In this document: piece after piece, positions 1 through 64,000 of the stretch
Layout of the letters: every line of letters begins with the position of its first letter
How positions within the stretch are numbered: the stretch's first letter is position 1
Source: a bacterium
GTDB taxonomy: Bacteria > 4484-113 > JAFGCY01
Reading direction: 5' to 3'
Assembly: GCA_020440645.1 (NCBI GenBank)
Contig: JAGRNR010000014.1
Coordinates: 1,294-65,293, forward strand
Length of the DNA: 64,000 nucleotides
Made by a program: the position numbers and the translations under genes
The notes under the pieces: generated by a model
Told to the model about the DNA's origin: nothing
Seen by the model: the letters and a program-made list of their open reading frames with translations, nothing else
Database searches by the model: none

Positions 1-2231
1 ACCTCGCTGATGGACAGGCCGTAGCGCGCGATCGCGGCGCGGTCGATGTCGATGCGCAGCTGCGGCGTGCCGCTGATCTGGTCACTGCTGACATCTGCCG
101 CGCCGGGCACGGTGCGGATCACCTGCTCGACCTGCGTTGCCAGCTGCTTAAGCACCTCCGTGTCCTCACCGAATATCTTGATTGCCAGTTCGGCCTTCGT
201 GCCCGTTACGAGCTCATCAACGGCGACGGCGATCGGCTGGCTGAAGTTGAAGGTGATGCCCGGGAAGTCCTCGAACTCGTGGCTCATCATCTCGATCAGC
301 TCCTCGCTCGAGACCTGCCGTTTCCACTCCGCCGGATCACGCAGCTCAACGAACACCTCACTCGAGTTGACGCCATGTGCATGCGCGCCGACCTCGCCAC
401 TGCCGGTTCGGGTGACGACGCGTGAGACTTCCGGGAAGGCCTCCAGCAGCTGCTTTTCGAAGCGCAGCATCGCGTCGCTGCTGGTCTGCAGGCTGATGCT
501 CGGCGCCGCCGTGGCCTGCACGAGGATGTCACCTTCATTCAGACGCGGCACGAACTCACTGCCAAGCTGCGGGAAGGTCCAGGCGCCGATGGCCAGCATC
601 CCGATTGCCAGCAGCACCGCCAGCCAGCGCTGGCGCACGAACAGGCTGACCAGCGGCCGGTAGGGCAGCTGCAGAATCCTCACGATCCACAGCTCCGGCT
701 CCTCCTCGCCGGGCTTGCGCTCGACACGCTTCTTCGGGGCGCGCATCAGCAGGTAGCTGAACACAGGTGCGAGGATGATCGCGAACATCAGCGAGCCGCC
801 CATTGCCAGCGCCACCGTGTAGGCCAGCGGGCGGAAGGTCTTGCCCTCCACGCCCTGCAGCGCGAACAGCGGGATGAACACGATGATGATGATCGAGATC
901 GCGAACACGATCGGCTGGATTACCTCGCTGACGGCCTGCACCACCACGTGGAAGCGCGACTCGCCCGGCCGCGACTGTCGCAGCAGGCGATCCACGTTCT
1001 CCACGATCACGATAGTGCCATCCACCATCATGCCGATGGCGATCGCCAGCCCGCCGAGGCTCATCATGTTTGCGCTCATGCCGGTCAGCTTCATCACGAT
1101 GAAGGCGAAGCCGATCGAGAACGGGATTGACAATGCAACCACAGCGCTCGGGCGGAAGCCGCCCATGAACACCAGCAGCACCAGTGCCACGAGCGCGATG
1201 CCCTGCAGGAGCGCACTGGAGATCGTGTCCACGACCTCGCCCACGAGCGTGCCCTGGTCGTAGTAGGGCTTGACGATCACGCCTTCCGGCAGCACCTCGT
1301 TGATCTCGTCGAGCCGTGCCTTGACGTCGTCAATCACCTCGTTGGAGTTGGTGCCGATCAGCTTCAGCACCATGCCGACCACGGTCTCGGTCTCGCCATT
1401 GAGCGTGGCGGTGCCACGCCGCACCTCTGAGCCGGGCACGACCTCCGCCACCTGGCTGAGGTAGACCGGCGTGCCGTGCTCCACCTTGACGGCGATCTGC
1501 TCGAGGGCGGCGTTGCCATCGGCCAGGCCGACGCTGCGCACCACGAACTCCTCCTCGTTCTGCACGATGAACTGCGCGCCGATGTTGGCATTGTTCGCCT
1601 CGACGGCCTCGATGATGTCGTGCAGCGACAGGTCGTAACGCAGCAGCTCTCCCGGCTTGACGAGGATGTGGTACTGCCGCACGTCTCCGCCGATGCTCAG
1701 CACCTCGGTCACGCCCGGCACGGTCTGCAGGTTGTACTTGATGATCCAGTCGTTGATCTCCCGCAGCTCCTGCGGCGAGTAACTGCCGGTGGTGTCCTCG
1801 AGGTAGTAGAACAGGATCTGGCCCATGCCGGTGGTGGTCGGGCCCATCTCCGGTTCGCCGAAGCCCTCCGGGATCTGTTCGCGCGCGTGCCCGAGCCGTT
1901 CGCTGACGAGCTGGCGCGCGAAGTAGATGTCCATCCCGTCCTCGAAGTAGATGTTGACAACGCTCAGGCCGTAGATGCTCACCGAGCGGATCTCGACGAG
2001 CCGCGGCAGGCCGTTCATCGCCACCTCGATCGGGTAGGTGACGAACTTCTCGACCTCCTCTGGCGCCAGGCCTTCGGTGACGGCGAACACCTGTACCATC
2101 GAGGGTGTGACATCCGGGAAGGCGTCCACCTGCAGCCCGCGGTAGCTGTAGTAGCCAGCGCCGACCACGATCGCGCAGAGGATCACCATCAGCAGCCTGC
2201 TGCGCAGTATGAATTCCATGAAGTGGTTCAT
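1..2231 (-). CDS. czcA: Heavy-metal efflux RND permease (CzcA/CusA family), N-terminal ~743 aa; C-terminus lies beyond the window start
   Basis: Reverse-strand translation from ATG (complement of 2229-2231) reads MNHFMEFILRSRLLMVILCAIVVGAGYYSYRGLQVDAFPDVTPSMVQVFAV..., with typical AcrB/CzcA TM and periplasmic-loop motifs. It is in frame to position 1 with no stop, and follows the czcB stop by 9 nt. The ORF track missed it because it is open-ended. Confidence 0.85.
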   Translation of the reverse strand, partial: MNHFMEFILRSRLLMVILCAIVVGAGYYSYRGLQVDAFPDVTPSMVQVFAVTEGLAPEEVEKFVTYPIEVAMNGLPRLVEIRSVSIYGLSVVNIYFEDGMDIYFARQLVSERLGHAREQIPEGFGEPEMGPTTTGMGQILFYYLEDTTGSYSPQELREINDWIIKYNLQTVPGVTEVLSIGGDVRQYHILVKPGELLRYDLSLHDIIEAVEANNANIGAQFIVQNEEEFVVRSVGLADGNAALEQIAVKVEHGTPVYLSQVAEVVPGSEVRRGTATLNGETETVVGMVLKLIGTNSNEVIDDVKARLDEINEVLPEGVIVKPYYDQGTLVGEVVDTISSALLQGIALVALVLLVFMGGFRPSAVVALSIPFSIGFAFIVMKLTGMSANMMSLGGLAIAIGMMVDGTIVIVENVDRLLRQSRPGESRFHVVVQAVSEVIQPIVFAISIIIIVFIPLFALQGVEGKTFRPLAYTVALAMGGSLMFAIILAPVFSYLLMRAPKKRVERKPGEEEPELWIVRILQLPYRPLVSLFVRQRWLAVLLAIGMLAIGAWTFPQLGSEFVPRLNEGDILVQATAAPSISLQTSSDAMLRFEKQLLEAFPEVSRVVTRTGSGEVGAHAHGVNSSEVFVELRDPAEWKRQVSSEELIEMMSHEFEDFPGITFNFSQPIAVAVDELVTGTKAELAIKIFGEDTEVLKQLATQVEQVIRTVPGAADVSSDQISGTPQLRIDIDRAAIARYGLSISE

Positions 2232-2240
2232 CAGGCCCCC

Positions 2241-3605
2241 CTAGTGCGCATGTCCGGCGTGCGGGTCGAAGGTACCCTTGAGCAGTTCCGCCTTCAGCTG
2301 GAAGGCGCCCTCGACGACGATCTCCTCACCGGCGCTTAGCCCGTTGACGATCTCGGTCCCGCTGGCCGTGGTACGGCCGATGCTGACGACTCGCGGTTCG
2401 AATGACTCACCATGGCGCACGAATACCAGCTTGTCCTCATCGAGCTCGATCACGGCATCTCGCGGCACCACGATGTCAACGGTGTCACCGCCGATCTCGA
2501 CATGGCCGGTGACGAACAGGCCGGGGCGGAAGGCTTCGCTGGCCCGCTCCAGCACCACCCTGGCAACGGCGGTGCGGGTGGCCTCGCCGACGATCGGCTC
2601 GATGTAGTCAATGTATCCGGTTTCCGAGGGAATGCCGTGGCCCGGGTCAACCAGCACCTCGAGGCCCTTGCGCACGTCAGCCATGTCCTCCGGATAGACG
2701 TTGAGGTGCACCCACAGGCTGTTCAGGTTGCCAATGGTGAATACCGGCTCCTCGGTGCCAACCATTTCGCCGGCGGTGACATGCTTCTCGATGATCTCGC
2801 CGGAGGCCGGGGCATAGACAGTGAAGCCGGTCAGGCTGGCCTCCGGGTTGGCAATGATGCCCGCGATCTGCTCGTCACTGACTCCCAGCGCATGCAGGGT
2901 CTGCTCGATGCCACGCTTCTCGATGCGCTTCTCGTCAACGGCCTGCTTCGCCTCCAGGTAGTCCTGTTCCGCGCTGATGCCCTTCTCGACCAGCATCTGC
3001 TCACGCTTCGCAGTCTCCTCCAGCAGCTCCAGCTGGCTCAGCACGGCGAGATATGCACTCTTGTGCTCGGCCAGCTCAGTGCTGTCAAGCTCCAGCATCA
3101 CAGCCCCCTGGCGCACATTGTCACCGAGCACGTAATGCACCTTGCGCACGATGCCGTTCACGCGCGGGATCACATGCGTGACGCTGTCCTCGTTGATTCC
3201 GACCTCCCCGGTCAGCTCGAGGTCTCGGCCCAGGCTCCCCGCTCCGGCCGGCGCACTTGCTATCCCCAGCTCGCGGATCTGCTGGGCATCCAGCTCGATC
3301 ATCGCCGGGCCGTCTTCGTGGCCCGCATGGTCATCGTGGCCAGCATGCTCATCAGGTTGAGCGCCATCCTCAGCATGGGCTGCATGGTCGTGCTCATCCT
3401 CCGCGGGTGCAGCCTCGGCATGGGCCGCATGGTCGTGTTCATCCTCCACCGGCTCCGCCTCGGCGTGCGCGGCATGGTCGTGTTCGTCATGGCTGTCCAC
3501 CGCTGTGGCAGACTTGCCGCCCTGTCCGGCCGGACAGCCAGCCAGCGACAGCAGCGCAGCCAGTACGGTCAGCGCCAGTATGCAGTTCCTGTTATTCATT
3601 GTCAT
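2241..3605 (-). CDS. czcB: RND membrane-fusion (periplasmic adaptor) protein, HlyD/CzcB-like, with a His-rich N-terminal repeat region
   Basis: 464-aa ORF (2241..3635). Lipobox-like LSLAGC signal, then repeated HDEHDHAAHAEAEP units, then HlyD/biotin-lipoyl-like and beta-barrel adaptor motifs. An internal Met at 3605 or 3599 avoids the 44-nt overlap with czcC, so the start is uncertain. Confidence 0.85.
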   Translation of the reverse strand: MTMNNRNCILALTVLAALLSLAGCPAGQGGKSATAVDSHDEHDHAAHAEAEPVEDEHDHAAHAEAAPAEDEHDHAAHAEDGAQPDEHAGHDDHAGHEDGPAMIELDAQQIRELGIASAPAGAGSLGRDLELTGEVGINEDSVTHVIPRVNGIVRKVHYVLGDNVRQGAVMLELDSTELAEHKSAYLAVLSQLELLEETAKREQMLVEKGISAEQDYLEAKQAVDEKRIEKRGIEQTLHALGVSDEQIAGIIANPEASLTGFTVYAPASGEIIEKHVTAGEMVGTEEPVFTIGNLNSLWVHLNVYPEDMADVRKGLEVLVDPGHGIPSETGYIDYIEPIVGEATRTAVARVVLERASEAFRPGLFVTGHVEIGGDTVDIVVPRDAVIELDEDKLVFVRHGESFEPRVVSIGRTTASGTEIVNGLSAGEEIVVEGAFQLKAELLKGTFDPHAGHAH

Positions 3606-5073
3606 TTTCCTCTGTTGCCTGCGGCTCCGGCTCATCCCGGATCTCGATCAGCTGCACATCCCGATCCCCCGATGGGCCGGCCCAGTCGGCCATGCCCATG
3701 TCCAGCAGGGATTCGATCTCGGCCACCGCCAGGCGGTACTCCACCAGTGCGGCGGTCTGCTCGCTCTCCAGCTCCAGCACCGTGCGCTGGGCATCGAGCA
3801 CGTCCAGCAGGCCGAACTTGCCGTAGTGGTAGCCTTCCTCGGTCAGCGCCAGCGCTTCGTTGGCACTGGGCAGCAGGCTGCGGCCGTAGTCGCGGTAGTT
3901 GGCAAGCGCCAGCGTGGCCTGCGCATGCAGCTGGCTGAGCTGCATCCGGGTGTCGAGCCGTGCCGCGTCACGTGCATGCTGCACCTGCTCCCGGCGGTGG
4001 TAGGCAGCGTTGATCCCGCCCTCGTTCTTGTCATGCACGGGCAGCTCCCATGCCACGCCGACCTTGAACACCGTCTCCTGGATCTCATTGAGCCGGCTGA
4101 TCCCGCCGAACAGTTCGAGGTCCGAAACCGAATTGGCATTTTCCAGTGACAGCAGCGCATTGAGTGCGTCGTACTCCGCATCGAACCTGGCAACCGCCGG
4201 CAGGCCCTCGATCACCTGCTCCAGCTCGCTGAGCTCCAGCAGGTCCGGGCCGGCACCGTTTCCGGCATCGACAGAGTCGAAATCCGGTTCACTGATGCCC
4301 ATCGCCGTTGCCAGGCTGCGCAGGGACAGCTCGCTTGAGCGTTCGGCGGAGCCGATCTGCAGGTCGAGGCGTGCCAGCTCGATGTCCAGCCGCTCCAGTT
4401 CGAGCCGCGCACTGCGCCCGGCCTCAACACTGGCGGCCACCGTGTCATAGATGTGCTGCACCAGCTGGCGGTAACGGCCAAGCTGCTCCAGCTCATAGCG
4501 GGATGACTGCGCTTCGGCATAGGCCATGCGCACCGCCGAGCGTATCTCGTACTCCAGTTCGGCGATGTCCCATTGCACCAGTTCACCCTCCAGCCGCGCC
4601 GTGGCCTCGCGCAGGCTGCGCTTGCCGCCACGCTCGAGGGACTGGCTGTAGGTCAGGTGCGTTGCCAGCGCCTTCACGCCGGTGGCTTCCTGTGTGCCGC
4701 CGAACTCCTCGAGTTCAACCTCGACCGCCGGGTTGGGCTTGCGTCCCTGCTGGAAAGCCTCGCTCTGCATTGCCTGGTATTCGCGGCGCAGCGCGGCGAT
4801 GCCGGGATGGTCAGCGAGGGCACGGCGCAAGGCATCATCGAGGCTCAGCACATGCTGGCCGCTTGCCAGCTCAATCGCACGGGTCTCGAGCGCCTCGGCC
4901 CCGAACAGCGCCTCGACGACGCCCGGAACTTCCGGGGGAGGAGCCTGGGACTGTGTGTCCTGCAGGGTCACTTCAGTAACTGTGATCGTGTCGGCCAATG
5001 CCAGGGTCGGTAGTGCCGCCAGCAGCATCGTCAATATCAGCAATGCGCTGCATTGCCTGAAAGCAATTTGCAT
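3592..5073 (-). CDS. czcC: Outer-membrane efflux protein, TolC/CzcC family
   Basis: 493 aa with signal peptide MQIAFRQCSALLILTMLLAALPTLALA. Two long coiled-coil/beta repeat halves typical of OEP family. Sits immediately upstream of czcB-czcA in the canonical C-B-A order. Confidence 0.8.
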   Translation of the reverse strand: MQIAFRQCSALLILTMLLAALPTLALADTITVTEVTLQDTQSQAPPPEVPGVVEALFGAEALETRAIELASGQHVLSLDDALRRALADHPGIAALRREYQAMQSEAFQQGRKPNPAVEVELEEFGGTQEATGVKALATHLTYSQSLERGGKRSLREATARLEGELVQWDIAELEYEIRSAVRMAYAEAQSSRYELEQLGRYRQLVQHIYDTVAASVEAGRSARLELERLDIELARLDLQIGSAERSSELSLRSLATAMGISEPDFDSVDAGNGAGPDLLELSELEQVIEGLPAVARFDAEYDALNALLSLENANSVSDLELFGGISRLNEIQETVFKVGVAWELPVHDKNEGGINAAYHRREQVQHARDAARLDTRMQLSQLHAQATLALANYRDYGRSLLPSANEALALTEEGYHYGKFGLLDVLDAQRTVLELESEQTAALVEYRLAVAEIESLLDMGMADWAGPSGDRDVQLIEIRDEPEPQATEENDNE

Positions 5074-5136
5074 GGAATCTTCTCCGGGAATGTGGTGAGC
5101 AGAAGCGGGCCGGGCGGCCCAGCGGGAGAAGTCGGT

Positions 5137-5613
5137 CTAGATCAGCAGGCAGGTGGACTCGGAGAAGAGTTCAGCCGCAGTGGGCGGTGAACCATCCTGG
5201 TTGTCCACGAAGGCGGACATCGGGTTGCCGGTGCTTGCTGCCGGTGCAGCATCAAAGCTGTAAAGGCAGCCACCAAGCCAGTGGTGCACGGCGACGGTCT
5301 TGGCCTTGATCAGCCGGTTGACCGGGCTGGCATGCAGCACCTGGTCCTGGCAGGAAGCACAGTGGCGGTGGGAATAACTTTCCTGACCCGGTCCACCATG
5401 CTCGTGCATCTCCGCCTCACTGCATTCCAAGCAGGCTTCGCTTGAACTGGATATGCACTGGCCGTTGACGGCCTGCTCGAGGCGCGGCAGCTGGCCTGAT
5501 TCGTGGCAGAGCACGAACTGCATCGGGGCAGGGCTGGTCAGCACGAGCAGCACAAGGCAGATGCGCACCGTGTGGCGCGCAAATGCGGTGAATGCTGTCT
5601 GCCTGAATGCCAT
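5137..5613 (-). CDS. Small secreted Cys/His-rich protein, possibly metal-binding, upstream of the czc operon
   Basis: 158 aa with a signal-peptide-like N-terminus (RICLVLLVLTSPAP). Many Cys/His (CHESGQ, CLECSEAEMHEHGG, HRHCASC). Position is analogous to the small periplasmic czcI-type genes. No family was recognised. Confidence 0.45.
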   Translation of the reverse strand: MAFRQTAFTAFARHTVRICLVLLVLTSPAPMQFVLCHESGQLPRLEQAVNGQCISSSSEACLECSEAEMHEHGGPGQESYSHRHCASCQDQVLHASPVNRLIKAKTVAVHHWLGGCLYSFDAAPAASTGNPMSAFVDNQDGSPPTAAELFSESTCLLI

Positions 5614-5821
5614 GCCTTCCTGATCAGGGGTTGCCCCCAGGCGCGCAGATTACCACGCCATTCGCCGCAGTGTCAATTCACGGCAGCCCAGTGAGAATCA
5701 ACTATCAACAGTATTAGGACTATCCTGCCTTCTGGCATATACTGCGCATCAGCGGATGACCGGCAAGGTACAGATAGAGAGTCCATCAGGCGAGGATGGA
5801 AGCAGGTCGGAGCTGGAAGCA

Positions 5822-6847
5822 ATGCGGAAGCTGCTGCTCTGCGCGCTGCTTGTCGCTGCCTGCCTGCTGGCCAGCCTGCTCTTCCTCGCGGCATTTGTAA
5901 CCAAGGGGCTTGGACTCGGCGAGCTAGGCCGGCTGCCCGTGCTGCATCAGTGGTACCGCCAGCATGAATCGGACCCGCAGCCGGGCATCATTGTGCTGGG
6001 TGACAGCCTCGGACGATCGGCATTCAACGCCCGGCATGTGAATGAGTCTGCTGCCATCGGCCAGCCGACTGCATGGAACCTTGCCAGCTCCGCTCGCAGC
6101 TACCCCGAGATGCTGCTGGACATCGGCCAGCCGGCGCTGGCAGATTCCACCATCCTTCTTTTCGTGTCCCCGGTGACGAGCTTCAACCCCAGCAAGCTGG
6201 CCATCAACCCGCGCAAGGCCAATACATACGCCCTGCTCGGATTGCCTGAACGATTCAGTGACAACCGCGAAAGGTATGGCAGTGCCCTCGACGCACAGTC
6301 CATGGTGCTGCTGGACCGCCCACGCTGGCAACAAATGGCCTACGCCCGCTGGCGCCTGCCGGAATGGCTGAAGGACTCGCTGCAGGTCAGTTTCGGTGCC
6401 AACCGCGAGCGCCACAGATACCTGCTCGGTGAATACAACACAGACCTGTCCTACCCACGCTTCGGCCGCTCACTGGACGGTGATGGACTGGCCCGCGCGG
6501 TGGATGCCAGAATCGAACTGCTGCATGACCCCGGCTACTGCGGCATCAGCGAGGAGAGTTGCCAGCAGGCCCTGCGCGACATCGTCGACGGCCTGGCGAA
6601 CACCGGCAGCGAACTGGTGGTCGTGATGTACCCGCTGCACCCCGCCTATCGGGACTGGCTGGCGCGAGAGTATCCGCAGTACGGTGCGGACTGGCTGCAG
6701 GATGTGCTTGGCCCTGGGCGGCGGATCATCGACATCAGTGATTTCAGCGTGGACGGCCTGTTCCGTGACGACCTGCACATCAGTGACGAAGCCTCCATCA
6801 CACTGACGGAGCACCTGCTGCAGCTGCTGCGGGAGGACGGAAGCTAG
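5822..6847 (+). CDS. Membrane-anchored SGNH/GDSL-like protein (AlgJ/DltD/PatB-like acyl-transfer partner)
   Basis: ORF 5756..6847. Likely start is ATG 5822 (MRKLLLCALLVAACLLASLLFLAAF, a TM anchor, preceded by GGAGCTGGAAG). The GDS(L) block VLGDSLGRSAF fits. Its stop overlaps the GTG start of the downstream MBOAT gene. Confidence 0.6.
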   Translation: MRKLLLCALLVAACLLASLLFLAAFVTKGLGLGELGRLPVLHQWYRQHESDPQPGIIVLGDSLGRSAFNARHVNESAAIGQPTAWNLASSARSYPEMLLDIGQPALADSTILLFVSPVTSFNPSKLAINPRKANTYALLGLPERFSDNRERYGSALDAQSMVLLDRPRWQQMAYARWRLPEWLKDSLQVSFGANRERHRYLLGEYNTDLSYPRFGRSLDGDGLARAVDARIELLHDPGYCGISEESCQQALRDIVDGLANTGSELVVVMYPLHPAYRDWLAREYPQYGADWLQDVLGPGRRIIDISDFSVDGLFRDDLHISDEASITLTEHLLQLLREDGS

Positions 6848-8263
6848 GTGCTGTTCCCCAGCCTGCAGTTCGCCGGGTTCATGCTGCTGCTTCTGGCAAT
6901 CCTCGCGCTGCTGCGCGGCCAGCCGGCGCGCAAGCTGCTGCTGCTCGTTGCCAGCTACCTGTTCTACATGGCCTGGAACCCGGCCTTCATCATCCTGATC
7001 ATCTTCTCGAGCTTCGTCGACTGGTTCGTCGGCGCAGCACTTGAGCATGAGGAGCGCAGGCAGCGGCGCATGGGCCTGCTGCTCGTGAGCCTCGTTGCCA
7101 ATCTCGGGCTGCTGGCCTGGTTCAAGTATTCAGGCTTCCTGTCAGCGATGCTGCTCGGATTCTCGCGCGAGCTGGGGCTTGGCTGGCACTGGCAGTGGCC
7201 GGAGATCACCCTGCCCGTCGGCATCTCGTTCTACACCTTCCAGACCCTTTCCTACTCGATCGACATCTACGCCCGGCGCATCCGCCCGGCCCGCAGCCTG
7301 CTGGACTACGCGCTCTACGTGGCCTTCTTCCCGCAGCTGGTGGCCGGCCCGATCGTGCGCGCCCGTGAGTTCCTGCCGCAGCTCACGCAGGGCATCCGCC
7401 TGCGCCTGACACCGAAGGCCGTGTCCCTGATCAGCGGCGGGCTGGTGAAGAAGGTGGTGATCGCCGACAACCTCGCCCCCTATGTCGATGCCGTGTATGG
7501 CAACCCGGCGTCCTTCAGCGGCCCGGACATCCTGCTGGCTACGCTGTGCTTCAGTACGCAGATCTACTGCGACTTCTCCGGCTACTCCGACATGGCGATC
7601 GGGCTGGCCTCGATCTTCGGCCTCGAGCTGCCGCGCAACTTCAACTACCCCTACTTCGCCCAGGGCGCATCCGACTTCTGGCGCCGCTGGCACATCACCC
7701 TCTCGCGCTGGTTGCGGGACTACCTCTACATCCCGCTCGGCGGCAACCGCCACGGCACGGCCCGCACCTACCTCAACCTGATGCTGACCATGCTGCTCGG
7801 CGGCCTGTGGCACGGTGCCGGCTGGACCTTCATCCTGTGGGGTGCCTGGCATGGCCTGCTGCTGGTGCTGCAGCGGCTAAACCCGCTGGAGAGGGCACTC
7901 AGCCGCCCGGCCTGGCGCCTGCCCGTCAAGCTCAGCAGCTGGCTGCTGTTCCAGGCCTGTGTGCTGTTCGGCTGGATGCTCTTCAGGGCCGCCGACTGGT
8001 TCAGCCTGGGCGAACTTCTCGGTGGCCTGCAGCGCTTTGGCCATGGATGGCAGCTGCAGCGGCTGGATAACGTGGAACTGTTCACCGTGCTTGGGGTGCT
8101 GCTGATCTTCTGGTGCAGCCATATGCTGATGTACCAGCGCCAGCGGCGTATCCGTCGGGAGCCCAGCTGGCGCAGCGCGATGGCTACCCTGGCCGCCTCC
8201 ACGGTGCTCCTCTCACTGCTATGGCCGGCTGATTCGGCACCTTTTATATATTTCCAGTTCTAA
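6848..8263 (+). CDS. MBOAT-family membrane-bound O-acyltransferase (AlgI/DltB/PatA-like)
   Basis: 471 aa, polytopic. Conserved MBOAT blocks are present (FYTFQTLSYSIDIY, FFPQLVAGPIVRA, WRRWHITLSRWLRDYLYIPLGGNRHG, with the invariant His in WHG/WHI). GTG start overlaps the upstream stop (TAGGTG). Confidence 0.85.
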   Translation: MLFPSLQFAGFMLLLLAILALLRGQPARKLLLLVASYLFYMAWNPAFIILIIFSSFVDWFVGAALEHEERRQRRMGLLLVSLVANLGLLAWFKYSGFLSAMLLGFSRELGLGWHWQWPEITLPVGISFYTFQTLSYSIDIYARRIRPARSLLDYALYVAFFPQLVAGPIVRAREFLPQLTQGIRLRLTPKAVSLISGGLVKKVVIADNLAPYVDAVYGNPASFSGPDILLATLCFSTQIYCDFSGYSDMAIGLASIFGLELPRNFNYPYFAQGASDFWRRWHITLSRWLRDYLYIPLGGNRHGTARTYLNLMLTMLLGGLWHGAGWTFILWGAWHGLLLVLQRLNPLERALSRPAWRLPVKLSSWLLFQACVLFGWMLFRAADWFSLGELLGGLQRFGHGWQLQRLDNVELFTVLGVLLIFWCSHMLMYQRQRRIRREPSWRSAMATLAASTVLLSLLWPADSAPFIYFQF

Positions 8264-8407
8264 TTTTGTCGCATTTAACTCTCATTTAACCATTAATAAA
8301 GAAATTTTGCATGATTCACTTTCCATTCTCCTGCCATCCTGATAGAATCTGGCGTATAAGCGCATCGGACTTTGGGCCGATTGCTTTTTTCAAGAGCGGA
8401 GAGAAAG

Positions 8408-8674
8408 ATGGCAGATAGCAAGAATGTCAACACTGGCAAGCTGGAATCCTCGATTACCAGTTTTCTCAGTGATGACTCTCATATCCGTCAGATGTCCATG
8501 TCGATTGACCGCACGACGCAGATGGTTGCGAACCTGCGGGAACTCGACAGGATCTATGACGCTGAAATCACCATGGCGCATGGCCAGCGCAAGTACGCGC
8601 TGATGCATGAGAAGATGGTGAAGATGGAGCGCATTCGCAACGGCGAGCACGTTTCCTTCAACATCGGCCACTGA
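8408..8674 (+). CDS. Hypothetical small protein (88 aa) in an AT-rich intergenic patch
   Basis: ORF 8372..8674. ATG 8408 is preceded by a strong RBS (GAGCGGAGAGAAAG-ATG). The surrounding 8264-8400 is strikingly AT-rich for this window. No family was recognised. Confidence 0.4.
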   Translation: MADSKNVNTGKLESSITSFLSDDSHIRQMSMSIDRTTQMVANLRELDRIYDAEITMAHGQRKYALMHEKMVKMERIRNGEHVSFNIGH

Positions 8675-8753
8675 CACAACATTCCATGAATCTGGCCGAA
8701 CAGAGGCCAGGCAAGTTTGCGCATCATTTACCCTGAAATCCAGGCGAGCCGCT

Positions 8754-9935
8754 TCACTCGTCGACTGCCTTGTCCAGCTCCTTCATCCACTGCTCAGCCA
8801 GCTTGACCATGTCCTCCGGCACGCTGTGCCCCCCGTCAAACTCCTGCCAGCTGACATCATGTCCGGCCTCGATCAATGCATCCCGCAGGGCCTGTCCGCC
8901 GGCGAAATCCACCTGCGTATCCTTGCTGCCGTGCACGATGAACCAGCGCTGCTTGCCGGGATGATCGCGCAGCAGGCCATCCCCGATCAGGAAATCCCAC
9001 AGCGAGCCGCCGAAGATGATCGCCCCGTCCACCTGCAGTGGGTTGGACAGCGCTTCATAGACTGAGGTCATCGCCCCCTGGCTGAAGCCGAACAGGTAGA
9101 CCGAACTGATGTTGTGCGTGCGCTGCATCGTGCCGATCAGCTCGTCGAGGTAGGCCTGGGTGTCCGCGAAGCTCTCCGGCGGCAGGCCTCCGTTCATCGT
9201 CCAGCCGGCCCAGGAGTAGCCGACGGCATCGCCGAGCGGGAAGGCATAGGGTGCCTGCGGGCAGACCATGATGAAGTCGGGGTCAGCGAAACGCTCGCGG
9301 ATCCCCATGAAGCTCTCGGCATTGCTGCCGAAGCCGTGCAGTGCCACCAGCAGGCGGTAGGACTGGCGCGGGTCATAGTCATTCGGGTAGCTGACCCAGG
9401 CCGGCTGCCAGGTATGGGCCGGGATGAAGATCCGCTGCCCGGCTGCGGCCTGGCGCTTCTCGATCTGCTCCGCCATCCCAGCCACTTCCCATCTGAACAG
9501 CGGGTCATCCCGCACCAGTGTGAAGTCCGGGTCGTTCTGCAGGCCGTGCACGTCGCTGAAGCCGTTGTCAACGCTGAGCTGCAGGAAGCGTGCCGCCAGC
9601 TCGGCCCTGCCCAGCAGTCCGTAGCAGCAGGCCAGGTTGTACTGGGTCGTGTTGTCGCCCGCGCCCTGCTTCAGCGCGAGGATGTAGAAGGCTGCCGCCC
9701 GCTCGAAGTCACCTGAGGAATATGCCTGTCCGGCCAGCCTGCCGTAGTCCGGCTGCGTGCTGGACAATTCATCAGCCAGCGCGCTATCGTAGATGTCAAC
9801 GGAAGCCAGTTCGGCGGAGTAATCCGGCTCCGGACTGTCCTCGGCGGCGGCACTGATTCCGGCAAACAGGAAGGAAATGGCAACAAGGATCGCAAACCGG
9901 CTGGACAGCCCGGCATGGATGCTGGCAGGGAACAT
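8754..9935 (-). CDS. Secreted alpha/beta-hydrolase (phospholipase/carboxylesterase-like) with an N-terminal TPR-like region
   Basis: 393 aa with signal peptide. The TPR-like segment is AAFYILALKQG...YNLACCYGLLG. Esterase motifs are LHGFGSNAESF, the nucleophile elbow GFSQGAM, and a His near the C-terminus. Confidence 0.7.
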   Translation of the reverse strand: MFPASIHAGLSSRFAILVAISFLFAGISAAAEDSPEPDYSAELASVDIYDSALADELSSTQPDYGRLAGQAYSSGDFERAAAFYILALKQGAGDNTTQYNLACCYGLLGRAELAARFLQLSVDNGFSDVHGLQNDPDFTLVRDDPLFRWEVAGMAEQIEKRQAAAGQRIFIPAHTWQPAWVSYPNDYDPRQSYRLLVALHGFGSNAESFMGIRERFADPDFIMVCPQAPYAFPLGDAVGYSWAGWTMNGGLPPESFADTQAYLDELIGTMQRTHNISSVYLFGFSQGAMTSVYEALSNPLQVDGAIIFGGSLWDFLIGDGLLRDHPGKQRWFIVHGSKDTQVDFAGGQALRDALIEAGHDVSWQEFDGGHSVPEDMVKLAEQWMKELDKAVDE

Positions 9936-10011
9936 GTTGGCCTCCCGGTGGCGCGGTCACTGCGCCTGAGCACAGCATAGCCGCCGGGTGCGGCCGGGGC
10001 AATGCCCGCTG

Positions 10012-10224
10012 CTAGGTCAGCTGCGCACTGCCGCTGCAGGCTTCGATCTTCATTGCCTTGAGGATCAGGCTCATCGGACAGAATCCCGTGAAGCTGGACT
10101 GCAGCATGTTCACACCGACAAACGCGTCGAGGATCAGCCAGTATGGGCTGACGTAATACGCAAGAATCGCACCCAGCAGTATCAGGCTGCCGGCTATGCG
10201 AAAGATGATCCGTTCACGACACAT
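10012..10224 (-). CDS. DUF2892-family small inner-membrane protein (YgaP-like)
   Basis: 70 aa. The RIAGSLILLGAILAYYVSPYWLILDAFVGVNMLQSSFTGFCPMSLILKAM pattern matches the DUF2892 signature (…GvnllqsaftgfCP…). Confidence 0.6.
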   Translation of the reverse strand: MCRERIIFRIAGSLILLGAILAYYVSPYWLILDAFVGVNMLQSSFTGFCPMSLILKAMKIEACSGSAQLT

Positions 10225-10352
10225 GTCGCACCTCTGTCAGTGGTCTCCCCACTCAATACCCACATTTACGATAATTGTTTCGGAATCGGAATAATTCATA
10301 TCCTTATTAGACTACTTTCCCTGTTCAGGATTTCATGTCCTGGAGGCACGCC

Positions 10353-11642
10353 ATGAGCAACACTGGTATTTCGAAGTCCAAGGTGGGACTGGCAACGCTG
10401 GCAACGGCGTCAATGCTGGTAGTCCTGCTCCTTACATCCTGCAACAAGGCTGACAACGCAGCCGGACATGCAGCCATCCCCGAGGTGAATGCCCCGGTCA
10501 GCACCGTTGAGGCCGGCATCGTGCCGGGTTCGATCGAGCTGACGGGCACGGTCACCGGCCGCAGCAGCATCCCGCTGTCCAGCAAGCTGATGAGCGAGAT
10601 CACGATGCTCACGGTGGAGGAAGGCGACCGCGTCAGCGCCGGTGAGGTGCTGGTACGCCTCGATGACAGCGACATCCGCGCGATGCGCAGCGAGGCAGCC
10701 GCCTACCGCGCCGAGGCCCAGGCGGTGCTCAGCGAGGTCGCGGCGGTGAAGCAGCAGGCGACTGCCACCGTCAGCCAGTCCGAGGCCGCGATCGCCCAGG
10801 CGGAGGTTGCGCTGGAGGATGCGGAACGCGACCTCGGGCGCTTCCAGGCCCTTTATGAGAAGTCCGTGGTTTCTCGCGCCGAGCTGGACAAGGTGCAGCT
10901 CGGGGCCGATGTTGCCAGGCAGAACCTCAACCAGGCCCGCGCCGCCAAGGAACAGGCGCTGGCCGCCGTGGCCCAGGCCGAGAGCCGCAACCCGCAGGTC
11001 GAGGCCCGCGAGCAGCAGGCCGGAGCGCGTGACCTGCAGGCTGCCTCGATGCAGGCCTATGCCACGCTGAGCGCTCCCTTCGACGGCATCGTCAAGGCCA
11101 AGTACTTCGAGCAGGGACAGCTCAGCGTGCCCGGCCAGCCGATCATCGTGGTCGAGCAGATTGCCAACATGCGTGTCAGCCTTGCCATCCCGGACCATGC
11201 CGCGATGGAGCTGGCAACCGGTGACACGCTGCAGGTGGCGATAGACTCCGCCAACGGGCGTGAGCTGCGCGGCGGGCATATCGCCGTGCTGGCCGCCAGT
11301 GCCGACCCGGCCAGCCGCAGCGTGCTGGCGGAGGTCGAGCTGGATGACAGCAACGGCCTGCTCAGCGGGCAGTTCGTCAGGGTGCTCGTGCCCTCCGGCG
11401 AGCGCAATGTGATCCTCGCGCCTGAGTCGGCGGTGCTGCAGGATGCCGAGCTGTACTACGTCTGGCGGGTGTCCGGCGGCGGGCTGCTGACGCGCGCGAC
11501 CGTCGAGCCCGGCCTGCGGATGGATGGCAAGGTCGAGATCCTGCGCGGCCTCAGTGCCGGCGACCGGATTGTCAGCGAGCCCCGGCCGGGGCTGTTCGCC
11601 GGTGCCCGCGTAAGCGGCATGGCCAGCCCGGAGGGCCACTGA
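10353..11642 (+). CDS. Efflux RND periplasmic adaptor subunit (HlyD/AcrA family) lipoprotein
   Basis: ORF 10335..11642. GGAGG RBS sits before ATG 10353. Lipobox LLLTSC, coiled-coil hairpin (AEAQAVLSE…AQAEVALEDAERDL), and beta-barrel/MPD motifs are present. Its stop is 1 nt before the permease start. Confidence 0.85.
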   Translation: MSNTGISKSKVGLATLATASMLVVLLLTSCNKADNAAGHAAIPEVNAPVSTVEAGIVPGSIELTGTVTGRSSIPLSSKLMSEITMLTVEEGDRVSAGEVLVRLDDSDIRAMRSEAAAYRAEAQAVLSEVAAVKQQATATVSQSEAAIAQAEVALEDAERDLGRFQALYEKSVVSRAELDKVQLGADVARQNLNQARAAKEQALAAVAQAESRNPQVEAREQQAGARDLQAASMQAYATLSAPFDGIVKAKYFEQGQLSVPGQPIIVVEQIANMRVSLAIPDHAAMELATGDTLQVAIDSANGRELRGGHIAVLAASADPASRSVLAEVELDDSNGLLSGQFVRVLVPSGERNVILAPESAVLQDAELYYVWRVSGGGLLTRATVEPGLRMDGKVEILRGLSAGDRIVSEPRPGLFAGARVSGMASPEGH

Positions 11643-11643
11643 A

Positions 11644-14600
11644 ATGGAAAACAGGGAGCAGGATGGAGCCGCTAAACTCCCGCAGCAGACGGACCCGCTG
11701 GAGCCCAGTGCCAACCCGAAGCTGAACATCGGCGGCCTGATCGCCCAGACATTCATTGACAACAAGACCACCTTCCTCGTGATGGTGGCCGCCTTCATCT
11801 TCGGCCTGTTCGCGCTGTTCGTCACCCCGCGTGAGGAGAACCCGCAGATCAGCGTGCCGGCCGTCAACGTGATCATCCCCTTCCCCGGCGCCTCGCCGCA
11901 GGAGATCGAGAACCTCGTCACCTCACCGATGGAACGGCGGATCTGGAACATCAAGGGCATCGAGCACGTGTACTCGATCAGCTACCCCGATTTCGCCGTT
12001 GTCACCGCGCAGTTCCTCGTCGGCGAGGAGCAGGAGGACAGCGTCTTCAAGGTCTACAACCAGGTCTATTCCAACCTGGACAGCCTGCCCGCCGGGACGC
12101 AGCAGCCGATCGTCAAGCCGGTTGACATCAATGACGTGCCGATCGTCGCGATCACCCTGTTCAGCGCCGAACACGATACACATGCGCTGCGTACGGCGGC
12201 GGAACACCTCGAGCAGGGCCTGCGCGAGGTGCCCGGCACCAGCTCCAGCGTGATCGTCGGCGGCGACGGCCGCCAGATCACCATCGAGATGGACCCTGTC
12301 CGGAGCGCGGCCTTCGGCATCGACCCGCAGATGGTTGCCAATGCATTGCAGGGTGCCAACGTGCGCCTGCCCAGCGACCGCCTGGAGACCGGCGGGCAGC
12401 GCCTGATGGTGCGCAGCGGCCAGTTCCTGCGCAATGCCGAGGATGTCGGCAGCACCGTGCTGACGACGCGCGGCAGCGGCATCCCGGTCTACCTGCGTGA
12501 CATCGCGAGTGTGACGGACGGCCCGGCTGAGATCTCCAACGTCAGCCGGCTGAGCTTCGGCGCCGGCACCCAGCACGTCAGCGCGGAGGGCCATGGCCTG
12601 CGCGGTGGCTTCAGCGGGCAGGAATTCGAGACCAGCGGCCGCAGCTTCAACGCAGTCACAGTTGCCGTTGCCAAGCAGAAGAGCACCAATGCCGTGAAGA
12701 TCTCCGAGGCCGTGATCGAGCGCATGGACGAGCTCGGTCCGCTGGTGCTGCCTGACCGGACAGGCTGGCTGATCACGCGTGATGACGGTGAGGGTGCCAA
12801 CCATGCCGTCAACGAACTGATCACGCACCTGACCTGGGCAATCGTGATCGTGCTTGGCCTGCTGCTGCTGGCGCTCGGCTGGCGCGATGCCGCGGTGGTC
12901 GCTCTGGCGATCCCGCTCACGTTGCTGGTCACGCTCGGCATCGGCTTCCTCGCCGGCCAGACCATCAACCGCATCACCCTGTTCGCCCTGATCCTCAGCC
13001 TCGGCCTGCTGGTTGACGACGCGATCGTCGTCGTGGAGAACATCCACCGCCACCTGAAGATGAAGGCCGCCTGCGAGGGCAAGCTGCGCACCTGCGTTCT
13101 CGCTGTCAACGAAATCAGCAGCCCGACGATCTACGCCACCTTCACCGTCGTGCTGTCAATGATCCCGATGGCCTTCGTGACAGGCATGATGGGGCCATAC
13201 ATGGCACCGATCCCGTTCAATGTGCCGGTGGCGATGATCGTCAGCCTGATCGTGGCCTTCAAGGTCACGCCCTACCTCGCGGTGCGCTGGCTGAAGGCCG
13301 ACCACCATGCAGCTGATAATGGCAAGGACGCGAATGGCAAGGACTCCGCGAAAGGCACATCCGGCTCAACTGATAAGCCCGCTCCGGCGATTGACCTGAC
13401 GCATGGCGCTGACCCGAAGCTGCTGGCCTTCTACCGCCGGATGCTCGGCCCGCTGATTGACAGCAAACCGCGCCGTGCGGTGCTGTTCAGTGTGCTGGTG
13501 ATTGCGCTGCTCATCAGCTTCACCTTCCCGGTGCTGCAGTGGGTCAAGTTCCGCATGCTGCCCAAGGCCAACAAGAACACCTTCCTCGTGACGGTGGACA
13601 TGCCCGCCGGCAGCAGCCTGAATGCCACCGACAGCCTGGTGCGCGACATCGAGGAACGCCTGCTTGCGCATCCCGAGGTCAGCTCCCTTGTGACCACCGT
13701 CGGCACCGGCAGCGTGATCGACTTCAACGGCCTGCTGCGCGGCACTTCCTTCCGCAATGATGCGGCCCAGGCTGACATCCGTGTCAACCTGACGCCGAAG
13801 GAGGAGCGCAGCATCGCCAGCGAGCGGATCGTGCTGGACATCCGCCCCGAGCTGGCCGCGCTGGCCAGCGAGAAGCAGGCGATCCTCAAGCTGGTGGAGG
13901 ACCCGCCCGGGCCACCGGTGCGCGCCACCGTACTGGCCGAAATCTACGGCCCCTACGGCGAGGGCCAGCGCAGTGCCGTTGCCAATGTGCGCGGGATGTT
14001 CGCCTCCACTGACAGCGTGGTTGACATTGACGACTCGGTCAGCACAGCGGCCCGGGAGCTGCGCATCGAGGTGGACCGTGAGCGCGCCGAGCGCAGCGGC
14101 CTGCGGGCCTCTGACGTCGCCACCGCGCTGTATGCCGCACTGGCCGGTTACGAGATCACCGCGCTGCATGACCCGGCCGGGATGGTGCAGACCCCGGTGG
14201 TGCTGCGATTCCCGCAGCAGTTCCGCAGCCAGCTGGCGGACCTCGACAGCGTGGTGCTGCCTTCGCCCGCCGGCAACATCCCGCTGTCATCCATCACGCG
14301 CATGCGTGAGACCGATGCGCTCAGGCCGATCCACCACAAGGACCTGCGCCAGGTGAGCTATGTCTATGGCGAGATGGCCGGACGTTCCAGCGTGTACGCG
14401 ATCTTCGACATGATGGCGAAGTTGAAGCAGGACCCGCTGCCGCCGGCCTATGAACTGGTCTGGGAGGGCGAGTGGGACCTGACTCTCAAGGTGTTCCGTG
14501 ACCTCGGAATGGCAATGGGAGTGGCGATCCTCCTGATCTACCTGCTGATGGTCGGCCGCTTCCACAGCTTCAGCGACCCGCTGGTGATCCTCGGCGCGGT

Positions 14601-14991
14601 GCCGCTGACGATGCTTGGCGTGCTGCCCGGCTTCGCCCTGCTTGGCAACTTCGACATCTACTTCTCGGCGACCGGCATGATCGGCGTGATCGCGCTGGCC
14701 GGCATCGTGGTACGCAACTCGATCATCCTGATTGAGTTCATCCAGGATGCGCTCAATGAAGGCGTGCCGCTGCGCGAGGCTGTGATCCTCGCCGGTGCGA
14801 TCCGCACCCGCCCGATCGTGCTGACCGCGCTGGCAGCGATCGCCGGCATGCTGGTGGTGGTGGCGGACCCGGTCTGGAGCGGCCTGAGCTGGGCGCTCTT
14901 GTTCGGCATCCTCGCCAGCACCACCCTGTCACTGCTGGTGATCCCGCTGCTGTACTACATCGCCAAGGAAAAAACCGGAGGTCAGGCGTGA
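11644..14991 (+). CDS. RND efflux permease (AcrB/HAE1-like, 12 TM), 1115 aa
   Basis: Typical RND N-terminus (LIAQTFIDNKTTFLVMVAAFIFGLFALFVTPREENPQISVPAVNVIIPFPGASPQEIE) and two TM bundles. Contains a Lys/Asp-rich insert near residue 560. No OMF gene is adjacent. Confidence 0.9.
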   Translation: MENREQDGAAKLPQQTDPLEPSANPKLNIGGLIAQTFIDNKTTFLVMVAAFIFGLFALFVTPREENPQISVPAVNVIIPFPGASPQEIENLVTSPMERRIWNIKGIEHVYSISYPDFAVVTAQFLVGEEQEDSVFKVYNQVYSNLDSLPAGTQQPIVKPVDINDVPIVAITLFSAEHDTHALRTAAEHLEQGLREVPGTSSSVIVGGDGRQITIEMDPVRSAAFGIDPQMVANALQGANVRLPSDRLETGGQRLMVRSGQFLRNAEDVGSTVLTTRGSGIPVYLRDIASVTDGPAEISNVSRLSFGAGTQHVSAEGHGLRGGFSGQEFETSGRSFNAVTVAVAKQKSTNAVKISEAVIERMDELGPLVLPDRTGWLITRDDGEGANHAVNELITHLTWAIVIVLGLLLLALGWRDAAVVALAIPLTLLVTLGIGFLAGQTINRITLFALILSLGLLVDDAIVVVENIHRHLKMKAACEGKLRTCVLAVNEISSPTIYATFTVVLSMIPMAFVTGMMGPYMAPIPFNVPVAMIVSLIVAFKVTPYLAVRWLKADHHAADNGKDANGKDSAKGTSGSTDKPAPAIDLTHGADPKLLAFYRRMLGPLIDSKPRRAVLFSVLVIALLISFTFPVLQWVKFRMLPKANKNTFLVTVDMPAGSSLNATDSLVRDIEERLLAHPEVSSLVTTVGTGSVIDFNGLLRGTSFRNDAAQADIRVNLTPKEERSIASERIVLDIRPELAALASEKQAILKLVEDPPGPPVRATVLAEIYGPYGEGQRSAVANVRGMFASTDSVVDIDDSVSTAARELRIEVDRERAERSGLRASDVATALYAALAGYEITALHDPAGMVQTPVVLRFPQQFRSQLADLDSVVLPSPAGNIPLSSITRMRETDALRPIHHKDLRQVSYVYGEMAGRSSVYAIFDMMAKLKQDPLPPAYELVWEGEWDLTLKVFRDLGMAMGVAILLIYLLMVGRFHSFSDPLVILGAVPLTMLGVLPGFALLGNFDIYFSATGMIGVIALAGIVVRNSIILIEFIQDALNEGVPLREAVILAGAIRTRPIVLTALAAIAGMLVVVADPVWSGLSWALLFGILASTTLSLLVIPLLYYIAKEKTGGQA

Positions 14992-15200
14992 GCCTGACAA
15001 CGGAGGTCCGGCGCAAGCCGGGCGTGGAGGTCGAGCGCAAGCTCGGCAATGAGTTTGGTGCTTGGAGTGGGGGGTTTGGATGCAGCCGCATTGCGGAGGC
15101 CCGATGGACCTGCGGCGCAAGTCGCACAATGAGAGGGAGGTCAGCTGTAAAGCTGACAAGGTAGCGCACACAGACTCCAAAATAGAGTCCACGGAGTTTT
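14975..15200 (+). repeat. Array of about 5 short hairpins, each preceded by GGAGGTC and three capped by GNRA tetraloops
   Basis: GGAGGTC-AGGC-GTGA-GCCTGAC; GGAGGTC-CGGC-GCAA-GCCGG; GGAGGTC-GAGC-GCAA-GCTCG; …GCGGCGCAAGTCGC…; GGGAGGTC-AGC-TGTAAA-GCTGAC. It starts 14 nt after the RND permease stop. The 24-mer GGAGGTCCGGCGCAAGCCGGGCG recurs at 24001-24023. Confidence 0.6.
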
Positions 15201-15256
15201 CCATAATGGGAAGGGCTGATAGTGTTGCAATAAAACGGCGCGCATTTCCTGTCGGA

Positions 15257-15409
15257 CTATCTGTCACCCCCGCCTTCCATTATCATCGGTTCTCTTGCTT
15301 CCTTGAAATCAGCAAGGTAGTTCACCAACGCATACATTGCCACTGCGATAGCCGCAATGATCAGCAAGGGCAGAATGAACCTGAATGATTCTGATGTCCT
15401 AACTTGCAT
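15257..15409 (-). CDS. Hypothetical single-TM small protein (50 aa)
   Basis: A GGGAGGGA RBS sits 6 nt before ATG (complement 15407-15409), giving MQVRTSESFRFILPLLIIAAIAVAMYALVNYLADFKEAREPMIMEGGGDR. It lies in a low-GC patch downstream of the lipoprotein gene. Confidence 0.3.
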   Translation of the reverse strand: MQVRTSESFRFILPLLIIAAIAVAMYALVNYLADFKEAREPMIMEGGGDR

Positions 15410-15493
15410 GTCTGTCCCTCCCACGATTCTTCTGGATAATGAGAGCACTCATGCTGGAGTTTTGTTCCGGGAGAGTGTCTAAGCGTTTATTGC

Positions 15494-16801
15494 CTACTGC
15501 CCATCCTTAGCAACTTCCGCATCCGCTGCCAAGGGGTAGTCCGCTTCGATTGTCCGCCCCATCGGCTCAATGTCAACGAGGAAGAAGCCATCGCTTGACT
15601 GAACTAGCAATCCTTCCGGCAGTTCATTGATGCTGCCACCGTAGAAGTCTTCGGTTAGCAGCCTGGCAAGCAGTTGCAACCGCGGAACTCCTCCATCCAG
15701 CGGAATACCCTCATGAGGCAGCTCCAGGATGGAAACACTATCGCGATCGCCAGCCAGGATGTACATGCCATGCTCCCCGAAGCCGACATCATTCGTTTTC
15801 ATGATGTACTCATTGCCCATAAGATTGCTGATGCCCTGGTTCAGCTGCAGCGTATGCGCCTTGCCATCCCGGATGACAACCAGCATGTCCCGGTTGAAGT
15901 TATAGGCCAGGATATCGCCGCCCACATTGCCGATCCTGAAGCGTGTGTGCTCGTCATAGCCAATCCTGAACTCCTCCTCGCTGATCACAACCGGCACCGC
16001 AGGATCCGCCGGGTCATAACTGACATGGTTATAGACCACCGGGAACTCCTCAACCGGCCAATTCCCCGTGCTGCGCCTGCCATTGCTGATCAGTTCGTAA
16101 CCGATGACAAGTTCCTGCTCGTCAAACCATGTCATCAGTTTCCAATGCTTCGTCACATGGAAACTCGTTGCCATTTTCCACTCATCGGCACTGAATTCCT
16201 GCAGGTCTTCCAGCCTGAACAGGCAGCGCGGATCCATATCCAGCAGGTGGATGAAATCCTCTTCGCCGGTGTAGTCAAAGTTGATCTGCGGATTCTCCGG
16301 CGGATTGCTGATTATGTGATCAAGCAGCAGGCCAGCCAGCAAGCCGTTGTCAGCTTCAACTATCCGAAAATCGAATTGCCCGGTCCAGCTATCTTCCATT
16401 TTGACCCAGTCCTCATGGGTCCAGTCCCGGGTTTCCTCCGGACTTGGATCATCCATCTCATAGTGGCCCTGGACCTCCATAAGCTGACCGTCCACAAGAT
16501 TGATTGCGCCGGGATGAATGAAGTGCTTGCTTGGAATTGAACCGGGATCTCGGTAGATCCGGATCCTGCACAGCCCCTCCCCAAGCGGGACAATCCGGAC
16601 ACTCGGCAGCCCCGCCAGTTCGTCAGGCACAAATTCCTGCTCGGGGTTTTCATTCAGGTACGGCAGCAAGTCAGGTTCCTGTCTCGGCGGCATCTGCTGC
16701 ATGGCCTCGGCGTATTCCTCAGCCGGATCCGGTTCGTTGCATGCAGCCAGCGAAAGCGCAAGGCCGAGTATCACAATCAAACTGCTGGCAAGCCTGGACA
16801 T
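15494..16801 (-). CDS. Hypothetical lipoprotein (435 aa), acidic, lower GC than its surroundings
   Basis: Signal plus lipobox MSRLASSLIVILGLALSLAAC. No recognisable catalytic motifs. Visibly AT-richer codon usage, and located adjacent to tRNA-Val. Confidence 0.6.
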   Translation of the reverse strand: MSRLASSLIVILGLALSLAACNEPDPAEEYAEAMQQMPPRQEPDLLPYLNENPEQEFVPDELAGLPSVRIVPLGEGLCRIRIYRDPGSIPSKHFIHPGAINLVDGQLMEVQGHYEMDDPSPEETRDWTHEDWVKMEDSWTGQFDFRIVEADNGLLAGLLLDHIISNPPENPQINFDYTGEEDFIHLLDMDPRCLFRLEDLQEFSADEWKMATSFHVTKHWKLMTWFDEQELVIGYELISNGRRSTGNWPVEEFPVVYNHVSYDPADPAVPVVISEEEFRIGYDEHTRFRIGNVGGDILAYNFNRDMLVVIRDGKAHTLQLNQGISNLMGNEYIMKTNDVGFGEHGMYILAGDRDSVSILELPHEGIPLDGGVPRLQLLARLLTEDFYGGSINELPEGLLVQSSDGFFLVDIEPMGRTIEADYPLAADAEVAKDGQ

Positions 16802-16866
16802 CGGTTCAATTCACCTTAGCAGGAAATCGAAGCGGGACAGCCAGCCGGTAATAGCAAAATGGGAAA

Positions 16867-16943
16867 TGGTGGGCGCTACAGGATTCGAACCTGTGACCTC
16901 ATCGGTGTGAACGATGCGCTCTAGCCAACTGAGCTAAGCGCCC
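16867..16943 (-). tRNA. tRNA-Val (anticodon CAC)
   Basis: The reverse complement folds as a canonical cloverleaf: GGGCGCT-TA-GCTC AGTTGGCTA GAGC-G-CATCG TTCACAC CGATG-AGGTC-ACAGG TTCGAAT CCTGT-AGCGCCC-A-CCA. Confidence 0.85.
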
Positions 16944-17258
16944 CAGGTAATCCCGCCTATCTGACGGGGAGGGATATTATGCCAGAAAAACAGAGGAAAG
17001 GGAACAGATAGCAAACTACAAAGATCAGACCTCAGAAGCCAGACTTCAGATCAGTTTCCGCTGCAGCGAGTCAACTGTCTGAAGTCTGGAGTCTGACACC
17101 TGCTGCAGGCCGCAGGCCGCAGGCAGGTATACTCTTCTCGCGCACAGGGCGCACTCAGTCCGCGAGAAGGGAATGTCCCGCCTGACCAATCTGCCCGAGA
17201 TGCATTGTTACGACACTTCGGGACCGCCATGCGGACAGCGGCAATATCGGAGGTCGTA

Positions 17259-18836
17259 ATGACGATTGAACTACCCGCCGGCGCAAACCTCGAATTCGCG
17301 CGCAAACAAGCCAAGCTGCTGTTGAAACAGCTCAATGACTCGGAAGCCGCCGCCCTGGCCATCGCTGCCGAGTTGCACCCACAGGGCTCAAAACCTGACT
17401 GGCAGCTCAGCGATGCGCAGCTGATCATCGCGCGGCAGTACGGCCATGAATCCTGGCCGAAGCTGAAGGAAGCGATCGAGAACCAGCGCCCGCTCGCCGA
17501 GCAGGCCAAGGCCTTCATCGACAGCATGTTCGGCTGGCAGGATGCGCGCTTCAAACGCATCATCACTGAGCATCCGGCTGTCGCCTCATTCGACCTCGCC
17601 TGCCAGGTCAGCTGTGGCGACCATGCCGCGCTCGCCGAACTGCTCGCCGCAGACCCGGATGCCGCGAAACGCAAATACGCCCCGCTGGACCGCGAACTGA
17701 TCATCTACGCCAGCTACTCCCTGATGCACACTCTCGGCGAGCCCTACCGCTCTGGCCTGCTGCGCTGCGTCGAACTGCTGCTTTCGCATGGTGCGGACCC
17801 CAACGCTGCCTATGACGAGGGCGGCACATGGGCCGGCGCGATGCAGCCCTGCTTGTACGGTGCGACCGGGCATGGCAACTTTCCTGAGCTGGCCCGCCTG
17901 CTGCTGGAGGCCGGGGCCGACCCGAATGACGACGAATGCATGTGGCATGTGCCGCAGTTCATGTACGAGGAGTGCCTCGCGCTGCTGCTGGAGTTCGGTG
18001 GCAACCCGAACCGCAAGAGCGAGCACTGGAACAACACCCCGCTGTACTTCCTGCTCGGGCATCGCACGAATGACAAGGGCTATGACACCGCGATGCGCGG
18101 TGTGAACTGGCTGCTGGAGCATGGCGCGGAACCGAATGTGCCGAGCTATGACTGGCAGGAGAATGCGCTGCAGCTCGCAGTGCGCCTGCACCATCGCCCG
18201 GACGTGGTCGAGTCCCTGCTGAAGCACGGCGCGGACGGGAGCTATAGGCGGGCGGATGGCTGCGACAGCTGGCAACTCGCATTGCGCAGTGGCAACCGGG
18301 ATGCGATCGGCCTGCTGCGAGAACATGGCTTTGCGCATGACGAGGATGAACTGCTGGACAGCTACCTGCTGGCGGTGATGACTGCCGATGCGCAGTCCGC
18401 CGGGGAGATCATCGCCGCCAGTCCGCAGCTGCTGGAACAGCTTGGCAAGCATGGGCCGGACAGCTTCTGCGATGCAGCCGAGCGCGGCCAGCTTGAGGTG
18501 GTCCGGGTGATGCTTGACAACGGCTGGGATGTCGCAATGACCGATGAATGGGGCCGCCAGCCGCTGCACTGTGCCGCGCTGCGTGGCTTCGCGGACGTCG
18601 TCAGGCTGCTGCTGGCTGCCGGTGCCCCGCTGGACCACCATGACAAGCTGTACGACGGCGCACCGATCGGCTGGGCGCTGCACGGCGCGATCGAGATGCC
18701 GGCGGAGGATGGCGACTACCTTTCAGTGGTCGAACAGATCGTGGCCGCCGGCGGGCTGGACTTTGCCAACGACCGCAGCTGGGCCGAACGTGATGTGGCG
18801 AAGGTGCGTGAGAGGTATGGAGGATCTCGGAGCTAG
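17259..18836 (+). CDS. Ankyrin-repeat protein (about 10 ANK repeats)
   Basis: ORF 17205..18836. GGAGGT RBS sits before ATG 17259. Repeated ANK consensus is present (LLSHGADPNA, LLEAGADPND, LLEHGAEPNV, LLKHGADGS, TPLH/ QPLHCAALRGFADVVRLLLAAGAPLD). Confidence 0.8.
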   Translation: MTIELPAGANLEFARKQAKLLLKQLNDSEAAALAIAAELHPQGSKPDWQLSDAQLIIARQYGHESWPKLKEAIENQRPLAEQAKAFIDSMFGWQDARFKRIITEHPAVASFDLACQVSCGDHAALAELLAADPDAAKRKYAPLDRELIIYASYSLMHTLGEPYRSGLLRCVELLLSHGADPNAAYDEGGTWAGAMQPCLYGATGHGNFPELARLLLEAGADPNDDECMWHVPQFMYEECLALLLEFGGNPNRKSEHWNNTPLYFLLGHRTNDKGYDTAMRGVNWLLEHGAEPNVPSYDWQENALQLAVRLHHRPDVVESLLKHGADGSYRRADGCDSWQLALRSGNRDAIGLLREHGFAHDEDELLDSYLLAVMTADAQSAGEIIAASPQLLEQLGKHGPDSFCDAAERGQLEVVRVMLDNGWDVAMTDEWGRQPLHCAALRGFADVVRLLLAAGAPLDHHDKLYDGAPIGWALHGAIEMPAEDGDYLSVVEQIVAAGGLDFANDRSWAERDVAKVRERYGGSRS

Positions 18837-18939
18837 GTTGTCGGGTGTAGCGGATTTGTCGTGCTTCACGCGGAAAAGTAATTCAAGGTGACTCGCAGCG
18901 TCACGCCAACCCTACAACCCAGATCCCAGCTCCTATATC

Positions 18940-19428
18940 CTAGGCAGACAGGTCAGCTCCCGCCATGCTGGCACCCGACATGTCGCAGCCGTCCAGCTGC
19001 GCGCCCTGCAGTTTCGCGTTGTCAAGCACGGCGCTTTTCAGGCTGGCATTGCGCAGGTCGGCTCCGCGCAGGTCGGCTCCGCTGAGCACAGCTCCGCTCA
19101 GGTCCGCATTGCGCAGGTCGGCATTGCGCATATCGCGGCCGCTGAGGCTGGCACCACGCAGGCTGACCCCGCGCAGGTCGCGGCCATACATCTCCTCATG
19201 CATCTGCACCCGCCGGCAGGCCCCGCGCTGGCGCGGCAGGCCTTCGCGGGCGAGGCGCTCGATGCTTTCGCGGGAGATGCGGCGCTCATGGCGCACCACC
19301 TCCATGTCGCGGTACACCAGTTGCCCTTCGCTGCACAGCTGCTGCAGGCGCTGGCGCCGGAGCGGCCGGCCCGTCAGGTGGGCCAGCAGCTCCGTCGCCT
19401 CTGTTGTTGTCAGCCAGTCGCCGTTCAT
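18940..19428 (-). CDS. Pentapeptide-repeat protein (162 aa)
   Basis: C-terminal array of A(D/N)LxG/A(N/D)LS pentapeptides (RGVSLRGASLSGRDMRNADLRNADLSGAVLSGADLRGADLRNASL...). Confidence 0.75.
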   Translation of the reverse strand: MNGDWLTTTEATELLAHLTGRPLRRQRLQQLCSEGQLVYRDMEVVRHERRISRESIERLAREGLPRQRGACRRVQMHEEMYGRDLRGVSLRGASLSGRDMRNADLRNADLSGAVLSGADLRGADLRNASLKSAVLDNAKLQGAQLDGCDMSGASMAGADLSA

Positions 19429-19439
19429 TGCATTCCCGC

Positions 19440-20519
19440 CTATGACGCCAGGTAGGCCGGCAGCACGGTGCTGCCGTCCAGCTTCGCCAGTTCGAGCTGC
19501 TCACGCGTCAGGTTGAGTGCTCCGCTGAGGTCCACCCCGCGCAGGTTTGCATCCTTCAGCACAGCTCCGCTGAAGTCCGCGCCGTCGAGGATCGCGGAGC
19601 GCAGGTTGGCACCACTGAGGTCGGCCTTCTTCAGGCGCGCACCACTGAGGTTGGCGCTGCCGAGGTTGGCACCATTGAAGCTGGCCTTGCCGAGCCTGGC
19701 ACCACTCAGGTCCGCGCTGCCAAGGTTGCTGCCACTGAGGTCAGAGCCCTTTAGCCGCGCCTGCTGCATGTTGGCACTGCCGAGGTTGCTGCCGTTCAGG
19801 CGGCAGCCCGCCAGCCGTGCGCCGCCGAAGTCTGCCTTGGCCAGGTTGGCGCCGCTCAGGCTGCAGTTCTCCAGCTTCGCCCCGCTGAAGTCGGCCTTCG
19901 CCAGGTTGCAGCCCGTCAGGCGGCAGTCCGCCAGCTGGGCATTGCTGAAGCTGGCGGAGGCGAAGTTGCTGCCGGTCATGTCCACGCCCTGCATGCTGCG
20001 TCCGGCGAAGCTCGCCCGGACGGCATTCACGCCGCGCATGCTGCGCTTGTCAGTGCCGGGCGTGCTGCCCTTGCTGGACTGCTTGCCGGCTTCGGCCATG
20101 GCGCTGTCAATCGCCTGTTCGATCTGCTCGGCCAGCCGGCTGCCAAAGCCCTCGCCGAGGATCGACAGGTTGTCCAGCCTTTTCAGGCGCTGCAGCTTGT
20201 GGCGCATGCGGTTGAGCTTGGCCTGCTGTCTCTGTTCACGGTGCCTGCTGCGATCACCCGCGCTGCAGCCGATGCTGAACACGAATGCCTTGGATTTGGG
20301 GCCGGACTTCGGCCTGCCGTCGGCATCGCCGCTTTCGCTGCCGTCGCCCCATTCATCACCCGCATCGAATTCAGCATCTATGTCTGAACTGGTGCCGGGG
20401 GATTCATCGCCGATGACGGAGTCGAGCAGTTCCTCAATCCCCTCACCGTTCACCACCACCTTGACGGCGGGGTCTGCGTCATTGTGCGCGCCGGAGTGGC
20501 GCCCATGCTTCTTTACCAT
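19440..20519 (-). CDS. Pentapeptide-repeat protein (359 aa) with an acidic N-terminal region
   Basis: About 40 consecutive pentapeptide units (CRLTGCNLAKADFSGAKLENCSLSGANLAKADFGGARLAGCRLNGSNLGSANMQQARLKGSDLSGSNLGSADLSGARL...). Confidence 0.8.
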   Translation of the reverse strand: MVKKHGRHSGAHNDADPAVKVVVNGEGIEELLDSVIGDESPGTSSDIDAEFDAGDEWGDGSESGDADGRPKSGPKSKAFVFSIGCSAGDRSRHREQRQQAKLNRMRHKLQRLKRLDNLSILGEGFGSRLAEQIEQAIDSAMAEAGKQSSKGSTPGTDKRSMRGVNAVRASFAGRSMQGVDMTGSNFASASFSNAQLADCRLTGCNLAKADFSGAKLENCSLSGANLAKADFGGARLAGCRLNGSNLGSANMQQARLKGSDLSGSNLGSADLSGARLGKASFNGANLGSANLSGARLKKADLSGANLRSAILDGADFSGAVLKDANLRGVDLSGALNLTREQLELAKLDGSTVLPAYLAS

Positions 20520-20814
20520 GTTTTCCTCGCTTCGCTGCCTGCCCCTGGGGGGCTTCAGGCCTTACGCGTCACTGCTGCCTAACTATACGCCGGGGGATGG
20601 GGGATGGTTTCAGATGAGGATAGAGGATCCCGGAACTAGGGGCTGGCAGAATGGCTTGAAGTGACGGAAGATATGACTGTTTGCCCCGTGCTGTAATGAC
20701 ACATTGATCGGCAAAGCACCACGTCCCCGGTAAGACAAGCTGCTATTCACTGCTTTTGCAACACGTAAAACCTGATTCCCGACGCCTCGCCTGCCACACC
20801 CCACAACCCAGCTC

Positions 20815-21411
20815 CTACATCCCCGACATGTGCCAGATCCAGCCCAGCATCAGCAAGCTGACCGCCGCGATCCAGCTACCCGCCACCCGCACACCGATTC
20901 TCATCCATTCGGCATGCAGGCTGATGACCAACGCCGGCAGCAGGGTTGCCAGCAGGAACACAAGCGTGGCCGCGCCCCAGATCGCCAGCCCGTCCATGCC
21001 GGCCATTGTCAGCGCTGCCCCGTTCAGGTAGCCATGGAAGGCCGCCAGCAGGCAGGCCAGCGCGAGCAGCACCGCATGCGGCGGGCGGCGGTCCAGCAGC
21101 ACCAGCATGGCGACGAGGCCGAAGCTCAGCGTTGTCAGCATCGGGCTGTCCGCACTGCCGCCGGACTGCATCCCTGCCATCCCGGCCAGCAGCCAGTAGG
21201 CCGGCAGCAGCAGCAGCAGGGGCCGCGCAGTTTCCCGTCCTGCCTGGCCAGACAGCAGGCCCAGCGTGACCACGAGCAGGATGTCCGCCGGCGTCTGCAG
21301 CATGTGAACCATCCCGTCGTAGTAGCTGCCAAAGCCCGTGCTCACCAGATGCGCCCAGGCTAAGCCGGGCATCAGGCAGAACAGCATGAACACTGGCAGC
21401 AGGCGCTTCAC
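20815..21411 (-). CDS. HupE/UreJ-like membrane protein (third in the cluster)
   Basis: ORF 20815..21528. A GTG start at 21409-21411 overlaps the TGA of the upstream gene (GTGA coupling). The signal runs through …LAWAH, and there are multi-TM segments with an FHGY motif resembling FHGxAHG. Confidence 0.6.
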   Translation of the reverse strand: MKRLLPVFMLFCLMPGLAWAHLVSTGFGSYYDGMVHMLQTPADILLVVTLGLLSGQAGRETARPLLLLLPAYWLLAGMAGMQSGGSADSPMLTTLSFGLVAMLVLLDRRPPHAVLLALACLLAAFHGYLNGAALTMAGMDGLAIWGAATLVFLLATLLPALVISLHAEWMRIGVRVAGSWIAAVSLLMLGWIWHMSGM

Positions 21412-22013
21412 CCGAGCACGGCCCCCTTCAGGAAGAACAGCCCGCCAAGCAGCACGCAGGCCCCGGCTGCGCGTACCAGCAGTTCGCCGCGCTTCACATC
21501 GTTGAGCATCCCGAGCGCAATGCCGCACATGTGCAGCAGCCCAGTGCTGATCACGAAGCCGATGCTGTACAGCATGCCGTTGCCACCTTCCGGCAGCTCA
21601 GTGCCGTGCGCATGTCCGTGGAACACAGCGAAGACGGCCACCAGCAGCAGCGCCACCCACAGAGGCGGACTGAACTTGCCGAGCACCATGATGCCGAGCA
21701 CCACCGCGCTCAGTGCGATGCCGATCTCGATGCCCGGGATCGGCACGCCGATCAGCCCGAGAAAGCCACCGAAAGCCATCACCAGCGGGAAGGCCACCGG
21801 CAGCAGCCAGATCGCGGGCTTCTTCAGTTGCGCGCCCCACAGGCCGACGGCCACCATCGCAAGGATGTGGTCCCAGCCGCTGACCGGATGGTGCATGCCG
21901 GCCATGAATCCGACAGCCCCGCCCTCTTCCACATGCGCATGTGCCAGAATTGGCAACATGAGCGTCGCCAGGCCGAGCCAGTATGCGACTGGTCTGTACT
22001 GCATTGTGATCAC
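21408..22013 (-). CDS. HupE/UreJ family protein (Ni/Co-related secondary transporter family)
   Basis: 201 aa. Signal ends …LAHAHVEEGG. Conserved GWDHILAMVAVGLW and VFHGHAHGTE are the hallmark HupE/UreJ motifs. ATGA overlap with the upstream gene. Confidence 0.8.
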   Translation of the reverse strand: MITMQYRPVAYWLGLATLMLPILAHAHVEEGGAVGFMAGMHHPVSGWDHILAMVAVGLWGAQLKKPAIWLLPVAFPLVMAFGGFLGLIGVPIPGIEIGIALSAVVLGIMVLGKFSPPLWVALLLVAVFAVFHGHAHGTELPEGGNGMLYSIGFVISTGLLHMCGIALGMLNDVKRGELLVRAAGACVLLGGLFFLKGAVLG

Positions 22014-23020
22014 CTCCCGGCAAACATCATATATGAGCGCTGGATGAACCAGTAAGCGCCAGCCACCCCGACGGTGTAACCCGGCAGGCGGTGGGTCCAG
22101 CGCGGCCAGTGGAATTCCAGCACCTTGAAGGCACGTGCCAGCGCCAGCGCCAGCAGGACGAACAGCAGCTGGCCGAGTTCGACTCCGATATTGAATCCCA
22201 GCAGCGCCAGTGGGATCTCCCCGCGCGGCATGCCGGTCAGGCTCAGGCCACTGGCAAAGCCGAAGCCGTGCAGCAGCCCAAAGGCGAAGGCCACCACCCA
22301 GGGGTAGCGGATTGTCAGGCTGCTCTCGCCGCGCCAGACACGTACGATCTCCGGCCCGAGGAACAGGATGCTCAACGCGATCGCGGCATTCAGCGGGGCG
22401 ACCGGCACGCTGGCCAGGCCGAGGCTGGCCAGTGCGAGCGTGATGCTGTGGGCCAGCGTGAAGGCGGTGATGGTCTTCAGCAGGATCGGACGGTGGCCGA
22501 CGATCAGCAGCAGCCCGAGCACGAACAACAGGTGGTCCACACCGAGCAGGATGTGCTGGAAGCCAAGCGCGATGTATTCCAGCATCGATTCCCAGGCGCT
22601 ACGCTCCCCGCGCAGCTCGATCTGCGGATTCGTCGAGCGCACCACAGAGCTGTACGTGCTGCCGTCTAGGCGCGTGACCCGCACGAACACCTCAGTGACC
22701 ATGCCCTCCAGCCCCGGGAAACTGACAACGCTGCCATCCAGCGTGCCCGGCTCAATCGTGACACTGCGGATCTCCAGCTCACCGTCACTGAGGCTGCGGC
22801 GCTGCACCGGCGTGCTCTCCAGCCAGTCCGCCGGCAGCTGCAGGCCGACCGGGAAACCCTCCGGGCCTGTCGGCGGCGGCACCTTCCAGCTCACACGGAA
22901 CTGCGTCTCATCCAGCTGGGTGATGTTCAGCACGCAGGGCTTGCTTTCATGCGCCAGCGCCGGTCGGGCCGGGATTGCCAGAGCCGCGAGCAGCAGGATT
23001 GCCAGCCAGGCCCGCCTCAC
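22010..23020 (-). CDS. HupE/UreJ_2-like membrane protein with a ~130-aa N-terminal periplasmic domain
   Basis: 336 aa. Signal …ALAHESKP, then a soluble domain, then 6 TM with GVDHLLFVLGLLLIVGH and FTLAHSITLA motifs. ATGA overlap with the upstream PPIase gene. Confidence 0.55.
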   Translation of the reverse strand: MRRAWLAILLLAALAIPARPALAHESKPCVLNITQLDETQFRVSWKVPPPTGPEGFPVGLQLPADWLESTPVQRRSLSDGELEIRSVTIEPGTLDGSVVSFPGLEGMVTEVFVRVTRLDGSTYSSVVRSTNPQIELRGERSAWESMLEYIALGFQHILLGVDHLLFVLGLLLIVGHRPILLKTITAFTLAHSITLALASLGLASVPVAPLNAAIALSILFLGPEIVRVWRGESSLTIRYPWVVAFAFGLLHGFGFASGLSLTGMPRGEIPLALLGFNIGVELGQLLFVLLALALARAFKVLEFHWPRWTHRLPGYTVGVAGAYWFIQRSYMMFAGR

Positions 23021-23955
23021 TCGGCCGCCCCTTCATCCGGCACATCCTCGCTTGCCAGCTGCGCCATGTCGAAACTGTCAACGCTGATCTCGTACAGCTG
23101 CTTCACGCCCTCGAGCGCGGCATCGAGCTTCTCTCGCTGCTGTGCCTCGATCCAGTCCCGCTCGACATCCTCGCGGATCTCCCCCAGCTCCAGCGGCCGG
23201 CCCGCGCGCCGCTCCTCGATGAACACGAGGTGCACGCCGTAGCTGCTTTCCACCGGTCCGCTCCAGGCGCCGACGGGGAAGTCCCTGATTGCATCCGCGA
23301 ACAGCGGGTCGAACTGCCAGCCGATTTCACTGAGCGCCACCAGTGGCAGGCGCGGCGGCAGGCTGCCCGCATCGCTCAGCTCCTGCACCAGCCCAAGTTC
23401 CTCAGTGCCCGTCAGCTGCTGCTTCAGCAGTTCGGCATCCAGCAGCGGCTCCGCGCGCTGCAACGGGTCGAGATAGATCTGCATTAGGCTCAGCGAATCC
23501 TCCGTGCGGTAGCGCTCGGGGTGCTCCTCGAGGAACTGCTGCAGCTCTTCTTCCGTCGGCGTGGGCGGCTCGCTGCCATCATCCAGCAGCAGCTCGTACT
23601 TGCTGCGCAGGTGGTCACGGATCAACTGGTCGTCACGGTCCAGTCCCATGCCGCGCGCCTCGCGCACGCAGACTTCCGTGCGGATGTAGTCGTCAATCAG
23701 CTCCTGCAGCTCAGCCTGCGTCGGCTCACGGTCGAAGTCGCGCACGAAACCGTGGTACATCACCGCGATGCGCGGGCGGTCGACAGTGATCTCAAACTCG
23801 CTCTCATCCGCAGGCTGCTGGCGCAGGTTGCTCAGCAGGAACAGCAGGCCGCCGACCAGGATGAAGTGCACGATCGGCTCGCGCCATATCGAATGCGGCC
23901 GCGCTTCCGCACCGCCGCCATCGCCTGCCTGGTTAAGTTTCTGGTTATCTGCCAT
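23017..23955 (-). CDS. Membrane-anchored parvulin-type peptidyl-prolyl isomerase (PpiC domain)
   Basis: 312 aa. N-terminal TM is IVHFILVGGLLFLLSNL. The C-terminal PpiC signature GPVESSYGVHLVFIEERR fits S-x-(F/Y)G-x-H(L/I)(V/I). First gene of a 4-gene coupled operon. Confidence 0.65.
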   Translation of the reverse strand: MADNQKLNQAGDGGGAEARPHSIWREPIVHFILVGGLLFLLSNLRQQPADESEFEITVDRPRIAVMYHGFVRDFDREPTQAELQELIDDYIRTEVCVREARGMGLDRDDQLIRDHLRSKYELLLDDGSEPPTPTEEELQQFLEEHPERYRTEDSLSLMQIYLDPLQRAEPLLDAELLKQQLTGTEELGLVQELSDAGSLPPRLPLVALSEIGWQFDPLFADAIRDFPVGAWSGPVESSYGVHLVFIEERRAGRPLELGEIREDVERDWIEAQQREKLDAALEGVKQLYEISVDSFDMAQLASEDVPDEGAAE

Positions 23956-24103
23956 GTCTCCTGCCGGCCCTGACCGGATTGCAGATTATGGCGCATGACC
24001 GGAGGTCCGGCGCAAGCCGGGCGGAGTGTTGGTCTTAGACCAACAAGGCCCTGTAGCTCTAAGAGCTACACTCCGCTACCCCCTACAACCGAGTTCCTAT
24101 GTC

Positions 24104-24565
24104 CTACTTCATTTCCTCAATCATTGAGCGCATCTTCTCCGCGCTGACCCCGCTCGAGCGCCTCACCTCAATCACGCCGTCCGGCTTGCCATCCCCGTCC
24201 ATGTCCTGCCCGGCTGCCATGTCCTCCCCGAAGCCCAGCAGGATGTAGTCCTTCACCTCATAGCCGTCATGCACCGCGATGTAGCAGACGTTGCCAGCGG
24301 CCAGCTCGCCGGCGGTGAAGGCCACCGGATGCATCTCAGTGCGGTCGTATGGATTGATGAGCGCCATGTTCTGCCCGTCCTTCATAAGGTCGGCATTCAG
24401 CGTCTCCGGGTACAGCCCGCCGTTCTGGCGCGCCCAGTCCAGCAGGTTCTGCTCAATGGTTGCAATGTGCGCCTTGAGCTCCATGTCCGCCAGGCTGTCC
24501 GCCGCCGGCTGGTTACAGCCGGCCAGCAGGGCCAGCATTGCCATTGCAATCCAGAAAAGCTTCAT
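24104..24565 (-). CDS. Hypothetical lipoprotein (153 aa)
   Basis: Signal plus lipobox MKLFWIAMAMLALLAGC. Asp/Gly-rich C-terminus (DMDGDGKPDG). No family recognised. Confidence 0.55.
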   Translation of the reverse strand: MKLFWIAMAMLALLAGCNQPAADSLADMELKAHIATIEQNLLDWARQNGGLYPETLNADLMKDGQNMALINPYDRTEMHPVAFTAGELAAGNVCYIAVHDGYEVKDYILLGFGEDMAAGQDMDGDGKPDGVIEVRRSSGVSAEKMRSMIEEMK

Positions 24566-24750
24566 GTCATTCCCCCTTCGCCTGTCACCAGGCCCGGCAG
24601 CCTACCCGCTGCCTGATCCACTCTAGCACCACCTGTGCAGCAGGCCAATCCTGCGCCTCCAGGGGTAGCATTACCCAGCGATGCTAACATTGCAGCGCGC
24701 AACACCTGCCGGCGGACAGGCAACACCAGGCAGGATTGACCAGGAGCAAC

Positions 24751-25461
24751 ATGTCAACTCAGGAACCACAGACCCGCCGCACGGGCGGGGTGAAGCGGGT
24801 ACGCCTCGTGCTCGTGGAGCGCGAGCACCATTACGGTGACGTGCACACTTACCACTTCAGCGTGGACGAGCCGCTGCCATACAACGCAGGGCAGTACGTG
24901 CATGTCGCCCTCGAGCTGGCCGACCCTGATGCCAAGCGCGTGCGTGAGCTGTCTTTCTCTTCCGCACCGCATGAGGAGCATGTCAGCTTCACCATCGACG
25001 GCCGCTCGCGCTCGCCCTTCCAGTTGCATATGCTGGCAATGCAGCCCGGGGACAGCCTGCAGCTGTTCAAGTCCAAGATGCATATGCTGTGGCCGGTGAT
25101 CGAGGAATGCGTAGTGTTCATCGCAGGCGGCGTCGGCGTCACGCCCTTCCGTTCAATGGCGCTGGACAAAGAGCACAGCGGGGTGCGCATGCGCATGGAA
25201 CTGATCCACGCCGCCGGCAGCGAGCACCTGTTCGCCGATGCGCTCAGGCCGCTGATGGATGAGTACATCGCCACCGACCGCGCGGGCCTGGCGGGCGAGA
25301 TCACGGCCTGCATCGAGCGCCACCCGGATGCGCGCTACTACATCGCCGGCTCACCGGGCTTCGTGGAAGGCGTGATGCAGCAGCTTGAGGCGGGCGGCAT
25401 CAGCCAAAAGAAGATCGAAACGGACGAGTTCAAGGGCTATGTGGAAGAATGGCAGGAGTAG
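24751..25461 (+). CDS. FAD/NAD(P)-binding oxidoreductase (ferredoxin-NADP reductase-like fold)
   Basis: ORF 24736..25461. AGGAG RBS sits before ATG 24751. The FAD-binding R-x-(Y/F)S-type block is RELSFSS and the NAD-binding block is FIAGGVGVTPFRSM. Confidence 0.7.
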   Translation: MSTQEPQTRRTGGVKRVRLVLVEREHHYGDVHTYHFSVDEPLPYNAGQYVHVALELADPDAKRVRELSFSSAPHEEHVSFTIDGRSRSPFQLHMLAMQPGDSLQLFKSKMHMLWPVIEECVVFIAGGVGVTPFRSMALDKEHSGVRMRMELIHAAGSEHLFADALRPLMDEYIATDRAGLAGEITACIERHPDARYYIAGSPGFVEGVMQQLEAGGISQKKIETDEFKGYVEEWQE

Positions 25462-25574
25462 TTGTCAGACTACAGACACCAGACTTCAGAAATCAGACTT
25501 CCGAATTCAGATACCAGACGTCAGAACAACCTGAAATCCGGCGTCTGATGTCTGACCACTGACCACTGGAGTAA

Positions 25575-25651
<77 letters not shown>

Positions 25652-25656
25652 GGATA

Positions 25657-25730
25657 TGGAGGCGGCGGGCGGAATCGAACCGTCGATAAAGGATTTGCAG
25701 TCCTCTGCCTTACCACTTGGCTACGCCGCC
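25657..25730 (-). tRNA. tRNA-Cys (anticodon GCA)
   Basis: The reverse complement is GGCGGCG-TA-GCC AAGTGGTAA GGC-A-GAGGA CTGCAAA TCCTT-TATC-GACGG TTCGATT CCGCC-CGCCGCC-U-CCA. It has the 3-bp D-stem and U73 typical of tRNA-Cys. There is one A·C mismatch in the T-stem. Confidence 0.75.
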
Positions 25731-25835
25731 GGGTGCCCTTCCCACGGGACGGCCCGCAGGGGGGAAGAAGAATTATAACACTGCATCAGGGGCCGCAAGC
25801 CACCCAGTGATGAGAAAAGAGAGAAGAGCCTGAAT

Positions 25836-25933
25836 AGCAATGAGCAATGAAGAGTGAGCAATGATCCAATGGAGAAGCGGGGTCACCTCCCCCTGGTCAG
25901 GCTCATTGCTCATCACTCATTTCTCATTGCTCA
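25836..25933. repeat. Hairpin built from GAGCAATGA nonamer repeats (family B)
   Basis: AGCAATGAGCAATGAAGAGTGAGCAATGA … CTCATTGCTCATCACTCATTTCTCATTGCTCA, with a nested GGGGTCACCTCCCC loop. Confidence 0.7.
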
Positions 25934-26058
25934 GCCAGTCACGCTAAAGCGTGACAGGCTGAAAAAAAACTCCCCGGAGCTACTACCCTCCGAGGAGTCT
26001 TGTAAAGAGTTGGTGATTCGGGACCCGGGCATGCCCGGTCCAAAACTACTACCTTGGG

Positions 26059-28335
26059 TTACAGGCCGATCGGCGGAGCCGGATCGGTCGTGGTGCCGCC
26101 GTCATCGTCCACCGGGAAGCCGGGTTCGATGAAGATCGGGCCACCGCCACCGCCGCTGCCGCCGGGGGCGCCGATGGGCCACATCCAGAAGTCCATCTCC
26201 TTGTCGTACATGTCCGGCCAGATGCGGATGAAGATGTCCTCGTAGCCACCCTTCTGGATCAGCAGGTTGTACTCAACCTCAGCCAGCGTGGTGCTGTAGC
26301 GGCCGTTGGAATCGCTCAGCACGTGGCTGAAGTAGCCACCGCCGAGCTGCTCATCAGTCGGGGTGAACACCATGTCAGCGCCGGCGATCGTCGAGTCGTC
26401 AAAGCCGTCATAGACCGTGCCGCTCTTGTTGCCGGTGTTGACGTCCGGGGCCTCATAGGTCTCCAGCACGAGATTCACGTTGCTGGCCTGGCCGTCACGG
26501 ATCTCGACCATGATGCCCTGGGTCAGGTGGCCGTTGCGGTAACCGCTGACCAGCCACTCGCCGGTGGGCACGTTGTCAATCACGAACTCGCCGTTGGAGT
26601 TGGTATAGGTGAAGGGGTCGACGTTTGGCTGCGTGGCGTTCACCAGCGCATCCGGGATCGGGTTGCCATCCTCATCGGTGACACGTCCCTCGACGCTGCC
26701 CACCGGGACCTCCGGCAGGGTGATGGTCACCTCGTTGGCGGCCGCATCCTCCTCGACAGCCACGTCGGCGCTGTAGGAGATGTGGCGGTAGGCGCTGGCG
26801 AACACGTAGTACGGTCCGGCCGGCACGTCCTCGAAGCTGAACTCGCCGTTGTCATCCGCCCAGCCGCTGTAGTAACCGATGAAGTCCGGGGCCACCATCG
26901 AGCTTGAGCGTCCGTTGCGCTGCTCCCAGAGGAAGCGCTGCAGCATGTTGTTGTCAAACTCGCTGCTGTTCTGGCTGTTGCCGTCGCTGTTGGTGCTGCC
27001 CTCGGCGAAGTCCGCCGCGGGGGCCATGAAGCCGTCGTCACTGCCGCCGGTGCTGAAGTCCTCACCGCGGGTCTGCGGCGGGGCCGGTGCACCGAACTCA
27101 TTGAAGATCTCCACGCCGTCCTCGAACATCATGTCGAGGTCCACCGCGCCGGGCACGGCGATACCGCCGCCGAAGCCGCCGCCGAACACGTACTCGACGT
27201 AGGCACCCTTGATCGGGTTGCCATCGCCGTCAACCACCACACCGCTGATGTCGGTGTAGACGATCGGCTGGATCTCAATCTCGAGGTCCAGGTCGCTCGT
27301 GCGGTTGTAGATGTCCTCTGACAGGCTGGCGTTCAGGTAGCCGTCCTTGTAGACGCTGATCCAGGCGCTGTAGCCAGCCACGCCGTCGGGAAACTCGAAG
27401 TTGCCGTCGGCATCGGTGGTCACTTCCTGGTACTGCGGCTCGTAGCGCCAGTAATCCTCATACGGGGCGGAGGTCATCGCCTCACGGCCGTCGCTGCCGC
27501 CGCCGCCGAAGCCGGGCTCGCTCTGGCCGCTGTCCACCACGCCGGTGTCCACGTCATCCCACTTGATGTCGTCCTCGAAGGGCATCGGCATCGGCTCGGG
27601 GATTCCGAAATAACCGGTATCGACCATCATGCTGACGGTGGCATCCGCCACGCCGGCACCGGTCTTGCTGTCCACCACGCGGCCCGTGACGGTGATGCCC
27701 TCGCCGCTGCCGACCTGGCCTTTGCGGGTCAGCTCGATGTTGCGTACGCTGGTGTCACCCTCGGCGATGCGGACCATCGCCATGCCGGGGTAGTAATCTT
27801 CCGTGTTGGCCACGATGTTCCAGGTGCCGGCAGCGACGTTGGAGAAGCTGTAGACACCACCGCTGCTGTGCGTCGTCTGCACGCCGCCGGCCTCGGAGAA
27901 GATGGTCACTTCCACGCCATTGAGGCCCGCACCGGACTTGTCGTCGGTGACGGTACCGCCAAGGCTGCCCGTACCCTCATTCACGGTCGGGTCAAAGCGG
28001 ATCACCAGGTTCTGGTTGTCCAGCGGGACCACGCTGCGGCTGCCGATAACGACGCCGTTGGTGCCGAGCGAAATCTCGTTCTCCGCGTTCACGCCGCGCG
28101 GGAACTGGCCGCGCTGCAGGGTGAAGTTACCGTTCGCATCAGTGCTGATGCCGGTATCCACGCCCTCGACGCGCACCTGCATGTTGCTCAGCGGTGTGCC
28201 GTTGTTTCCGTAGGCGACTGCGGTCATGCGCTCGAAGCTGTCCGGCGGCGTTGCCGGGCCTCCTCCGCCTCCGCAGGATGAAAGTAGCGCGGCAATTGCG
28301 GCCAGCGCCACCCATACGATTTTCACTGTCTTCAT
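26059..28335 (-). CDS. Secreted lipoprotein with multiple CarboxypepD_reg/Cna-B-like beta-sandwich domains, Gly-rich ends
   Basis: 758 aa. GGGAGG RBS. Lipobox LLSSCGGGGG. Recurrent G-x-V-x-D-x-x-G-x-P/A…TDANGNFTL / TDADGNFEF / SNGEFVI / DSNGRYS motifs are typical of the carboxypeptidase-regulatory-like domain. Confidence 0.7.
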   Translation of the reverse strand: MKTVKIVWVALAAIAALLSSCGGGGGPATPPDSFERMTAVAYGNNGTPLSNMQVRVEGVDTGISTDANGNFTLQRGQFPRGVNAENEISLGTNGVVIGSRSVVPLDNQNLVIRFDPTVNEGTGSLGGTVTDDKSGAGLNGVEVTIFSEAGGVQTTHSSGGVYSFSNVAAGTWNIVANTEDYYPGMAMVRIAEGDTSVRNIELTRKGQVGSGEGITVTGRVVDSKTGAGVADATVSMMVDTGYFGIPEPMPMPFEDDIKWDDVDTGVVDSGQSEPGFGGGGSDGREAMTSAPYEDYWRYEPQYQEVTTDADGNFEFPDGVAGYSAWISVYKDGYLNASLSEDIYNRTSDLDLEIEIQPIVYTDISGVVVDGDGNPIKGAYVEYVFGGGFGGGIAVPGAVDLDMMFEDGVEIFNEFGAPAPPQTRGEDFSTGGSDDGFMAPAADFAEGSTNSDGNSQNSSEFDNNMLQRFLWEQRNGRSSSMVAPDFIGYYSGWADDNGEFSFEDVPAGPYYVFASAYRHISYSADVAVEEDAAANEVTITLPEVPVGSVEGRVTDEDGNPIPDALVNATQPNVDPFTYTNSNGEFVIDNVPTGEWLVSGYRNGHLTQGIMVEIRDGQASNVNLVLETYEAPDVNTGNKSGTVYDGFDDSTIAGADMVFTPTDEQLGGGYFSHVLSDSNGRYSTTLAEVEYNLLIQKGGYEDIFIRIWPDMYDKEMDFWMWPIGAPGGSGGGGGPIFIEPGFPVDDDGGTTTDPAPPIGL

Positions 28336-28500
28336 GTAGTACCTCCCGCAGTACTAAAAGAGCGATGCGTGCCATTGGGCACGGGATACAGTCTGCACTA
28401 CAGGCGTATTCTATCCGGTTACCACAGTTTGTGGGGTACCAGTTGGCCAGTTTTTGCGGGTAACCGGTCCAATCCAGTCTGGATCAGGCCTCAGGCCCCG

Positions 28501-29436
28501 TCAGACCCCCAGCCTGGTATCGACCGCTTCCTGCTGGACACCATTATGGCTGTTGAATTCCTCCGGATGCAGTTCCTGCTGGATCGAGGCCCCCATTTCC
28601 GCCCCGAACAGCACGATGCTCGATGAGAAGTAGATCCAGATCATCAGCACGATGAATCCCGCCATCGGGCCGTACAGCGTGGTGAACACTCCGCCGGCCA
28701 GCACCAGCCGGGTGAACAGGAACTTGCTGAGGTACCAGAAAAGCCCGACCGGCACCGCCACAGCGAGGGACACTTTCCAGGGCACGCGGCGTGTGGGCAG
28801 GTACTGGTAGATCAGGAACACGACGAAACAGGCCGCCAGCGCCGGCACGCTGTCCGTGATGAACAGCCACAGTCCGTCCAGCCGGAAGCCGAGGAAGGCC
28901 GGTACCAGGTTCTCCAGGTTGCGTAGTGCCGTGCCCAGCATGATGAACAGCCCGGTCAGCGCACCTGCGGCAATGAACAACACGATGGATACGAGCTTGC
29001 TGCGCAGGAAGGGCCGCACCTGGCTGCCGCCCCAGGCCCGGGTCAGCATCACCTGCAGGATCTCATAGAAGCGGATGCCGGCCCACAGGAAGGACAGGAT
29101 ACCGACACCGGCCCCTGCGATGTTCACGCCCTCGGCGCTGATCTTGCTCACGCGGTCGCGCAGCATCACGATCGCATCCGGCAGCAGGTAGGGCCTGAGC
29201 ACCGCTTCGAGGCTGTTGTAGACATCCACGCTCGGGCCGACGATCTGGGTCAGGATCACGAGTGCGAGGTAGGACAGCGGGATCACGGAGATCACCACGA
29301 AGAATGACAGCGCGGCCGACATGAACATGCAGCCATGCAGGTGGTAGGCGTCGATCGCACGCAGCAGGATCCTGCCGCTGGAGTGTTCCAGCATTTCACT
29401 TCGCAGCTTCTGTGGCAGTCCGAAAAGGCGTTGCAT
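28501..29436 (-). CDS. YihY/BrkB family membrane protein
   Basis: 311 aa, 6 TM. Conserved N-terminal LLRAIDAYHLHGCMFMSAALSFFVVISVIPL and the C-terminal YGPMAGFIVLMIWIYFSSSIVLFGAE are characteristic of YihY/BrkB. Confidence 0.75.
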   Translation of the reverse strand: MQRLFGLPQKLRSEMLEHSSGRILLRAIDAYHLHGCMFMSAALSFFVVISVIPLSYLALVILTQIVGPSVDVYNSLEAVLRPYLLPDAIVMLRDRVSKISAEGVNIAGAGVGILSFLWAGIRFYEILQVMLTRAWGGSQVRPFLRSKLVSIVLFIAAGALTGLFIMLGTALRNLENLVPAFLGFRLDGLWLFITDSVPALAACFVVFLIYQYLPTRRVPWKVSLAVAVPVGLFWYLSKFLFTRLVLAGGVFTTLYGPMAGFIVLMIWIYFSSSIVLFGAEMGASIQQELHPEEFNSHNGVQQEAVDTRLGV

Positions 29437-29471
29437 GCGTAGTCCCGCGACCCCGCAATTATCGCAGGCGG

Positions 29472-29891
29472 ATGTCTCAGGAGCTCCGTCCCGCGCTATC
29501 GTTATCAGCGATGTCAGTTGAAACCATGCTGCCCGTCCTGATCAGCCAGCTCGAAGGCGGGCGCTCGCTCAACATATATGGGCTGATGCACCATGACGCC
29601 GAGCAGTACGAGAACGGCGAGCTGTTCGGCAGCGGCCGCAAGGCGCTCCTGCAGCTGCACCGCGAATTCCGCGAGGGCGTGAAGGGCTACCGCGGCGTCG
29701 TGCTGGACAGCCGCATTGAGGGGGACATCGCCTACCTGCACGTGCGCTACGAATTCACCGAGTCCGACGGCCAGCAGTACAGCATCCCCGGCATCCATGA
29801 ACTGCACTGGCAGGGCAACATGGTCAAGCGTGAGGACTTCTGGGTGGAGAAGCATTACGCGAAGAAGCGCAAGCAACTGTTTCCCGGCTAG
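29472..29891 (+). CDS. Hypothetical NTF2/SnoaL-like small protein
   Basis: ORF 29412..29891. Internal ATGs at 29472 or 29511 avoid overlap with the divergent yihY start. The sequence pattern (…YLHVRYEFTESDGQQYSIPGIHELHWQGNMVKREDFW) suggests a cone-shaped alpha+beta barrel fold. Weak. Confidence 0.4.
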   Translation: MSQELRPALSLSAMSVETMLPVLISQLEGGRSLNIYGLMHHDAEQYENGELFGSGRKALLQLHREFREGVKGYRGVVLDSRIEGDIAYLHVRYEFTESDGQQYSIPGIHELHWQGNMVKREDFWVEKHYAKKRKQLFPG

Positions 29892-32839
29892 CCAGCCTGG
29901 ATCGCAGAACCCAGCAGCTGCCGTCCTAGCGCGTCCAAGGTAGAGTCCTGCGGCTCCGGTATCCGCTCCATGCCCTCGGCCAGTTCGTCAAGGTGCATCT
30001 GTTCCACACGGGCCAGCGTCGCACCCTTCGCCGTCCAGGCAGAGATCGCCGCCACGATCCGCTCAACCCCTGCATTGTCATCCTGCTCCCTTAAATACAG
30101 CCCGCAGACCAGCAGCGCCGTTGCCAGCAGGCGCTCGCCGCCGAGCTCCAGCGCATCCGCCAGCGCGGAGCTGAGCAGGGAATCCAGCGAATCGCGCCGG
30201 CCGAGCCTGAGGCTGGCGGCCGCAATGTCACACAGGCATGCAGCGATGCCGTAGCGGTCATCCAGCTCCCGCGAGATCGCCATGCTGCGTTCGGCGTACT
30301 CCAGTGCCTTTTCGAAGTCCCCGGTGACATAGCTCACCAGTCCCATGTTGCCAAGGCAGTGGGCCACGCCGCGCCGGTCTGCCAGGTCCTCACGGATCGC
30401 GCGGCTGCGCTCCAAAAGCTCCAGCGCGCGGGCGAAGTTGTCAATCCGGTACTCCGTTAGGCCCTGGTTGTTGAGCGAGCCGGCCAGGCTGTAGCGCTCG
30501 CCAAGTTCCTCCTGGATCGCGATCGCCTCATCCTGCATGCGCTGTGCATCACGGTACCGGCCCTCGGCACGGGCAATCAGCGCCAGCCCGGTCAGTGCCG
30601 CTGCGATGCCGTACTGGTTGCCGATCCCGCTGTCGGTGTCCAGCGCCTGCTGGTACAGCCGCCGCGCGTTGCCACGGTCACCGCTGCGCAGGTAGACGCT
30701 CGCCAGACTGATGCTGGCGGAGGCGTATGTCCACAGGTCGCCGCCGTCACAGGCATCGCTCATCGCACGCACGAAGTCCATCTTCGCGCCTACGTTGTCA
30801 CCGGCCGCGCGGTTGACGCAGCCTGACAGCCAGCAGGCCAGCGCGCGGCTTTCGAGGTCCTCGCTCTCCAGCAGCAGGCCGGCCAGCTCGCGCAGTACAC
30901 GGCGCGCCGCCGGCAGGTGCCCGTCACGTTCCAGCACGCGGGCCAGCCCGAGCAGCACCTGCACCTTCAGTTCATCACTGCCGCTGCGCTCGACATATTC
31001 ATGCAGGCGGCGGAACCACTGCAGCTGCTCCCGCTGGCGCGTTGCCATTTCCTGGAAGCGCGCCAGGTAGCGCACCAGCGGAGCCAGCAGCTCATTGTCA
31101 GAAAGGCGGATCGCGGTCTCGATCGCGAGGTAGAAGTTCTCCGTCTCCGGCCTGAGCCGCGCCAGGGCCTCGATCTGCCCGGCCCCCTTGAGCTGCTCAC
31201 CGAGCCGCGCGATCAGCCGGCTGTAGCTCGCCGCATGTGCCCTGAGCACCTCGTCCTGCCGGCCGCTGGCTTCCAGCTGCTCGTTGGCAAAGCGCCGCGA
31301 GGCGGCATCACGCATCATGAAGCGCGTCTGGGAGCCGCTCCTGCGGCTGACCAGCCAGCTGCGGTCCACCAGCGCGCTGAGCTGCATGCGGGTCACGCCG
31401 GGCAGCACCTCAGACAGCTGTTCATGGCTGAAGCCGCCGCGGAACACGCTCAGGCCCTGCAGCAGCTCCTGCTGCTGCGTTGTCAGGTGCCCGTAGCTCC
31501 ATTCGCAGGAGGCGCGCACGCTGGAGTGGCGCTGCGGCATGTCGCTGTGGCGCGACTGCAGGTCCAAAAGCCCGCCCAGTTCATCGCGCAGTTCCTCGAG
31601 GCTGAAGCTGTCCAGCCAGGCCGCCGCCAGCTCGATCGCCAGCGGCACCCCCTCCAGGCGGTGGCAGACCTGCTGGACCAGCAAGGCGTTGTCAGCATCT
31701 AGCTCGAAGTCCGGGTCGGCCTGCTGCGCGCGGTCCACGAACAGCGCGATCGCCTCACCCGGCTCATGCAGCATGTCCGCCGGCGGGATGCCGAGCGGCT
31801 CGATGCGCAGCAACTGCTCGCGGCGCAGGTGCAGCGGCACGATGCTCGTCACGAGGATGCTCACGCGCGGCGCTTCCCGCAGGATGCGGTCCACCAGCGG
31901 TGCGGCATCGGTGATGTGTTCGAAGTTGTCAAGGTAGAGCAGGAGCTCGCGCTGGGCAAGGAAGTCCACCAGCTGGTCCTCTGGGGCGCGGCTGCCGTGG
32001 AAGCTGAAGCCCAGTGCGTCCGCGATCGCCGAGACCACGCGGCTGGCGTCCCCGAGGCTGGACAGCAGCACCTCACAGGCACCGTGCTCGAAATGCTCCA
32101 GCAGCTCGGCGCAGCACTGCGCGGCCAGCCGGCTCTTGCCGTAGCCCGGCGGGCCGACGATGCTCACCAGCCGGCGCTCGCCATCCGTCAGCATCCGCCG
32201 CAGGCTGTCCAGTTCATCTCGCCGCCCGACGAAAGTGCCGGCCTGTTCCGACAGCCGCCCCTTCAGGCTGCCGACGGTCGGCAGCGGAGGGAACTCACTC
32301 TGGCCGAAGTCCGCATGCACGACCTGCACCAGCTCCTCCGGCTCACCGAGGTCCCGCAGGCGCTGCATGCCGAGGTTGATGCTGGCCAGCCCAAGCGGCA
32401 GGTCGCCGGACAGGCCGTCCAGCAGTTCGCGGGACACCAGCAGCTGGCCGGGATGGCAGCACTGGCAGATGCGCGCGGCCCGGTTCAGGGGTGGGCCGAA
32501 CCACTCGCCGCCGCTGGACAGCTGGCGCAGCCGGCCGCCATGCGCCACCACGCGCATCCTGAGTGGTGAATTATCCGGCAGCAGGCCCAGCCCCTCCACC
32601 GAGCGCTGCAGCTCGACGGCGCAGCGCAGGCAGGCATCGGCACTGGCGAACAGCAGCAGGTAGCCGTCTCCGAGGTTCTTGTGCAGCACCCCGCCCTGGG
32701 CCGCCACCTGTTCCTCGATCATGCGGTTGTGCGCATCCAGCAGGCGCGGGTAGTCGGACGGGAAGTCCTCCCACAGCCGTGAGGATGATGCGATGTCCGT
32801 GATCAGGATGTAGTGCTGCTGCAGCGATGCCGAATCCAC
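29888..32839 (-). CDS. Adenylate/guanylate cyclase (class III) - STAND/AAA ATPase - TPR multidomain signalling protein
   Basis: 983 aa. N-terminal cyclase homology domain (ILITDIASSSRLWEDF…NLGDGYLLLF…GPPLNRAARI). Walker A is VSIVGPPGYGKSRLA. The C-terminus carries repeated TPR-like helices (…ALEYAERSMAISRELDDRYGIAACL…). Confidence 0.8.
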   Translation of the reverse strand: MDSASLQQHYILITDIASSSRLWEDFPSDYPRLLDAHNRMIEEQVAAQGGVLHKNLGDGYLLLFASADACLRCAVELQRSVEGLGLLPDNSPLRMRVVAHGGRLRQLSSGGEWFGPPLNRAARICQCCHPGQLLVSRELLDGLSGDLPLGLASINLGMQRLRDLGEPEELVQVVHADFGQSEFPPLPTVGSLKGRLSEQAGTFVGRRDELDSLRRMLTDGERRLVSIVGPPGYGKSRLAAQCCAELLEHFEHGACEVLLSSLGDASRVVSAIADALGFSFHGSRAPEDQLVDFLAQRELLLYLDNFEHITDAAPLVDRILREAPRVSILVTSIVPLHLRREQLLRIEPLGIPPADMLHEPGEAIALFVDRAQQADPDFELDADNALLVQQVCHRLEGVPLAIELAAAWLDSFSLEELRDELGGLLDLQSRHSDMPQRHSSVRASCEWSYGHLTTQQQELLQGLSVFRGGFSHEQLSEVLPGVTRMQLSALVDRSWLVSRRSGSQTRFMMRDAASRRFANEQLEASGRQDEVLRAHAASYSRLIARLGEQLKGAGQIEALARLRPETENFYLAIETAIRLSDNELLAPLVRYLARFQEMATRQREQLQWFRRLHEYVERSGSDELKVQVLLGLARVLERDGHLPAARRVLRELAGLLLESEDLESRALACWLSGCVNRAAGDNVGAKMDFVRAMSDACDGGDLWTYASASISLASVYLRSGDRGNARRLYQQALDTDSGIGNQYGIAAALTGLALIARAEGRYRDAQRMQDEAIAIQEELGERYSLAGSLNNQGLTEYRIDNFARALELLERSRAIREDLADRRGVAHCLGNMGLVSYVTGDFEKALEYAERSMAISRELDDRYGIAACLCDIAAASLRLGRRDSLDSLLSSALADALELGGERLLATALLVCGLYLREQDDNAGVERIVAAISAWTAKGATLARVEQMHLDELAEGMERIPEPQDSTLDALGRQLLGSAIQAG

Positions 32840-32922
32840 TCAATTGGTCCATGGCCCAGGCCGGGCCGCCTGTAATTGTAGTACCGGCCCGTACCAGCCC
32901 ACCAGGTTTTGCAGTTTGGCAA

Positions 32923-33927
32923 TCAGCCTGCGGCGAAGATCCGCTTGCGGCGCTCCAGCACGTCGTTGCAGGCATCGAGCACGCCCTTGACGTTCAGGCC
33001 CGCGAGGTCCATCAGCTCATACGGGTCGCCGCTGGAGAGGTACATGTCGCGCACCGCCACCAGGCGCACCGGCACGAGGTTCTCGCCCTCCGCCATCACC
33101 GTCGCCACCGTGCTGCCCATGCTGCCGTAGTAGCTGACTTCCTCGGCCACCACGATGCCGCCGGTCTCGCCCGCCGCCGCTGCAATCGCTTCGCGGTCGA
33201 TCGGCTTGACGCTGCTCATGTTGAGCACTCGCGCGGAAATGCCCTGCTCTGCCAGCTGCTCAGCAGCCAGGATGCAGCGTGAGAGCATCAGGCCATGCCC
33301 GATGATCGTGATGTCAGTGCCCTCGAGCACCTTGGTGGCCTTGCCGAAGTTGAAGGGCGTACCCTCACTGGAGATCAGCGGCACCTTCTCGCGGCCGATG
33401 CGGCTGTACATCGGGCCGTACCACTCCGCCATGAACTTGGTGCACTTGAGCGTCTCCCAGTAGTCCGTGGGGTAGATCAGCGCGGTGTTCACCAGCGGCT
33501 GGATGCAGGAGCAGTCCTCGGAGGACTGGTGCGTCGGGCCGTCCTTGCCGACGGAGATGCCGCCGTGCGCGGCGGTGATCTTCACGTTGCAGTAGGAGTA
33601 GTCCACCGTGTTGCGGATCTGGTCCCAGGAACGGCCGGCGAGGAACATCGAGTAGCTCGCGAGGTAGGGGATGAAGCCCTGCTTGGCGAGGCCCGCCGCC
33701 GTGTTGATCATGTCGTTCTCGCTGATGCCGCACTCGAAGAAGCGGCCGGGATAGCGGTCGCGGAAGAACTTCGTGTAGGTGGACTCCGCGAGGTCGGCGT
33801 CGAGCACAACGACCTTCTCGTTCGTCTCGCCGAGCGCCAGCAGCGCATCACCGAAGCCCTCGCGCGTGAGCTTGTCCTCCCAGGCGGAGCTGGGCTTGTA
33901 ACCGTTCAGATAGTTGAGTTGTGCCAT
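32923..33927 (-). CDS. Transketolase C-terminal subunit (split transketolase, Pyr-binding plus C-terminal domains)
   Basis: 334 aa. MAQLNYLNGYKPSSAWEDKLTREGFGDALLALGE…GISENDMINTAAGLA…HGGISVGKDGPTHQSSEDCSCIQPL matches transketolase family C-terminal section genes. Confidence 0.85.
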   Translation of the reverse strand: MAQLNYLNGYKPSSAWEDKLTREGFGDALLALGETNEKVVVLDADLAESTYTKFFRDRYPGRFFECGISENDMINTAAGLAKQGFIPYLASYSMFLAGRSWDQIRNTVDYSYCNVKITAAHGGISVGKDGPTHQSSEDCSCIQPLVNTALIYPTDYWETLKCTKFMAEWYGPMYSRIGREKVPLISSEGTPFNFGKATKVLEGTDITIIGHGLMLSRCILAAEQLAEQGISARVLNMSSVKPIDREAIAAAAGETGGIVVAEEVSYYGSMGSTVATVMAEGENLVPVRLVAVRDMYLSSGDPYELMDLAGLNVKGVLDACNDVLERRKRIFAAG

Positions 33928-34039
33928 TGTCTTGTCCTGCCGTTCGCAGCGGCAGGAAGATTATATAAGGTGCGGTGGAGCTACCCGCTTCAGCGGTAGG
34001 AGGCCAGGCTGTTAGCCTGGCGGCGGGATGGGGGATGCC

Positions 34040-34136
34040 GAGCAATGAAGCATGAGTCCTGAGCAATGAGCCAATCCTGACTGAGCTAACTTCGATGCAA
34101 CATGGACTCATTGCTCAATCTTCATTGCTCATTGCT
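34040..34136. repeat. Family B hairpin (GAGCAATGA)n between the transketolase-C gene and the inserted hydrolase gene
   Basis: GAGCAATGAAGCATGAGTCCTGAGCAATGAGCC … GGACTCATTGCTCAATCTTCATTGCTCATTGCT. Confidence 0.7.
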
Positions 34137-34137
34137 T

Positions 34138-35130
34138 TCAGTCCTTCAGCCGTGACTCAAGCCAGGCGTAGGCATGCTCCCGCATCTCGGGAGTGAACAC
34201 ATGTCCGCCTTCGTAGATCTTCAGTTCCACATCCTGCGCAGGGTAACTGGCCCTGATGTAATCAGCGAGCGCTTGTGCACCAAAGCTGTACTTGTCCTGC
34301 GTCGTTGCCGAGATCAGCGTAGAGCAATTGTCAAACAGGCCGACCACATCCCCGATATCACCCCAGCTGGCAATCCCTGGAATGGCAAACTCCATCTGGA
34401 TACCAATGTCCTTCTCAAGTGATGCCGCATAGGAAACACAGCGGCAGTTGGACACCGTTGCCTTGATGCGATTGTCAAATGCCGGATACCAGAGCGCCAT
34501 CTGCCCGCCATAGGAATGGCCGATGAAACCGATTCTGCCAGCATCAACTTCAGGAAGCGTGCTTAAGTAATCAATAGCCGCAGAAATATCGTGAACCACC
34601 TTTGCATTCAATGAGGATCCCTGAACCAGCCGGGCGGTGAACTCCCTGTACGCTGTGCCGCCTGTATTGCTGGTGTCATTGCGCTCTTCAAAACCAATCG
34701 CATCCGGCGCAATGACAACATATCCCCGCTCGGCAAGCTCCTTTGCATAGCACTGATCCGGGTCCCCTGCCAGGCCGACCACCTCACTCTTGCCAAGCTC
34801 AAAATTGCCGGCATGCTGGTGATGGGCGAATACTGCTGGCAGCCTTCCTTCAAGCTTCGGCAGCAGCAGATAGGTAGGAATCCGTTCGCCATCTTCCGAA
34901 GAGTATTCAACTTTCCGCTCTATATATGAACCCTTGTCTTCCTCAGCCAGGACAACTGGCTCGAGTGCTGCCTTGCCAGGGAATTCGCCGAGGAGCTTCA
35001 GGAGTTCTTGCTTCTTCATGGCCTGATTGTAGCCCAGCCGCTCAGACCCGTCCCGTACTGGATGTCCGTCGGCGATTGAGGATCTCGGATCTTGGTTGTT
35101 GGGAGTAGCAGATAGTGGTTCGATCTCCAT
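34138..35130 (-). CDS. Alpha/beta hydrolase (dienelactone-hydrolase-like)
   Basis: 330 aa (the start may be the internal MKKQELLKLL). Nucleophile elbow is GHSYGG. HHQHAGNFELGKSE follows the DLH-like pattern. Lies between the split transketolase genes. Confidence 0.6.
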   Translation of the reverse strand: MEIEPLSATPNNQDPRSSIADGHPVRDGSERLGYNQAMKKQELLKLLGEFPGKAALEPVVLAEEDKGSYIERKVEYSSEDGERIPTYLLLPKLEGRLPAVFAHHQHAGNFELGKSEVVGLAGDPDQCYAKELAERGYVVIAPDAIGFEERNDTSNTGGTAYREFTARLVQGSSLNAKVVHDISAAIDYLSTLPEVDAGRIGFIGHSYGGQMALWYPAFDNRIKATVSNCRCVSYAASLEKDIGIQMEFAIPGIASWGDIGDVVGLFDNCSTLISATTQDKYSFGAQALADYIRASYPAQDVELKIYEGGHVFTPEMREHAYAWLESRLKD

Positions 35131-35168
35131 CCTATTCTGCTACACCCCAGGTCCCAGCTCCTATATCC

Positions 35169-36116
35169 TCACAGGCCGTATTGCCAGAAGGTCACCACAT
35201 TCCCCGCCGGGTCAGCCACGCTGAACCACTGCAGGTCTGCAGGCTCGCCCTGCAGCTCCTCCGGCTCAGCTCCGCTGGCAACGAGCCGTGCATGCTCGGC
35301 GGCGATGTCGAGGCATTCGAAGCACAGGCGCAGGGGTGCCGGATCACTGCCCTCCGGGTTGCCACCGCCCCACCAGCCGGCCCAGTCCATCAGGCCGACG
35401 AAGCGCCCCTCATCTGACAGCTTCAGGGCCTTGTAGACGCTGCCATGTTCCTGCACCACCCTGAATGCAAGGCGCTGCGTGTACCACTCCGTCGCCTCAT
35501 CAATGTTGCCAACGAACACCAGCGCTTCGCCCATGCCGTAGCGGCTGGATGCCGGAGCCTGTGCCGCATGCGCCTCCACGGCCTGCGTGGCAGCCACGTC
35601 ACTGCTGGCATCCTGCCAGATGATCAGTGGCTCGCCGTACTTATGCCTGATGCCGATGGTCTGCATCGACTCATCGCCCGTGATCTCCGTGCAGTCGTTG
35701 CCAAGTGCGATCAGCCGCGCGCGGTCCGTGGCCAGGTCCATGCTCTGGAAGCTCAGGTTGGCAGCCGGTGTCGGCCCGCCGGGTTCGAATCCCTCGGCCC
35801 ACTGTGCAGCGACGAGTGACATCTGGTAGGCATTGTCACAGCTGATGGATGCGTACTGGTCGCCGAATTCGAACATCACGGTCCAGCCCAGCCTGTCACG
35901 GTAAAAGTCCCGGCAGGCGGTCCAGTCCTCGGCGTAGCAAACCACCTCAGCGACCTGCAGGCGGTGGGCATCATTGCTCTTCTGTGCATCCATGGAAGCC
36001 TCCTGGGCGAAAGCGCATAGTGTAAATGACAACAGATAGCTGGCAGCGAAGGCCGTAAGGTATATGCAGGTCAGTCTATTCACAGCGGACTCCTGAATGC
36101 TCGATTGTTCCCCCAA
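35169..36116 (-). CDS. Secreted tandem VOC-family (glyoxalase/bleomycin-resistance/dioxygenase fold) protein
   Basis: 315 aa with signal peptide. Two repeats of the beta-alpha-beta-beta-beta VOC pattern (…CRDFYRDRLGWTVMFEFGDQYASIS… and …ATEWYTQRLAFRVVQEHGSVYKALKLSDE…). Confidence 0.55.
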   Translation of the reverse strand: MGEQSSIQESAVNRLTCIYLTAFAASYLLSFTLCAFAQEASMDAQKSNDAHRLQVAEVVCYAEDWTACRDFYRDRLGWTVMFEFGDQYASISCDNAYQMSLVAAQWAEGFEPGGPTPAANLSFQSMDLATDRARLIALGNDCTEITGDESMQTIGIRHKYGEPLIIWQDASSDVAATQAVEAHAAQAPASSRYGMGEALVFVGNIDEATEWYTQRLAFRVVQEHGSVYKALKLSDEGRFVGLMDWAGWWGGGNPEGSDPAPLRLCFECLDIAAEHARLVASGAEPEELQGEPADLQWFSVADPAGNVVTFWQYGL

Positions 36117-36552
36117 GTGTCACGAGCCATTCTAGCAATCATTCACAGGTATTCGCCAGCCGGCCTGTCCGACATCCCCAAACCAGGTTTCAGGGAACTG
36201 GGAGCAGGGATCAGAATGATTTGTCGCGCTTCGCGCGCCAGTCCCATTTCCTGACAGCAAAGCTGTCAGAATGTCCCGCAACCTGAAAGCTGCCACCAGC
36301 AAACTGGATCACCCCACCCGGAATGTCCGGCTGGCGCAAGGCAGACTGGAGTAAATGGACACAACATGGTTGCCAACAAGCTGCCTAAAGGGAACTCCGT
36401 GCTCTCTGTGCCCTCTGTGGTTAAATCCTTTGCGCACTCGTCGTGCAGCTAAGGCCGCAGCTTAACTACCGCTAAAGCGGGTAGCTCCGCCCCGAAACCT
36501 GCAACCAGCCACCTGCAACCAGCAACCTGATGTGCGACTAAAGTCGCACCTC

Positions 36553-37641
36553 CTACTCCACCGGTGACATTTCCCGGAAGTGGTCCGGCTTGACCGCGTC
36601 AGGGTGCAGGGTGTTGTGGCGCTTCTCGGTGATCGTCAGGTCCGCCGGGCCGCCCGGGCCCTCGCTGTCCATGTGCACCACGCGTGCCCAGGGGCTGGCC
36701 TGGATCTGCTGCACCACGCCGTCGTAGACCGGCGCGCCGTACTCCGCGCGTACCTCGTCGAGGTTCTCGAATTCATAGCCGAGCGCCTTCAGGCAGGCAG
36801 TGGCCTCCGCATCGGTGCAGGCCTTGCCGTGCCACTTGAAGATGTCCTCGTACTCCGGCACGCCCTTCATCATCGTGGTGTGGAAGATCAGCGCCTTCGG
36901 GCTGCCCTCCTGCTTGCGGGCCCAGCTCCAGGCCGCGTTGATCGCGTCCAGGTCATGCCCGTCCACGTTCTGCACCAGCCAGTGGCAGGCCTCCAGCTTC
37001 CTGTCCAGCGGGTCGAGGCGCTTCACGTCCTTCACGCGGCCGTCGATCTGGATATCGTTGTAGTCGCAGCTCATCACCAGGTTGTCCGTGCCACGGTGCC
37101 CTGCGTGCATGATCGCTTCCCAGATCTGCCCTTCCTGCATCTCGCCGTCGCCGACGTTGCAGTAGACGAACTGCTCGCCCTTGCCCTCGAGCTTCTTCCC
37201 AAGCGCCATGCCATGCGCGACGCTGAGGCCCTGCCCAAGCGAGCCGGTGCCGATCTCAATGCCCGGTAGCTTGATATGGTTCGGATGGCCCTGCAGGCGG
37301 CTCGGGGTGGAGCGGAAGGTCAGAAGGTAGCCCGGGCTGAAGAAGCCGCGGCGTGACAGCAGGCTGTACTGCAGCGCGCTGACGTGGCCGTTTGAGATCA
37401 CGAACTTGTCGCGGTCCGGCCAGTAGGGCTCATGGGGGCGGATGCGCATGTGGTTGAACAGCAGCGCCGCGGTGTAGTCGGCCATGCTGAACGGCCCGCC
37501 GGTATGGCCGCTGTTGGCGGCATTGGTCATCATCACCGCGTCCTTACGCAGCGTGCGCGCGACCTCCCTGAGCTCATCGTTGCCCAGATTGAGCGTGTCG
37601 GCCTTAAGGCTGCGTTCGCGGATTTCGGCGTGTGAAAGCAC
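36553..37641 (-). CDS. Transketolase N-terminal subunit (TPP-binding domain)
   Basis: 362 aa. NAANSGHTGGPFSMADYTAALLF…GSLGQGLSVAHGMAL…CNVGDGEMQEGQIWEAIMHAGH…LVMSCDYNDIQIDG are the TPP-binding transketolase motifs. It has a C-terminal extension of about 80 aa. Confidence 0.85.
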   Translation of the reverse strand: MLSHAEIRERSLKADTLNLGNDELREVARTLRKDAVMMTNAANSGHTGGPFSMADYTAALLFNHMRIRPHEPYWPDRDKFVISNGHVSALQYSLLSRRGFFSPGYLLTFRSTPSRLQGHPNHIKLPGIEIGTGSLGQGLSVAHGMALGKKLEGKGEQFVYCNVGDGEMQEGQIWEAIMHAGHRGTDNLVMSCDYNDIQIDGRVKDVKRLDPLDRKLEACHWLVQNVDGHDLDAINAAWSWARKQEGSPKALIFHTTMMKGVPEYEDIFKWHGKACTDAEATACLKALGYEFENLDEVRAEYGAPVYDGVVQQIQASPWARVVHMDSEGPGGPADLTITEKRHNTLHPDAVKPDHFREMSPVE

Positions 37642-37782
37642 GGGGTCACCCCAATGGTTTAGATGAGCCGATTATAGCGCTGGGAAACAGGCAGGGAGCT
37701 GAAAGCAGATAGCAGATATCAGAGCTGCCTGCCATCGCCTGCATTGGCACCATACAACTCCCTGTTCGCGAAATTCCCTTAT

Positions 37783-40668
37783 TCAGGGGCCGAAAAGTAG
37801 AAATGCCGACGATGTATCGCCCGCATATAGCTGTCCCAGGTCGTTGAGTGCCAGGCCATTGGCATAGGAGAACCCAAACCCGGTGTATTCCCAGAGCTTC
37901 GATCCAGCGGCACTGTAGGCATAAACCGTCTGGTCGTTGATCAGAAACAGCCTGTCTTGATTATCTATCAGGACAGTGCTGTAACCTCCACTTCCAAGAT
38001 CCTCTGACCACAGCAGGTTGCCCGCGGTATCAAGTGCTGTCAGGCTGCCGCCGAAGGGAGCGAAGTATGCGTTACCCGCGGAATCAAGGGATATCCTCAC
38101 ACTTGATGAGCTGGTCGTTCCTGTGTCATAACTCCAGTTGTCGAGTCCATCCGGCGAGATTCTATAGGCCACACCATCAATATCCGTAAAGAAAGTGTTT
38201 CCCGATCCATCGCAACTGACGCCGTTGCGCACCAAGCCGCTTCCAGCATCAAACATATCGACGAGGCTTCCATCCGCAGCAATGATATAGCGGATACCGA
38301 ATTGCGTCACGGCATGGATCCTAGCCGGACCAGTGGTCTCCTGCACCGCGCTGCTGCCATTGACAACATCGGAAAGCATGAAATCCCACCTGAAATCACC
38401 GGCAGGACTGATGCTGGTCAATACGCAATCGGCAGCCCCATTACGCAATACGTAGAGATTTCCGGCTGCATCCCTTGAAGGCGCACCCGTCAGGCGAGAA
38501 TTGAAGTTGTACTCCCAGACAAGTTCGCCTGCCGGATCATAACAAACCAGGCTATGCTCGGTGTTGAATGGGTTCTGCTCCAGCATGTGGACAATATCAC
38601 CATTGTCAAGAATCAGCGGGCTGCCCTTTGGCACGTACCCCGGCCAGTCCTTGCTCCAGCTCACGTTGCCAAAACGATCACAGGCCAGCACGACATCGTT
38701 CGTGGCTGTGTAGAAGCTGCTGTCAACGGCGAATGCTGGCGGGTTCCTGAAGTTTGCTGTCCTACCGATATCCCAGATTATCTCCCCGGCCTCATCCACA
38801 CGCTGCAGTCGATCCAGTCCCTGAGTGTAGAGGTTGTTGTTTTCATCGGTGGCCCCCCGGGCAGACATTACAACATCGGAATTGAGCCAGTTGCTGCCCA
38901 CAACATCCGGGATGGTACTCTTGATACCCTCAAAGGCACTGCTCCACCAAACTCTGCCGTTGTCCGCCACGAGAACCGGCACATGCACATCGCCTGGTGA
39001 TCCGAAACGCTGATGCAGACTACCGTCCTCACTGAATCCGACAACCACATCCCCCTCATCACCTGCAGTGCCAAACCAGATGTTGCCGTCTCCAGCTATT
39101 GTCAGTTTCGTATTCGGGAAGTCGTAGAACATTTGAGGAGGGAAATCATCCTTGTGTATCACGTTGGTCAGGTATGTCCAGTAGTCACTGCCATCACTGT
39201 GGAATGCGATGAGAAGCCAAGGGAAAGTCAGGTGATCTTCAGGCATGGACAAGACAATCGGCACATCATCCTTGCCATTCACCAGGCTGCCCGTGACCAT
39301 ACTGCTGATCCCGTCCACTATGCGGCGGCTCCACTGTTCAATGCCGGTGGAGTCAACTGCCACGAGGTCCATGTCATAAACTCCGCCACTTAAGGTCGTT
39401 TTGAGGAAATAGATGTTGCCGTTTCCGACAGTGGCACTGCTCACTACGCTGCTCTCTCCGCCACCTATTCTCCATTCTTCATTTCCAGACTCATCGATCA
39501 GCACCAATTCCCCGCTGCTGATGTCCAGCATGATGACATCATCCGCCATCGTGGCTTCAAAGTCCGCCAATTCAGCATCTACTGCCCTTTGCCAGAGGAC
39601 CTCGCCATTGCTGGAAATCCGGTAGAGCTGCCTTCCAGTCGTGTGCAGCACCATACTGTTGTCAGACAGCAAGGTAAACGAGGGCTCATGCAAAAGGCCG
39701 CCTGGGGATGAGTTTTTGCCATCCACCGCCGTACTCCACTGTATCTCTCCGTCCCTGCTAACACAGTTCACAAATCCATTGCTGCTTGTGCTGTAAAGTC
39801 TGCCATCACTACCCATCCCAAACTGGCCGAACTGGCTGAGCATCGAGCCGTGGAAAACAGCTTGCGGTGAATCTGGCGCAGCGATGTCGATCCGTGATCC
39901 GGCACTACCTCCTCCCCCGGGGCCGTTGAATTGCCCGGGACTGGGATCCGGTTCAATGGCAACAAGGTTCACGACATTGCTGTCAGCACCCAGATCACGT
40001 GCTGCACCGATGCCAGAAAACGGCTGAACCATGTAGTATCCGCTTGGCGCCTGCGGAATGTCGAGGGTGACCTCCTTCAGGCCTCCACCGGCGGGCGTGA
40101 CACCGGACGCAAATGAGATTTCCTGCAGTTCCGAAAAGTTAGCCTGATCAATCGCGTACTGCATTACATAGCCCGATATACTGTTGCCGAAATTGATTCC
40201 AATCGGCGTGATGTCGGCAATCGTAACCTGTCCATTGCCATCGCCGTCCGCCAGCCTGGCCTTTTCCCAGTCAGCATCGGAACTTGACTTGCCGAGGTGA
40301 ATGCCAACAGGCGTAATGTCAGCAACGTTCACTTCACCGTTCTGGTCATAGTCCCCATTGTTGCGCAGGCTCCATTTGAAGGTTGTGCCCGCCACGGACA
40401 AGTCGCTGACGGCTCCGGCTGCCCCGCCAGGCGCTGCGCTGACGTAACGAGTGATTCCCTGCTCATCCAGGACGCGCTGCAACTCCCGCAGCAGAAGCTC
40501 AGCGGTATCAGGGTCCATACCGGCCGGGGGACTGTACTCAGACAGCAACAAATGAGCAGTCGGTCCTACTGCAGGCAATGGTTCATTGATGGGATTGGAG
40601 CTGCGGTTGGAGCCGCAGGATGCCACCATAAGCAATGTAAGAACAAGCAATAATCCGAGACTGATCAT
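37783..40668 (-). CDS. Secreted lipoprotein: conserved N-terminal module, then a dockerin-type Ca-binding repeat pair, then a PQQ-like beta-propeller repeat region (paralog 1)
   Basis: ORF 37783..40818. Lipoprotein signal MISLGLLLVLTLLMVASCG starts at 40668, so the upstream 50 codons are probably non-coding because the hairpin repeat at 40761-40859 lies there. The dockerin pair is DYDQNGEVNVADITPVGI … DGDGNGQVTIADITPIGINFG. There are more than 10 repeats of the G-x-hydrophobic-W-x-x type (GEVLWQRAVD, GNEEWRIGGG, GIEQWSRRIV, GELVWEYNFN, NLLWSEDLGS, SKLWEYTGFG). Confidence 0.75.
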   Translation of the reverse strand: MISLGLLLVLTLLMVASCGSNRSSNPINEPLPAVGPTAHLLLSEYSPPAGMDPDTAELLLRELQRVLDEQGITRYVSAAPGGAAGAVSDLSVAGTTFKWSLRNNGDYDQNGEVNVADITPVGIHLGKSSSDADWEKARLADGDGNGQVTIADITPIGINFGNSISGYVMQYAIDQANFSELQEISFASGVTPAGGGLKEVTLDIPQAPSGYYMVQPFSGIGAARDLGADSNVVNLVAIEPDPSPGQFNGPGGGGSAGSRIDIAAPDSPQAVFHGSMLSQFGQFGMGSDGRLYSTSSNGFVNCVSRDGEIQWSTAVDGKNSSPGGLLHEPSFTLLSDNSMVLHTTGRQLYRISSNGEVLWQRAVDAELADFEATMADDVIMLDISSGELVLIDESGNEEWRIGGGESSVVSSATVGNGNIYFLKTTLSGGVYDMDLVAVDSTGIEQWSRRIVDGISSMVTGSLVNGKDDVPIVLSMPEDHLTFPWLLIAFHSDGSDYWTYLTNVIHKDDFPPQMFYDFPNTKLTIAGDGNIWFGTAGDEGDVVVGFSEDGSLHQRFGSPGDVHVPVLVADNGRVWWSSAFEGIKSTIPDVVGSNWLNSDVVMSARGATDENNNLYTQGLDRLQRVDEAGEIIWDIGRTANFRNPPAFAVDSSFYTATNDVVLACDRFGNVSWSKDWPGYVPKGSPLILDNGDIVHMLEQNPFNTEHSLVCYDPAGELVWEYNFNSRLTGAPSRDAAGNLYVLRNGAADCVLTSISPAGDFRWDFMLSDVVNGSSAVQETTGPARIHAVTQFGIRYIIAADGSLVDMFDAGSGLVRNGVSCDGSGNTFFTDIDGVAYRISPDGLDNWSYDTGTTSSSSVRISLDSAGNAYFAPFGGSLTALDTAGNLLWSEDLGSGGYSTVLIDNQDRLFLINDQTVYAYSAAGSKLWEYTGFGFSYANGLALNDLGQLYAGDTSSAFLLFGP

Positions 40669-40760
40669 AACAAATCCAGTCAGCAGTAGCTGTCGCAATG
40701 ATTGGATGCGAAGCAGTATTCTAGCCTTATACGCAAATCCCGTGGGAATGAAAGAGTATA

Positions 40761-40859
40761 GCTGAAAGCAGATAGCAGGGATCAGACTCGGCACTTCGAT
40801 CCTTCTGCGGCAGTTCACCTGTCCGAGTCTGCTCCCTGCTCGCTGCTTTCTGTTCTCTG
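40761..40859. repeat. Imperfect long hairpin built from (A)GCAGA oligomer repeats (family A)
   Basis: Left arm is GCTGAAAGCAGATAGCAGGGATCAGACTCGGC. Right arm is GTCCGAGTCTGCTCCCTGCTCGCTGCTTTCTGTTCTCTG, its reverse complement. The loop is about 30 nt. Confidence 0.7.
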
Positions 40860-42632
40860 TTACGGTGCATACACGGCCCAGACCAGCTTGGTCTGGGTCC
40901 GGACTTCCTCGCCATTGCCGGCTGACAGGCTGAACAGCTGCGCAAGGGCCGGTTGGCCATCAAGCAGCATGAAGCTGGTCAGGCCCGCCGGATAATCCGG
41001 CAGCACGCCATCGATCTGCCAGTCCGCAGGGTCATTGCCAGGCATTGCGCTGCTCCAGTGGCTCAGCACCATTAGCTGGCCATCGAGCGCAGTGGATGCC
41101 TGCGGACTGCCATGCAGGAAGTGCAGCTCAGCCCCGCTGCCCGCCAGGCCCAGCAGCGGGTCCTGCCCCAGCCCGAGCATGTCGTAACTGCTGTATTTCC
41201 AGGACTCGAACAGCTGCGGATCGCCATCGAGGAATTCAGCCGTCCAGAAGCGCAGGCTGCCATCCTGCGCCGGATGCCCGTCCACGCAAGCCAGCAGCGG
41301 ATGCCCGTTCAGTTCAGCGGTGTACATCGCCGAGTCCCGCCCTTCGCCGAGCGTCAGGTGGACCCAGTCGTCCGAGGTACTCGGGAATGACGAGATGCTG
41401 CTGGCAACGCGGAACTCCCGCAGGTCGTTGCCGAGATCAACGCAGTAGCCGAAGGCCGGGCCGCCATTGATGCTGATCGGCGGCGTCGTCCCGGATGTGC
41501 CGGGGATGTCCGGCAGGTCCAGGTAGACGTCGCACACTGCCCAGGACAGGTCATCGGGACTTGATTTGAATGCATACAGCAGGGTGTGGAAGTTGTCACT
41601 GGGAGAGCTGCTGACCTGCATTGTGATTGCCGGCCCGCTGTCCAGCCGGCCCAGCCGGGGGTTGACAAGCCTGGGTGCGCCCATGAAAGCCTCGTTGCTG
41701 AAGGTTTCGTGCGGGTCACCGGCATAGTGCCAGACGAGTGTGGGCACTGCTGGGTTGCCAAAGGGCACGACATTGATGATACCGAAGCCACCGTCGAAGT
41801 CCGCCATGTCCAGGCCCTCCGCACCGAAGAACTGCCCCTCAAGCGAAAGCAGCTCCCAGTCCGGCAGGGCGGCGCCGTTGGCAGTGTTGCTGATTGCCAG
41901 CCGCACGCTTTCAGCCCCGGCGGCATCCCGTGTGGCAAACACGATCGCCGGCCGGCCGCCTATGATGCGCGCCTGCAGCGCCAGTGCGCCGTCAAAGGCG
42001 CTGCCGACATCACTTGCCGATTCCAGCTCCACGAAGCGCCAGCCGCTGGCGGGCCGGGTTGCCAGCTCGAAGTGGTCAAGCACCGGCTGTCCGCCACCCG
42101 TCGCCACGATGAAGGCCAGCAGCACATTCCCTGCGGGAGTTGTATAGCTTGCGCTGTCCGGCCATTCCAGCGCATCCTGCGGATTATCCGCAGCGCGCCA
42201 TTCCCAGCGATTGTCAGCCGGAAGGCCGATGCCAATAAAGCAGGACCCGGCCGCCGGTGTTATGCCCCAGTCCATCACCAGCTCAAGCGGTCCGCTGTCA
42301 GCCAGCGGCACGCGGTACACGGCCCACGCGAAATGCTGCGGAGCTGCTTCGCCGGAAGCTGGCGGCAGGAATCGGATGCCCTCGCCGTCCGTTGCCAGGT
42401 TGCCCTGTGGCAGCTCCATGCCCAGCCGCGCCCCCGCGATGAAGCCCAGGCTGTCGGATGCCACGCGCTCGATCAGCACGCCGGGGGCCGGGAGGTCGGC
42501 CGGTGTACCCGGAGCGCTGGGAAGATCCGTTGGCAGCGATGCTGACTGCGCGCTCACGCGGCTGCAGGAACAGTTCACTGCACAGGCCAGCCAGCCTGCC
42601 AGCAGCAGGCACGAAAGGGAAAACGGACGCAT
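40860..42632 (-). CDS. Hypothetical secreted protein (~590 aa) located between the two dockerin-propeller paralogs
   Basis: ORF 40860..42692. GAGGA RBS sits before ATG at 42632 (MRPFSLSCLLLAGWLACAVNC signal). No motif recognised. Pro/Gly/Ala-rich, predicted beta-rich. Confidence 0.5.
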   Translation of the reverse strand: MRPFSLSCLLLAGWLACAVNCSCSRVSAQSASLPTDLPSAPGTPADLPAPGVLIERVASDSLGFIAGARLGMELPQGNLATDGEGIRFLPPASGEAAPQHFAWAVYRVPLADSGPLELVMDWGITPAAGSCFIGIGLPADNRWEWRAADNPQDALEWPDSASYTTPAGNVLLAFIVATGGGQPVLDHFELATRPASGWRFVELESASDVGSAFDGALALQARIIGGRPAIVFATRDAAGAESVRLAISNTANGAALPDWELLSLEGQFFGAEGLDMADFDGGFGIINVVPFGNPAVPTLVWHYAGDPHETFSNEAFMGAPRLVNPRLGRLDSGPAITMQVSSSPSDNFHTLLYAFKSSPDDLSWAVCDVYLDLPDIPGTSGTTPPISINGGPAFGYCVDLGNDLREFRVASSISSFPSTSDDWVHLTLGEGRDSAMYTAELNGHPLLACVDGHPAQDGSLRFWTAEFLDGDPQLFESWKYSSYDMLGLGQDPLLGLAGSGAELHFLHGSPQASTALDGQLMVLSHWSSAMPGNDPADWQIDGVLPDYPAGLTSFMLLDGQPALAQLFSLSAGNGEEVRTQTKLVWAVYAP

Positions 42633-42743
42633 GTTCGAATCCTCAATCGCAGAGTAAGAAATACTACGTCCTGCAACTCGCAAAGCAGGCATTGTGAAGA
42701 TTGATCATGCGAAATGGCTTTCCGATCACGGACTGCCTGCCCA

Positions 42744-45590
42744 CTACTGGATGTAGATCAGCGTGCCTTCCTTCTGCATCACGAACACCCGGCCATCCGG
42801 GTCAATTGCCGGGCGGCACTGCCAGGCCATGTCATTCGGCCAGCTCCACAGCTCATTGCCGGCACTGTCCAGGCATAAGGTGCGCCCGTTGCCGACCTCA
42901 CCCGCCGTCACCACCAGCGGGTCATTCGCATTGCCGAAGTAGATCCGCCCGGCGCTGTCCACGCAGACCGCCGAGAAGATCGGGGAGGGGTAGCTGAGCG
43001 CCCAGCGCTGCGAGCCGTCGTCATTCAGCGAGTACAGCTTCTTGTCCGTGCAGCCGAACACCACCCCGCCGTCCGCGCCGACCGCCAGTTCGCCGAATCC
43101 GAGCGATCCGGCCAGCGGGAAGCTCCATTTCAGGTTGCCATCCGGCTTCACCACCGTGATGTTACCCGCGTAGTCATCGAACACCGCGCTGCCGTCCGGC
43201 TGCACAGAGACCCCTGAGGTATCCAGGCTGAGCAGCGGGTCGGCCACGGCATAGCTCCACAGCAGGCTGCCCATGTCATCCAGCGCCACCAGACGGTCCC
43301 GCAGGCGGGCGTACAGCAGCGGCGGGTCGCTGCCAGTCCAGACAGCCATGTGCGTCGGGCCGGCGAAGGTGTAGAAGCGCGCCGGCAGGGCTGCCGTGGT
43401 CCACAGTTCCGTACCGTCGCCGCCGATGCAGCTGATGTAGTCGTCGAAGCCGTCACTCCAGCCGTAGTAGAGCAGGCCGTTGCCCATTGCCAGCTGCGTG
43501 CTGAACCGGCCCAGCGGGCGGCGGTACCACAGCAGCGTACCGTTGTCAGTGCAGCACAGCAGCGCCGGCCGGCCCTCATGCGTGCCGATGAAGGCGATGC
43601 GGTTGTCCGGCAGGATCCACGGGGTGGCGCTGTTGCTGGCGAAGGCCGGGTACACCGTGCCGAAGCTGCTGCCAACCGGCAGCACGGACAGCCCGCCGAA
43701 GCCGCTGACAACACGCCCGTCATCCGTGAAGCAGGGACTGCCGCTGGGCAGGCCGCTGCCGCCCGCGCCCCAGCGGAAGCTGCCATCTGGCGCAATGCTG
43801 AGCAGGCTGCCGTTGTAGTAGCCGTAGAAGTTGCCAAGCTGGTCAACTGCGGCCTCGAACAGGTTTCCGATGCCTGCGTATTCCCAGTCAGCCACAGCAG
43901 GCGGGACGAGGGAATGGATCACGGCGTCGCCGGTCTGCCAGGCCAGCCGTCCGTCGGCCCCGAGCGCAGTGCTGCCCTGTACCTGGTTGCCCTCCGCGGA
44001 GAATAGTTCCAGCCCGTTGCCATCGAACAGCCGCACATGGTCCGGGCTGTCGCCGAAGGTGCCGTAGCTGGCCTGGCCGAGGGCATTAACCTTGACCGTG
44101 CCGTTCAGGCTCTCCACCGGTCCTTCCCATGCCACGCCGCCAGCGGAGTTGAGCGCCACCAGCCTGTCCGCGCTCACGAGCAGCCGGCCGGCGCTGTCTG
44201 CGTTGAGGTAGCTGCTCACGTAGTAGTCATTAATGTCAATCGATGCCACGCCGGGGACCGTGTAGCTCCACAGGAAGCTGCCCGCGTCGTCAACCGCACT
44301 GACCCGCACATCGCTCGGCACCGGCAGCTGGTTGAGATAGGGCTGGCCGGTATAGCTCAGCACGCAGAATGCGCCGGGGATCGCGAAGCACAGGCCGAAG
44401 TCCCGCCCCGGCTCACTGTAGTTCCACAGCTCGCTGCCGGAGCTGTCCAGCCTGCGCAGCGTGGCCCCACCGCCTTCCACATACAGCGCGCCACCACCCG
44501 GCACCGGGCGGATGTCCCGCACCCTGGTCCCCAGGTTCAGGCGCCAGTCCTCGCTGCCACCCGTGATCTGCATGATGTCGCCGTTGCGCATGGCGGCCAG
44601 CACGGTGTTGTCAGCCCCCAGCCGGTGGATCGCCGGCCAGTCGCCGGTGTCGATCCCCCAGATGTGGATCAGGTCCGGCGTGAAGCATTCCGCCAGCCCG
44701 TCCATCCCGAGCGTGTAGATGTTGCCATCGCTGCCGACAAGCGGTGCGCTGAAGCGGTCGGTGAATGTCATCCCGCTCTGGTTCGTGAACACAGCCGGGC
44801 CGGCCACCGGGCTGTAGCCGGTGTTGCCGGAATCCGCCCCGCTGCCATTCCAGTTGCCGGGACTGATCGGCCCGCCGCTCGGCACCAGTTCATACACGTT
44901 TCCGGGAATGCCCAGTTCCCGGCTGCTGCCGTCCTGCTGGTAGGGCACGGCGCGGTAGAAGCCGGATGGTGCACCGGGCTGCTCTAGTTCGAAGTACTTC
45001 CGTCCGCCACCGGCCGGCAGCAGCGCCGCGGCAATCGGCAGCTCACTGCGCAGGCTCCAGCCCGCGCTGCCATCGCTGCTGTACTGCAGCTCATAACCGT
45101 CCACCCGGTTGCCGAAGTTGACACCGAGCGGGGTGATGTCCGCCAGCGTGATGAACTCGTTGCCATCGCCGTCCGCCAGCAGCGCCCGGAACCAGTCCGA
45201 ATCACTCGGGGTACGGTTGAGGAAGATCCCGATCGGGGTGATGTCGGAAACATTCACCTCGCCGTTCTGGTCATAGTCCGCCGGGTTGTTGAAGGTCCAG
45301 CGGAAGGTATTGCCATCGAGCGCGAGGTCATGCACCGCTGCATTGGAGGTCTGCGGTGGCGCACTGGCCATCCGTGTGATGCCCTGCTCCGCCAGCACCC
45401 GTGAAAGTTCCTTGAGCAGCTCATCCGCCAGCTGCGCATCGATCCCCGCAGGTGCCACATACTGCGACAGCAGCTGCTCCACCGGCACGGACTGCCCAGC
45501 CTGCGGTTCAGGCGACTGTCCGCGGCCACCGCAGCCGCCCAATAGTGCGGCCAGCAGGGCCGCTCCCCAAAGCTTCACGCTCCACTTCAT
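42744..45590 (-). CDS. Secreted lipoprotein: conserved N-terminal module, dockerin-type repeat pair, PQQ-like beta-propeller repeats (paralog 2)
   Basis: ORF 42744..45614. GAGGTG RBS sits before ATG 45590 (MKWSVKLWGAALLAALLGGCGG lipobox). The N-terminal module LLSQYVAPAGIDAQLADELLKELSRVLAEQGITR is shared with paralog 1. The dockerin pair is DYDQNGEVNVSDITPIGI … DGDGNEFITLADITPLGVNFG. PQQ-like W repeats include SELWNYSEPG, SFLWSYTVPG, GTLLWYRRPL, TELWTTAALP, SLLWSYAVAD, GNLKWSFPLA, SQRWALSYPS and NELWSWPNDM. Confidence 0.75.
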   Translation of the reverse strand: MKWSVKLWGAALLAALLGGCGGRGQSPEPQAGQSVPVEQLLSQYVAPAGIDAQLADELLKELSRVLAEQGITRMASAPPQTSNAAVHDLALDGNTFRWTFNNPADYDQNGEVNVSDITPIGIFLNRTPSDSDWFRALLADGDGNEFITLADITPLGVNFGNRVDGYELQYSSDGSAGWSLRSELPIAAALLPAGGGRKYFELEQPGAPSGFYRAVPYQQDGSSRELGIPGNVYELVPSGGPISPGNWNGSGADSGNTGYSPVAGPAVFTNQSGMTFTDRFSAPLVGSDGNIYTLGMDGLAECFTPDLIHIWGIDTGDWPAIHRLGADNTVLAAMRNGDIMQITGGSEDWRLNLGTRVRDIRPVPGGGALYVEGGGATLRRLDSSGSELWNYSEPGRDFGLCFAIPGAFCVLSYTGQPYLNQLPVPSDVRVSAVDDAGSFLWSYTVPGVASIDINDYYVSSYLNADSAGRLLVSADRLVALNSAGGVAWEGPVESLNGTVKVNALGQASYGTFGDSPDHVRLFDGNGLELFSAEGNQVQGSTALGADGRLAWQTGDAVIHSLVPPAVADWEYAGIGNLFEAAVDQLGNFYGYYNGSLLSIAPDGSFRWGAGGSGLPSGSPCFTDDGRVVSGFGGLSVLPVGSSFGTVYPAFASNSATPWILPDNRIAFIGTHEGRPALLCCTDNGTLLWYRRPLGRFSTQLAMGNGLLYYGWSDGFDDYISCIGGDGTELWTTAALPARFYTFAGPTHMAVWTGSDPPLLYARLRDRLVALDDMGSLLWSYAVADPLLSLDTSGVSVQPDGSAVFDDYAGNITVVKPDGNLKWSFPLAGSLGFGELAVGADGGVVFGCTDKKLYSLNDDGSQRWALSYPSPIFSAVCVDSAGRIYFGNANDPLVVTAGEVGNGRTLCLDSAGNELWSWPNDMAWQCRPAIDPDGRVFVMQKEGTLIYIQ

Positions 45591-45695
45591 CTGCACACCT
45601 CGTTGTGGCTGCACATGGGCTCACCGCAGCCGGGAAACCTTCATATATATTAAGGTGAGTCGCCCCAGTGCGGCGGGATCGGGAGGAAATGGAAG

Positions 45696-46718
45696 ATGGC
45701 GACGATCAGCAGACTCGGATTGCTGCCCTGGCTCAGGCACCTGCGCGGTGAAAGCAGCCAGTACATCCTCGTGTTCAGCGGCGGGCGGCTGACGAGAAGC
45801 GGCCCCGGCCTGGCATTCTGGTTCAACCCGCTGTCAACAGCAGTGGCCCAGGTGCCGCGCGAGGACATTGAGACCACCTTCATGCTGCGCGAGCGCAGCT
45901 CGGACTTCCAGGAGATCAGCGTGCAGGTGACCATCACCTACCGCGTGCTGGACCATGCGATGGCCGCCGAGCGCCTCAACTTCTCCGTTTCGCTCGTGAA
46001 CGGCGCCTGGCTGGAGCAGCCGCTGGACCGGCTGGCCAGCTTCTGGATGCAGCGTTCGCTGAAGAGCGCGCGCGACTACATCTCCTCCAATACGGTGCAG
46101 CAGAGCGTGACCGCCGGACCGGGGGCGATAGCCACTGCGATCACCAGCGCGCTGAACGAGGACCCGGAGCTGGAGGCGATGGGGCTTGGGCTGGTCGGCG
46201 TGCAGGTCAACAGCGTGTTGCCATCCGCCGACGTGGAGAAGGCGCTGCAGACCCCGACCCGTGAGGCGATCCAGCAGAAGGCGGATGAGGCGATGTTCGA
46301 GCGCCGCGCGATCGCCGTCGAGAAGGAACGCGCCATCAAGCAGAATGAGCTGGACACCGAGATCGAGCTCGAGAAGAAGAATGAATCCCTGATCCGCAAG
46401 AAGGGTGAGAACCGCCGTCTGGAGATCGAGGCCGAGAACGAGGCCGGCCGCCTGACCGCCGAGGGCGACGCCCAGCAGGTGCGCATCCGCGCCGAGGGCC
46501 AGGCCGAGAGCAAGCGCATCACCGCCCAGGCCGAGAACGAGGCCGAGGCCGCCCGTGTCGCGCTCTACCGCGATGCCCCGGCCAGTGTGGCCACCGGCAT
46601 GGCGCTGATGCAGTTCGCCTCCAAGGTGCGCGACATCCAGCACCTGAACGTCACCCCGGACCTGCTCGGCAGCAACCTGCGCCAGTTCCTCACAGACCAG
46701 GGCGACACGGCGGAGTAG
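45696..46718 (+). CDS. SPFH/band-7 (flotillin/stomatin-like) domain protein
   Basis: 340 aa. Strong RBS GGGAGGAAATGGAAG-ATG. SPFH core is followed by a long Ala/Glu-rich coiled coil (EKERAIKQNELDTEIELEKKNESLIRKKGENRRLEIEAENEAGRLTAEGDAQQVRIRAEGQAESKRITAQAENEAEAARV). Confidence 0.8.
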   Translation: MATISRLGLLPWLRHLRGESSQYILVFSGGRLTRSGPGLAFWFNPLSTAVAQVPREDIETTFMLRERSSDFQEISVQVTITYRVLDHAMAAERLNFSVSLVNGAWLEQPLDRLASFWMQRSLKSARDYISSNTVQQSVTAGPGAIATAITSALNEDPELEAMGLGLVGVQVNSVLPSADVEKALQTPTREAIQQKADEAMFERRAIAVEKERAIKQNELDTEIELEKKNESLIRKKGENRRLEIEAENEAGRLTAEGDAQQVRIRAEGQAESKRITAQAENEAEAARVALYRDAPASVATGMALMQFASKVRDIQHLNVTPDLLGSNLRQFLTDQGDTAE

Positions 46719-46721
46719 CGC

Positions 46722-47666
46722 GTGGAGGGCCACGGCCAGCAGAAACAGCATTCATCCAGCCCGCGCGTGGTGGTTGTCACCCGTCCGACGCGGCTGGAGG
46801 TCCTGCTTGAGCGGCAGGGCACGCTGGGCCAGGCGGCCTTCTACCAGCGCTCCCGCGGGCAGTCGATCGAACCGCTGCAGGCCGAGCATGAGCGCATGCA
46901 GTCCAGCCTGGACTTCGTGCTCGGGCAGCTGCCCGCCGAGCAGCGCCGCACGCATGTGGACCGCAGTGAGCTGGACCGCTTCCTGTTCGCCCCGGATGAC
47001 ATCGTGCTGGTGGTCGGCCAGGATGGCCTCGTTGCCAATACCGCGAAGTACCTCAGCGGCCAGCTTGTGGCCGGCATCAACCCGGACTTCGAGCTGTTCG
47101 AGGGCGTGCTCTGCCCGCACCACCCGGAGGTTGTCACCGAACTGCTCGCCTGGTGCGGCGGATCCGGCGAGGCGCAGTTCCGTATGGAACACCGCTCGAT
47201 GGCCCAGGCCCGGCGCGAGGATGGCCAGCAGCTGCTGGCGCTCAATGACATCTTCGTTGGGCACAGTTCGCACCAGTCCGCGCGCTACCGCCTGACGAGC
47301 GAGGGCCGCGAGGAACGCCAGAGCTCCTCCGGCATCATCTGCTCCACCGGCACCGGGGCCACCGGCTGGGCCCGCAGCATCGTGCTGCAGCGCGGCATCG
47401 AATCCCAGATGCCCGGACCACAGGAGCGCCTGCTGGCCTGGTTCGTGCGCGAGCCCTGGCCCTCCGTCTCAACCGGGGCCGAGCTGAACTTCGGTTTCTG
47501 CCTGGACGGCTATCCGCTGAAGGTAGTCAGTGAAATGGGCAGTGGCGGCGTGGTGTTCGCCGACGGCATCGAGACCGACCGGCTGGAATTCCTCGAAGGG
47601 CAGACTGTGGAGATCAGCCCGGCTGAGCATACGCTGAACCTCGTCCTGCCTGCAGCGGAGCACTGA
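46722..47666 (+). CDS. NAD-kinase / diacylglycerol-kinase-fold protein with degenerate catalytic motifs
   Basis: 314 aa, 4 nt after the SPFH gene. GQDG (instead of GGDG) is in VLVVGQDGLVANTAKYL, NE/D is in LNDIFVGH, and the C-terminal block is SSGIICSTGTGATGWARS (compare the DG…TptGSTAY block of NadK). Confidence 0.55.
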   Translation: MEGHGQQKQHSSSPRVVVVTRPTRLEVLLERQGTLGQAAFYQRSRGQSIEPLQAEHERMQSSLDFVLGQLPAEQRRTHVDRSELDRFLFAPDDIVLVVGQDGLVANTAKYLSGQLVAGINPDFELFEGVLCPHHPEVVTELLAWCGGSGEAQFRMEHRSMAQARREDGQQLLALNDIFVGHSSHQSARYRLTSEGREERQSSSGIICSTGTGATGWARSIVLQRGIESQMPGPQERLLAWFVREPWPSVSTGAELNFGFCLDGYPLKVVSEMGSGGVVFADGIETDRLEFLEGQTVEISPAEHTLNLVLPAAEH

Positions 47667-47835
47667 TCCAGTCAGGCTTCCCGCTGAAATCAGCCCCGGC
47701 TGGCCTCCCGGCGGGCGATCTGAGCCCCAGTTTTCCGTTTTACGTATTCCGCAGCATCGGTTGGATTTAAGTTAAATGCCGGGTACAACCAACGGTTGCA
47801 GCTGCCTCCAGGCCCTGCGATCGAGGAGCCAAATA

Positions 47836-50800
47836 ATGCGTTTCAATCGGACCAAGATCTACCTTCTGATGTTGTTGCTGATGCCGGCTGTGCTGGCCTC
47901 CTGTGGCGCAGGTGGCGGTAGCGCGGTTTCATCCCTTGATGCAGCTTCCCAGCCGTCGGTTCCACTGCAGGGTAATGCCCCGCTGGCAGATGGCCTGCCA
48001 GCCCTGGACCAGCTGCCCGAGCCATCGCGCAGTGCGATGCTCAGCGGCCCGGGATACTTCCCGGTGCCGATCCTCGAGCAGGGCGTGATGCTGCAGCGCA
48101 GTGGTTCGGTCGTCTCCGGCCCGCAGGGCATCGAGCTGGATGGCAGCGCAGGTGAGGCCTGGGTGCTGTTCGGGGTCTATGGCTTCGACGGTGACAGCCA
48201 GCCGAACGCCGTAATGGCGGAGGCCACCGATGTGCAGGGCAGTTTCCATATCGGCGTCACGCACTACGCCAGCGGACGCTGGGAGTGGAGCGCGCCCTTC
48301 ACCGGCGATGAGGAGCATGAGTACGAGCACGTGGCCCAGTACACCGTGGCCGACCAGTATGTCAGCGAGCGTGGCTTCCACTACATCGCCGTGCTGGCGC
48401 CGGAGGGCTCGAGCCTGCTGCTCAGCGGCCTGCAGCTCGGGGTGGACGGCGGTGACAACGCACCCGTCGCGCCGGACTACTTCGAGATCAGCAATGGTGA
48501 CGCCGGCTTCCACTTCTGGTGGTACCCTAGCCCGGACCATGACGACCCGGACTTCGCCGGCTACACCATGCAGCGCGCCCTGTGGCCCGGCACCGACTTC
48601 CAGGACCTCGGCCCGCTCTCACACGAGACCTTCTACCATGACGCTGCAGCCGACCCGGCCCTGCTCTACCGCTACCGTGTACGCGTGGCGGATGTAAGTG
48701 GCAACTCCAGCTGGGGTTATTCCAACACCCCGGTCAGCGTCAGTGGCGACAACTACCCGGTGCCGGCGCTGGAGATGCCGGCCGGGCCGCTCTACGGCGG
48801 GCAGATGGTGACATTCGACCTCAGCGGCAGCTATGACCCCGACGGCGAACCGCTCACGGAATACACGGTCCAGTTTGACAACACGAACGGCATGGGCGGC
48901 GTCGGCCCGCTCACCAGCACCGACCCGCAGATCAGCGTGCTGCTGCAGCCCGGCTGCTACGTGGTGCAGGCCGCGGCCAAGTCCACCGTCTACTGCCAGC
49001 CGATCGTTGACACGCTGAAGATCTACCCGGCCTGGCAGCCTGAGCCGCAGCTGGTGGCCGAGCCCGGCAGCGGGCAGTGGCGCATGCAGTCCAGCCGCAG
49101 CATCTACTGGCCACAGGGCGACGCAATCGTCACATTCTTCAATGACTACCTCGGCCCCGGCCTCGGCGCGCTCGTGCAGCATGCCGACGGCAGCCGGGAG
49201 GTCCTGCAGCTGCCCTACTACCTGTACGACATCGACTGGATCTCCGAGCCGGTGGTCTGGCAGGGCCAGCCCTATGTCGGCGTCGTGTCTGACAACGTGA
49301 TGCTACTGGCGACCATCGGGGCGGACGGCCTGCAGTGGATTGAAGGCGGCCTCGGCTACACCGGCTTTGTGAACATCGATCTCGTGGTGGACGGCGAGGA
49401 CCAGCTGCGGGTCTGCACCCTGAATGAATACAACCCCGGGGACTTCGAGGTGCTCGCGATCAATGCCGGCAACCCGCTCGACATCTACACCCTCGAGTTC
49501 ATGTCCAATTCCGACGGTCCGTTTGACGTGGAGTGGAACCCGGAATACGGCGGCTTCGAGCTGATTTACACCACGGTCGGCAGCATCCACTGGAACCGCA
49601 CCGATGAGGAGGGTGGCCTGGTTGTCGACGACTTCGTCGGCGCGGGCATCTTCGATTCACTGGACATGGAACTCCATGCGGACGGCAGCCCCGGCGTGAT
49701 GGGCCGCTCCGGTGGGTCCTTCGTCTACTTCTCCTTTGACGAGGGCACCGCCAGCTGGTCAGCACCCGAAGTGATCGAGCCGATTGGCCTGAACGGCAAG
49801 TCCGGCGACCTGCTGTTCGATGGCAACGACATGGCAGCCTTCTTCGGCCTGGCGGTGGGCCAGTCATCGCTATACCGCCGCAACGGCGGCAGCTGGGACC
49901 CGCAGACCGTCAACTGGGCGCTGCTTTCCGGCCAGCACTGCGCCATCGCCCAGTGGCCCGACGGCCGCGTGAACATCATCGACGGCACGGTGGGCGGCGC
50001 GATCTTCATCTCCGACTTCAATGAGGATGGCAGCCACCCCGCCCCGATTGAGGTTCCCTCCGTTTCCTGGGACGGCATTGACTTGAATGCCGTCGCCGGG
50101 GCTGACGGCATCCACGCCGTCTGGCGTGGTGACAACGGTGCGATCCATTACATCGCCGACGACGACGGCACCAATTGGAACGCCTCCACCGGCTTCGTCA
50201 GCAGCGATGCACTTGAGCTGATGGCGGACGAGAACGGCAAGGTGTTCGTCGGCAACACCCACGGTGCGACCGCCGACCTGTTCAGCTGGTTCGGCGGCGC
50301 CTGGCTGATCGAGGGCAGCTCCAACCGCTGGGGCAGCAGCCTGCCTTACCTCGCCGCCCAGCGTGATGCCCCCGGCGGACAGTTCATCGTGCAGGATGAC
50401 CTGCCAGTGCCGCCAGCGCTCAGGCACATGCATGACGACGGCGGCGGCTTCCTCGTGTTTGACAGCTACGATTTCGACACGATCCGGATTGACGAGGGGG
50501 TGTCCCTCTTCACGGGCGCCGGGCTGATCAGCTTCGTGCGCGGCGATGAGATCCTCGGTTCCAGTGGGCTGGTCGGCTTCATCTCCGCTGACGACCACAG
50601 CTATGCCCACCAGATACACGACTACCTTTACACCAGCAGCGTTGACCTGACGCGCGGCCGCCGGATGGATGCCTGCAACTACCTGACAGGCCCGTCAAAC
50701 TCGCACAGCGCATTCTGGGTCAGCGGACTCGAGGGCGGCGCTCCCGGCGTGACGCGCTTCCAGGGCAAGGCCTACAACGGCAAGTACAACGTCGACAGCA

Positions 50801-51087
50801 ACACTGCCCTGGCGGACCCGGTCGGCATCGGGGCCGGGCAGATGCAGCACACGCTGTCCGCGGCCCAGGCCTGGGGCCTGACTGCCGTGGCGATCTCCGA
50901 CCAGTTCGGCGGCGAGCAGGGCTGGCTGGAATGGAGCAACTTCGGTGAGTTCGAAAGCCTCGCACTGCCACCGATCGACATGGAATACACGATGATGCAC
51001 GAACTGGTTGTCGGTGCGGATGGCCGCTGGCACATCCTCTACCGTGACAAGCGCGACGGGGCGATCTATGAGATCAGCACCACATGA
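47836..51087 (+). CDS. Giant secreted lipoprotein, tandem paralog 1 (N-terminal domain, FN3-like, PKD-like, then BNR/Asp-box beta-propeller-like C-terminal region)
   Basis: ORF 47776..51087. GAGGAG RBS sits before ATG 47836 (MRFNRTKIYLLMLLLMPAVLASC lipobox). FN3-like motif is YRYRVRVADVSGNSS. PKD motif is FDLSGSYDPDGEPLTEY. Asp-box motifs are RRNGGSWD and ADDDGTNW. The conserved C-terminus is WHILYRDKRDGAIYEISTT. Confidence 0.75.
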   Translation: MRFNRTKIYLLMLLLMPAVLASCGAGGGSAVSSLDAASQPSVPLQGNAPLADGLPALDQLPEPSRSAMLSGPGYFPVPILEQGVMLQRSGSVVSGPQGIELDGSAGEAWVLFGVYGFDGDSQPNAVMAEATDVQGSFHIGVTHYASGRWEWSAPFTGDEEHEYEHVAQYTVADQYVSERGFHYIAVLAPEGSSLLLSGLQLGVDGGDNAPVAPDYFEISNGDAGFHFWWYPSPDHDDPDFAGYTMQRALWPGTDFQDLGPLSHETFYHDAAADPALLYRYRVRVADVSGNSSWGYSNTPVSVSGDNYPVPALEMPAGPLYGGQMVTFDLSGSYDPDGEPLTEYTVQFDNTNGMGGVGPLTSTDPQISVLLQPGCYVVQAAAKSTVYCQPIVDTLKIYPAWQPEPQLVAEPGSGQWRMQSSRSIYWPQGDAIVTFFNDYLGPGLGALVQHADGSREVLQLPYYLYDIDWISEPVVWQGQPYVGVVSDNVMLLATIGADGLQWIEGGLGYTGFVNIDLVVDGEDQLRVCTLNEYNPGDFEVLAINAGNPLDIYTLEFMSNSDGPFDVEWNPEYGGFELIYTTVGSIHWNRTDEEGGLVVDDFVGAGIFDSLDMELHADGSPGVMGRSGGSFVYFSFDEGTASWSAPEVIEPIGLNGKSGDLLFDGNDMAAFFGLAVGQSSLYRRNGGSWDPQTVNWALLSGQHCAIAQWPDGRVNIIDGTVGGAIFISDFNEDGSHPAPIEVPSVSWDGIDLNAVAGADGIHAVWRGDNGAIHYIADDDGTNWNASTGFVSSDALELMADENGKVFVGNTHGATADLFSWFGGAWLIEGSSNRWGSSLPYLAAQRDAPGGQFIVQDDLPVPPALRHMHDDGGGFLVFDSYDFDTIRIDEGVSLFTGAGLISFVRGDEILGSSGLVGFISADDHSYAHQIHDYLYTSSVDLTRGRRMDACNYLTGPSNSHSAFWVSGLEGGAPGVTRFQGKAYNGKYNVDSNTALADPVGIGAGQMQHTLSAAQAWGLTAVAISDQFGGEQGWLEWSNFGEFESLALPPIDMEYTMMHELVVGADGRWHILYRDKRDGAIYEISTT

Positions 51088-51136
51088 TGTAACCTTCGCG
51101 TTTCACATCCCGGCATGCCGGGTATCAGGACAGGTT

Positions 51137-51165
51137 GCCCCTCCGGGGCTCCTGCATTTTCTGTC
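51137..51165 (+). terminator. Putative rho-independent terminator after lipoprotein paralog 1
   Basis: GCCCCTCCGGGGC stem-loop followed by TCCTGCATTTTCTG. It is preceded by a second perfect palindrome, CCCGGCATGCCGGG (51108-51121). Confidence 0.5.
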
Positions 51166-51177
51166 CAGGAGTATTGA

Positions 51178-54100
51178 GTTGAATACCTATAGATACAGGT
51201 GGGCGCTGGGCGCCCTTGCATTGTTCACATGCATGGCCATGCTTGGATCCTGCGGTTCCGGCGGCGGCATGCAGCTTGAGCCTGTTTCCAGCACGGATGC
51301 AGCCGGGCAGGAGTCCTTCAACGGACTGCTGCCTGCCATTGATGAACTTCCCGAGGCTACGCATGAAGTCAGCATGCTCGGCCCCGGCTGGTACCCGGTG
51401 GACGTCACCGAGCAGGGTGTGCTGCGCCAGCGCAGTGCATCCGGCAGCGTCATGGTGCAGCCTGACGGCGTGCACATCACGGCGGATTCAGCCCCGGCCT
51501 GGGCGCTGTTCGCGGTCTACGGCTTCGACCACGACGCCTTCCCGAGCTCGGTGCGCGTCGAGACCGATGCCGATCCCGCCAGCTACTACGTCGGTGAGAC
51601 CAGCTACCAGGATGGCCGCTGGAACTTCGCCGGACCGTTCGGTGGCAACGCTGAATTCGAGTATCCCGAGGCCGGGACGGAGTACGACCCCGATAACCAC
51701 GTCAATCCGATGGGCACGCACTATGTTGCCATCGTGGCCCAGCCCGGCGTTGAGATGGTGCTCAGCGGGATCGAGCTCGGCGTGCACGGCGGCGAGAATG
51801 CCCCGATGGCCAACCTGCTGCTCGGGATTGACTCCGATTCCGGTGACCAGGGGATCGTGATCTCATGGCCGGATGCAGCAGGGTCCGACATTCCGGACTA
51901 CCTCGGGGCCTTCGTGGAACGCTCATTGTGGCCCTCCTTTGACTTCGAGACCATCGCTGGACCAGTGCTTGACAACCATTTCCTCGATTCGACGGTGGAG
52001 CTTGGCACAAAGTACCGCTACCGCGTCCGCTACGAGGACGTCAGTGGCAATGCAGGCCTGAGCCAGTCCATCTCGAGCGTTGCCACTGCTGGCGACCTGC
52101 CCCCCATCGCCGTGCTGGACATCCCGCATGGCCCGCTGTTCGGCCGCCAGACCGTCAACTTTGACATGTCCGGCTCCTTCGACCCGGATGGCGACGCGAT
52201 CACCGAATACCGCGTCGAGTTCGGCATCGGCAGCTTCAACACAGGCATCCAGCCCGTGTTCGGCCCGGCCAGCGACTTTGACATCGAGCTGCAGCCCGGC
52301 ACTTACTGGATCATGGCTGAGGTCACGGCGAACGGCAAGACCGGAGGCACGCTTGCCAAGCTGAAGGTCTACCCGGCCTGGCAGCAGACCGCGAGCATCG
52401 TCTCCCCCGGCCAGAAGGGCGAATGGCAGATGCAGCGCAACCGCGCGATCCACTTCCCGCCGGCCAACGAGATGCTGGTGTTCCACGATGCCCCGCTGCT
52501 GCCCGGTGTCGGCCTGCACATCACCGCGGCCGATGGCAGTATGCGCACGCTTGGCATCCCCTACATGCGCACCGGCGTGCAGTGGATCTCCGAACCGGTG
52601 ATCCACGATGGCAGGGCATGGATCGCCGTGCGTGATGACAACACCTTCTTCCTCGCTTCCTACGACGGCAACGAGTTCCGCTGGGCCGACAACTTCACGA
52701 TCGGTGTCGGTGGCGGCTATGAGCAGTGCGACCTGGTGGTGGACGGCGATGGCCGGCTGCGCATGTGCTACCTCTGGGAATTCAACCCCGGCGACTGGCG
52801 CATCGATGCCGTGGACGTGTTCGACTACGACGTCATCCCGGTCAGCCCGACAGCCAACACCAGCGGCTGGTTCGACGTGGAGTGGAACCCGGTGCACGGC
52901 ACATTCGACGTGATCTACCCGATGGTCGGCATCAGCATGTTCCAGCGCCTCGACCCGATCGGCGGCCCGGTTGACAACGAGATGGTGATCGCCATCGCGC
53001 CGAGCTTCGCCGACCTGGAGGTCGACCCGGCCAGCGGCCAGGCCTCCGTGCTTGAGCGCATCGGAACCCTGCAGCTGTACATCCCCTACGATGACGGCGC
53101 TGGCATGTTCGGCCCGCCGGAGATCATTGACAACGCAGCTGACAACACCGAGTTCGCTGACCTGGCCTTCATTGATTCCGACCCGACCGTGTTCTTCGGG
53201 CTCAACGCGCTGCCCTCGAACCTGTACCGCCGCAATGGCGGCAGCTGGGACCCCATCAAGGCCACCTGGGCACCCTCTTCCGGCCAGCACTGCGCCATCG
53301 CCGCCTGGCCTGACGAGACCGTGCAGATCGTGGACGGTACCAACAACGGCGGGATCTTCCTCGCCTCCGTCGATGCCTCTGACAACACCGAGGAGCTGGA
53401 CTACATCGAGGGCAGTGTCTACCAGGGCAACAGCCTGCACGCCGTGGCCGGTAGTGACGGGCTGCATGCCTACTGGATCATCGGCAACGAAGGCGTGCAC
53501 GTGATCGGCAGTGCCGACGGCAAGAACTGGGTGCCTGCGGCTGACAACGGCCCGTCATTCGGTGCCGACCTGATGGCCGACCGGGACGGCGAGGTGTTCC
53601 TCTCCACTTCCTGGGGGGCCAACCACGAACTGCACAGCTGGACCGGCGCGGCCTGGTTGTTCGAGAGCAGCTCGGACACCTTCAACGCATCCCAGGCCTG
53701 GTTCTGTGCGCAGGACAATGTGTTCGGCGGGCAGTGGTGGGCGCATGACCACAGTGTCGCCCCGGCCCGCATCCGCCGCATGCATGATGACGACGGCATG
53801 GCCCTGCTGCCGGACTCCTACGAGTTCGACATCACGAACGTGTTCGAGGGCACCGGGCTGCTGACACTGGGTGGCTACACCTCCTTCGTGCTGACCGGCA
53901 ACGGCTCCGAGCAGGACGGCAGCGTCGGCTTCCTTGACAACGACACCGCGAGCTACAGTGAGATCATCAAGGGCTTCACCGTCAGTGATGAAATCAGCTG
54001 GACCAATGGCCGCCAGCTGGACGCCTGCAACTACATCGGCGATCCCGGCCTGCCGAAGGAGGCCTACTGGGCCAGCTTCAAGTCATTCGACCTCGGGGCC

Positions 54101-54439
54101 ACCCGGATTGAGGGCCTCAACTTCGTTGGCGACATGTCCATTGAGCATGTCGAGGGCTTCGACAGCCTGCTGGACACCCAGACCTTCTCCGGCGCCCTGA
54201 CCACCGTCAGCGCGGCCCAGGCCAGGAGCAACACCGCCGTGGCCGTGCTGGACCAGTTCTTCGGTGACTGGCACCGCATGGAGTGGAGCAACTTCGGTGA
54301 CTTCGAGGAGATCCCCTCGCCGGGCATCGACTGGTCCATGACCAGCATGCACGAGCTGGTGGTCGGCGAGGACGGCCAGTGGCACCTGCTGTACCGCGAC
54401 ATGCGCGACGGCTACATCTACGTGATCAGCACTACATAG
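51178..54439 (+). CDS. Giant secreted lipoprotein, tandem paralog 2 (same architecture)
   Basis: ORF 51008..54439. AGGAG sits 8 nt before TTG 51178 (…NTYRYRWALGALALFTCMAMLGSC lipobox). YRYRVRYEDVSGNAG, FDMSGSFDPDGDAITEY, RRNGGSWD and SADGKNW are present. The C-terminus is WHLLYRDMRDGYIYVISTT. Confidence 0.7.
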
Positions 54440-54545
54440 GTAGCAGAAAGCAGAGAGCAGGGAGCAGACTCGACGTGCGAACAGCGTGGTCTGCTTTCTG
54501 CTTTCTGCTCTCTGCTTTCTGCTCTCTGCCCCCTGCTCCCAGCAA
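54440..54545. repeat. Family A hairpin (AGCAGAAAGCAGAGAGCAGGGAGCAGACTCG … GTCTGCTTTCTGCTTTCTGCTCTCTGC) directly after the paralog-2 stop
   Basis: Arms of tandem GCAGA/TCTGC pentamer-hexamers, complementary in several registers. Begins 1 nt after TAG 54437-54439. Confidence 0.7.
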
Positions 54546-54633
54546 CCTGCAACCTGATCCCTGTATACTCAACACAGGGAACTGCAGTAGATGCAGCGGC
54601 TGGCAGGAGGCCATGCCCCCGTCGGAGTTCTGC

Positions 54634-57600
54634 ATGAGACTTGTGGGATCCGGCACCGCATGGTCGGTCGCCGTACTGATCGTCCTGGCAGCCTGCTGCC
54701 TGCTTCCGTCCTGCTCTGGTCGGCAGCCGGACATGTCCGCGCCAGCCCAGCAAGTGGACCTGACCCCCGGCCCGGAGCCGGCGGCTCCTGTGGCGGATGG
54801 CCTGCCTCAGCTGGCCTCCCTGCCGGATGCACAGCATTCCGCAAGCTACCTCGGCCAGGGTTGGTTCCCCGTCCCGATTCTCGAGCAGGGAGTGCTCATT
54901 GCAGCCAGTCCCGGCGTAAGCTCTGCAGCGCAGGGTGTTGTGATCAATGCTGCGGGCGGCCAGTCCGCCTGGGCAGTGTTCGGCATTTACGGCTTTGATG
55001 GCGACAGCTTTCCCGCTGCCCTGGCCTGCGAGCTGACAACCCTCAGTGGCGACTACGCACTGGCTGCCAGCCGCTACCTGGACGGCCGCTGGGAGGTGGC
55101 CGGACCATTCACGGATGACGCGCAGTTCGAATATGCTTATGCAGGTGGGGGCGCAGATCCGCGCAATCTCCTCTCCGGCCGCGGCTGCCACTACGTGGCG
55201 GTGATTGCCAGTCCCGGCAGCTCGCTTGAGCTCAGTGGCCTGCAGCTTGCGGTGGACGGCGGGCAGGACGGGCCCGCAGCTGTTTCGTTCCCGCAGGGCA
55301 TCCGCAGCAGCCTTGGGGTACAGCTGGTCTGGCAGGCATCAGCGGACGGCCGCAACCCGGACTTCGAGGGTTACATCGTGGAGCGGGCCGACTGGCCCGG
55401 CACCACCTTCGCCGCCGTGAGCGAACCCCTGCATGGACTGGACTGGCTCGACACGGATCTGCAGGAAGACCGGCATTACCGCTACCGCATCCGCAGCTTT
55501 GATGTGGCGGGAAACTCCTCCAGCGGCCCATACTCAACCGTCCTGGGTAGTTTTGACAACCTTCCGCCGGTCTGCGTCATGGACATCCCCACCGGCCCGT
55601 TGTACGGCGCACAGCAGGTGACGATTGACCTTTCCCGCTCCTTCGACCGCGACAATGACAGCTTCACCGACTACACCCTGCTCTTTGGCAACGACCCGTT
55701 TGACATCGGAGTCGGGCCGCTCTCGAACACTGATGGCGCTTTCAGCGTACTGCTGCAGCCCGGCTGCTACCATGTCATCGGAGTTGTCACCGCCGGAGCC
55801 AACATCGGCACCTGTGTCTCTGAGCTGAAGATCTATCCGCAGTGGGAGAATGAGGCCCAGCTGATCGCATCTGCTCCGCCGGTTGCCCCGGTGCTGGGAT
55901 CGCCTTCCGGCACATACCTGCCGGCAATCAACGGCGTTGCCACTTTCGGGCTGGAGCCGGTACTGCCCGGCCTTGGCCTGCTGCTGCAGCCCGCGGACAG
56001 CCCGGCCCGGCTGCTGCGCATCGTGCCACCGCGCTTCGGCATCGACGGCATCTCAGAGGCCACTCAATGGAACGGCCTGGCTATCTGTGCCGCCGTTGAC
56101 GGATCGAACGCCTACATCGCCTATACGGACGGGGAAAACTTCGATTGGCTGGAAGTCGGGCGCGGCTTTGTGAAGGGCAGCCGCCTCGACCTGGTGGTGC
56201 CTGCCTCAAGCCCACCTTACCTGTGCTTCATCGAGGAGAATTTCATGCCTTCCTCGCGCCTGCTGGCATACGCGAGCATCGGCAGCAGCACTCCCCTCGA
56301 GCTGGTGCCCGTGTTTGAAGGCGACTATCCCTTCGACGTGGAATGGAATGCAGCGCAACAGGGCTTTGACATCCTCTATGGCCAGCCCGGCGCGACAAGG
56401 CTGCGGCGCTGCGATGCCAGTGGCAACATGCTGCTGGAACGCACGATCGCCTTCACCACACCGCAGAAGCTGGAGCTTGAGATTGATCCGGCAACGGGGA
56501 ATCCCGTCATCCTCTGGCGCAGCAGCGGTGGCACGGCGATCTACACGCAGTATGACAACGATTCCGACAGCTTCCTGCCGGGAGAGCCGGTTGACCCGCT
56601 GCTGCTGGCCTCTCTGGGCGAGCAACTGGCGCTTGCCGGTGGCCTGCCGGTTGTGTTCATGGGCAGTCCGGGCCAGCCCGCCGGGCTGTACCACCGCACG
56701 GGCGGCAGCTGGCAGCGGATGGCGGCGGACTGGTCCCCGCTCTCGGGCACGGACGGTTCACTGGCTGCCCGGCCGGACGGAACGCTGCGCGTGCTGGACA
56801 GTGATGACGCGATGACCAGCTGGCTCGTTGACATCATGCCCGGTGCAACGCAGTCGGTGGTTGACAGCCTGCCCCCGACGGGCCGGCAGGGGATGGACCT
56901 GAATGCGGTGGCTGGCAGCGACGGGCTGCATGCCATCTGGTGTGCGGATGGCGAGAGCCGCCACTACCGCAATCCGGAGGATGGCAGTGGCTGGCAACCC
57001 GTCAACCTGCTTGATGCCTGCCAGTCGCAGGACCTGATGGCGGACCAAAGCGGATCCGTGCTGCTATCCACCCGAGTTGACAACGCATCCTTCCTGCTGA
57101 AGTGGAACGGGGCGGACTGGGACGCGATCTGGTTCACGCTCAGCAACCTTGACCAGTCCAATCCCTGGATGTGCATGCAGTCCAATTCACCCGCCCCGCA
57201 GTGGCTCTACCTTGAGGATGACCTGCCGGATGACCGGTTGCACTACGTGACGGACTATGGCACCGGCCTGCAGGAATCCACAAGCTCAATCTATCCGGAT
57301 CAGGTGATGGAAGGGGCCGGTGTATACAGCGGCAACTTCATGGTGTCAATCGTGGCGCTTGGCAACGGCAGCTACAGGGACGGACGCATCGGCGTGCTCA
57401 ACAAGCCCCACAACTCGGTGGATGTGCTGCTCAATGCTTCCGCCAACATTCCGGATGAGGCCAGCGGACTGCAGGGCCGCCAGCTTGATGCCTGCATGGG
57501 CAAGCACAGCAGCGGCAATGTGCAGACGGTGTTCTACAGTTCAGTTTCCGCATTCCAGCAGGATGCCACCAGGCTGTGCGGCTTCAGCTACAACGGGGAC

Positions 57601-57903
57601 TTCAGCCTGCAGGAGCAGGCGCAGTTCCGCTTCGCCTTCGGCAACCGAGACTGGCAACGCCTGCGCACAGTCAGTGCCGTCCAGGCCTGGGGCCTGACCT
57701 GCGTCGGGCTGATCGACCAGGCCTTCGCAGATGGAGCGAAGCTGGAGTGGGACGACTTCGGCGACTGGGAGCAGCTGTCGCTGCCCCCGGTAGACTTCGC
57801 CCGCAGCAACATGCATGAGCTGGTGGTTGGCAACGACGGCCGCTGGCACATGCTGTTCCACGACCTGCAGGACGGCGGGATCTACGTGATCAGCACTACG
57901 TAG
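54634..57903 (+). CDS. Giant secreted lipoprotein, tandem paralog 3 (same architecture)
   Basis: ORF 54379..57903. The likely start is ATG 54634 (MRLVGSGTAWSVAVLIVLAACCLLPSCSG lipobox), because the upstream 85 codons overlap the hairpin repeat 54440-54545. YRYRIRSFDVAGNSS, IDLSRSFDRDNDSFTDY, HRTGGSWQ and PEDGSGW are present. The C-terminus is WHMLFHDLQDGGIYVISTT. Confidence 0.7.
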   Translation: MRLVGSGTAWSVAVLIVLAACCLLPSCSGRQPDMSAPAQQVDLTPGPEPAAPVADGLPQLASLPDAQHSASYLGQGWFPVPILEQGVLIAASPGVSSAAQGVVINAAGGQSAWAVFGIYGFDGDSFPAALACELTTLSGDYALAASRYLDGRWEVAGPFTDDAQFEYAYAGGGADPRNLLSGRGCHYVAVIASPGSSLELSGLQLAVDGGQDGPAAVSFPQGIRSSLGVQLVWQASADGRNPDFEGYIVERADWPGTTFAAVSEPLHGLDWLDTDLQEDRHYRYRIRSFDVAGNSSSGPYSTVLGSFDNLPPVCVMDIPTGPLYGAQQVTIDLSRSFDRDNDSFTDYTLLFGNDPFDIGVGPLSNTDGAFSVLLQPGCYHVIGVVTAGANIGTCVSELKIYPQWENEAQLIASAPPVAPVLGSPSGTYLPAINGVATFGLEPVLPGLGLLLQPADSPARLLRIVPPRFGIDGISEATQWNGLAICAAVDGSNAYIAYTDGENFDWLEVGRGFVKGSRLDLVVPASSPPYLCFIEENFMPSSRLLAYASIGSSTPLELVPVFEGDYPFDVEWNAAQQGFDILYGQPGATRLRRCDASGNMLLERTIAFTTPQKLELEIDPATGNPVILWRSSGGTAIYTQYDNDSDSFLPGEPVDPLLLASLGEQLALAGGLPVVFMGSPGQPAGLYHRTGGSWQRMAADWSPLSGTDGSLAARPDGTLRVLDSDDAMTSWLVDIMPGATQSVVDSLPPTGRQGMDLNAVAGSDGLHAIWCADGESRHYRNPEDGSGWQPVNLLDACQSQDLMADQSGSVLLSTRVDNASFLLKWNGADWDAIWFTLSNLDQSNPWMCMQSNSPAPQWLYLEDDLPDDRLHYVTDYGTGLQESTSSIYPDQVMEGAGVYSGNFMVSIVALGNGSYRDGRIGVLNKPHNSVDVLLNASANIPDEASGLQGRQLDACMGKHSSGNVQTVFYSSVSAFQQDATRLCGFSYNGDFSLQEQAQFRFAFGNRDWQRLRTVSAVQAWGLTCVGLIDQAFADGAKLEWDDFGDWEQLSLPPVDFARSNMHELVVGNDGRWHMLFHDLQDGGIYVISTT

Positions 57904-58005
57904 TTGGCAGAGATCAGAAAGCAGGGGGCAGACTCGACGTATGAACATGTGAGTCTGCTCCCTGCTTTCTGCTATCTGCTCTCTGCTTTCCGCTTTCTGC
58001 TCTCC
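57904..58005. repeat. Family A hairpin directly after the paralog-3 stop
   Basis: GCAGAGATCAGAAAGCAGGGGGCAGACTCGACG … GAGTCTGCTCCCTGCTTTCTGCTATCTGCTCTCTGCTTTCCGCTTTCTGCTCTCC. Confidence 0.7.
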
Positions 58006-58089
58006 TTTAGCCGCCGGACATCCAGGGCGGGGATCACGCAGTGATCCACGGGCGGGGATGTCGAACCGGCCGGCGGCTAAAATGTAGAG

Positions 58090-59151
58090 ATGAGCAACAT
58101 CCCCGCACTTGACAACTACCGCCTGCTGGGCAACAGCGGCCTGGCCGTTTCCCCGCTCTGCCTCGGCACGATGACCTTCGGCACCGAATGGGGCTTCGGC
58201 GGCGACCGCGAGAATTCCCGCAAGCTGTTCGAGCTCTACACCGGGGCCGGTGGCAACTTCCTCGACACCGCGATCAACTACAACAAGGGCACCAGCGAGG
58301 AGTACCTCGGCGAGTTCGTCAAGGGCAGCCGCGAACGCTACGTGATCGCCACCAAGTTCACCTTCGGCACCCGCGAAGGCGACCCCAACAGCGGTGGCAA
58401 CCACAGGAAGAACATCATCCAGAGCGTGGACGAGAGCCTGAAACGCCTCGGCCTGGAATACATCGACCTCTACTGGCTGCATGTCTGGGAGTACCGCACG
58501 CCGGTCGAGGAGCTGATGCGCGCGATTGACGACCTCGTGCGCATGGGCAAGATCCTCTACTTCGGCTTCAGCGACACCCCGGCCTGGGTGGTCTCGCGTG
58601 CCAATGCCGTCGCCGAACTGCGCGGCTGGACACCGGCCGTGGCCGTGCAGATGGAGCACAGCCTGATCGAACGCACCTACGAAGCCGAGATACTGACGAT
58701 GGCCCGCCACCTGAACATCGCCGTCACACCCTGGAGCCCGCTCGGGGCCGGCGTGCTGACAGGCAAGTACCTTGGCAACGAAGCAGGTGAAGGCGAAGGT
58801 ACCCGCAGTGGTGCCGTCAACCGTAGCGGCAAGCTCAATGATCGCAATACCGCCATTGTGCAGGCCGTGGTGGACATGGCGCAGCAGTGCGGCAGGTCAC
58901 CGGCGCAGGTGGCGCTCAACTGGCTGCTGTGCCAGCCGGGTGTGACAGCTCCGATCATCGGCGCACGCACACCGGAGCAGCTGGCTGACAACCTCGGAGC
59001 CTGCGGCTGGCGCCTGGACGACGAGCAGCTGGCGAAACTGAACGAAGTCAGCAACGTCGACCGGCCCTTCCCGCACAGCTTCATCCACAACCCGCGCGTG
59101 CAGGCCGCAATCAGCGCCCAGACGAATGTGGAGAGCCGGCTGCCTGAATAG
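58090..59151 (+). CDS. Aldo/keto reductase family oxidoreductase
   Basis: 353 aa. LGNSGLAVSPLCLGTMTFG…GGNFLDTAINYNKGTSEEYLGEF…RERYVIATKF…IDLYWLHVWEY is the classic AKR signature. Confidence 0.85.
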   Translation: MSNIPALDNYRLLGNSGLAVSPLCLGTMTFGTEWGFGGDRENSRKLFELYTGAGGNFLDTAINYNKGTSEEYLGEFVKGSRERYVIATKFTFGTREGDPNSGGNHRKNIIQSVDESLKRLGLEYIDLYWLHVWEYRTPVEELMRAIDDLVRMGKILYFGFSDTPAWVVSRANAVAELRGWTPAVAVQMEHSLIERTYEAEILTMARHLNIAVTPWSPLGAGVLTGKYLGNEAGEGEGTRSGAVNRSGKLNDRNTAIVQAVVDMAQQCGRSPAQVALNWLLCQPGVTAPIIGARTPEQLADNLGACGWRLDDEQLAKLNEVSNVDRPFPHSFIHNPRVQAAISAQTNVESRLPE

Positions 59152-59305
59152 TGGTCAGTGGTCAGTTGTCAGTGGTCAGGAGCTGTTGGCAGAATGAGAA
59201 ACAGAATCAGCAGAATACAGGTGTCGAATCCTCGGACCTCCTCCTGTTTGTCATTCTGATTCTGCAATCTGCTTCTTCCTGACCACAGACCACTGACTAC
59301 TGATT
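59151..59305. repeat. Composite palindromic element between convergent genes
   Basis: Order is (GTGGTCA)x4 heptamers, then a CAGAAT-repeat hairpin (GCAGAATGAGAAACAGAATCAGCAGAATACAGG … CCTGTTTGTCATTCTGATTCTGCAATCTGC), then inverted (TGACCAC)-like heptamers. The whole 155 nt is self-complementary. Confidence 0.65.
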
Positions 59306-59972
59306 ACTTCCTTCTTATGAAACACAGTCCGTCGAAGTTCTTGCGGCCGACGGTCTGGATCACCGTGGCCTCCAGCCTGTCATCCTCCGCCGCCAGCCTG
59401 AGCGCGGCGCGGGTGCCCGCCACCGAGGGGTCCTCATCGCTGCCGGTCGCCACCTGTCCGCCGCGCACCACGTTGTCAATCACGATCAGCGCCCCGCTGC
59501 GGCTGTGCTCGGTGGCCCATTTCAGGTAGTTGACATTGTTTACCTTGTCAGCATCGATGAAGGCCATGTCGAAGGGCTCACAGCCCTGTGCCGCCAGCTG
59601 CTCCAGTGAATCCACGGCTGCTCCTCTGATCAGCTGCACCCTGTCCGCCAGTCCGGCACGCTCGAAGTTGGCCTGCGCCACATCGGCATGTTTGTCGTCA
59701 ATTTCAAGGGTGACCAACCTGCCGTCCGTAGGCAGCGCGCGTGCCAGGTGGATCCCACTGTAACCGGCCAGGGTGCCGACCTCTAGGATGCGCCGTGCGC
59801 CGATCGCCCCGGCCAGCACCTGCATCAGCCGCGCCTGCAGCGGCGAGAGGCTGATCTGTGGCAGCCCGGCCTCGTCGGCACTGCGCTGCACGGCCTCCAG
59901 CACGGGGTCGGCGGGGGCCATCAGGGCCTCCATGAAGTCTGTGGATTCGCTCCAGAGATGTGTGTCTGACAT
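59304..59972 (-). CDS. Class I SAM-dependent O-methyltransferase (caffeoyl-CoA OMT / family 3 type)
   Basis: 222 aa. SAM motif I is ILEVGTLAGYSGIHLA. Metal-binding DADK is in MAFIDADKVNNVNYL. Confidence 0.8.
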   Translation of the reverse strand: MSDTHLWSESTDFMEALMAPADPVLEAVQRSADEAGLPQISLSPLQARLMQVLAGAIGARRILEVGTLAGYSGIHLARALPTDGRLVTLEIDDKHADVAQANFERAGLADRVQLIRGAAVDSLEQLAAQGCEPFDMAFIDADKVNNVNYLKWATEHSRSGALIVIDNVVRGGQVATGSDEDPSVAGTRAALRLAAEDDRLEATVIQTVGRKNFDGLCFIRRK

Positions 59973-60077
59973 GCGCCCTATGATAGCGGAGGCCAGGCAG
60001 GTTGCCTGGCCTCCGGGCCCGTTCCCAACTATCCGGGGCGGGTAGCCGCCTGTGGGCCCCCGGCCCCTGTTCCCGGA

Positions 60078-62708
60078 CTAGAATCCGCCGAGGTTGTAGG
60101 CCTCATCCTGCACCGTCACAGTATTGCCATCCGTGTCAAATGTGAGCCCGTGCCAGCGCTGGTTGGCATTGGCAAGGCCGCCTTCCATTGCGTAGGTACC
60201 ACCGGCAGGTCCGGCAATAGTTATCTGAGTCACACGGATCACGTTCATGGACAGTACAGGTGCGTCCATCATGATGTGGTAAACGCCGGGGTGCACGACC
60301 GCCACGGTGACGACGATGCTTCCGGTGTGGGATTCATCATCGCCGTTGTACTGCGTACGGTCCTCCCACAGCGCAAACGGTTCAGCAGCCAGGCTGCCCG
60401 GGCTGTTGCGGCTGACCCAGGTCGTGCCCTGGTCCGTCGTCATTGCCAGGTAGGGCTTGTACTCGTAGCTGCGCGGGACCATGTTGCTCGCGAATCGTCC
60501 TTCCCACTCGATGGTGAAGCGCAGCTGGCCCTCGGGCAGCGGCTCCTCGCCCTGCAGCAGCCAGAAGGTGCCGGGCTCCTCCAGGTTGTTGGCAACCCAG
60601 ATCTGGACCTCCCGGTGGGTGTAGGGATGGTACTGCAGCGAGCGCGCCAGCACGACGAACTCGTTGGCCCCCTCCCGGAGCGGAACCGTCAGGCTGAAGT
60701 CGCCGCTCAGCGGCAGCTTGCCGCCCACCATCTCACGCCCCGGCAGGCGTGTGTTCCAGAAGTACAGCTCGTCAACCAGGTAGTAGCTGCTGTCAACATG
60801 CCCGCTGAGCGTGACCTGCTGCTCCTCCACCCGCTGCCCGGCGCTGAAGCCGTCAATGTTGACACTGGCCGTCTCATAGCCGCCGAAGGGTGGCTCAGCC
60901 GTGGCATCCAGCAGGATGTTCTCGAAGTCCTCCAGCATCGGGATCGAGCCGTCACCCATCAGGCGCAGGTGCTGCTCGTCCGTGCCGAAGTAGTAGTTGC
61001 GTGTGGTCTGCGGGTTCGCCGGGTCAAGCATCATCACGGTGTTGCCACTGTATGCATAGGCCAGGCAGAGGGTCGATGGCCCGGCGGCTGGTTTCAGCAG
61101 GCAGAGCACCGGCCCGCCGCTGCGGCGCATTGCCAGCTTCAGCTCCTCGAAGGCCCGCTGGTCGTCGCGGTCCGCATCACTGAGCGACCAGTTGTTGCCA
61201 AGCAGGTAGGAGGTGGTGGCGCGGGCGATGATCTTCTGCTGCACCTGCGGGTCCGGGAAGCGGCTGCCCAGCGGCCCCATGCTTTCCCGGTAGCTGTTGA
61301 AGTACCAGGCCTCAAAGGCCAGCCGGCCGATGGCCTCGACTTCCATCCAGGCGCAGTTGGGTGGCACGCTGAATGCATCCTGCAGCTGGCTGAAGCCTGT
61401 GCTGTAGCGCACCCGCTCGTTGGACCAGCGGTCGTTGGCATTTTCCTGCGCCAGCCAGACGATGCATTGCAGTGTGCCGCTGGGCTGCCAGTCCGGGGCG
61501 GCCGACGCCGTATGTACGTCGCTGCCGGGATAGGTCGCATACATCTCGAATTCAATCCAGCCGGCGGCATAGTCCGCCGCCGTCACGTTCAGCGGCACCA
61601 TCTGCCCATCCAGCCTTGCCAGCATCGGCTGCACCGCCACCTTGTCCTGCGCGTCGAACCAGGCGCGCACCGTGATTGGCAGTGCCAGGTTGACCGCCTC
61701 GGCACTGGAGATGTAGTAGAGGTCCCCGCCTAGATCCTCGCCATCGAGCTGAACATTGCCACTGGCGCTGCCCACGCTGAATTCCATCGCCGTTTCCAGA
61801 GCCCCTGCCGGGATGCTGATGGACAGCGGGCCAAAGCCCTTGTCCGGCCCGTTGATGCTGCCGCCGCCCGGCCCGATGATGATGGTCTCCGTGGCCGTGG
61901 TGCCACTGTGCTGCAGGATGGCCGGCCCGCAGTTCAGCATGCAGTCAGCAGCCAGACCCTCGCTTTCAGTGCGGTCAAACGGCCGCACCTGGTACCAGGC
62001 ATGTTCGCGGGTCTGCAGCTCGTACTGCAGTCGCTCTGTCAGCTGCACCGCCGGCAGCTCAAGCTCGCCGACCAGCTCCCAGGGCCCGGCTTCCCCCTGC
62101 GAGCCGTAGATCCGGTAGCCGGCCACCGTCGTGCCGTAGTTGATGCCGATCGGTGTCACGTCGGCGATGTTCACCTCGCCGTTTCCATCCCCATCCGCCC
62201 GGCAGGCCTGCAGCCAGCCTGGGTCGCCATACCGGTGCTGGTAGTGCAGCCCGATCGGGGTCAGGTCGGCGATGTTGACCTCGCTGTTGAGGTCATAGTC
62301 GCCACAGCTCAGGTAGCTCCAGCTCAGGAGCCAGCCTTCGCTGTCAGACCCGCTGAGCAGCAGGTCGTGGATCTCATTGCTGCTGCCCAGCGGGGCGCGC
62401 AGGGCACTGCGCCCTGCCAGCACGCGCAGCAATTCGCCGCGCAGTTCCTCAAACACCGCGTTGTCAACGCCTGCCGGAAGCGGGGCGGCCTCGATCTCCG
62501 CCTGGACGGAGGCGTCCGCCGGCACAGCCGGGGTGGTGCCTGCCGTTGTGCCCCCGGCGCAGGCCGCGAGCAGCATTGCCAGCAGGATCAATGTCAGTAA
62601 TGAAAGGGCTGGCGGGACAGGGGTCCCGCCATCACAGGGGCCGTCCGGCAGGGAAGCGGCATGCAGCCTTACCCTGTCCGGTGCAGTGCGGAAGTGTTGC
62701 ACAGACAT
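60078..62708 (-). CDS. Large secreted protein with a dockerin-type repeat pair (paralog 3 of the N-terminal module; different, non-PQQ C-terminal region)
   Basis: 876 aa. GGGAGG RBS sits before ATG 62708. The hydrophobic signal is LSLLTLILLAMLLAACAGG. The dockerin pair is DYDLNSEVNIADLTPIGLHY … DGDGNGEVNIADVTPIGINYG, preceded by the (L)R(G)ELLRVLAGR module. The C-terminal 600 aa are unassigned. Confidence 0.7.
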   Translation of the reverse strand: MSVQHFRTAPDRVRLHAASLPDGPCDGGTPVPPALSLLTLILLAMLLAACAGGTTAGTTPAVPADASVQAEIEAAPLPAGVDNAVFEELRGELLRVLAGRSALRAPLGSSNEIHDLLLSGSDSEGWLLSWSYLSCGDYDLNSEVNIADLTPIGLHYQHRYGDPGWLQACRADGDGNGEVNIADVTPIGINYGTTVAGYRIYGSQGEAGPWELVGELELPAVQLTERLQYELQTREHAWYQVRPFDRTESEGLAADCMLNCGPAILQHSGTTATETIIIGPGGGSINGPDKGFGPLSISIPAGALETAMEFSVGSASGNVQLDGEDLGGDLYYISSAEAVNLALPITVRAWFDAQDKVAVQPMLARLDGQMVPLNVTAADYAAGWIEFEMYATYPGSDVHTASAAPDWQPSGTLQCIVWLAQENANDRWSNERVRYSTGFSQLQDAFSVPPNCAWMEVEAIGRLAFEAWYFNSYRESMGPLGSRFPDPQVQQKIIARATTSYLLGNNWSLSDADRDDQRAFEELKLAMRRSGGPVLCLLKPAAGPSTLCLAYAYSGNTVMMLDPANPQTTRNYYFGTDEQHLRLMGDGSIPMLEDFENILLDATAEPPFGGYETASVNIDGFSAGQRVEEQQVTLSGHVDSSYYLVDELYFWNTRLPGREMVGGKLPLSGDFSLTVPLREGANEFVVLARSLQYHPYTHREVQIWVANNLEEPGTFWLLQGEEPLPEGQLRFTIEWEGRFASNMVPRSYEYKPYLAMTTDQGTTWVSRNSPGSLAAEPFALWEDRTQYNGDDESHTGSIVVTVAVVHPGVYHIMMDAPVLSMNVIRVTQITIAGPAGGTYAMEGGLANANQRWHGLTFDTDGNTVTVQDEAYNLGGF

Positions 62709-62868
62709 GGTCTTCCTCCCAGTGAGACGGATCTCATATTATCGTGAATGTATTCACGATATACCAGATGATACCGCCATTTAGCGGGAAGTGTGCTGGC
62801 CGCGTGGAAAATCAATTCACTTGTCTGGCTCATTGCTCACTCTTCATTGCTCATTGCTACGCTTCTCC

Positions 62869-63717
62869 ATGCCCCTTCGTTACAATCTGTACATGGACAG
62901 TACGGGGGAAAGGGACTATAAGGACATCGCGCAGGACTGGGCAGGCCTGCGCAGGCGGCCGCTGCTGTGGGGCTGGATCCTGCAGGGCAGCGGCCTGCTT
63001 TCATCGACGCTGGTTATGTACCTCCTCAGCCTCGCATACAAGCATGCCGGTGCCAACAAGGAACTTGTCAGCCGGATCTCAAGCTTCCACATGGAATTCA
63101 ATGTGGTGCTGTGGTACCTGCTCAATGGCCTGGTGATCTGGCTGGCACTGGACCGCATCCGCTACTTCAGCAACGTCATTGAACCTGGCAACCCAGGCGG
63201 CAGCCTGCTGCAACGCTACCGCACGGAATTCAATTCCGCCATCCACCTGATTGCCCTGTTCATCCTGCCTGCCAGCGTGCTGATGGGCCTGGTCTTCCTG
63301 CCGGTCGGCATCCGCGAGAGCGTGGCCTGGATGGGCATCGGCAACACCATCGGGAGCTACCTGCTGAGCATTGCCATTACGCTGGCCGGCTTCGTACTGA
63401 TGGCAGTGGTGATCGTCGGCCTGTCCGTGCTGGCCAGCCGGCTGGCCCTGATCCAGCAGGCATCCATCGGAGTGCTGGCAATGCTGCTGGAAAGCAGGCT
63501 GGAGGGCTTCCTGTCAACCAAGGCAAAGGACCTGATGGCAATCAGCCAGGGCGAACCAACCCCCGTCGGTTATTCCCTGCCCGATATGGGATATCTCTAC
63601 CTGTCCAGTGTCGTGAGGCTGCTCGTGGCGATCATCGTGATCGGCTGGCTGTGCTGGCTGCTTGGCAGGCGGGAGGCCGGAACCGCGGTCTGGCAGCCGC
63701 GAACAGTGCGAGGATGA
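62869..63717 (+). CDS. Hypothetical polytopic membrane protein
   Basis: ORF 62791..63717. The N-terminal 26 codons read through the (CTCATTGCT)n repeat, so the start is more likely ATG 62869 (MPLRYNLYMDSTGERDY) or 62893. About 6 predicted TM helices. Confidence 0.45.
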   Translation: MPLRYNLYMDSTGERDYKDIAQDWAGLRRRPLLWGWILQGSGLLSSTLVMYLLSLAYKHAGANKELVSRISSFHMEFNVVLWYLLNGLVIWLALDRIRYFSNVIEPGNPGGSLLQRYRTEFNSAIHLIALFILPASVLMGLVFLPVGIRESVAWMGIGNTIGSYLLSIAITLAGFVLMAVVIVGLSVLASRLALIQQASIGVLAMLLESRLEGFLSTKAKDLMAISQGEPTPVGYSLPDMGYLYLSSVVRLLVAIIVIGWLCWLLGRREAGTAVWQPRTVRG

Positions 63718-63850
63718 AGGAGCTCAGGCCCACGGCCTGACAGGAGGCCAATCCCACGGATTGGCAACTGCCTTTTGCCTTTTGCCACCTGCCTACTGCC
63801 TTGTGCCTACTAAAGCGGTCCTTGGGACCGCATACCTGTCAGGCCATGGG

Positions 63851-63919
63851 CCTGACCTCCACTGACTACAGACCACTGACCACTGACCACTGACCACTGA
63901 CCACTGACCACTGATTGCC
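63851..63919. repeat. Tandem heptamer array (TGACCAC)x~9
   Basis: CCTGACCTCCACTGACTACAGACCACTGACCACTGACCACTGACCACTGACCACTGACCACTGATTGCC. The same heptamer is also at 25551-25571 and inverted at 59151-59180. Confidence 0.75.
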
Positions 63920-63943
63920 AGACTTCCGTCTGAGCTGCGCGCG

Positions 63944-64000
63944 CTACACCGAACGCAGCAGGTCGCGCACATGGGCCAGGATCGTCACCCGCGTGCGCTG
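63944..64000 (-). CDS. C-terminal end of an unidentified minus-strand CDS that continues beyond the window
   Basis: The open frame on the reverse strand ends …AHVRDLLRSV-TAG at 63944-63946. Too short to classify. Confidence 0.25.
   Translation of the reverse strand, partial: QRTRVTILAHVRDLLRSV

Follow-up and report, generated by a model that had tools for sequence, protein, structure and literature searches.

A dockerin-like segment predicted to nest within an FN3-like domain at the N-termini of lipoproteins from a UBP7-labelled bacterial lineage

Three large lipoproteins (A, B and C) encoded on a 64,000-nucleotide stretch of contig JAGRNR010000014.1, hereafter the window, begin with one common module: a lipobox cysteine, a helical hairpin and an FN3-like sandwich. 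In structure predictions, a dockerin is nested between strands B and C of that sandwich. Profile comparisons indicate that this dockerin is divergent but genuine, with two F-hand repeats that probably bind Ca. The module (FN3::dockerin) defines a large, lineage-specific family found in MAGs labelled “UBP7” or “UBP7_A”. We regard the system as a variant of the non-cellulosomal cohesin-dockerin systems that lacks annotation in public records and whose binding is predicted. Because those records name the proteins of the window and the family “PQQ-like propeller” or “hypothetical”, the docking system is invisible to annotation. A literature search that included work on the UBP7 lineage and on dockerin lipoproteins yielded no description of this family.

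The common N-terminal module

The original prediction had proposed that three secreted proteins of the window share an unusual N-terminal architecture. All three open reading frames were recovered where it had placed them, on the minus strand (Table 1), and the architecture is indeed common to them: their N-termini are 35-47% identical in pairwise alignments, and an HMM of the module finds exactly three copies in the window, at E-values of order 1e-77 to 1e-82 (A, 7e-82; B, 2e-77; C, 8e-78). Each protein has the expected signal/lipobox (VAS-C18 in A, LGG-C20 in B and LAA-C50 in C), at which lipidation is predicted. The cysteine column is unchanged in all 55 of the 55 aligned family representatives. 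Also invariant among the N-termini of A, B and C are PAGxD, ELxRVL, W, DYDxNxEVNxxDxTPxG and DGDGN..ADxTPxGxN(F/Y)G.

The last two motifs hold a pair of putative Ca loops, which start about 35-36 residues apart; between the first ...TPxGI and the second loop lie some 17 residues, the spacing that had been predicted. As in two-repeat dockerins, the loops have D or N at positions 1, 3, 5 and 9 and Asp at position 12. The exceptions are position 6 in the second loop of B, where Glu takes the place of Gly, and position 9 in the second loops of A and B, which is Thr. The two repeats have 15 of 22 consensus positions in common, and TP(I/L)G, (H/N)FG and W..A are conserved in addition to the Ca ligands. 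Among 142 representatives, the majority residue reaches a frequency of 60-99% in the dockerin segment versus 10-40% in its flanks, which makes the segment by far the best-conserved stretch of the module. This disparity points to functional constraint on the segment.

An AF2 model of B residues 20-265 (pLDDT 86, pTM 0.79) predicts a seven-strand sandwich that matches FN3 domains. In the model, its B-C loop carries the two 12-residue Ca loops, each followed by a helix. The FN3::dockerin unit covers residues ~85-235 in A and in B, and ~115-267 in C. The insertion of the dockerin inside an FN3 domain had been missed by the original prediction.

Table 1. Features of the window discussed in the text
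Feature	Coordinates	Strand	Description
Gene A	37783..40668	-	961-aa lipoprotein; FN3::dockerin module and PQQ-like beta-propeller cargo (residues ~283-961)
A dockerin-like segment	40177..40356	-	Residues 105-164; DYDQNGEVNVAD-ITPVGIHLG ... DGDGNGQVTIAD-ITPIGINFG
Gene B	42744..45590	-	948-aa lipoprotein; N-terminal FN3::dockerin module and PQQ-like propeller cargo
B dockerin-like segment	45102..45281	-	Residues 104-163; predicted between FN3 strands B and C
Gene C	60078..62708	-	876-aa lipoprotein; N-terminal FN3::dockerin module and unannotated ~600-aa cargo
C dockerin-like segment	62124..62306	-	Residues 135-195; DYDLNSEVNIAD-LTPIGLHY ... DGDGNGEVNIAD-VTPIGINYG
Orphan secreted protein	40860..42692	-	610 aa, between A and B; outside the family
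CarboxypepD_reg protein	26059..28335		Eight CarboxypepD_reg repeats

Relationship to dockerins

The loops had been described as a textbook dockerin pair. Their ligands and loop-helix topology bear this out, but the window copies score below the gathering threshold of Pfam Dockerin_1 (PF00404; 22.9 bits): A reaches 13.7 bits, and B and C give no match. A single window sequence searched against the PDB returns calmodulin first (1.7e-4), and a whole-model Foldseek search does not have a dockerin among its matches. It is at the family level that the dockerin reading holds. An HMM of the dockerin segment detects the copies in A and C at E 8e-34 and 1e-31, and a family profile of the 61-residue segment has solved dockerins as its top PDB matches (2b59_B, 3.2e-6; 4fl4_A, 4.1e-6), ahead of calmodulin (6e-5). 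With 5g5d_B, 4cj0, 1clc, 3kcp, 2y3n_B, 2ccl_B and 1ohz_B, nine dockerin-bearing chains are matched at E 3e-6 to 3e-4, and dockerins are favored over other EF-hand proteins. Further, 6 of 55 family representatives pass Dockerin_1 (best E 2.3e-11), and P0011 and P0012 (30.5 bits each) and P0025 (32.5 bits) are among the relatives above the cutoff. Profile and relatives together indicate that the segment is homologous to dockerins.

Among the closest known systems are the type I cellulosomal dockerins (PF00404; 1ohz_B, 2ccl_B, 4fl4_A), which likewise consist of two highly similar tandem F-hand repeats, each a 12-residue Ca loop and a helix with D/N at positions 1, 3, 5 and 9 and Asp at 12; the profile matches to them lie between 1e-4 and 4e-6. 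Unlike these C-terminal dockerins, the segment in our proteins is N-terminal and membrane-proximal, is predicted to be nested in an FN3 domain and follows the loop with an invariant T-P-(I/L/V)-G. Its carriers are diderm lipoproteins with cargo that is not carbohydrate-active, and the window copies are under the Pfam threshold. The type II X-module-dockerin dyad of C. thermocellum CipA (2b59_B, the best PDB match, and 3kcp) also combines an Ig/FN3-like module and a dockerin in one structural unit. In CipA, however, the two are arranged in tandem, X module first, whereas here the dockerin would occupy the B-C loop of the sandwich. Paired 12-residue Ca loops are shared with calmodulin EF-hand pairs. 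The module differs from these in that loop position 12 is Asp and not Glu, that a predicted FN3 beta strand takes the place of a helix before the first loop, and that its family profile prefers dockerins.

A search of the literature on non-cellulosomal cohesins and dockerins returned no FN3-nested dockerin, obligate Coh-FN3::Doc unit, lipoprotein anchoring or set of at least 25 copies per genome, and we know of no such case. Non-cellulosomal modules of these two kinds include those of Peer et al. 2009, A. fulgidus 2xdh, C. perfringens NagJ/NagH (2w1n, 2ozn, 2vo8), the “planctosome” proposal (PMC6461901) and the Seep-SRB adhesins (PMC10553843).

The family, its cargo and its cohesin-bearing paralogs

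The FN3::dockerin family comprises 2,462 clusters at 50% identity, and 1,070 clusters are reached at E<=1e-30. A near-identical complete genome, CP060262.1 (a “UBP7_A” MAG of ~4 Mb), carries at least 25 module genes. The predicted placement was correct, with A and B flanking an orphan protein and C lying 15 kb away. The local family expansion that had been read from it was not: expansion is genome-wide and lineage-wide, and A and B share just 28% identity over their full lengths. This value refutes a recent local duplication and identifies them as old paralogs. The module is also found internally, C-terminally or repeated, in P0024, P0025, P0035, P0083 and P0099.

PQQ-like propellers had been expected in two of the three proteins, and PQQ_2 (PF13360; gathering threshold 27.6 bits) is significant in A (7e-27, 95 bits) and B (6.5e-23, 82 bits). 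Gene A also matches Beta-prop_ACSF4 (2e-18), and its product is identical to MCB1186719.1, named “PQQ-binding-like beta-propeller repeat protein”; GC in this region is lower, at 57%. Like BamB, A and B are lipoproteins with a PQQ_2-type propeller; unlike BamB, they are ~950 aa long, with more than one propeller and an extra N-terminal module. Identification as BamB was rejected, as the scores (47.4, 28.4 and 12.3 bits) are far under the NCBIfam equivalog cutoffs (TIGR03300, 285 bits; NF008351, 423 bits). Gene C has no domain match in Pfam or NCBIfam, PQQ_2 included, and its cargo found no match in a PDB sequence search. Many family members share that cargo (27-56% identity to P0043, P0046, P0065 and others), and the C product is identical to MCB1186729.1, “hypothetical protein KDL29_06130”. 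Elsewhere the cargo consists of PKD, protease or other domains. A class of docked propeller proteins had been suggested, but propellers are only one of many cargo types.

A cohesin scaffold had been predicted to exist in the genome. Cohesin-fold modules are predicted there, but on paralogous lipoproteins, where each shares its chain with an FN3-dockerin (36 of 37 ORFs, and 5/5 domains in metagenome loci seeded with the cohesin). The cohesin-bearing ORFs and loci examined included no multi-cohesin scaffoldin. Seven of the at least 25 module genes of CP060262.1 bear a cohesin; they lie at 653260-655629, 842765-845353, 845461-848151, 970803-972479, 1346399-1349347, 1349390-1351423 and 1352452-1354467, and orthologues of KDL29_07125 and KDL29_07130 are among them. 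Structure prediction gives these modules the cohesin beta-sandwich (jelly-roll) fold, in the hairpin's position about 20 residues before FN3::dockerin. For P0014, an 8-sequence alignment produced one confident model in five (pTM 0.68), with pLDDT below 50 in the linker (residues 157-164). The modules stay below the gathering threshold of Pfam Cohesin (PF00963; 24.1 bits): the best scores are 22.1 (P0083), 17.2 (L047, in CP060262.1) and 15.1 bits (P0025), the scan gave no match for P0014 and P0019, and a search for homologous proteins with the cohesin profile found none. A metagenome scan with a 4-sequence cohesin subset returned four loci. KDL29_07125, KDL29_07130 and MCB1187990.1, cohesin-bearing NCBI proteins, have accessions in the MCB118xxxx series, as do the window proteins.

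The window itself gave no sign of a cohesin: the scanned proteins had no Pfam Cohesin match, tblastn was negative, and the family cohesin HMMs returned noise from all six-frame ORFs. Two neighbors suggested as cohesin candidates do not qualify. The gene at 26059-28335 encodes other domains (Table 1), and the orphan at 40860-42692 matches nothing in Pfam, NCBIfam or the PDB and is silent to the module and cohesin HMMs. Three 1,100-aa paralogs at 47776-57903 were likewise rejected as cohesin carriers, having no match to Pfam Cohesin or to the family cohesin HMM. The segment 40860-42743 is missing from CP060262.1.

Possible roles of the module

We propose that FN3::dockerin is a membrane-proximal docking stalk for lipoproteins whose partners are the cohesins of their paralogs, a reading to which we assign a probability of roughly 0.55. 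A flexible tether would follow the lipidated cysteine and lead through the hairpin to the FN3-like domain with the dockerin in its B-C loop. This unit may serve as a Ca-dependent site for protein docking, with the variable C-terminal part as cargo. In about a quarter of same-genome paralogs a cohesin-fold module stands in the hairpin's place, and these modules are the likely partners; through their contacts with dockerins, lipoproteins would be joined on the envelope in assemblies of several proteins. Counting against this proposal are the failure of the window copies at Dockerin_1, the first rank of calmodulin in the single-sequence search, the Glu in the second loop of B, the Foldseek result and the want of a multi-cohesin scaffoldin. 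Further, since the cohesin is almost never found apart from a cis dockerin, it may be occupied intramolecularly, which would leave A, B and C nothing to dock on.

Such occupation is the core of a different explanation, namely that each dockerin has the hairpin (A, B and C) or the cohesin (other paralogs) of its own chain packed against it. The unit would then be a rigid stalk stabilised by Ca, or a reciprocal homodimeriser at most, and would not serve cross-protein docking. The shared position of hairpin and cohesin and the near-constant cis fusion favor it. The pTM values of B and P0014 exceed those to be expected of independent domains, which suggests fixed packing in the models, and type II X-module-dockerin dyads and an intramolecular clasp of the ScaA dockerin are reportedly precedents. 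Nevertheless, we consider it unlikely: just one P0014 model is confident, its linker is poorly predicted, and dockerin surface positions are highly conserved across paralogs with unrelated hairpins, for which a common external partner is the better fit. Less probable again is a module with no protein partner, in which the F-hand pair stabilises the stalk or binds LPS or another polysaccharide. Single window sequences do resemble an EF-hand pair as well as a dockerin, the module is membrane-proximal, and many non-cellulosomal dockerins lack an identified partner, according to Peer et al. 2009 in the passages of PMC10066038 and PMC6461901 that cite it. The co-occurrence of cohesin-fold domains in the same family and genomes speaks against this, as does conservation beyond the Ca ligands.

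The unit's strict N-terminal position, immediately behind the lipobox in dozens of proteins whose cargos are otherwise unrelated, could instead mark a sorting signal read by lineage-specific machinery for lipoprotein export or surface exposure. We find this quite improbable, as the unit also occurs internally, C-terminally and repeated, and sorting signals are not typically folded units of 200 residues with Ca sites. Finally, chance D/N/G-rich motifs of low complexity, without common ancestry, would account for the sub-threshold Pfam scores and nothing else; the 1,070 clusters, the confident fold and HMM E-values <=1e-77 already refute them.

A bolder form of the docking-stalk proposal, which we offer as possible but doubtful, is that an all-lipoprotein cohesin-dockerin network organises the envelope of this lineage. 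Coh-FN3::Doc proteins would be linked head-to-tail in trans and recruit some 18 or more hairpin-type FN3::Doc lipoproteins per genome (propellers, PKD arrays and proteases). Were this true, the network would parallel the cellulosome while being anchored in the membrane and not cellulolytic, and it would be built on a dockerin topology (N-terminal and FN3-nested) not described before.

Cohesin-dockerin pairs are the best-understood high-affinity system of protein assembly in bacteria and are widely reused in synthetic biology, but their roles outside cellulosomes are mostly obscure. Here, an uncultured lineage spends at least 25 genes per 4-Mb genome on one dockerin variant with a new topology (predicted FN3-nested, N-terminal and lipid-anchored), and the matching cohesin is confined to a fixed Coh-FN3::Doc unit (in all but one of the ORFs counted above). 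If the modules bind, the three window dockerins and seven cohesins form a defined set of pairs and a possible source of new orthogonal, Ca-dependent docking parts. They could also reveal how diderms use cohesin-dockerin contacts to organise envelope lipoproteins; the diderm context is indicated by TolC, HlyD and AcrB genes in the window.

The shared N-terminal module and its family

Three minus-strand lipoprotein genes of the window, A, B and C, each encode a signal peptide that ends in a lipobox, and their products are 35-47% identical in alignment over the first ~260 residues. Invariant among them are a helical stretch (PAGxD...ELxRVL), a strand pair (DL...W) and a pair of 12-residue loops (DYDxNxEVNxxD, DGDGNxxxxxAD), both of them followed by xTPxGx(H/N)(F/Y/L). 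A hidden-Markov model of this module, searched against all six-frame ORFs of the window, finds exactly three copies (E 1e-77 to 1e-82). These ORFs and matches confirm the original prediction of three long secreted proteins with a common N-terminal architecture, and significant PQQ_2 matches in A and B uphold its claim of PQQ-like propellers in two of the three.

Residues 20-265 of B, modeled with AlphaFold2 on a 25-sequence alignment, give a confident structure (pLDDT 86, pTM 0.79). From N to C terminus, it comprises two helices, a pair of beta strands (ALD and FRWTF), loop 1 with a helix, a short helix (DWFRALL), loop 2 with a helix, and six further strands. We refer to this arrangement, in which a dockerin-like segment sits in a loop of an FN3-like sandwich, as FN3::dockerin.

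The family is extensive. Among 1.84 billion cluster representatives, a profile search matched 2,462 clusters at E<=1e-3, 1,070 of them at E<=1e-30. The module almost always occupies residues ~10-260 of proteins of 600-1,400 aa, and all 55 representatives that were aligned have the lipobox Cys. The C-terminal cargo of these 55 is diverse: PQQ_2 (13), PKD (11), Beta-prop_ACSF4 (10), SBBP (6), Ig or fn3 (several), and Peptidase_S8 and polysaccharide deacetylase (one each). Many family members have no known domain, and the cargo of C is of an unannotated type common to many of them. When one genome per GTDB species was scanned, 173 stretches were confirmed, of which 80 were kept; these all come from MAGs whose titles read "Planctomycetales bacterium", "bacterium" or "UBP7", and from one labelled Armatimonadia. 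The window is 99.95% identical to an ENA contig and 95.8-98% identical to CP060262.1 ("HK-STAS-UBP7_A-1", a complete 4.11-Mb chromosome), whose fetched loci hold at least 25 module genes, often in tandem; this is a lower bound, as it was counted in fetched loci with 80 of the 173 stretches kept. Because A and B are merely 28% identical overall and CP060262.1 has at least 25 such genes, what had been described as a local expansion is instead an old, genome-wide family. At related loci L009, L048, L058, L071 and L078, two to four family genes often stand in tandem.

The A and C proteins match NCBI MCB1186719.1 and MCB1186729.1 (whose name includes the locus tag KDL29_06130) exactly. In public records, A and B are entered as "PQQ-(binding-)like beta-propeller repeat protein", and both C and the cohesin carriers described below as "hypothetical protein" or "PKD domain-containing protein". 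The FN3::dockerin system is real, large and unannotated in public records, and its function is conjectural.

Features of the window, with coordinates and strand
Feature	Position	Strand	Description
Ankyrin-repeat protein	17205-18836	+	
Pentapeptide-repeat protein	19440-20519	-	
Former cohesin candidate	26059-28335	-	758 aa; ~eight CarboxypepD_reg (transthyretin-like) repeats, E 1.8e-49
STAND-type protein	29888-32839	-	NB-ARC/AAA_16 + TPR
Transketolase half	32923-33927	-	C-terminal/pyrimidine-binding
Dienelactone-hydrolase-like	34138-35130		
Glyoxalase-like	35169-36116		
Transketolase half	36553-37641	-	N-terminal TPP-binding
A	37783-40668	-	961 aa from ATG at 40668; lipobox VAS-C18; PQQ_2 E 7e-27
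Orphan	40860-42692		
B	42744-45590	-	948 aa; lipobox LGG-C20; PQQ_2 E 6.5e-23
Tandem lipoprotein paralogs (three)	47776-57903	+	~1,083-1,089 aa per ENA record; 34-39% mutual identity
C	60078-62708	-	876 aa; lipobox LAA-C50; no Pfam or NCBIfam domain

Dockerin and cohesin assignments

Taken one by one, the window sequences leave the dockerin identity of the segment ambiguous: Pfam Dockerin_1 gives A 13.7 bits against a cutoff of 22.9 and does not match B or C, and a single-sequence PDB search with a window copy places calmodulin EF-hand pairs on top (E 1.7e-4). Judged at the level of the family, sequence comparison clearly classes it as a dockerin. A profile of 30 such segments (A7, 61 columns) has as its top PDB matches the CipA type II X-dockerin 2b59_B (3.2e-6) and the GH9 dockerin 4fl4_A (4.1e-6), while 5g5d_B, CelD (4cj0, 1clc), 3kcp, 2y3n_B, 2ccl_B and 1ohz_B all reach at least E 3e-4; the strongest calmodulin match stands at 6e-5. 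The Dockerin_1 threshold is passed by relatives P0011 and P0012 (30.5 bits) and P0025 (32.5 bits), and by six of 55 sampled representatives (best E 2.3e-11). The Ca-ligand pattern is that of dockerins: D/N occupies positions 1, 3, 5 and 9, and position 12 holds Asp instead of Glu. The earlier dockerin claim stands for the family but not for A, B or C by Pfam score. In P0011, P0012 and P0015, a third Ca loop and helix directly follow the second (e.g., FADYNGNLVVELSDLNPIG and GDCNCDGIVNASDLTPLG), a triple F-hand variant; the highest Dockerin_1 scores belong to members with this third loop.

Within the window, Pfam Cohesin matches no scanned protein, and two family-derived cohesin HMMs yield only noise against all six-frame ORFs. 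The protein at 26059-28335, once proposed as a cohesin candidate, has CarboxypepD_reg repeats instead. Some relatives, in place of the helical hairpin of A, B and C, have a beta domain of ~125 residues. When a profile of eight such domains was compared with the PDB, eight of the 11 matches at E<=10 were cohesins (best 0.025); Pfam Cohesin scores are specific, although below the cutoff of 24.1 (P0083, 22.1 bits; a CP060262.1 protein at locus L047, 17.2; P0025, 15.1), and the AlphaFold2 model of relative P0014 has pLDDT 85-92 across the domain. On these profile and model grounds, we identify it as a cohesin.

The domain is present in seven of the 25 CP060262.1 module genes counted, all seven with a lipobox, and in KDL29_07125, KDL29_07130 and MCB1187990.1 (family HMM E 1e-38 to 1e-49), which belong to the same MCB118xxxx accession series as A and C. 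These proteins bear out the expectation that the genome encodes a cohesin partner outside the window. No classical multi-cohesin scaffoldin was seen in the dockerin- and cohesin-seeded loci. The cohesin is essentially never alone: 36 of 37 cohesin ORFs at dockerin-seeded loci also have a dockerin, and at four cohesin-seeded metagenome loci all five cohesin domains are followed by FN3::dockerin ~20 residues on. This Coh-FN3::Doc arrangement is a fixed unit, sometimes repeated within one chain (P0025, P0083). Cohesin-bearing genes are grouped together, in CP060262.1 for instance as a run of three or four at 1.345-1.357 Mb and a pair at 0.843-0.848 Mb, and the cargo of these cohesin-bearing members is mostly PKD repeats.

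A proposed docking stalk and its alternatives

We favor, with a probability of roughly 0.55, a role for the module as a membrane-proximal, Ca-dependent docking stalk of many lipoproteins of this lineage. The dockerins of FN3::dockerin lipoproteins would bind the cohesins of Coh-FN3::Doc paralogs, and these contacts could build multi-lipoprotein assemblies; here the binding itself, the occupancy of the Ca sites, the cis or trans topology and the location are all inferred. Beyond homology, the docking stalk is supported by conservation: across 142 representatives, majority-residue frequencies are 60-99% in the dockerin segment, non-ligand TPIG, (H/N)FG and W..A included, versus 10-40% in the hairpin and FN3 parts. 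Fifteen of 22 consensus positions are common to both dockerin repeats, and similarity between the two repeats is also a trait of dual-binding type I dockerins.

The main rival, a clasp in cis in which hairpin or cohesin is bound to the dockerin of its own chain, would suit the obligate cohesin-dockerin fusion and pTM values that are fairly high (0.79 and 0.68), but only one of five P0014 models is confident and the P0014 linker is disordered in the model; we consider it unlikely. A role as a purely structural or envelope-binding Ca element seems improbable, and one as a sorting signal very improbable. The source is a diderm, with TolC-like OEP, HlyD and AcrB genes in the window.

Cohesins and dockerins are well documented outside cellulosomes (Peer et al. 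2009, as cited in PMC10066038 and PMC6461901); other examples are a proposed "planctosome" (PMC6461901) and adhesin roles in Seep-SRB (PMC10553843). In the literature searched, we found no account of an N-terminal dockerin nested in an FN3 loop, on lipoproteins, in at least 25 copies per genome and with an obligate Coh-FN3::Doc. The family offers a defined set of testable dockerin-cohesin pairs.

Gene content around A and B

The GC content of the window is 62-65%; A lies within a stretch of 57% (37783-40818), and its GC3 is lower than that of its neighbors. The orphan between A and B has no homolog in any library tried (Pfam, NCBIfam, PDB), and its exact sequence is absent from a 15-billion protein collection. 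With its upstream spacer (40860-42743), it is a precise gene-sized indel relative to CP060262.1: the alignment runs to 42744 and restarts at 40859, the B ortholog there being followed directly by that of A. JAGRNT01 (L005; "UBP7 HKST-UBA03", a related MAG of ~80% identity) lacks both A and the orphan, and there the transketolase gene directly follows the B ortholog. The B-transketolase junction looks like a hotspot of gain and loss. In the window, two unrelated genes separate the split transketolase halves.

The three tandem paralogs have no Pfam or NCBIfam match and no dockerin module by the module HMM; by eye, FN3/PKD-like motifs precede a large repeat region. The third, of ~1,100 aa (54503-58089), is missing from CP060262.1, where the alignment skips from 58090 to 54502, a copy-number variation between near-identical genomes.

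Follow-up and report, generated by a model that had tools for sequence, protein, structure and literature searches.

Heptamer-repeat hairpins adjoining stop codons in an uncultured bacterium: possible transcript 3'-end elements that are not a mark of lipoprotein genes

Three long inverted repeats (c1 to c3, termed family A) lie directly after the stop codons of lipoprotein genes in a 64-kb window, the whole stretch of DNA that was analyzed, from an uncultured bacterium with a GC content of 63%. Their position raised the question of whether they are a signature of this class of genes, members of a mobile family, or elements acting at the 3' ends of transcripts. The closest genome was that of CP060262.1, a 4.1-Mb sequence labeled 'Planctomycetales bacterium HK-STAS-UBP7_A-1'; the 'UBP7' of PMC11382960 refers to small marine genomes and is distinct from UBP7_A. 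The proteins associated with the hairpins were identified as lipoproteins from visible L-x-x-C lipoboxes. The features of the locus are listed in Table 1.

Table 1. Hairpins, partial copies and neighboring genes in the 64-kb window
Feature	Coordinates	Strand	Remarks
Family A hairpin c1	40761..40859	-	Arms 40764-40791/40823-40850, 89% complementary; adjoins stop (40860-40862) of 610-aa lipoprotein gene
Family A hairpin c2	54440..54545	+	Arms 54442-54468/54497-54523, 93% complementary; directly 3' of TAG stop of P2
Family A hairpin c3	57904..58005	+	Arms 57907-57935/57951-57979, 90% complementary; directly 3' of TAG stop of P3
610-aa lipoprotein gene	40860..42692	-	Upstream of c1; absent from CP060262
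Paralog P2	51179..54439	+	1086-aa lipoprotein, no Pfam domain; upstream of c2
Paralog P3	54634..57903	+	1089-aa lipoprotein, no Pfam domain; between c2 and c3
Beta-propeller lipoprotein bp1	37783..40668	-	
Partial family A copy	37691..37735	-	48 nt past bp1 stop; three GCAGATA-type units inside short stem GGCAGGGAGCT/AGCTGCCTGCC
Marginal resemblance to c1 arm	36196..36215		13 nt (AGCAGGGATCAGA)
Outer GTGGTCA/TGACCAC plus inner CAGAATN hairpin	59150..59308		Ends adjoin stops of convergent aldo-keto reductase and methyltransferase genes
GAGCAAT/ATTGCTC heptamer hairpin	25825..25940	-	Downstream of gene 26059..28335(-); -57.3 kcal/mol, z -5.5
GAGCAAT-type heptamer hairpin	34025..34137	-	Adjoins stop of 34138..35130(-); z -3.9
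CAGACNN array plus hairpin	25462..25572		From stop of 24736..25461(+) to 3' end of tRNA-Val(-); z -3.4
CAGACNN hairpin	16995..17105		Divergent spacer, 5' of tRNA-Val(-) and gene 17205(+); -59.4 kcal/mol, z -4.9

The three inverted repeats were found where an earlier note had placed them, each starting 0 to 3 nt past a stop codon, and all three were predicted to fold strongly. The predicted RNA hairpins had stems of 25 to 27 bp and loops of 15 to 31 nt, with energies of -49.1, -60.4 and -56.8 kcal/mol and z-scores of -5.7, -5.1 and -6.8 for c1, c2 and c3, respectively; none of 200 shuffled sequences was equally stable. The arms had been described as GCAGA oligomers, but the unit proved to be a heptamer, GCAGNNN in the 5' arm and NNNCTGC in the 3' arm (GCAGRRR and YYYCTGC in family A), and of the short periods, 7 alone was enriched in the window. 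The pattern GCAGN3GCAGN3GCAG occurred 12 times versus 0.11 expected, a 24-nt core (≤3 mismatches) gave five matches versus none expected, all within c1 to c3, and TRF called period-7 repeats at 54442-54529 (c2) and 57954-58001 (c3). In c2, about eight YYYCTGC units on the 3' side face four GCAGRRR units on the 5' side, which allows several pairing registers, and two registers were detected besides the main one. The c3 hairpin was homologous to c2, loop included, and the loop of c1 was unrelated to the loops of both. A loop-proximal core, GGGAGCAGACTCG, was conserved in family A while distal units had been added and removed, in keeping with replication slippage.

Sequence comparison with relatives showed vertical inheritance of the family A hairpins at fixed positions right after stops: in every genome the copies start 0 to 5 nt past a stop and leave the rest of the spacer free. 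Orthologues of c1 were present in CP060262 (L009/L130) and in the relative L136, in both of which they lie 3' of a different gene, encoding the beta-propeller bp2; in CP060262, which has no 610-aa gene, c1 adjoins the stop of the bp2 orthologue. The bp2 orthologue of L136 is 71% identical in protein sequence, and its c1 hairpin is 85% identical versus 62 to 77% at synonymous sites. Similarly, c2 also follows the P2 orthologues of CP060262 and L137, and in L137, where P2 is only 45% identical, the hairpin retains an identity of 73 to 83% versus 52 to 66% at synonymous sites. Both c2 and c3 were identical in L001 and L002, strain contigs from two other samples. One T-A pair of c1 is replaced by C-G in L136; two compensated pairs were counted in the c1 set (three sequences) and none in the c2 set (few sequences), with slippery registers leaving both alignments ambiguous. 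The number of units differed between the window and CP060262, being 4 to 5 versus 6 in the c1 arms and about 8 versus 3 in the 3' arms of c2/c3.

The earlier note had regarded the repeats as specific to, and shared by, giant secreted-protein genes, a view that the distribution of the copies contradicted. Paralog 1 (P1) has no family A copy after it, none was present in the 14 spacers of a second cluster of giant-lipoprotein paralogs (seven from the window's organism and seven from CP060262), and unrelated stem-loops are found after the L132 orthologues of P1 and P3 and after the L136 orthologue of P1. The region 54553-54633 is conserved at the L132 orthologue of P3, where other stem-loops take the place of the hairpin part. 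The link to a gene class was further weakened by the location of c1 after bp2 in the relatives and by heptamer hairpins with other units that, within the window, lie after genes for an aldo-keto reductase, a methyltransferase and tRNAs. The apparent association with lipoprotein genes would be expected from local inheritance and duplication of gene-and-hairpin units. As different hairpins follow other giant-lipoprotein genes, it is the slot that is kept and not the sequence, and family A is one of several interchangeable hairpin types in the slot from the stop codon to the next promoter, not a mark of lipoprotein genes. One of two proposed half-copies was genuine: the copy after bp1 shares 19 identical nt with the c1 arm, is kept in CP060262 (L130 1733-1764) and folds weakly (z -2.1). 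The second, at 36196..36215, gave no match to the 24-nt core at ≤4 mismatches and lies in a spacer wholly non-homologous to that of CP060262, the closest relative; it is probably not a member of family A.

REP and REPIN elements occur as tens to hundreds of dispersed copies of conserved sequence with a cognate RAYT transposase, and a REP- or MITE-like family had been offered as one identity for the hairpins. An exact 18-base core was searched for in 185,579 species genomes, a collection whose representative genomes do not include the species of the window. Seven matches were obtained, one of which was a true copy, c1 of the 4.1-Mb CP060262; the other six had neither GCAG heptamer arms nor an inverted repeat and are compatible with chance, a rough estimate from the pattern and collection size giving ~17 chance matches. 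A fuzzy search of ~210 kb from five related genomes detected only orthologous positions. Family A amounted to two or three copies per genome, all in one ~20-kb neighborhood, and neither terminal inverted repeats nor target duplications were visible at the flanks of c1 to c3. Like REP/BIME sequences, the hairpins are extragenic imperfect palindromes after stops that could hinder exonucleases inside operons or at their ends, but they differ in their few, local copies and heptamer-array arms. The occurrence of several related, palindromic, extragenic copies and the lack of one after paralog 1, as though insertion had taken place after P2 and P3, could suggest a mobile family spread through the genome. 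The single true match and the restriction to orthologous positions, together with the unrelated loops of c1 and c2/c3 and the lack of visible terminal inverted repeats and target duplications, make such a family extremely improbable. REP/REPIN elements were rejected on copy number and MITEs on the local copies, the absence of target duplications and the unrelated loops. CRISPR arrays were likewise rejected, as no spacers were present.

Heptamer arrays were a wider feature of the window, with at least six unit types. A period-7 mask covered 212 of 5,532 intergenic nt versus 61 of 58,468 genic nt. The hairpin between the convergent genes at 59150..59308 folded at -65/-66 kcal/mol (z -5.3/-5.9), and its array had 4 units in the window, 5 in L001 and 14 in L132. 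At 59279, CTGACCA/TGGTCAG resembles TTGGTCA, a unit of the short tandemly repeated repetitive (STRR) sequences. STRR heptamers of filamentous cyanobacteria were reportedly described by Mazel and colleagues in 1990 and by Jackman and Mulligan in 1995. In the strict sense, STRRs have a heterocystous or filamentous cyanobacterial host and the units CCCCAGT, TTGGTCA and CAACAGT. Such 7-bp hairpins are found between cyanobacterial genes, for example hupS-hupL, and transcript stabilization has been proposed for them (PMC2670836). The hairpins of the window resembled STRRs in having tandem 7-bp units of several types per genome, in being intergenic, in forming hairpins from inverted arrays between co-directional genes, and in a variable sequence with a structure kept between relatives, the number of units varying at conserved loci; for STRRs too, a role in stability or termination has been proposed and never proven. 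They differed in their units (GCAGRRR, CAGACNN, GAGCAAT and GTGGTCA), in the conserved nonrepeat core and loop of family A, and in a host whose closest genome, CP060262.1, is labeled Planctomycetales bacterium/UBP7_A and is no cyanobacterium, so that they are STRR-like and not STRRs in the strict sense. Heptameric repeats are also known from Xanthomonas and Nostoc (GGGAATC/GGGGAYT; PMC4692102) and, as TAACTGA, from Beggiatoaceae and cyanobacteria (PMC4679880). These share an intergenic period-7 excess, loci common to relatives with variable length and sequence, some inverted pairs between convergent genes, and slippage as the invoked origin. However, they are mostly single direct arrays, whereas those of the window pair into long stop-adjoining hairpins; furthermore, GGGAATC/GGGGAYT repeats are G-quadruplex candidates and TAACTGA repeats lie just upstream of start codons, unlike the arrays of the window. 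The c1 to c3 hairpins are a small local example, passed on vertically, of the heptamer-repeat hairpin kind known between genes of cyanobacteria and Xanthomonas.

What such hairpins might do was considered against several explanations. A terminator or mRNA-stability role, also raised in the earlier note, stays the most economical reading, though not as a role shared by a gene class. With moderate confidence, we infer that the STRR-like heptamer hairpins may be 3'-end RNA hairpins, acting either as terminators without a U-tract or as exonuclease barriers. The family A array would make up the terminal stretch of the upstream mRNA and there fold into a 25- to 27-bp hairpin that defines or protects the 3' end of the transcript. 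It would thus terminate transcription without a U-tract, block 3' exonucleases, or do both, and would insulate the upstream gene from the promoter of the next gene, 10 to 65 nt further on. This role is suggested by the stability of c1 to c3 and their excess over chance, and by their constant start after the stop with -10-like hexamers lying beyond the hairpins (TAGAAT at 40718-40723 on the minus strand, in the ~92-nt spacer between c1 and the bp1 start at 40668, and TATACT at 54564-54569, within the region conserved in L132). It is also suggested by the persistence of c1 in L136 and of c2 in L137 beyond the divergence of the proteins and above synonymous-site identity, and by a hairpin that stays in place whether the 610-aa gene is present or absent. 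The polarity of the arms matches what would be required of a 3'-end element approached from both directions: whichever the strand, all window families that showed a bias have the purine-rich arm on the 5' side and the U/C-rich arm on the 3' side, and in metagenomes the GCAG array preceded its CTGC partner in 16 of 16 loci. The sense strand of c2 and c3 folded better by 3 to 8 kcal/mol, via G-U pairs; over nine hairpins the bias was mixed, five favoring the sense strand, three being neutral and one showing the opposite.

Canonical intrinsic terminators have a GC-rich stem of 5 to 14 bp and a loop of 3 to 8 nt followed by a U-tract, and 'I-shaped' terminator hairpins without a U-tract have been proposed for high-GC bacteria. 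Across bacterial clades, 3' ends are marked by stem-loops whose shapes are characteristic of the clade (PMC13613805). Family A shares with intrinsic terminators a stable hairpin between the stop and the next promoter and a pyrimidine/U-rich 3' arm and tail, but it is built of repeats and has no U-tract. A scan for canonical promoters and terminators found nothing at the stems of c1 to c3, the only terminator flagged being a 5-bp mini-hairpin within the loop of c2, and the region contained fewer matches than its shuffles; a canonical intrinsic terminator was therefore rejected. Of the Rfam covariance models run over the window, only three tRNAs passed gathering thresholds. Against a 3'-end role, the dimensions of the stems and loops are far from those of classical terminators and could instead make the hairpins RNase III substrates. 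Covariation is thin, and two divergent (5') spacers, at 16995-17105 and 62828-62858, likewise contain heptamer arrays of this class, the former lying 5' of both flanking genes and hence a counterexample to a strict 3'-end location. A metagenome survey of (GCAGNNN)x5, with crude ORF calling, yielded 29 3'-end and 29 5'-end flanks.

The main rival to a 3'-end role, a possible but less probable explanation, is that the hairpins are neutral products of slippage. Heptamer repeats would have arisen and grown by slippage wherever noncoding DNA tolerates them and become and stayed complementary through template switching (quasi-palindrome correction), with no function. Their location next to stops is also expected of neutral insertion that merely avoids the downstream promoter, and conceivably they adjoin stops only because promoters and 5' untranslated regions (UTRs) bar the rest of the spacer. 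The neutral explanation accommodates the variable unit number among close relatives (in c1, c2/c3 and the array at 59150), the many unrelated unit types within one 64-kb window, the arrays in divergent spacers, and the exchange of whole spacers between genomes with aldo-keto reductase proteins that are 97% identical. Furthermore, metagenomes contained many GCAG-heptamer arrays whatever their GC content, without an excess at 3' ends, and heptamers are the most overrepresented long simple sequence repeats of bacteria, which has been attributed to slippage (PMC4679880, PMC4692102). However, neutrality does not account readily for a core and loop above synonymous-site identity across relatives with a compensated pair, for hairpins retained despite a changed upstream gene, or for nonheptamer hairpins that occupy the same slot where family A is absent, and the strict 16:0 polarity of the arms has no obvious explanation by slippage alone.

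Two further explanations were considered. In CP060262, which lacks P3, a single hairpin was found, with a 5' arm resembling c2 (31/33 identities versus 27/33 to c3) and a loop and 3' start resembling c3 (21/25 versus 16/25 to c2). As c2 and c3 are direct repeats flanking P3, and as one breakpoint of the 610-aa gene indel lies at the distal edge of a c1 arm, the hairpins might be DNA-level recombination junctions, serving as hotspots or homology patches for gain and loss of lipoprotein gene cassettes. This appears unlikely: the counts are small, the loop of the outgroup L137 is likewise c3-like, so that a simple history of divergence fits the CP060262 hairpin as well, and the number of paralogs in the second cluster changes between seven and eight in the absence of such hairpins. 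Moreover, no gene for a recombinase or integrase was noted in the vicinity. Integron attC sites were rejected, since direct reading of the ends of c1 to c3 revealed no GTTRRRY core and a Pfam scan of ten ORFs (35169-59972) detected no integrase. The CP060262 hairpin ends ~12 nt before the start of the aldo-keto reductase gene and thus overlaps any promoter there. This overlap, the polymorphic unit number and the surface lipoproteins encoded by the neighbors might indicate phase-variable regulators, in which the number of units tunes expression of the downstream P3, aldo-keto reductase and bp1 genes through promoter spacing or 5'-UTR structure, as do the repeats of contingency loci. Such regulation is very unlikely, as the conserved -10-like boxes and 5' UTRs of the window lie downstream of and outside the arrays, the imperfect mixed units and inverted layout are unlike contingency repeats, and L001 and L002 have identical c2 and c3. 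A contingency locus was rejected on the lack of length variation within populations in L001/L002.

Inverted heptamer arrays of fixed polarity, in which a purine-rich GCAG-type arm always precedes a U/C-rich CTGC-type arm and both strands read alike, might even form a widespread, unrecognized class of 3'-end elements, with slippage of whole units tuning their strength, and might here serve also as homology patches for the exchange of lipoprotein cassettes, the latter suggested by the flanking of P3 by c2 and c3 and by the apparently chimeric hairpin of CP060262; we regard this as speculative and rather improbable. The outcome for the original claim was negative, the hairpins being neither a secreted-protein signature nor a mobile family. 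Plain slippage would not predict the 16:0 polarity seen in metagenomes, which indicates a constraint that could be mechanistic or act at the level of RNA and is relevant to any organism with STRR-like repeats. A 3'-end role would bear on annotation and on the boundaries of transcription units in uncultured high-GC lineages without classical U-tract terminators. If heptamer hairpins mark 3' ends, they would provide an operon boundary that is readable from the sequence and whose length evolves rapidly by slippage.

Long imperfect inverted repeats were found at all three positions at which an earlier note had placed them, and these three hairpins (c1, c2 and c3) are referred to as family A. The arms had been read as GCAGA oligomers and proved instead to be tandem heptamers, with AGCAGAA, AGCAGAG, AGCAGGG and AGCAGAC on one side and the complements opposite. 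Period 7 was reported for the arms by Tandem Repeats Finder and was the only enriched short period in the window (GC content, 63%), where GCAGN3GCAGN3GCAG occurred 12 times versus 0.11 expected and a 24-nt core (≤3 mismatches) 5 times versus 0 expected, always inside c1, c2 or c3. Folded as RNA in the orientation of their upstream genes, the copies gave hairpins of 25 to 27 bp, with energies of -49.1, -60.4 and -56.8 kcal/mol and z-scores of -5.7, -5.1 and -6.8 for c1, c2 and c3, respectively. Each copy began 0 to 3 nt past a stop codon, in agreement with the placement first described. Of two proposed half-copies, the one at 37697-37730 had 19 bases identical to a c1 arm, though its fold was weak, while that at 36196 was reduced to a match of just 13 nt in a spacer non-homologous to that of the nearest relative.

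Positions of the features in the window, or in the locus named
Feature	Positions	Strand	Description
c1 arms	40764-40791 / 40823-40850		89% complementary
c2 arms	54442-54468 / 54497-54523		93% complementary; two alternative registers besides
c3 arms	57907-57935 / 57951-57979		90% complementary
Gene upstream of c1	40860..42692	-	610 aa
Gene upstream of c2	51179..54439	+	paralog P2, 1086 aa
Gene upstream of c3	54634..57903	+	paralog P3, 1089 aa
CAGACNN unit	16995-17105, 25462-25572
GAGCAAT unit	25825-25940, 34025-34137, 62828-62858
GTGGTCA unit	59150-59308		with inner CAGAATN hairpin
AACCTGC unit	36496-36530
CTGCCTT and CCACTGA units	63761-63916
GGAGG stem-loops	14992-15140, 23985-24015; L132 9589-9820, 13265-13320; L136 13247-13300
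cccTAGAATagRccc	L130 16673-16690; L132 13446-13463, 16975-16992; L136 14147-14164

Lipoprotein signal peptides were present in all three upstream proteins and in two neighbouring beta-propeller proteins (bp1 and bp2), and a Pfam search of the giant paralogs (P1 to P3) matched no family. These lipoproteins of ~1,080 aa (47836-57903; 2 to 3 tandem paralogs) have a second tandem cluster of 7 to 8 paralogs in the same genome (L133 1-23186). Low third-position GC was noted at 37783-40668 (0.60) and 34138-35130 (0.59), with neighbours at about 0.8 to 0.9, which may reflect recent acquisition or relaxed codon bias. Tandem repeats with periods of 15, 30 and 60 at 19051-19937, inside ORFs 19440..20519(-) and 18940..19428(-), are typical of pentapeptide-repeat proteins.

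A core scan of species genomes gave 7 matches, of which 1 was a real copy, in the complete MAG CP060262.1 (4.1 Mb), which carries the label Planctomycetales bacterium HK-STAS-UBP7_A-1. Homologues of P3 formed a very narrow family (8 clusters in a search of 5.8 billion proteins), and loci for comparison were taken from their contigs. These included the syntenic loci L130 (CP060262), L132, L136 and L137, with aldo-keto reductases 97, 90, 91 and 88% identical to that of the window, as well as the second giant-lipoprotein cluster of the window organism (L133, seven paralogs) and its CP060262 counterpart (L135). Orthologues of P1 were present in all four syntenic loci, those of P2 in L130 (98%) and L137 (45%, where the aldo-keto reductase is 88% identical), that of P3 in L132 (65%) and those of bp2 in L130 (95%) and L136 (71%). 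The ~1,080-aa lipoproteins are a lineage-restricted, fast-evolving surface protein family.

On the 3' side of P2, family A was found in the window, CP060262 and L137, and the core GGGAGCAGACTCGAC was unchanged in L137 though the protein has diverged to the extent given. On the 3' side of P3 it was found in the window only; in L132, unrelated stem-loops of 7 bp (GAGGTCAGGCGTAAGCCTGAC...) come after the P3 orthologue, and the promoter and 5'-UTR region of that orthologue is nevertheless conserved with window 54553-54633. Family A was never found after P1, where small unrelated hairpins occur instead, and 0 of 14 spacers in the second paralog cluster held family A or any heptamer array, ordinary hairpins being present there. 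The c1 hairpin directly touches the bp2 stop in CP060262 and L136, whereas in the window bp2 and c1 are separated by the 610-aa gene, whose stop c1 touches instead. A fuzzy search (≤4 mismatches, ~210 kb of the lineage) returned orthologous positions only. This restricted distribution indicated that family A is small, local and vertically inherited, and the earlier proposals of specificity for giant secreted-protein genes and of a dispersed REP/MITE family were not upheld.

A second intergenic repeat family consisted of GC-rich stem-loops of 7 to 8 bp with loops of 4 to 5 nt (GCAA, GTAA, CGTC), each preceded by GGAGG and often arranged as tandem arrays that begin 3 nt past a stop codon; for the array at L132 9586-9735, the folding energy was -85.5 kcal/mol and the z-score -9.8. 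The slots that these stem-loops fill in relatives, the stretches between a stop codon and the next promoter, are occupied by family A in the window.

Unit numbers differed between genomes, with 4 to 5 units in the c1 arm in the window versus 6 in CP060262, about 8 versus 3 in the c2/c3 3' arm, and, for the 59150 array, 4 units in the window versus 5 in L001 (contig of a near-identical strain) and about 14 in L132. Whole spacers were also replaceable: that between transketolase and glyoxalase is 436 nt in the window (36117-36552), with AACCTGC arrays and small hairpins, and 150 nt in CP060262 (L130 440-589), with a CAGACTN heptamer hairpin. The two versions share no homology at all, although the aldo-keto reductases of the two genomes are 97% identical. 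Identity was 85% between c1 and the L136 hairpin versus 62 to 77% at synonymous sites of neighbouring genes, and 73 to 83% between c2 and the L137 hairpin versus 52 to 66%; the hairpins are conserved above these synonymous sites, with the hairpin figures somewhat inflated by the low complexity of the repeats. The L136 c1 stem carries a compensated change (T-A to C-G), and the c2 set has G-C to G-U changes only.

P3 is flanked by c2 and c3 as direct repeats (54440-58005), and CP060262 is without P3 and has one hairpin there (L130 16605-16687). The 5' arm of this hairpin is c2-like (31/33) and its loop and 3' start are c3-like (loop, 21/25), which, although the counts are small, would fit loss of P3 by c2 × c3 recombination. 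The window (40860-42743) and L131 have the 610-aa gene with a 51-nt spacer, which CP060262 lacks (L130 4707-4908); one breakpoint of this indel falls on the distal edge of the heptamer arm of c1 and the other on the bp2 stop.

Family A is one part of a wider class of heptamer hairpins in this genome. Further window spacers contained arrays and hairpins built in the same way from other heptamer units (table), with fold z-scores of -3.4 to -5.9, and period-7 tracts covered 212 of 5,532 intergenic bases versus 61 of 58,468 genic bases. Several elements adjoin stop codons, and that at 59150-59308 touches the stops of both convergent genes. As two members (16995-17105 and 62828-62858) lie in divergent spacers, the class is not confined to 3' ends. 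The GTGGTCA array on the 3' side of the aldo-keto reductase gene (59150-59179; compared at L001 11060-11100 and L132 14523-14620) has a unit that drifts along the array, GTGGTCA becoming GTGGGCA, then GTAGGCA and finally GTTGGCA. A small repeated element, (a)ccaacaaggccctgtagctc-N5-gagctaca, occurs at window 24030-24075 and is joined to a GAGCAAT hairpin at L130 21440-21490 and 21590-21640; this composite is tandemly duplicated in CP060262, within the divergent spacer 5' of the gene orthologous to that which starts at 62869, and the window retains its 3' arm only (62828-62858).

GCAGNNN arrays of five or more units were common in metagenomes (at least 120 loci; GC, 0.36 to 0.77). Among the matches listed (L010 to L129), a GCAG array was followed by a CTGC array within 150 nt at 16 loci and the reverse order occurred at 0 (binomial probability, ~1.5e-5). 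Since the arm order of an inverted repeat is strand independent, this order is a real polarity. The window hairpins were alike in polarity (5'-side purine fraction, 0.66 to 0.75), except for the CAGACNN family (about 0.5). Array flanks among the matches listed were gene 3' ends in 29 cases versus 5' ends in 29, with 9 of the 29 3' flanks ≤6 nt from the stop codon, by crude ORF calling. The main rival explanation is that the hairpins are neutral products of slippage and template switching, tolerated just where promoters are undisturbed; slippage alone does not predict the polarity.

The analysis demonstrated that the hairpins are stable, abut stop codons and are inherited by position, and that they have a conserved core, a turnover of unit number and a polarity of the arms. 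The transcript of the upstream gene may have the hairpin as its 3' end, where it could work as a terminator lacking a U-tract and/or as a barrier to 3' exonucleases. The part of the earlier terminator or mRNA-stability proposal that is plausible is the 3'-end hairpin, without the sharing by gene class or the REP/MITE reading. Consistent with a 3'-end role are the -10-like hexamers downstream of the hairpins, the presence of some hairpin in the slot even without family A, and a 3' arm that is always the U/C-rich one. Counted against it are the lack of a U-tract or called canonical terminator at the hairpins, the very long stems, a mixed sense/antisense energy bias, thin covariation and the class members in divergent spacers. 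A separate motif, cccTAGAATagRccc (ggcTAAAATgtagag at window 58075-58092), lies directly 5' of the start codon (ATG) of the aldo-keto reductase gene and of one more gene in relatives; its -10-like box is just 6 nt away from that codon, which suggests leaderless transcripts.

Family A did not have the properties of canonical terminators, REP/REPIN elements, MITEs or attC sites, and an Rfam search matched no family. Stem-loops at transcript 3' ends are general in bacteria, with clade-specific properties (PMC13613805). Of the elements already described, the 7-bp STRR hairpins of filamentous cyanobacteria, such as that between hupS and hupL, come closest; a role in transcript stability is proposed for them and their function is unproven (PMC2670836). 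Also close are the SSRs with heptamer units in intergenic DNA of Xanthomonas and Nostoc, with conserved loci, variable lengths and some inverted pairs (PMC4692102), and the TAACTGA repeats of Beggiatoaceae (PMC4679880). Family A has the structure that defines heptamer-repeat hairpins, and these elements are now found in an uncultured, non-cyanobacterial lineage.

Follow-up and report, generated by a model that had tools for sequence, protein, structure and literature searches.

Three consecutive genes for lipoproteins of about 1,080 residues, two of them followed by long hairpins, raise the question of what the proteins do and whether genes and hairpins form one unit. A sequence-only reading of the locus had taken them for a locally amplified, glycosidase-like cassette with a conserved 3′ RNA structure. 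The explanation that we favour, and consider somewhat likelier to be right than wrong, is that lineage-restricted binding lipoproteins would be encoded by an ancestral array, and that the hairpins would belong to a genome-wide class.

Three paralogous lipoprotein genes

The window, by which we mean the whole stretch of 64,000 nt that was analysed, contains three consecutive co-linear ORFs; the host of the array is an uncultured wastewater bacterium.

47836..51087, + strand: g1, 1083 aa, lipobox LASC with Cys23
51179..54439, + strand: g2, 1086 aa, TTG start, lipobox LGSC
54634..57903, + strand: g3, 1089 aa, ATG start, lipobox LPSC

The long ORF tracks of g2 and g3, beginning at 51008 and 54379, are upstream extensions; independent gene calls on identical contigs place the starts at 51179 and 54634, in agreement with the prediction that the true starts lie internally. 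The g3 product is a 100% match to GenBank KDL29_06115. Alignment of the three products runs from end to end (39–41% amino acid identity for g1-g2, 34% for both g1-g3 and g2-g3), bearing out the description of three diverged same-strand paralogs with identical architecture. Each has a signal peptide and, as had been seen, a lipobox Cys, and the other motifs pointed out in the sequence were all located: the first N-terminal block reads GVYGFDGD, AVYGFDHD and GIYGFDGD across the three paralogs, HY(I/V)A(V/I) and YRYR(V/I)R...GN(S/A) occur in all of them, the PKD-type DxSxSxDPDG motif is degenerate in g3 (DLSRSFDRDN), and the C-terminal tail WHxL(Y/F)xDxxDGxIYxISTT-stop is common to g1, g2 and g3.

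Domain architecture and predicted fold

The domain order assigned to g1 is as follows.

signal peptide with lipobox LASC, Cys23
aa 23-48: disordered tether
aa ~61-210: CBM-like jelly roll
aa ~211-300: FN3
aa ~301-400: PKD/Ig-like domain
aa ~401-740: 7-bladed beta-propeller
aa ~741-1083: 7-bladed beta-propeller

The FN3 domain, already named in the sequence-only reading, is real, since the family profile matched titin FN3 with E=2e-9, and its positions ~199–296 were matched by thousands of multi-FN3 proteins in an exhaustive profile search. The PKD/Ig-like domain is plausible, with weak support for the earlier PKD assignment from Pfam PKD_4, which scored below threshold in 5 of 35 family members (best E 4.8e-4). 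The full-length structure model (pLDDT 85, pTM 0.72) is all-beta, and its 55 strands past residue 405 make up 14 blades, so that the C-terminal region is predicted to consist of two 7-bladed beta-propellers. Foldseek matched the model to tandem-propeller proteins, such as the ROS1/Sevenless ectodomains, DDB1 and Elp2.

A BNR propeller with Asp-box motifs had been proposed for this C-terminal region of more than 600 aa; the propeller fold is upheld by the model, but the BNR identity is not. The canonical Asp-box S-x-D-x-G-x-x-W occurs in none of g1, g2 and g3, and even the looser motif that had been used has one match in g1, two in g2 and none in g3. BNR, GH and PL families had no Pfam or NCBIfam match in any of the 35 family members, one of which matched Reg_prop faintly (E 0.095). 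With two 7-bladed propellers instead of the 6-bladed sialidase propeller, and with neither Asp-boxes nor BNR matches, a sialidase identity is not supported, and neither is the glycosidase-like label. No catalytic domain or motif was detected in the family proteins, nor was any enzyme, phage or defence signal found for the paralogs.

Binding as the predicted function

In structural comparison, lectins were the best-scoring propeller matches, and the N-terminal domain is CBM-like. The cell-surface binding role suggested from the sequence is judged plausible on this basis: as modelled, the paralogs are most likely non-enzymatic, multivalent binding proteins displayed at the cell envelope, the target of which is probably bound rather than cleaved, with glycans as the leading guess for the ligand. 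The lipid-anchored Cys and the flexible tether would hold the jelly roll, FN3, Ig/PKD-like domain and two propellers on the membrane. Mean pairwise identity is 39–41% for the N-domain and PKD-like domain versus 23–28% for the propellers, and because the stalk (jelly roll, FN3, PKD) is conserved while the propellers are diversified, we propose that each paralog would present a distinct binding specificity.

For the propellers, the closest solved fold is that of the multivalent, seven-bladed PLL-family lectins (PLL, PLL2, PLL3 and PHL of Photorhabdus; BP39L, CV39L), a likeness of fold alone, as no sequence similarity was found between the propellers and PLL lectins or PDB chains. The PLL lectins are soluble single propellers of about 350 aa, whereas each paralog is a lipoprotein of 1,080 aa whose two propellers sit behind a stalk of jelly-roll, FN3 and PKD domains. 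Extracytoplasmic FN3/Ig domains combined with large ligand-capturing propellers are also found in the ROS1/Sevenless ectodomains and in the periplasmic glycan sensors with two propellers that belong to hybrid two-component systems of Bacteroides; ROS1 gave the top Foldseek matches (E 7e-15, with low TM-scores of 0.1–0.35), but the paralogs carry neither a kinase nor a signalling module and are unrelated to these proteins in sequence.

The paralogs could instead be structural or protein-binding parts of the envelope that bind no glycan, either BamB/PQQ-type scaffolds or adhesins that make contact between cells or with prey. We consider this unlikely given the lectin matches and the CBM-like N-domain, neither of which is decisive. 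Slightly less probable again is that they are polysaccharide-degrading enzymes, namely glycosidases with GH74-like tandem propellers or polysaccharide lyases of the propeller type with a CBM, a proposal that stands near the 'glycosidase-like cassette' of the first reading. It conflicts with the absence of Asp-boxes and of GH, PL and BNR matches (0/35 members), with propellers that lack a conserved acidic catalytic pair and share only Trp, Gly, Pro and Thr as invariant residues across the family, and with enzyme propellers scoring clearly below lectin propellers.

Heptamer-repeat hairpins

The intergenic elements considered here are listed below.

37691..37723, + strand: degenerate half-copy of the family-A heptamer array, intergenic
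40761..40860, − strand: family-A hairpin directly 3′ of the stop of an unrelated gene (40860..42692, − strand) for a predicted lipoprotein of 610 aa
51109..51163, + strand: g1-g2 spacer, two short GC stems CCCGGCATGCCGGG and GCCCCTCCGGGGC, then ATTTTCTG; not a family-A hairpin
54437..54543, + strand: family-A hairpin 1, stem starting at the g2 stop codon (predicted −63 kcal/mol, z −6.7); 4 AGCAGAR units, core GCAGACTCG, loop, 7-8 pyrimidine-rich units
57901..58004, + strand: family-A hairpin 2, from the g3 stop codon (predicted −56.8 kcal/mol, z −6.8)
58007..58082, + strand: 76-nt GC-rich palindrome TTTAGCCGCCGG...CCGGCGGCTAAA, just upstream of the start codon of an aldo/keto reductase

Each paralog had been said to end in an (AGCAGA)n hairpin. 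Within the trio this is true of g2 and g3 only, and the family-A unit is a heptamer (AGCAGAR / YCTGCT-type) rather than a hexamer. The GC-rich terminator placed behind g1 is at best a weak candidate: its two stems are of 5 bp each, the fold is no better than that of shuffles (z −1.07), and the spacer was not called in a terminator scan.

The hairpins are not part of the paralog family but one sequence family of genome-wide intergenic heptamer palindromes after stop codons. Period-7 arrays are in excess (10 observed versus 0.6 in shuffles) and nearly all intergenic, and other heptamer units fold into equally strong hairpins at other intergenic sites, including beside tRNAs. The heptamer hairpins have no U-tract and were not called by the terminator scan; since folding is about equally strong for the sense and the antisense strand, an RNA-level role is not favoured over a DNA-level one. 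Their most likely role would be the formation or protection of transcript 3′ ends without a U-tract.

We consider it improbable, more so than either alternative for the proteins, that each paralog owns and moves with its hairpin as a cis element specific to the cassette, be it an RNA with a regulatory or stabilising role or a recombination site resembling the attC of integrons. Such an element would fit the hairpins directly after paralog stops in the window, in the related strain CP060262 and in the distant relatives L006 and L007, where the proteins are only 45–49% identical, the unusually high similarity between g2 and g3 over their final ~20 nt and the left hairpin arm, and the fact that the two strain-variable genes of the window (the 610-aa gene and g3) each consist of an ORF with its hairpin. 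Against it, family-A hairpins are missing from the arrays of 6–7 genes of the same protein family elsewhere, equivalent hairpins are built from many other heptamer units, inspection of the hairpin ends revealed no attC-type GTTRRRY core, and Rfam gave no match. A 3′ structure of the cassette's own is not supported, in view of the absence of family-A hairpins from those arrays and of their presence behind unrelated genes; in CP060262, which lacks the 610-aa gene, the same hairpin lies directly 3′ of a PQQ-propeller gene. Of the conserved 3′ RNA structure first proposed, the conservation of position at this locus in L006 and L007 stands, and its specificity to the cassette does not.

Dispersed stable palindromes 3′ of genes, as in the REP/BIME elements of E. 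coli and the U-tract-less ('I-shaped') terminators of actinobacteria, can protect mRNA ends and recombine. REPs, which are linked to RAYT transposases, are imperfect palindromes of 20–40 nt and contain no tandem heptamers, whereas the hairpins of the window are about 100 nt long and built of heptamer repeats. The hairpins are also analogous to the cyanobacterial STRR (short tandemly repeated repetitive) sequences, hairpin-forming 7-bp repeats proposed as transcript stabilisers (PMC2670836). Like the arrays in the window, STRR are intergenic tandem 7-bp units with several unit sequences per genome; they belong to another phylum and differ in unit sequence from the arrays described here (AGCAGAR, CTGACCA, GCTCATT and others), which, unlike STRR, are usually arranged as two inverted arms right at stop codons.

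An ancient, lineage-restricted array

A search of 5.8 billion clustered proteins gave no more than 33 relatives, which without exception are 1,018–1,122 aa long and have no precomputed Pfam domain. The exhaustive profile search gave about 60 full-length representatives, the remaining matches among the 150 listed touching FN3/PKD positions only. Family proteins are about 1,050–1,100 aa and lipoproteins by signal; nearly all full-length members have a signal peptide followed by Cys-Gly/Ser and the conserved ...IST(T) end. Genome matches were confined to MAGs that bear the name UBP7, UBP7_A, 'bacterium' or 'Planctomycetales bacterium', and the family is restricted to one uncultured lineage (isolate names UBP7/UBP7_A).

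The syntenic locus carries one copy in L009, two in L003, L006, L007 and CP060262, and three in the window, and tandem pairs are present even in relatives with g1 orthologs only 46–49% identical. A second locus of the same species has at least 7 further paralogs, second loci hold at least 6–7 consecutive ones, and the genome total is at least 10 family genes in tandem arrays. Nucleotide identity among g1, g2 and g3 is evenly spread (49–55%), third-codon positions are near saturation, and no gene-conversion tracts were found among the three. Rather than 'locally amplified', the trio is thus ancient, given also its 34–41% amino acid identity and the tandem pairs of distant relatives; it is an ancestral multi-gene array, probably trimmed to one, two or three copies by lineage.

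An origin of the three copies in faulty assembly or in a very recent amplification, as the three versus two copies in closely related assemblies might suggest, can practically be dismissed, since at only about 50–55% nucleotide identity (longest common run 20–21 nt) an assembler cannot collapse or expand copies, an ENA scaffold and a separate Logan assembly both show the three-gene arrangement with 100% identity, and g3 has relatives of its own in other organisms (P0008, 41% identical, with a homologous signal peptide).

Strain variation at the locus

The strain CP060262 is 96–98% identical and lacks g3.

54503..58089: strain-variable segment comprising the remainder of hairpin 1 together with g3, hairpin 2 and the palindrome; in CP060262 it is replaced by 20 nt that form a single chimeric hairpin

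The left breakpoint lies within the g2 hairpin, at 54502/54503, and CP060262 has one chimeric hairpin at the junction. Judging from the relatives, the event was probably a loss and not a gain; in a neighbour-joining tree, g3 was not robustly paired with the second gene of L007. Being repeated DNA, the heptamer hairpins would act as recombination breakpoints. The 76-nt palindrome, absent from CP060262, L006 and L009, is present in both the window and the distant relative L007.

Three ancient tandem paralogs in the window

The ORF listing shows three plus-strand ORFs one after another (47776-51087, 51008-54439 and 54379-57903), and the tracks of the second and third extend back across the 3' end of the preceding gene. 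The sequence-only reading had argued that the true starts of these two genes are internal, and independent gene predictions from contigs that match the window exactly agree, placing them at 51179 and 54634:

47836-51087, + strand: g1, ATG start, 1083 aa
51179-54439, + strand: g2, TTG start, 1086 aa
54634-57903, + strand: g3, ATG start, 1089 aa

The three translations are co-linear end to end and share the C-terminus ...DGxIYxISTT, with protein identities of 39-41% for g1-g2 and 34% for both g1-g3 and g2-g3. The earlier description of three paralogous genes is largely correct as a whole, and the motifs it quoted were found in all three proteins, g2 and g3 departing from them slightly. The ENA scaffold is 100% identical to the window across the 23 kb compared, and a separate Logan assembly holds the identical three-gene set. 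At the nucleotide level g1-g3 are 49-55% identical and share no run longer than 20-21 nt; with the concordant assemblies, this excludes that the copies arose in assembly or were amplified recently. The three copies are thus real rather than a collapsed repeat, and the supposed local amplification gives way to an ancient tandem array. The proposed search for gene conversion was run on the paralogs in sliding windows; nucleotide and third-position identity were flat and no conversion tracts were found among g1-g3, the sole alike stretch of g2 and g3 being their last ~20 nt.

Domain architecture of the lipoprotein family

The lipoboxes of g1, g2 and g3 read LASC, LGSC and LPSC, respectively, and nearly all full-length family members carry a signal peptide or hydrophobic stretch followed by Cys-Gly/Ser, so that the proteins bear the signal of bacterial lipoproteins and are predicted to be lipidated. 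An AlphaFold2 model built from a 35-sequence alignment (pLDDT 85, pTM 0.72) is all-beta and runs from the lipobox Cys through a disordered tether and three beta-sandwich domains to 55 strands forming two 7-bladed propellers. The family is lineage-restricted and has a CBM-like/FN3/Ig/double-propeller architecture. Conservation within the family is highest in the N-domain and the PKD-like domain (39-41% mean pairwise identity) and lowest in the propellers (23-28%).

Searches of Pfam, NCBIfam, PHROGs and PADLOC gave no significant family for g1-g3, only weak PKD and fn3 matches. The jelly-roll fold resembles known CBMs; Pfam scans returned no CBM family, the nearest being F5_F8_type_C (E 0.081, 1 of 35 members). 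The second segment is a fibronectin type III domain: a three-paralog profile matches titin FN3 with E=2e-9 at residues ~217-300, and multi-FN3 proteins in thousands match profile positions ~199-296, while Pfam fn3 itself recognizes one member of the 35 (E 2e-4). A beta-sandwich is predicted at ~301-400, the PKD-like region, where PKD_4 was detected among the three paralogs in g2 only (E 0.079; 13.5 bits, cutoff 27) and weakly in five of the 35 family members (best E 4.8e-4).

The propellers had been read as BNR/sialidase or glycosidase-like, a label that has to be withdrawn. A regex scan for the Asp-box (S-x-D-x-G-x-T-W between strands 3 and 4 of the blades), in strict and in loose form, found none in g1, g2 or g3; Pfam BNR, sialidase and GH profiles matched neither the three paralogs nor any of the 35 members, with NCBIfam also at zero; and the model lacks the six-bladed propeller with catalytic Arg triad, Tyr and Glu that marks sialidases. 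These three results leave a BNR/Asp-box sialidase-like propeller unsupported and remove a misleading annotation.

The predicted propellers have the seven-bladed fold of PLL-family lectins. Those lectins are marked by W-motif repeats whose sugar-binding residues, conserved, lie between the blades; phmmer with each propeller half against all PDB sequences retrieved no chain of PLL, PHL or BP39L at a cutoff as loose as E<=10. The link to lectins is one of fold only, since neither half has any sequence-level PDB relative. Foldseek against the PDB returned the ROS1/Sevenless ectodomains, DDB1 and Elp2 as tandem-propeller matches.

We infer that the proteins are putative non-catalytic, multivalent envelope binding modules with diversified propellers. 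Glycans would be the leading guess for the ligand, judging from the lectin-like and CBM-like folds of the model. A role as protein scaffold or adhesin, against which the CBM-like and lectin-like folds weigh without being decisive, is unlikely though worth keeping in mind. An enzymatic role, suggested at the outset by the glycosidase-like reading and opposed by the missing GH and sialidase profiles and catalytic fold, is decidedly unlikely. Read as binding modules, the family, whose architecture is now confident at fold level, gains a hypothesis that can be put to the test: multivalent binding at the surface.

Family size and distribution

Among 5.8 billion clustered proteins we found 33 relatives, all about 1,020-1,120 aa, and when 1.84 billion representatives were searched exhaustively with a profile, ~60 full-length representatives (counted at 50% clustering) emerged, the remainder of the 150 matches listed matching via FN3/PKD positions only. 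Every genome match is to a MAG that bears the name UBP7, UBP7_A, 'bacterium' or 'Planctomycetales bacterium'. The UBP7_A label is an isolate name only and calls for caution: genomes of GTDB UBP7 proper ('Ca. Bimafiota') measure 0.8-1.4 Mb, against 4.1 Mb here. The family has neither a Pfam nor an NCBIfam model and is unannotated, and it accounts for ~1% of coding capacity in a lineage of uncultured activated-sludge bacteria.

The triplet of the window is a small array relative to one found in the complete genome of a sister strain, CP060262:

CP060262 524058-543240 (locus L010), and likewise L011: no fewer than 6-7 family genes in a row on one strand, products of 1022-1065 aa with 26-30% identity to g1, no heptamer hairpins between the genes

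By tblastn, all genes in L010 and in a second such locus, L011, are family members, the array stretches being ~19 kb each with 6-7 tandem family genes. A further copy lies at 2.94 Mb of CP060262, so that one 4.1-Mb genome holds at least 10 paralogs.

Copy number and strain polymorphism at the syntenic locus

The locus was compared with its syntenic counterparts in CP060262 (L003) and in three relatives (L006, L007 and L009), where the gene order is transketolase-like, PQQ propellers, Band_7, NAD-kinase-like, array, aldo/keto reductase and O-methyltransferase. The array holds one copy in L009, two in L003, L006 and L007 and three in the window, and array copy number thus varies between strains and genera. 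Left of g3, CP060262 and the window form a syntenic block with 96-98% identity; CP060262 has g1 and g2 only, followed at once by the reductase gene. Blastn against CP060262 delimited two segments present only in the window:

40860-42743: window-only segment holding a 610-aa gene
54503-58089: window-only segment holding g3, the second hairpin and a GC-rich palindrome

Both indels coincide at their breakpoints with heptamer hairpins. At the g3 junction CP060262 has a single chimeric hairpin, its left arm like the hairpin after g2 in the window and its loop and right arm like the one after g3, and the 610-aa gene is placed exactly between the stop codon of a PQQ-propeller gene and a hairpin of the same family. 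Divergence between the window and CP060262 is a mosaic, 88% to 99% identity per kb, as is typical of recombining populations, which suggests recombination between diverged strains.

The copy numbers at the syntenic locus, the existence of relatives of g3 itself and a palindrome arrangement common to the window and L007 suggest, though the trees do not firmly back either direction, that g3 was lost in CP060262 rather than gained in the window. The family member P0008 is 41% identical to g3, with a clearly homologous signal peptide, and the order hairpin, GC palindrome, reductase is common to the window and L007; orthology of g3 to the second gene of L007 is not firmly supported in a bootstrap NJ tree. 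No remnant of g2 or g3 was found in the one-copy locus L009, where the gap is occupied by a small ORF for an apparent zinc-ribbon membrane protein.

As side observations, the 610-aa gene (minus strand, 40860..42692; absent from CP060262) encodes a predicted lipoprotein without family match, and L006 and L007 have proteins of similar size (587-588 aa) at a neighbouring position. Identity between the window and CP060262 reaches its minimum beside the indel of the 610-aa gene and downstream of that at g3.

A genome-wide class of heptamer hairpins

Each of the three genes had been described as ending in an (AGCAGA)n hairpin. The real unit is a heptamer, with AGCAGAR units in the purine-rich arm and their complement in the pyrimidine-rich arm (family A), and such hairpins follow g2 and g3; g1 has none. 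Its 3' spacer, where a GC-rich terminator had been proposed, has two 5-bp GC stems that fold no better than shuffles (z -1.07) and is negative in the terminator scan. Four family-A sites occur in the window:

54437-54543: hairpin starting at the g2 stop codon, -63 kcal/mol, z about -6.7
57901-58004: hairpin starting at the g3 stop codon, -57 kcal/mol, z about -6.7
40761-40860, minus strand: hairpin directly after the stop codon of the unrelated 610-aa gene
37691-37723: degenerate half-copy of the array

TRF reported about 20 period-7 rows, and our own scan found 10 strict period-7 arrays, where shuffled sequence gives 0.6 (at most 3). Nearly all of them fall in intergenic DNA, which is ~7% of the window. 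Heptamer arrays of other units are found between genes at 17077-17124, 25465-25568, 25836-25933, 34040-34140, 36496-36529, 59150-59308, 62828-62858 and 63768-63914, with units GTCTGAA/GCAGGCC, TCAGACT/CTGACCA, AGCAATG/GCTCATT, AACCAGC, AGTGGTC/CTGACCA, CTGCCTT and CCACTGA. They typically consist of two inverted arms folding at up to -80 kcal/mol, and some adjoin tRNA genes.

The hairpins are therefore members of a heptamer palindrome class found across the genome. A 3' RNA structure specific to the lipoprotein cassette, as first proposed from the hairpins abutting g2 and g3, is very improbable, since a hairpin also follows the unrelated 610-aa gene, other sites abound and the L010 array has zero heptamer hairpins, all of which make the hairpin a general intergenic element of the genome.

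Rfam identified only three tRNAs in the whole window and nothing at the hairpins. The hairpins do not fit an intrinsic (Rho-independent) terminator, the stems being very stable with no U-tract or T-run after them; the sole call of the consensus terminator scan is an inner loop stem (54474-54488). Integron cassettes were discarded, as inspection found no GTTRRRY at the hairpin ends, and the scatter of hairpins among core genes on both strands also opposes an attC array. A metagenome scan for the hairpin core gave 98 matches, by rough estimate about chance level, two of them in a heptamer-hairpin context.

In L006 and L007, whose g1 orthologs are only 46-49% identical, the orthologous genes also have a hairpin after the stop codon, built on the same core (GCAGACTCG/GCAGACTGA - loop - TCTGC repeats). 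Farther downstream, L007 and L009 keep the CTGACCA-type hairpin that separates the aldo/keto reductase gene from the O-methyltransferase gene. In all eight cases, which are not independent of one another, the purine-rich arm comes first (5') when read along the sense strand of the gene upstream; this conservation of position and orientation favours a function tied to the gene 3' end. Sense and antisense stabilities, compared as a sign of RNA-level selection, showed no consistent asymmetry. The likeliest role of the hairpins would be in transcript 3'-end formation or stabilisation.

The closest described analogue is the cyanobacterial STRR heptanucleotide repeats, which form hairpins and have been proposed to stabilise transcripts (PMC2670836). 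Like STRRs, the repeats of the window are tandem 7-bp units, intergenic and of several unit types per genome; unlike STRRs, which occur in heterocyst-forming cyanobacteria with STRR1-3 units, they have different units and a host of the UBP7_A/'Planctomycetales' MAG lineage. A side lead that may be of wider interest is the occurrence of STRR-like hairpins in a non-cyanobacterial lineage, at the boundaries of genes that vary between strains; the palindrome class may merit separate work, both as a kind of terminator and as a hotspot where gene content changes between strains. The full proposal, that they are lineage-wide, positionally conserved 3'-end terminators or stabilisers outside cyanobacteria and also recombination joints for gain and loss of surface-lipoprotein genes between strains, is highly doubtful; if true, such joints and more than 10 diversified lectin-like paralogs would form a contingency system varying the cell-surface binding repertoire.

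Neighbouring elements and genes

A 76-nt GC-rich palindrome (TTTAGCCGCCGG...CCGGCGGCTAAA; 58007-58082) lies directly upstream of the aldo/keto reductase start codon and folds at -44 to -49 kcal/mol. It is also found in the distant relative at L007 16868-16945 and is missing in CP060262, L006 and L009, a patchy, MITE/REP-like distribution. Genomes without it have a TAGAAT/TAAAAT box ~7 nt before the reductase ATG, a position that hints at a leaderless mRNA.

Large predicted lipoproteins crowd the minus strand at 37783-45614 and 60078-62708. Two are PQQ_2/BamB-type propellers of ~950-1010 aa and one, of 876 aa, has no family match; in each of them a signal peptide precedes Cys-Gly/Ala (lipobox). 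G+C drops to 54% at 38001-40000, inside the 1011-aa PQQ-propeller gene, compared with about 64% elsewhere. Between Band_7 and g1, a 314-aa gene (46722-47666, + strand) has a NAD-kinase-like match far below cutoff (E 3.6e-6), and the pair of Band_7 and a 310-aa gene is found upstream of the array in all five syntenic loci. Finally, a small ORF beginning MDRLKCP(Y/H)CGNVIG, absent from the window, precedes the reductase in relatives without g3 (L009 13416-13715, a 99-aa gene call; L006 ~16660-16960), and its product looks like a zinc-ribbon membrane protein.
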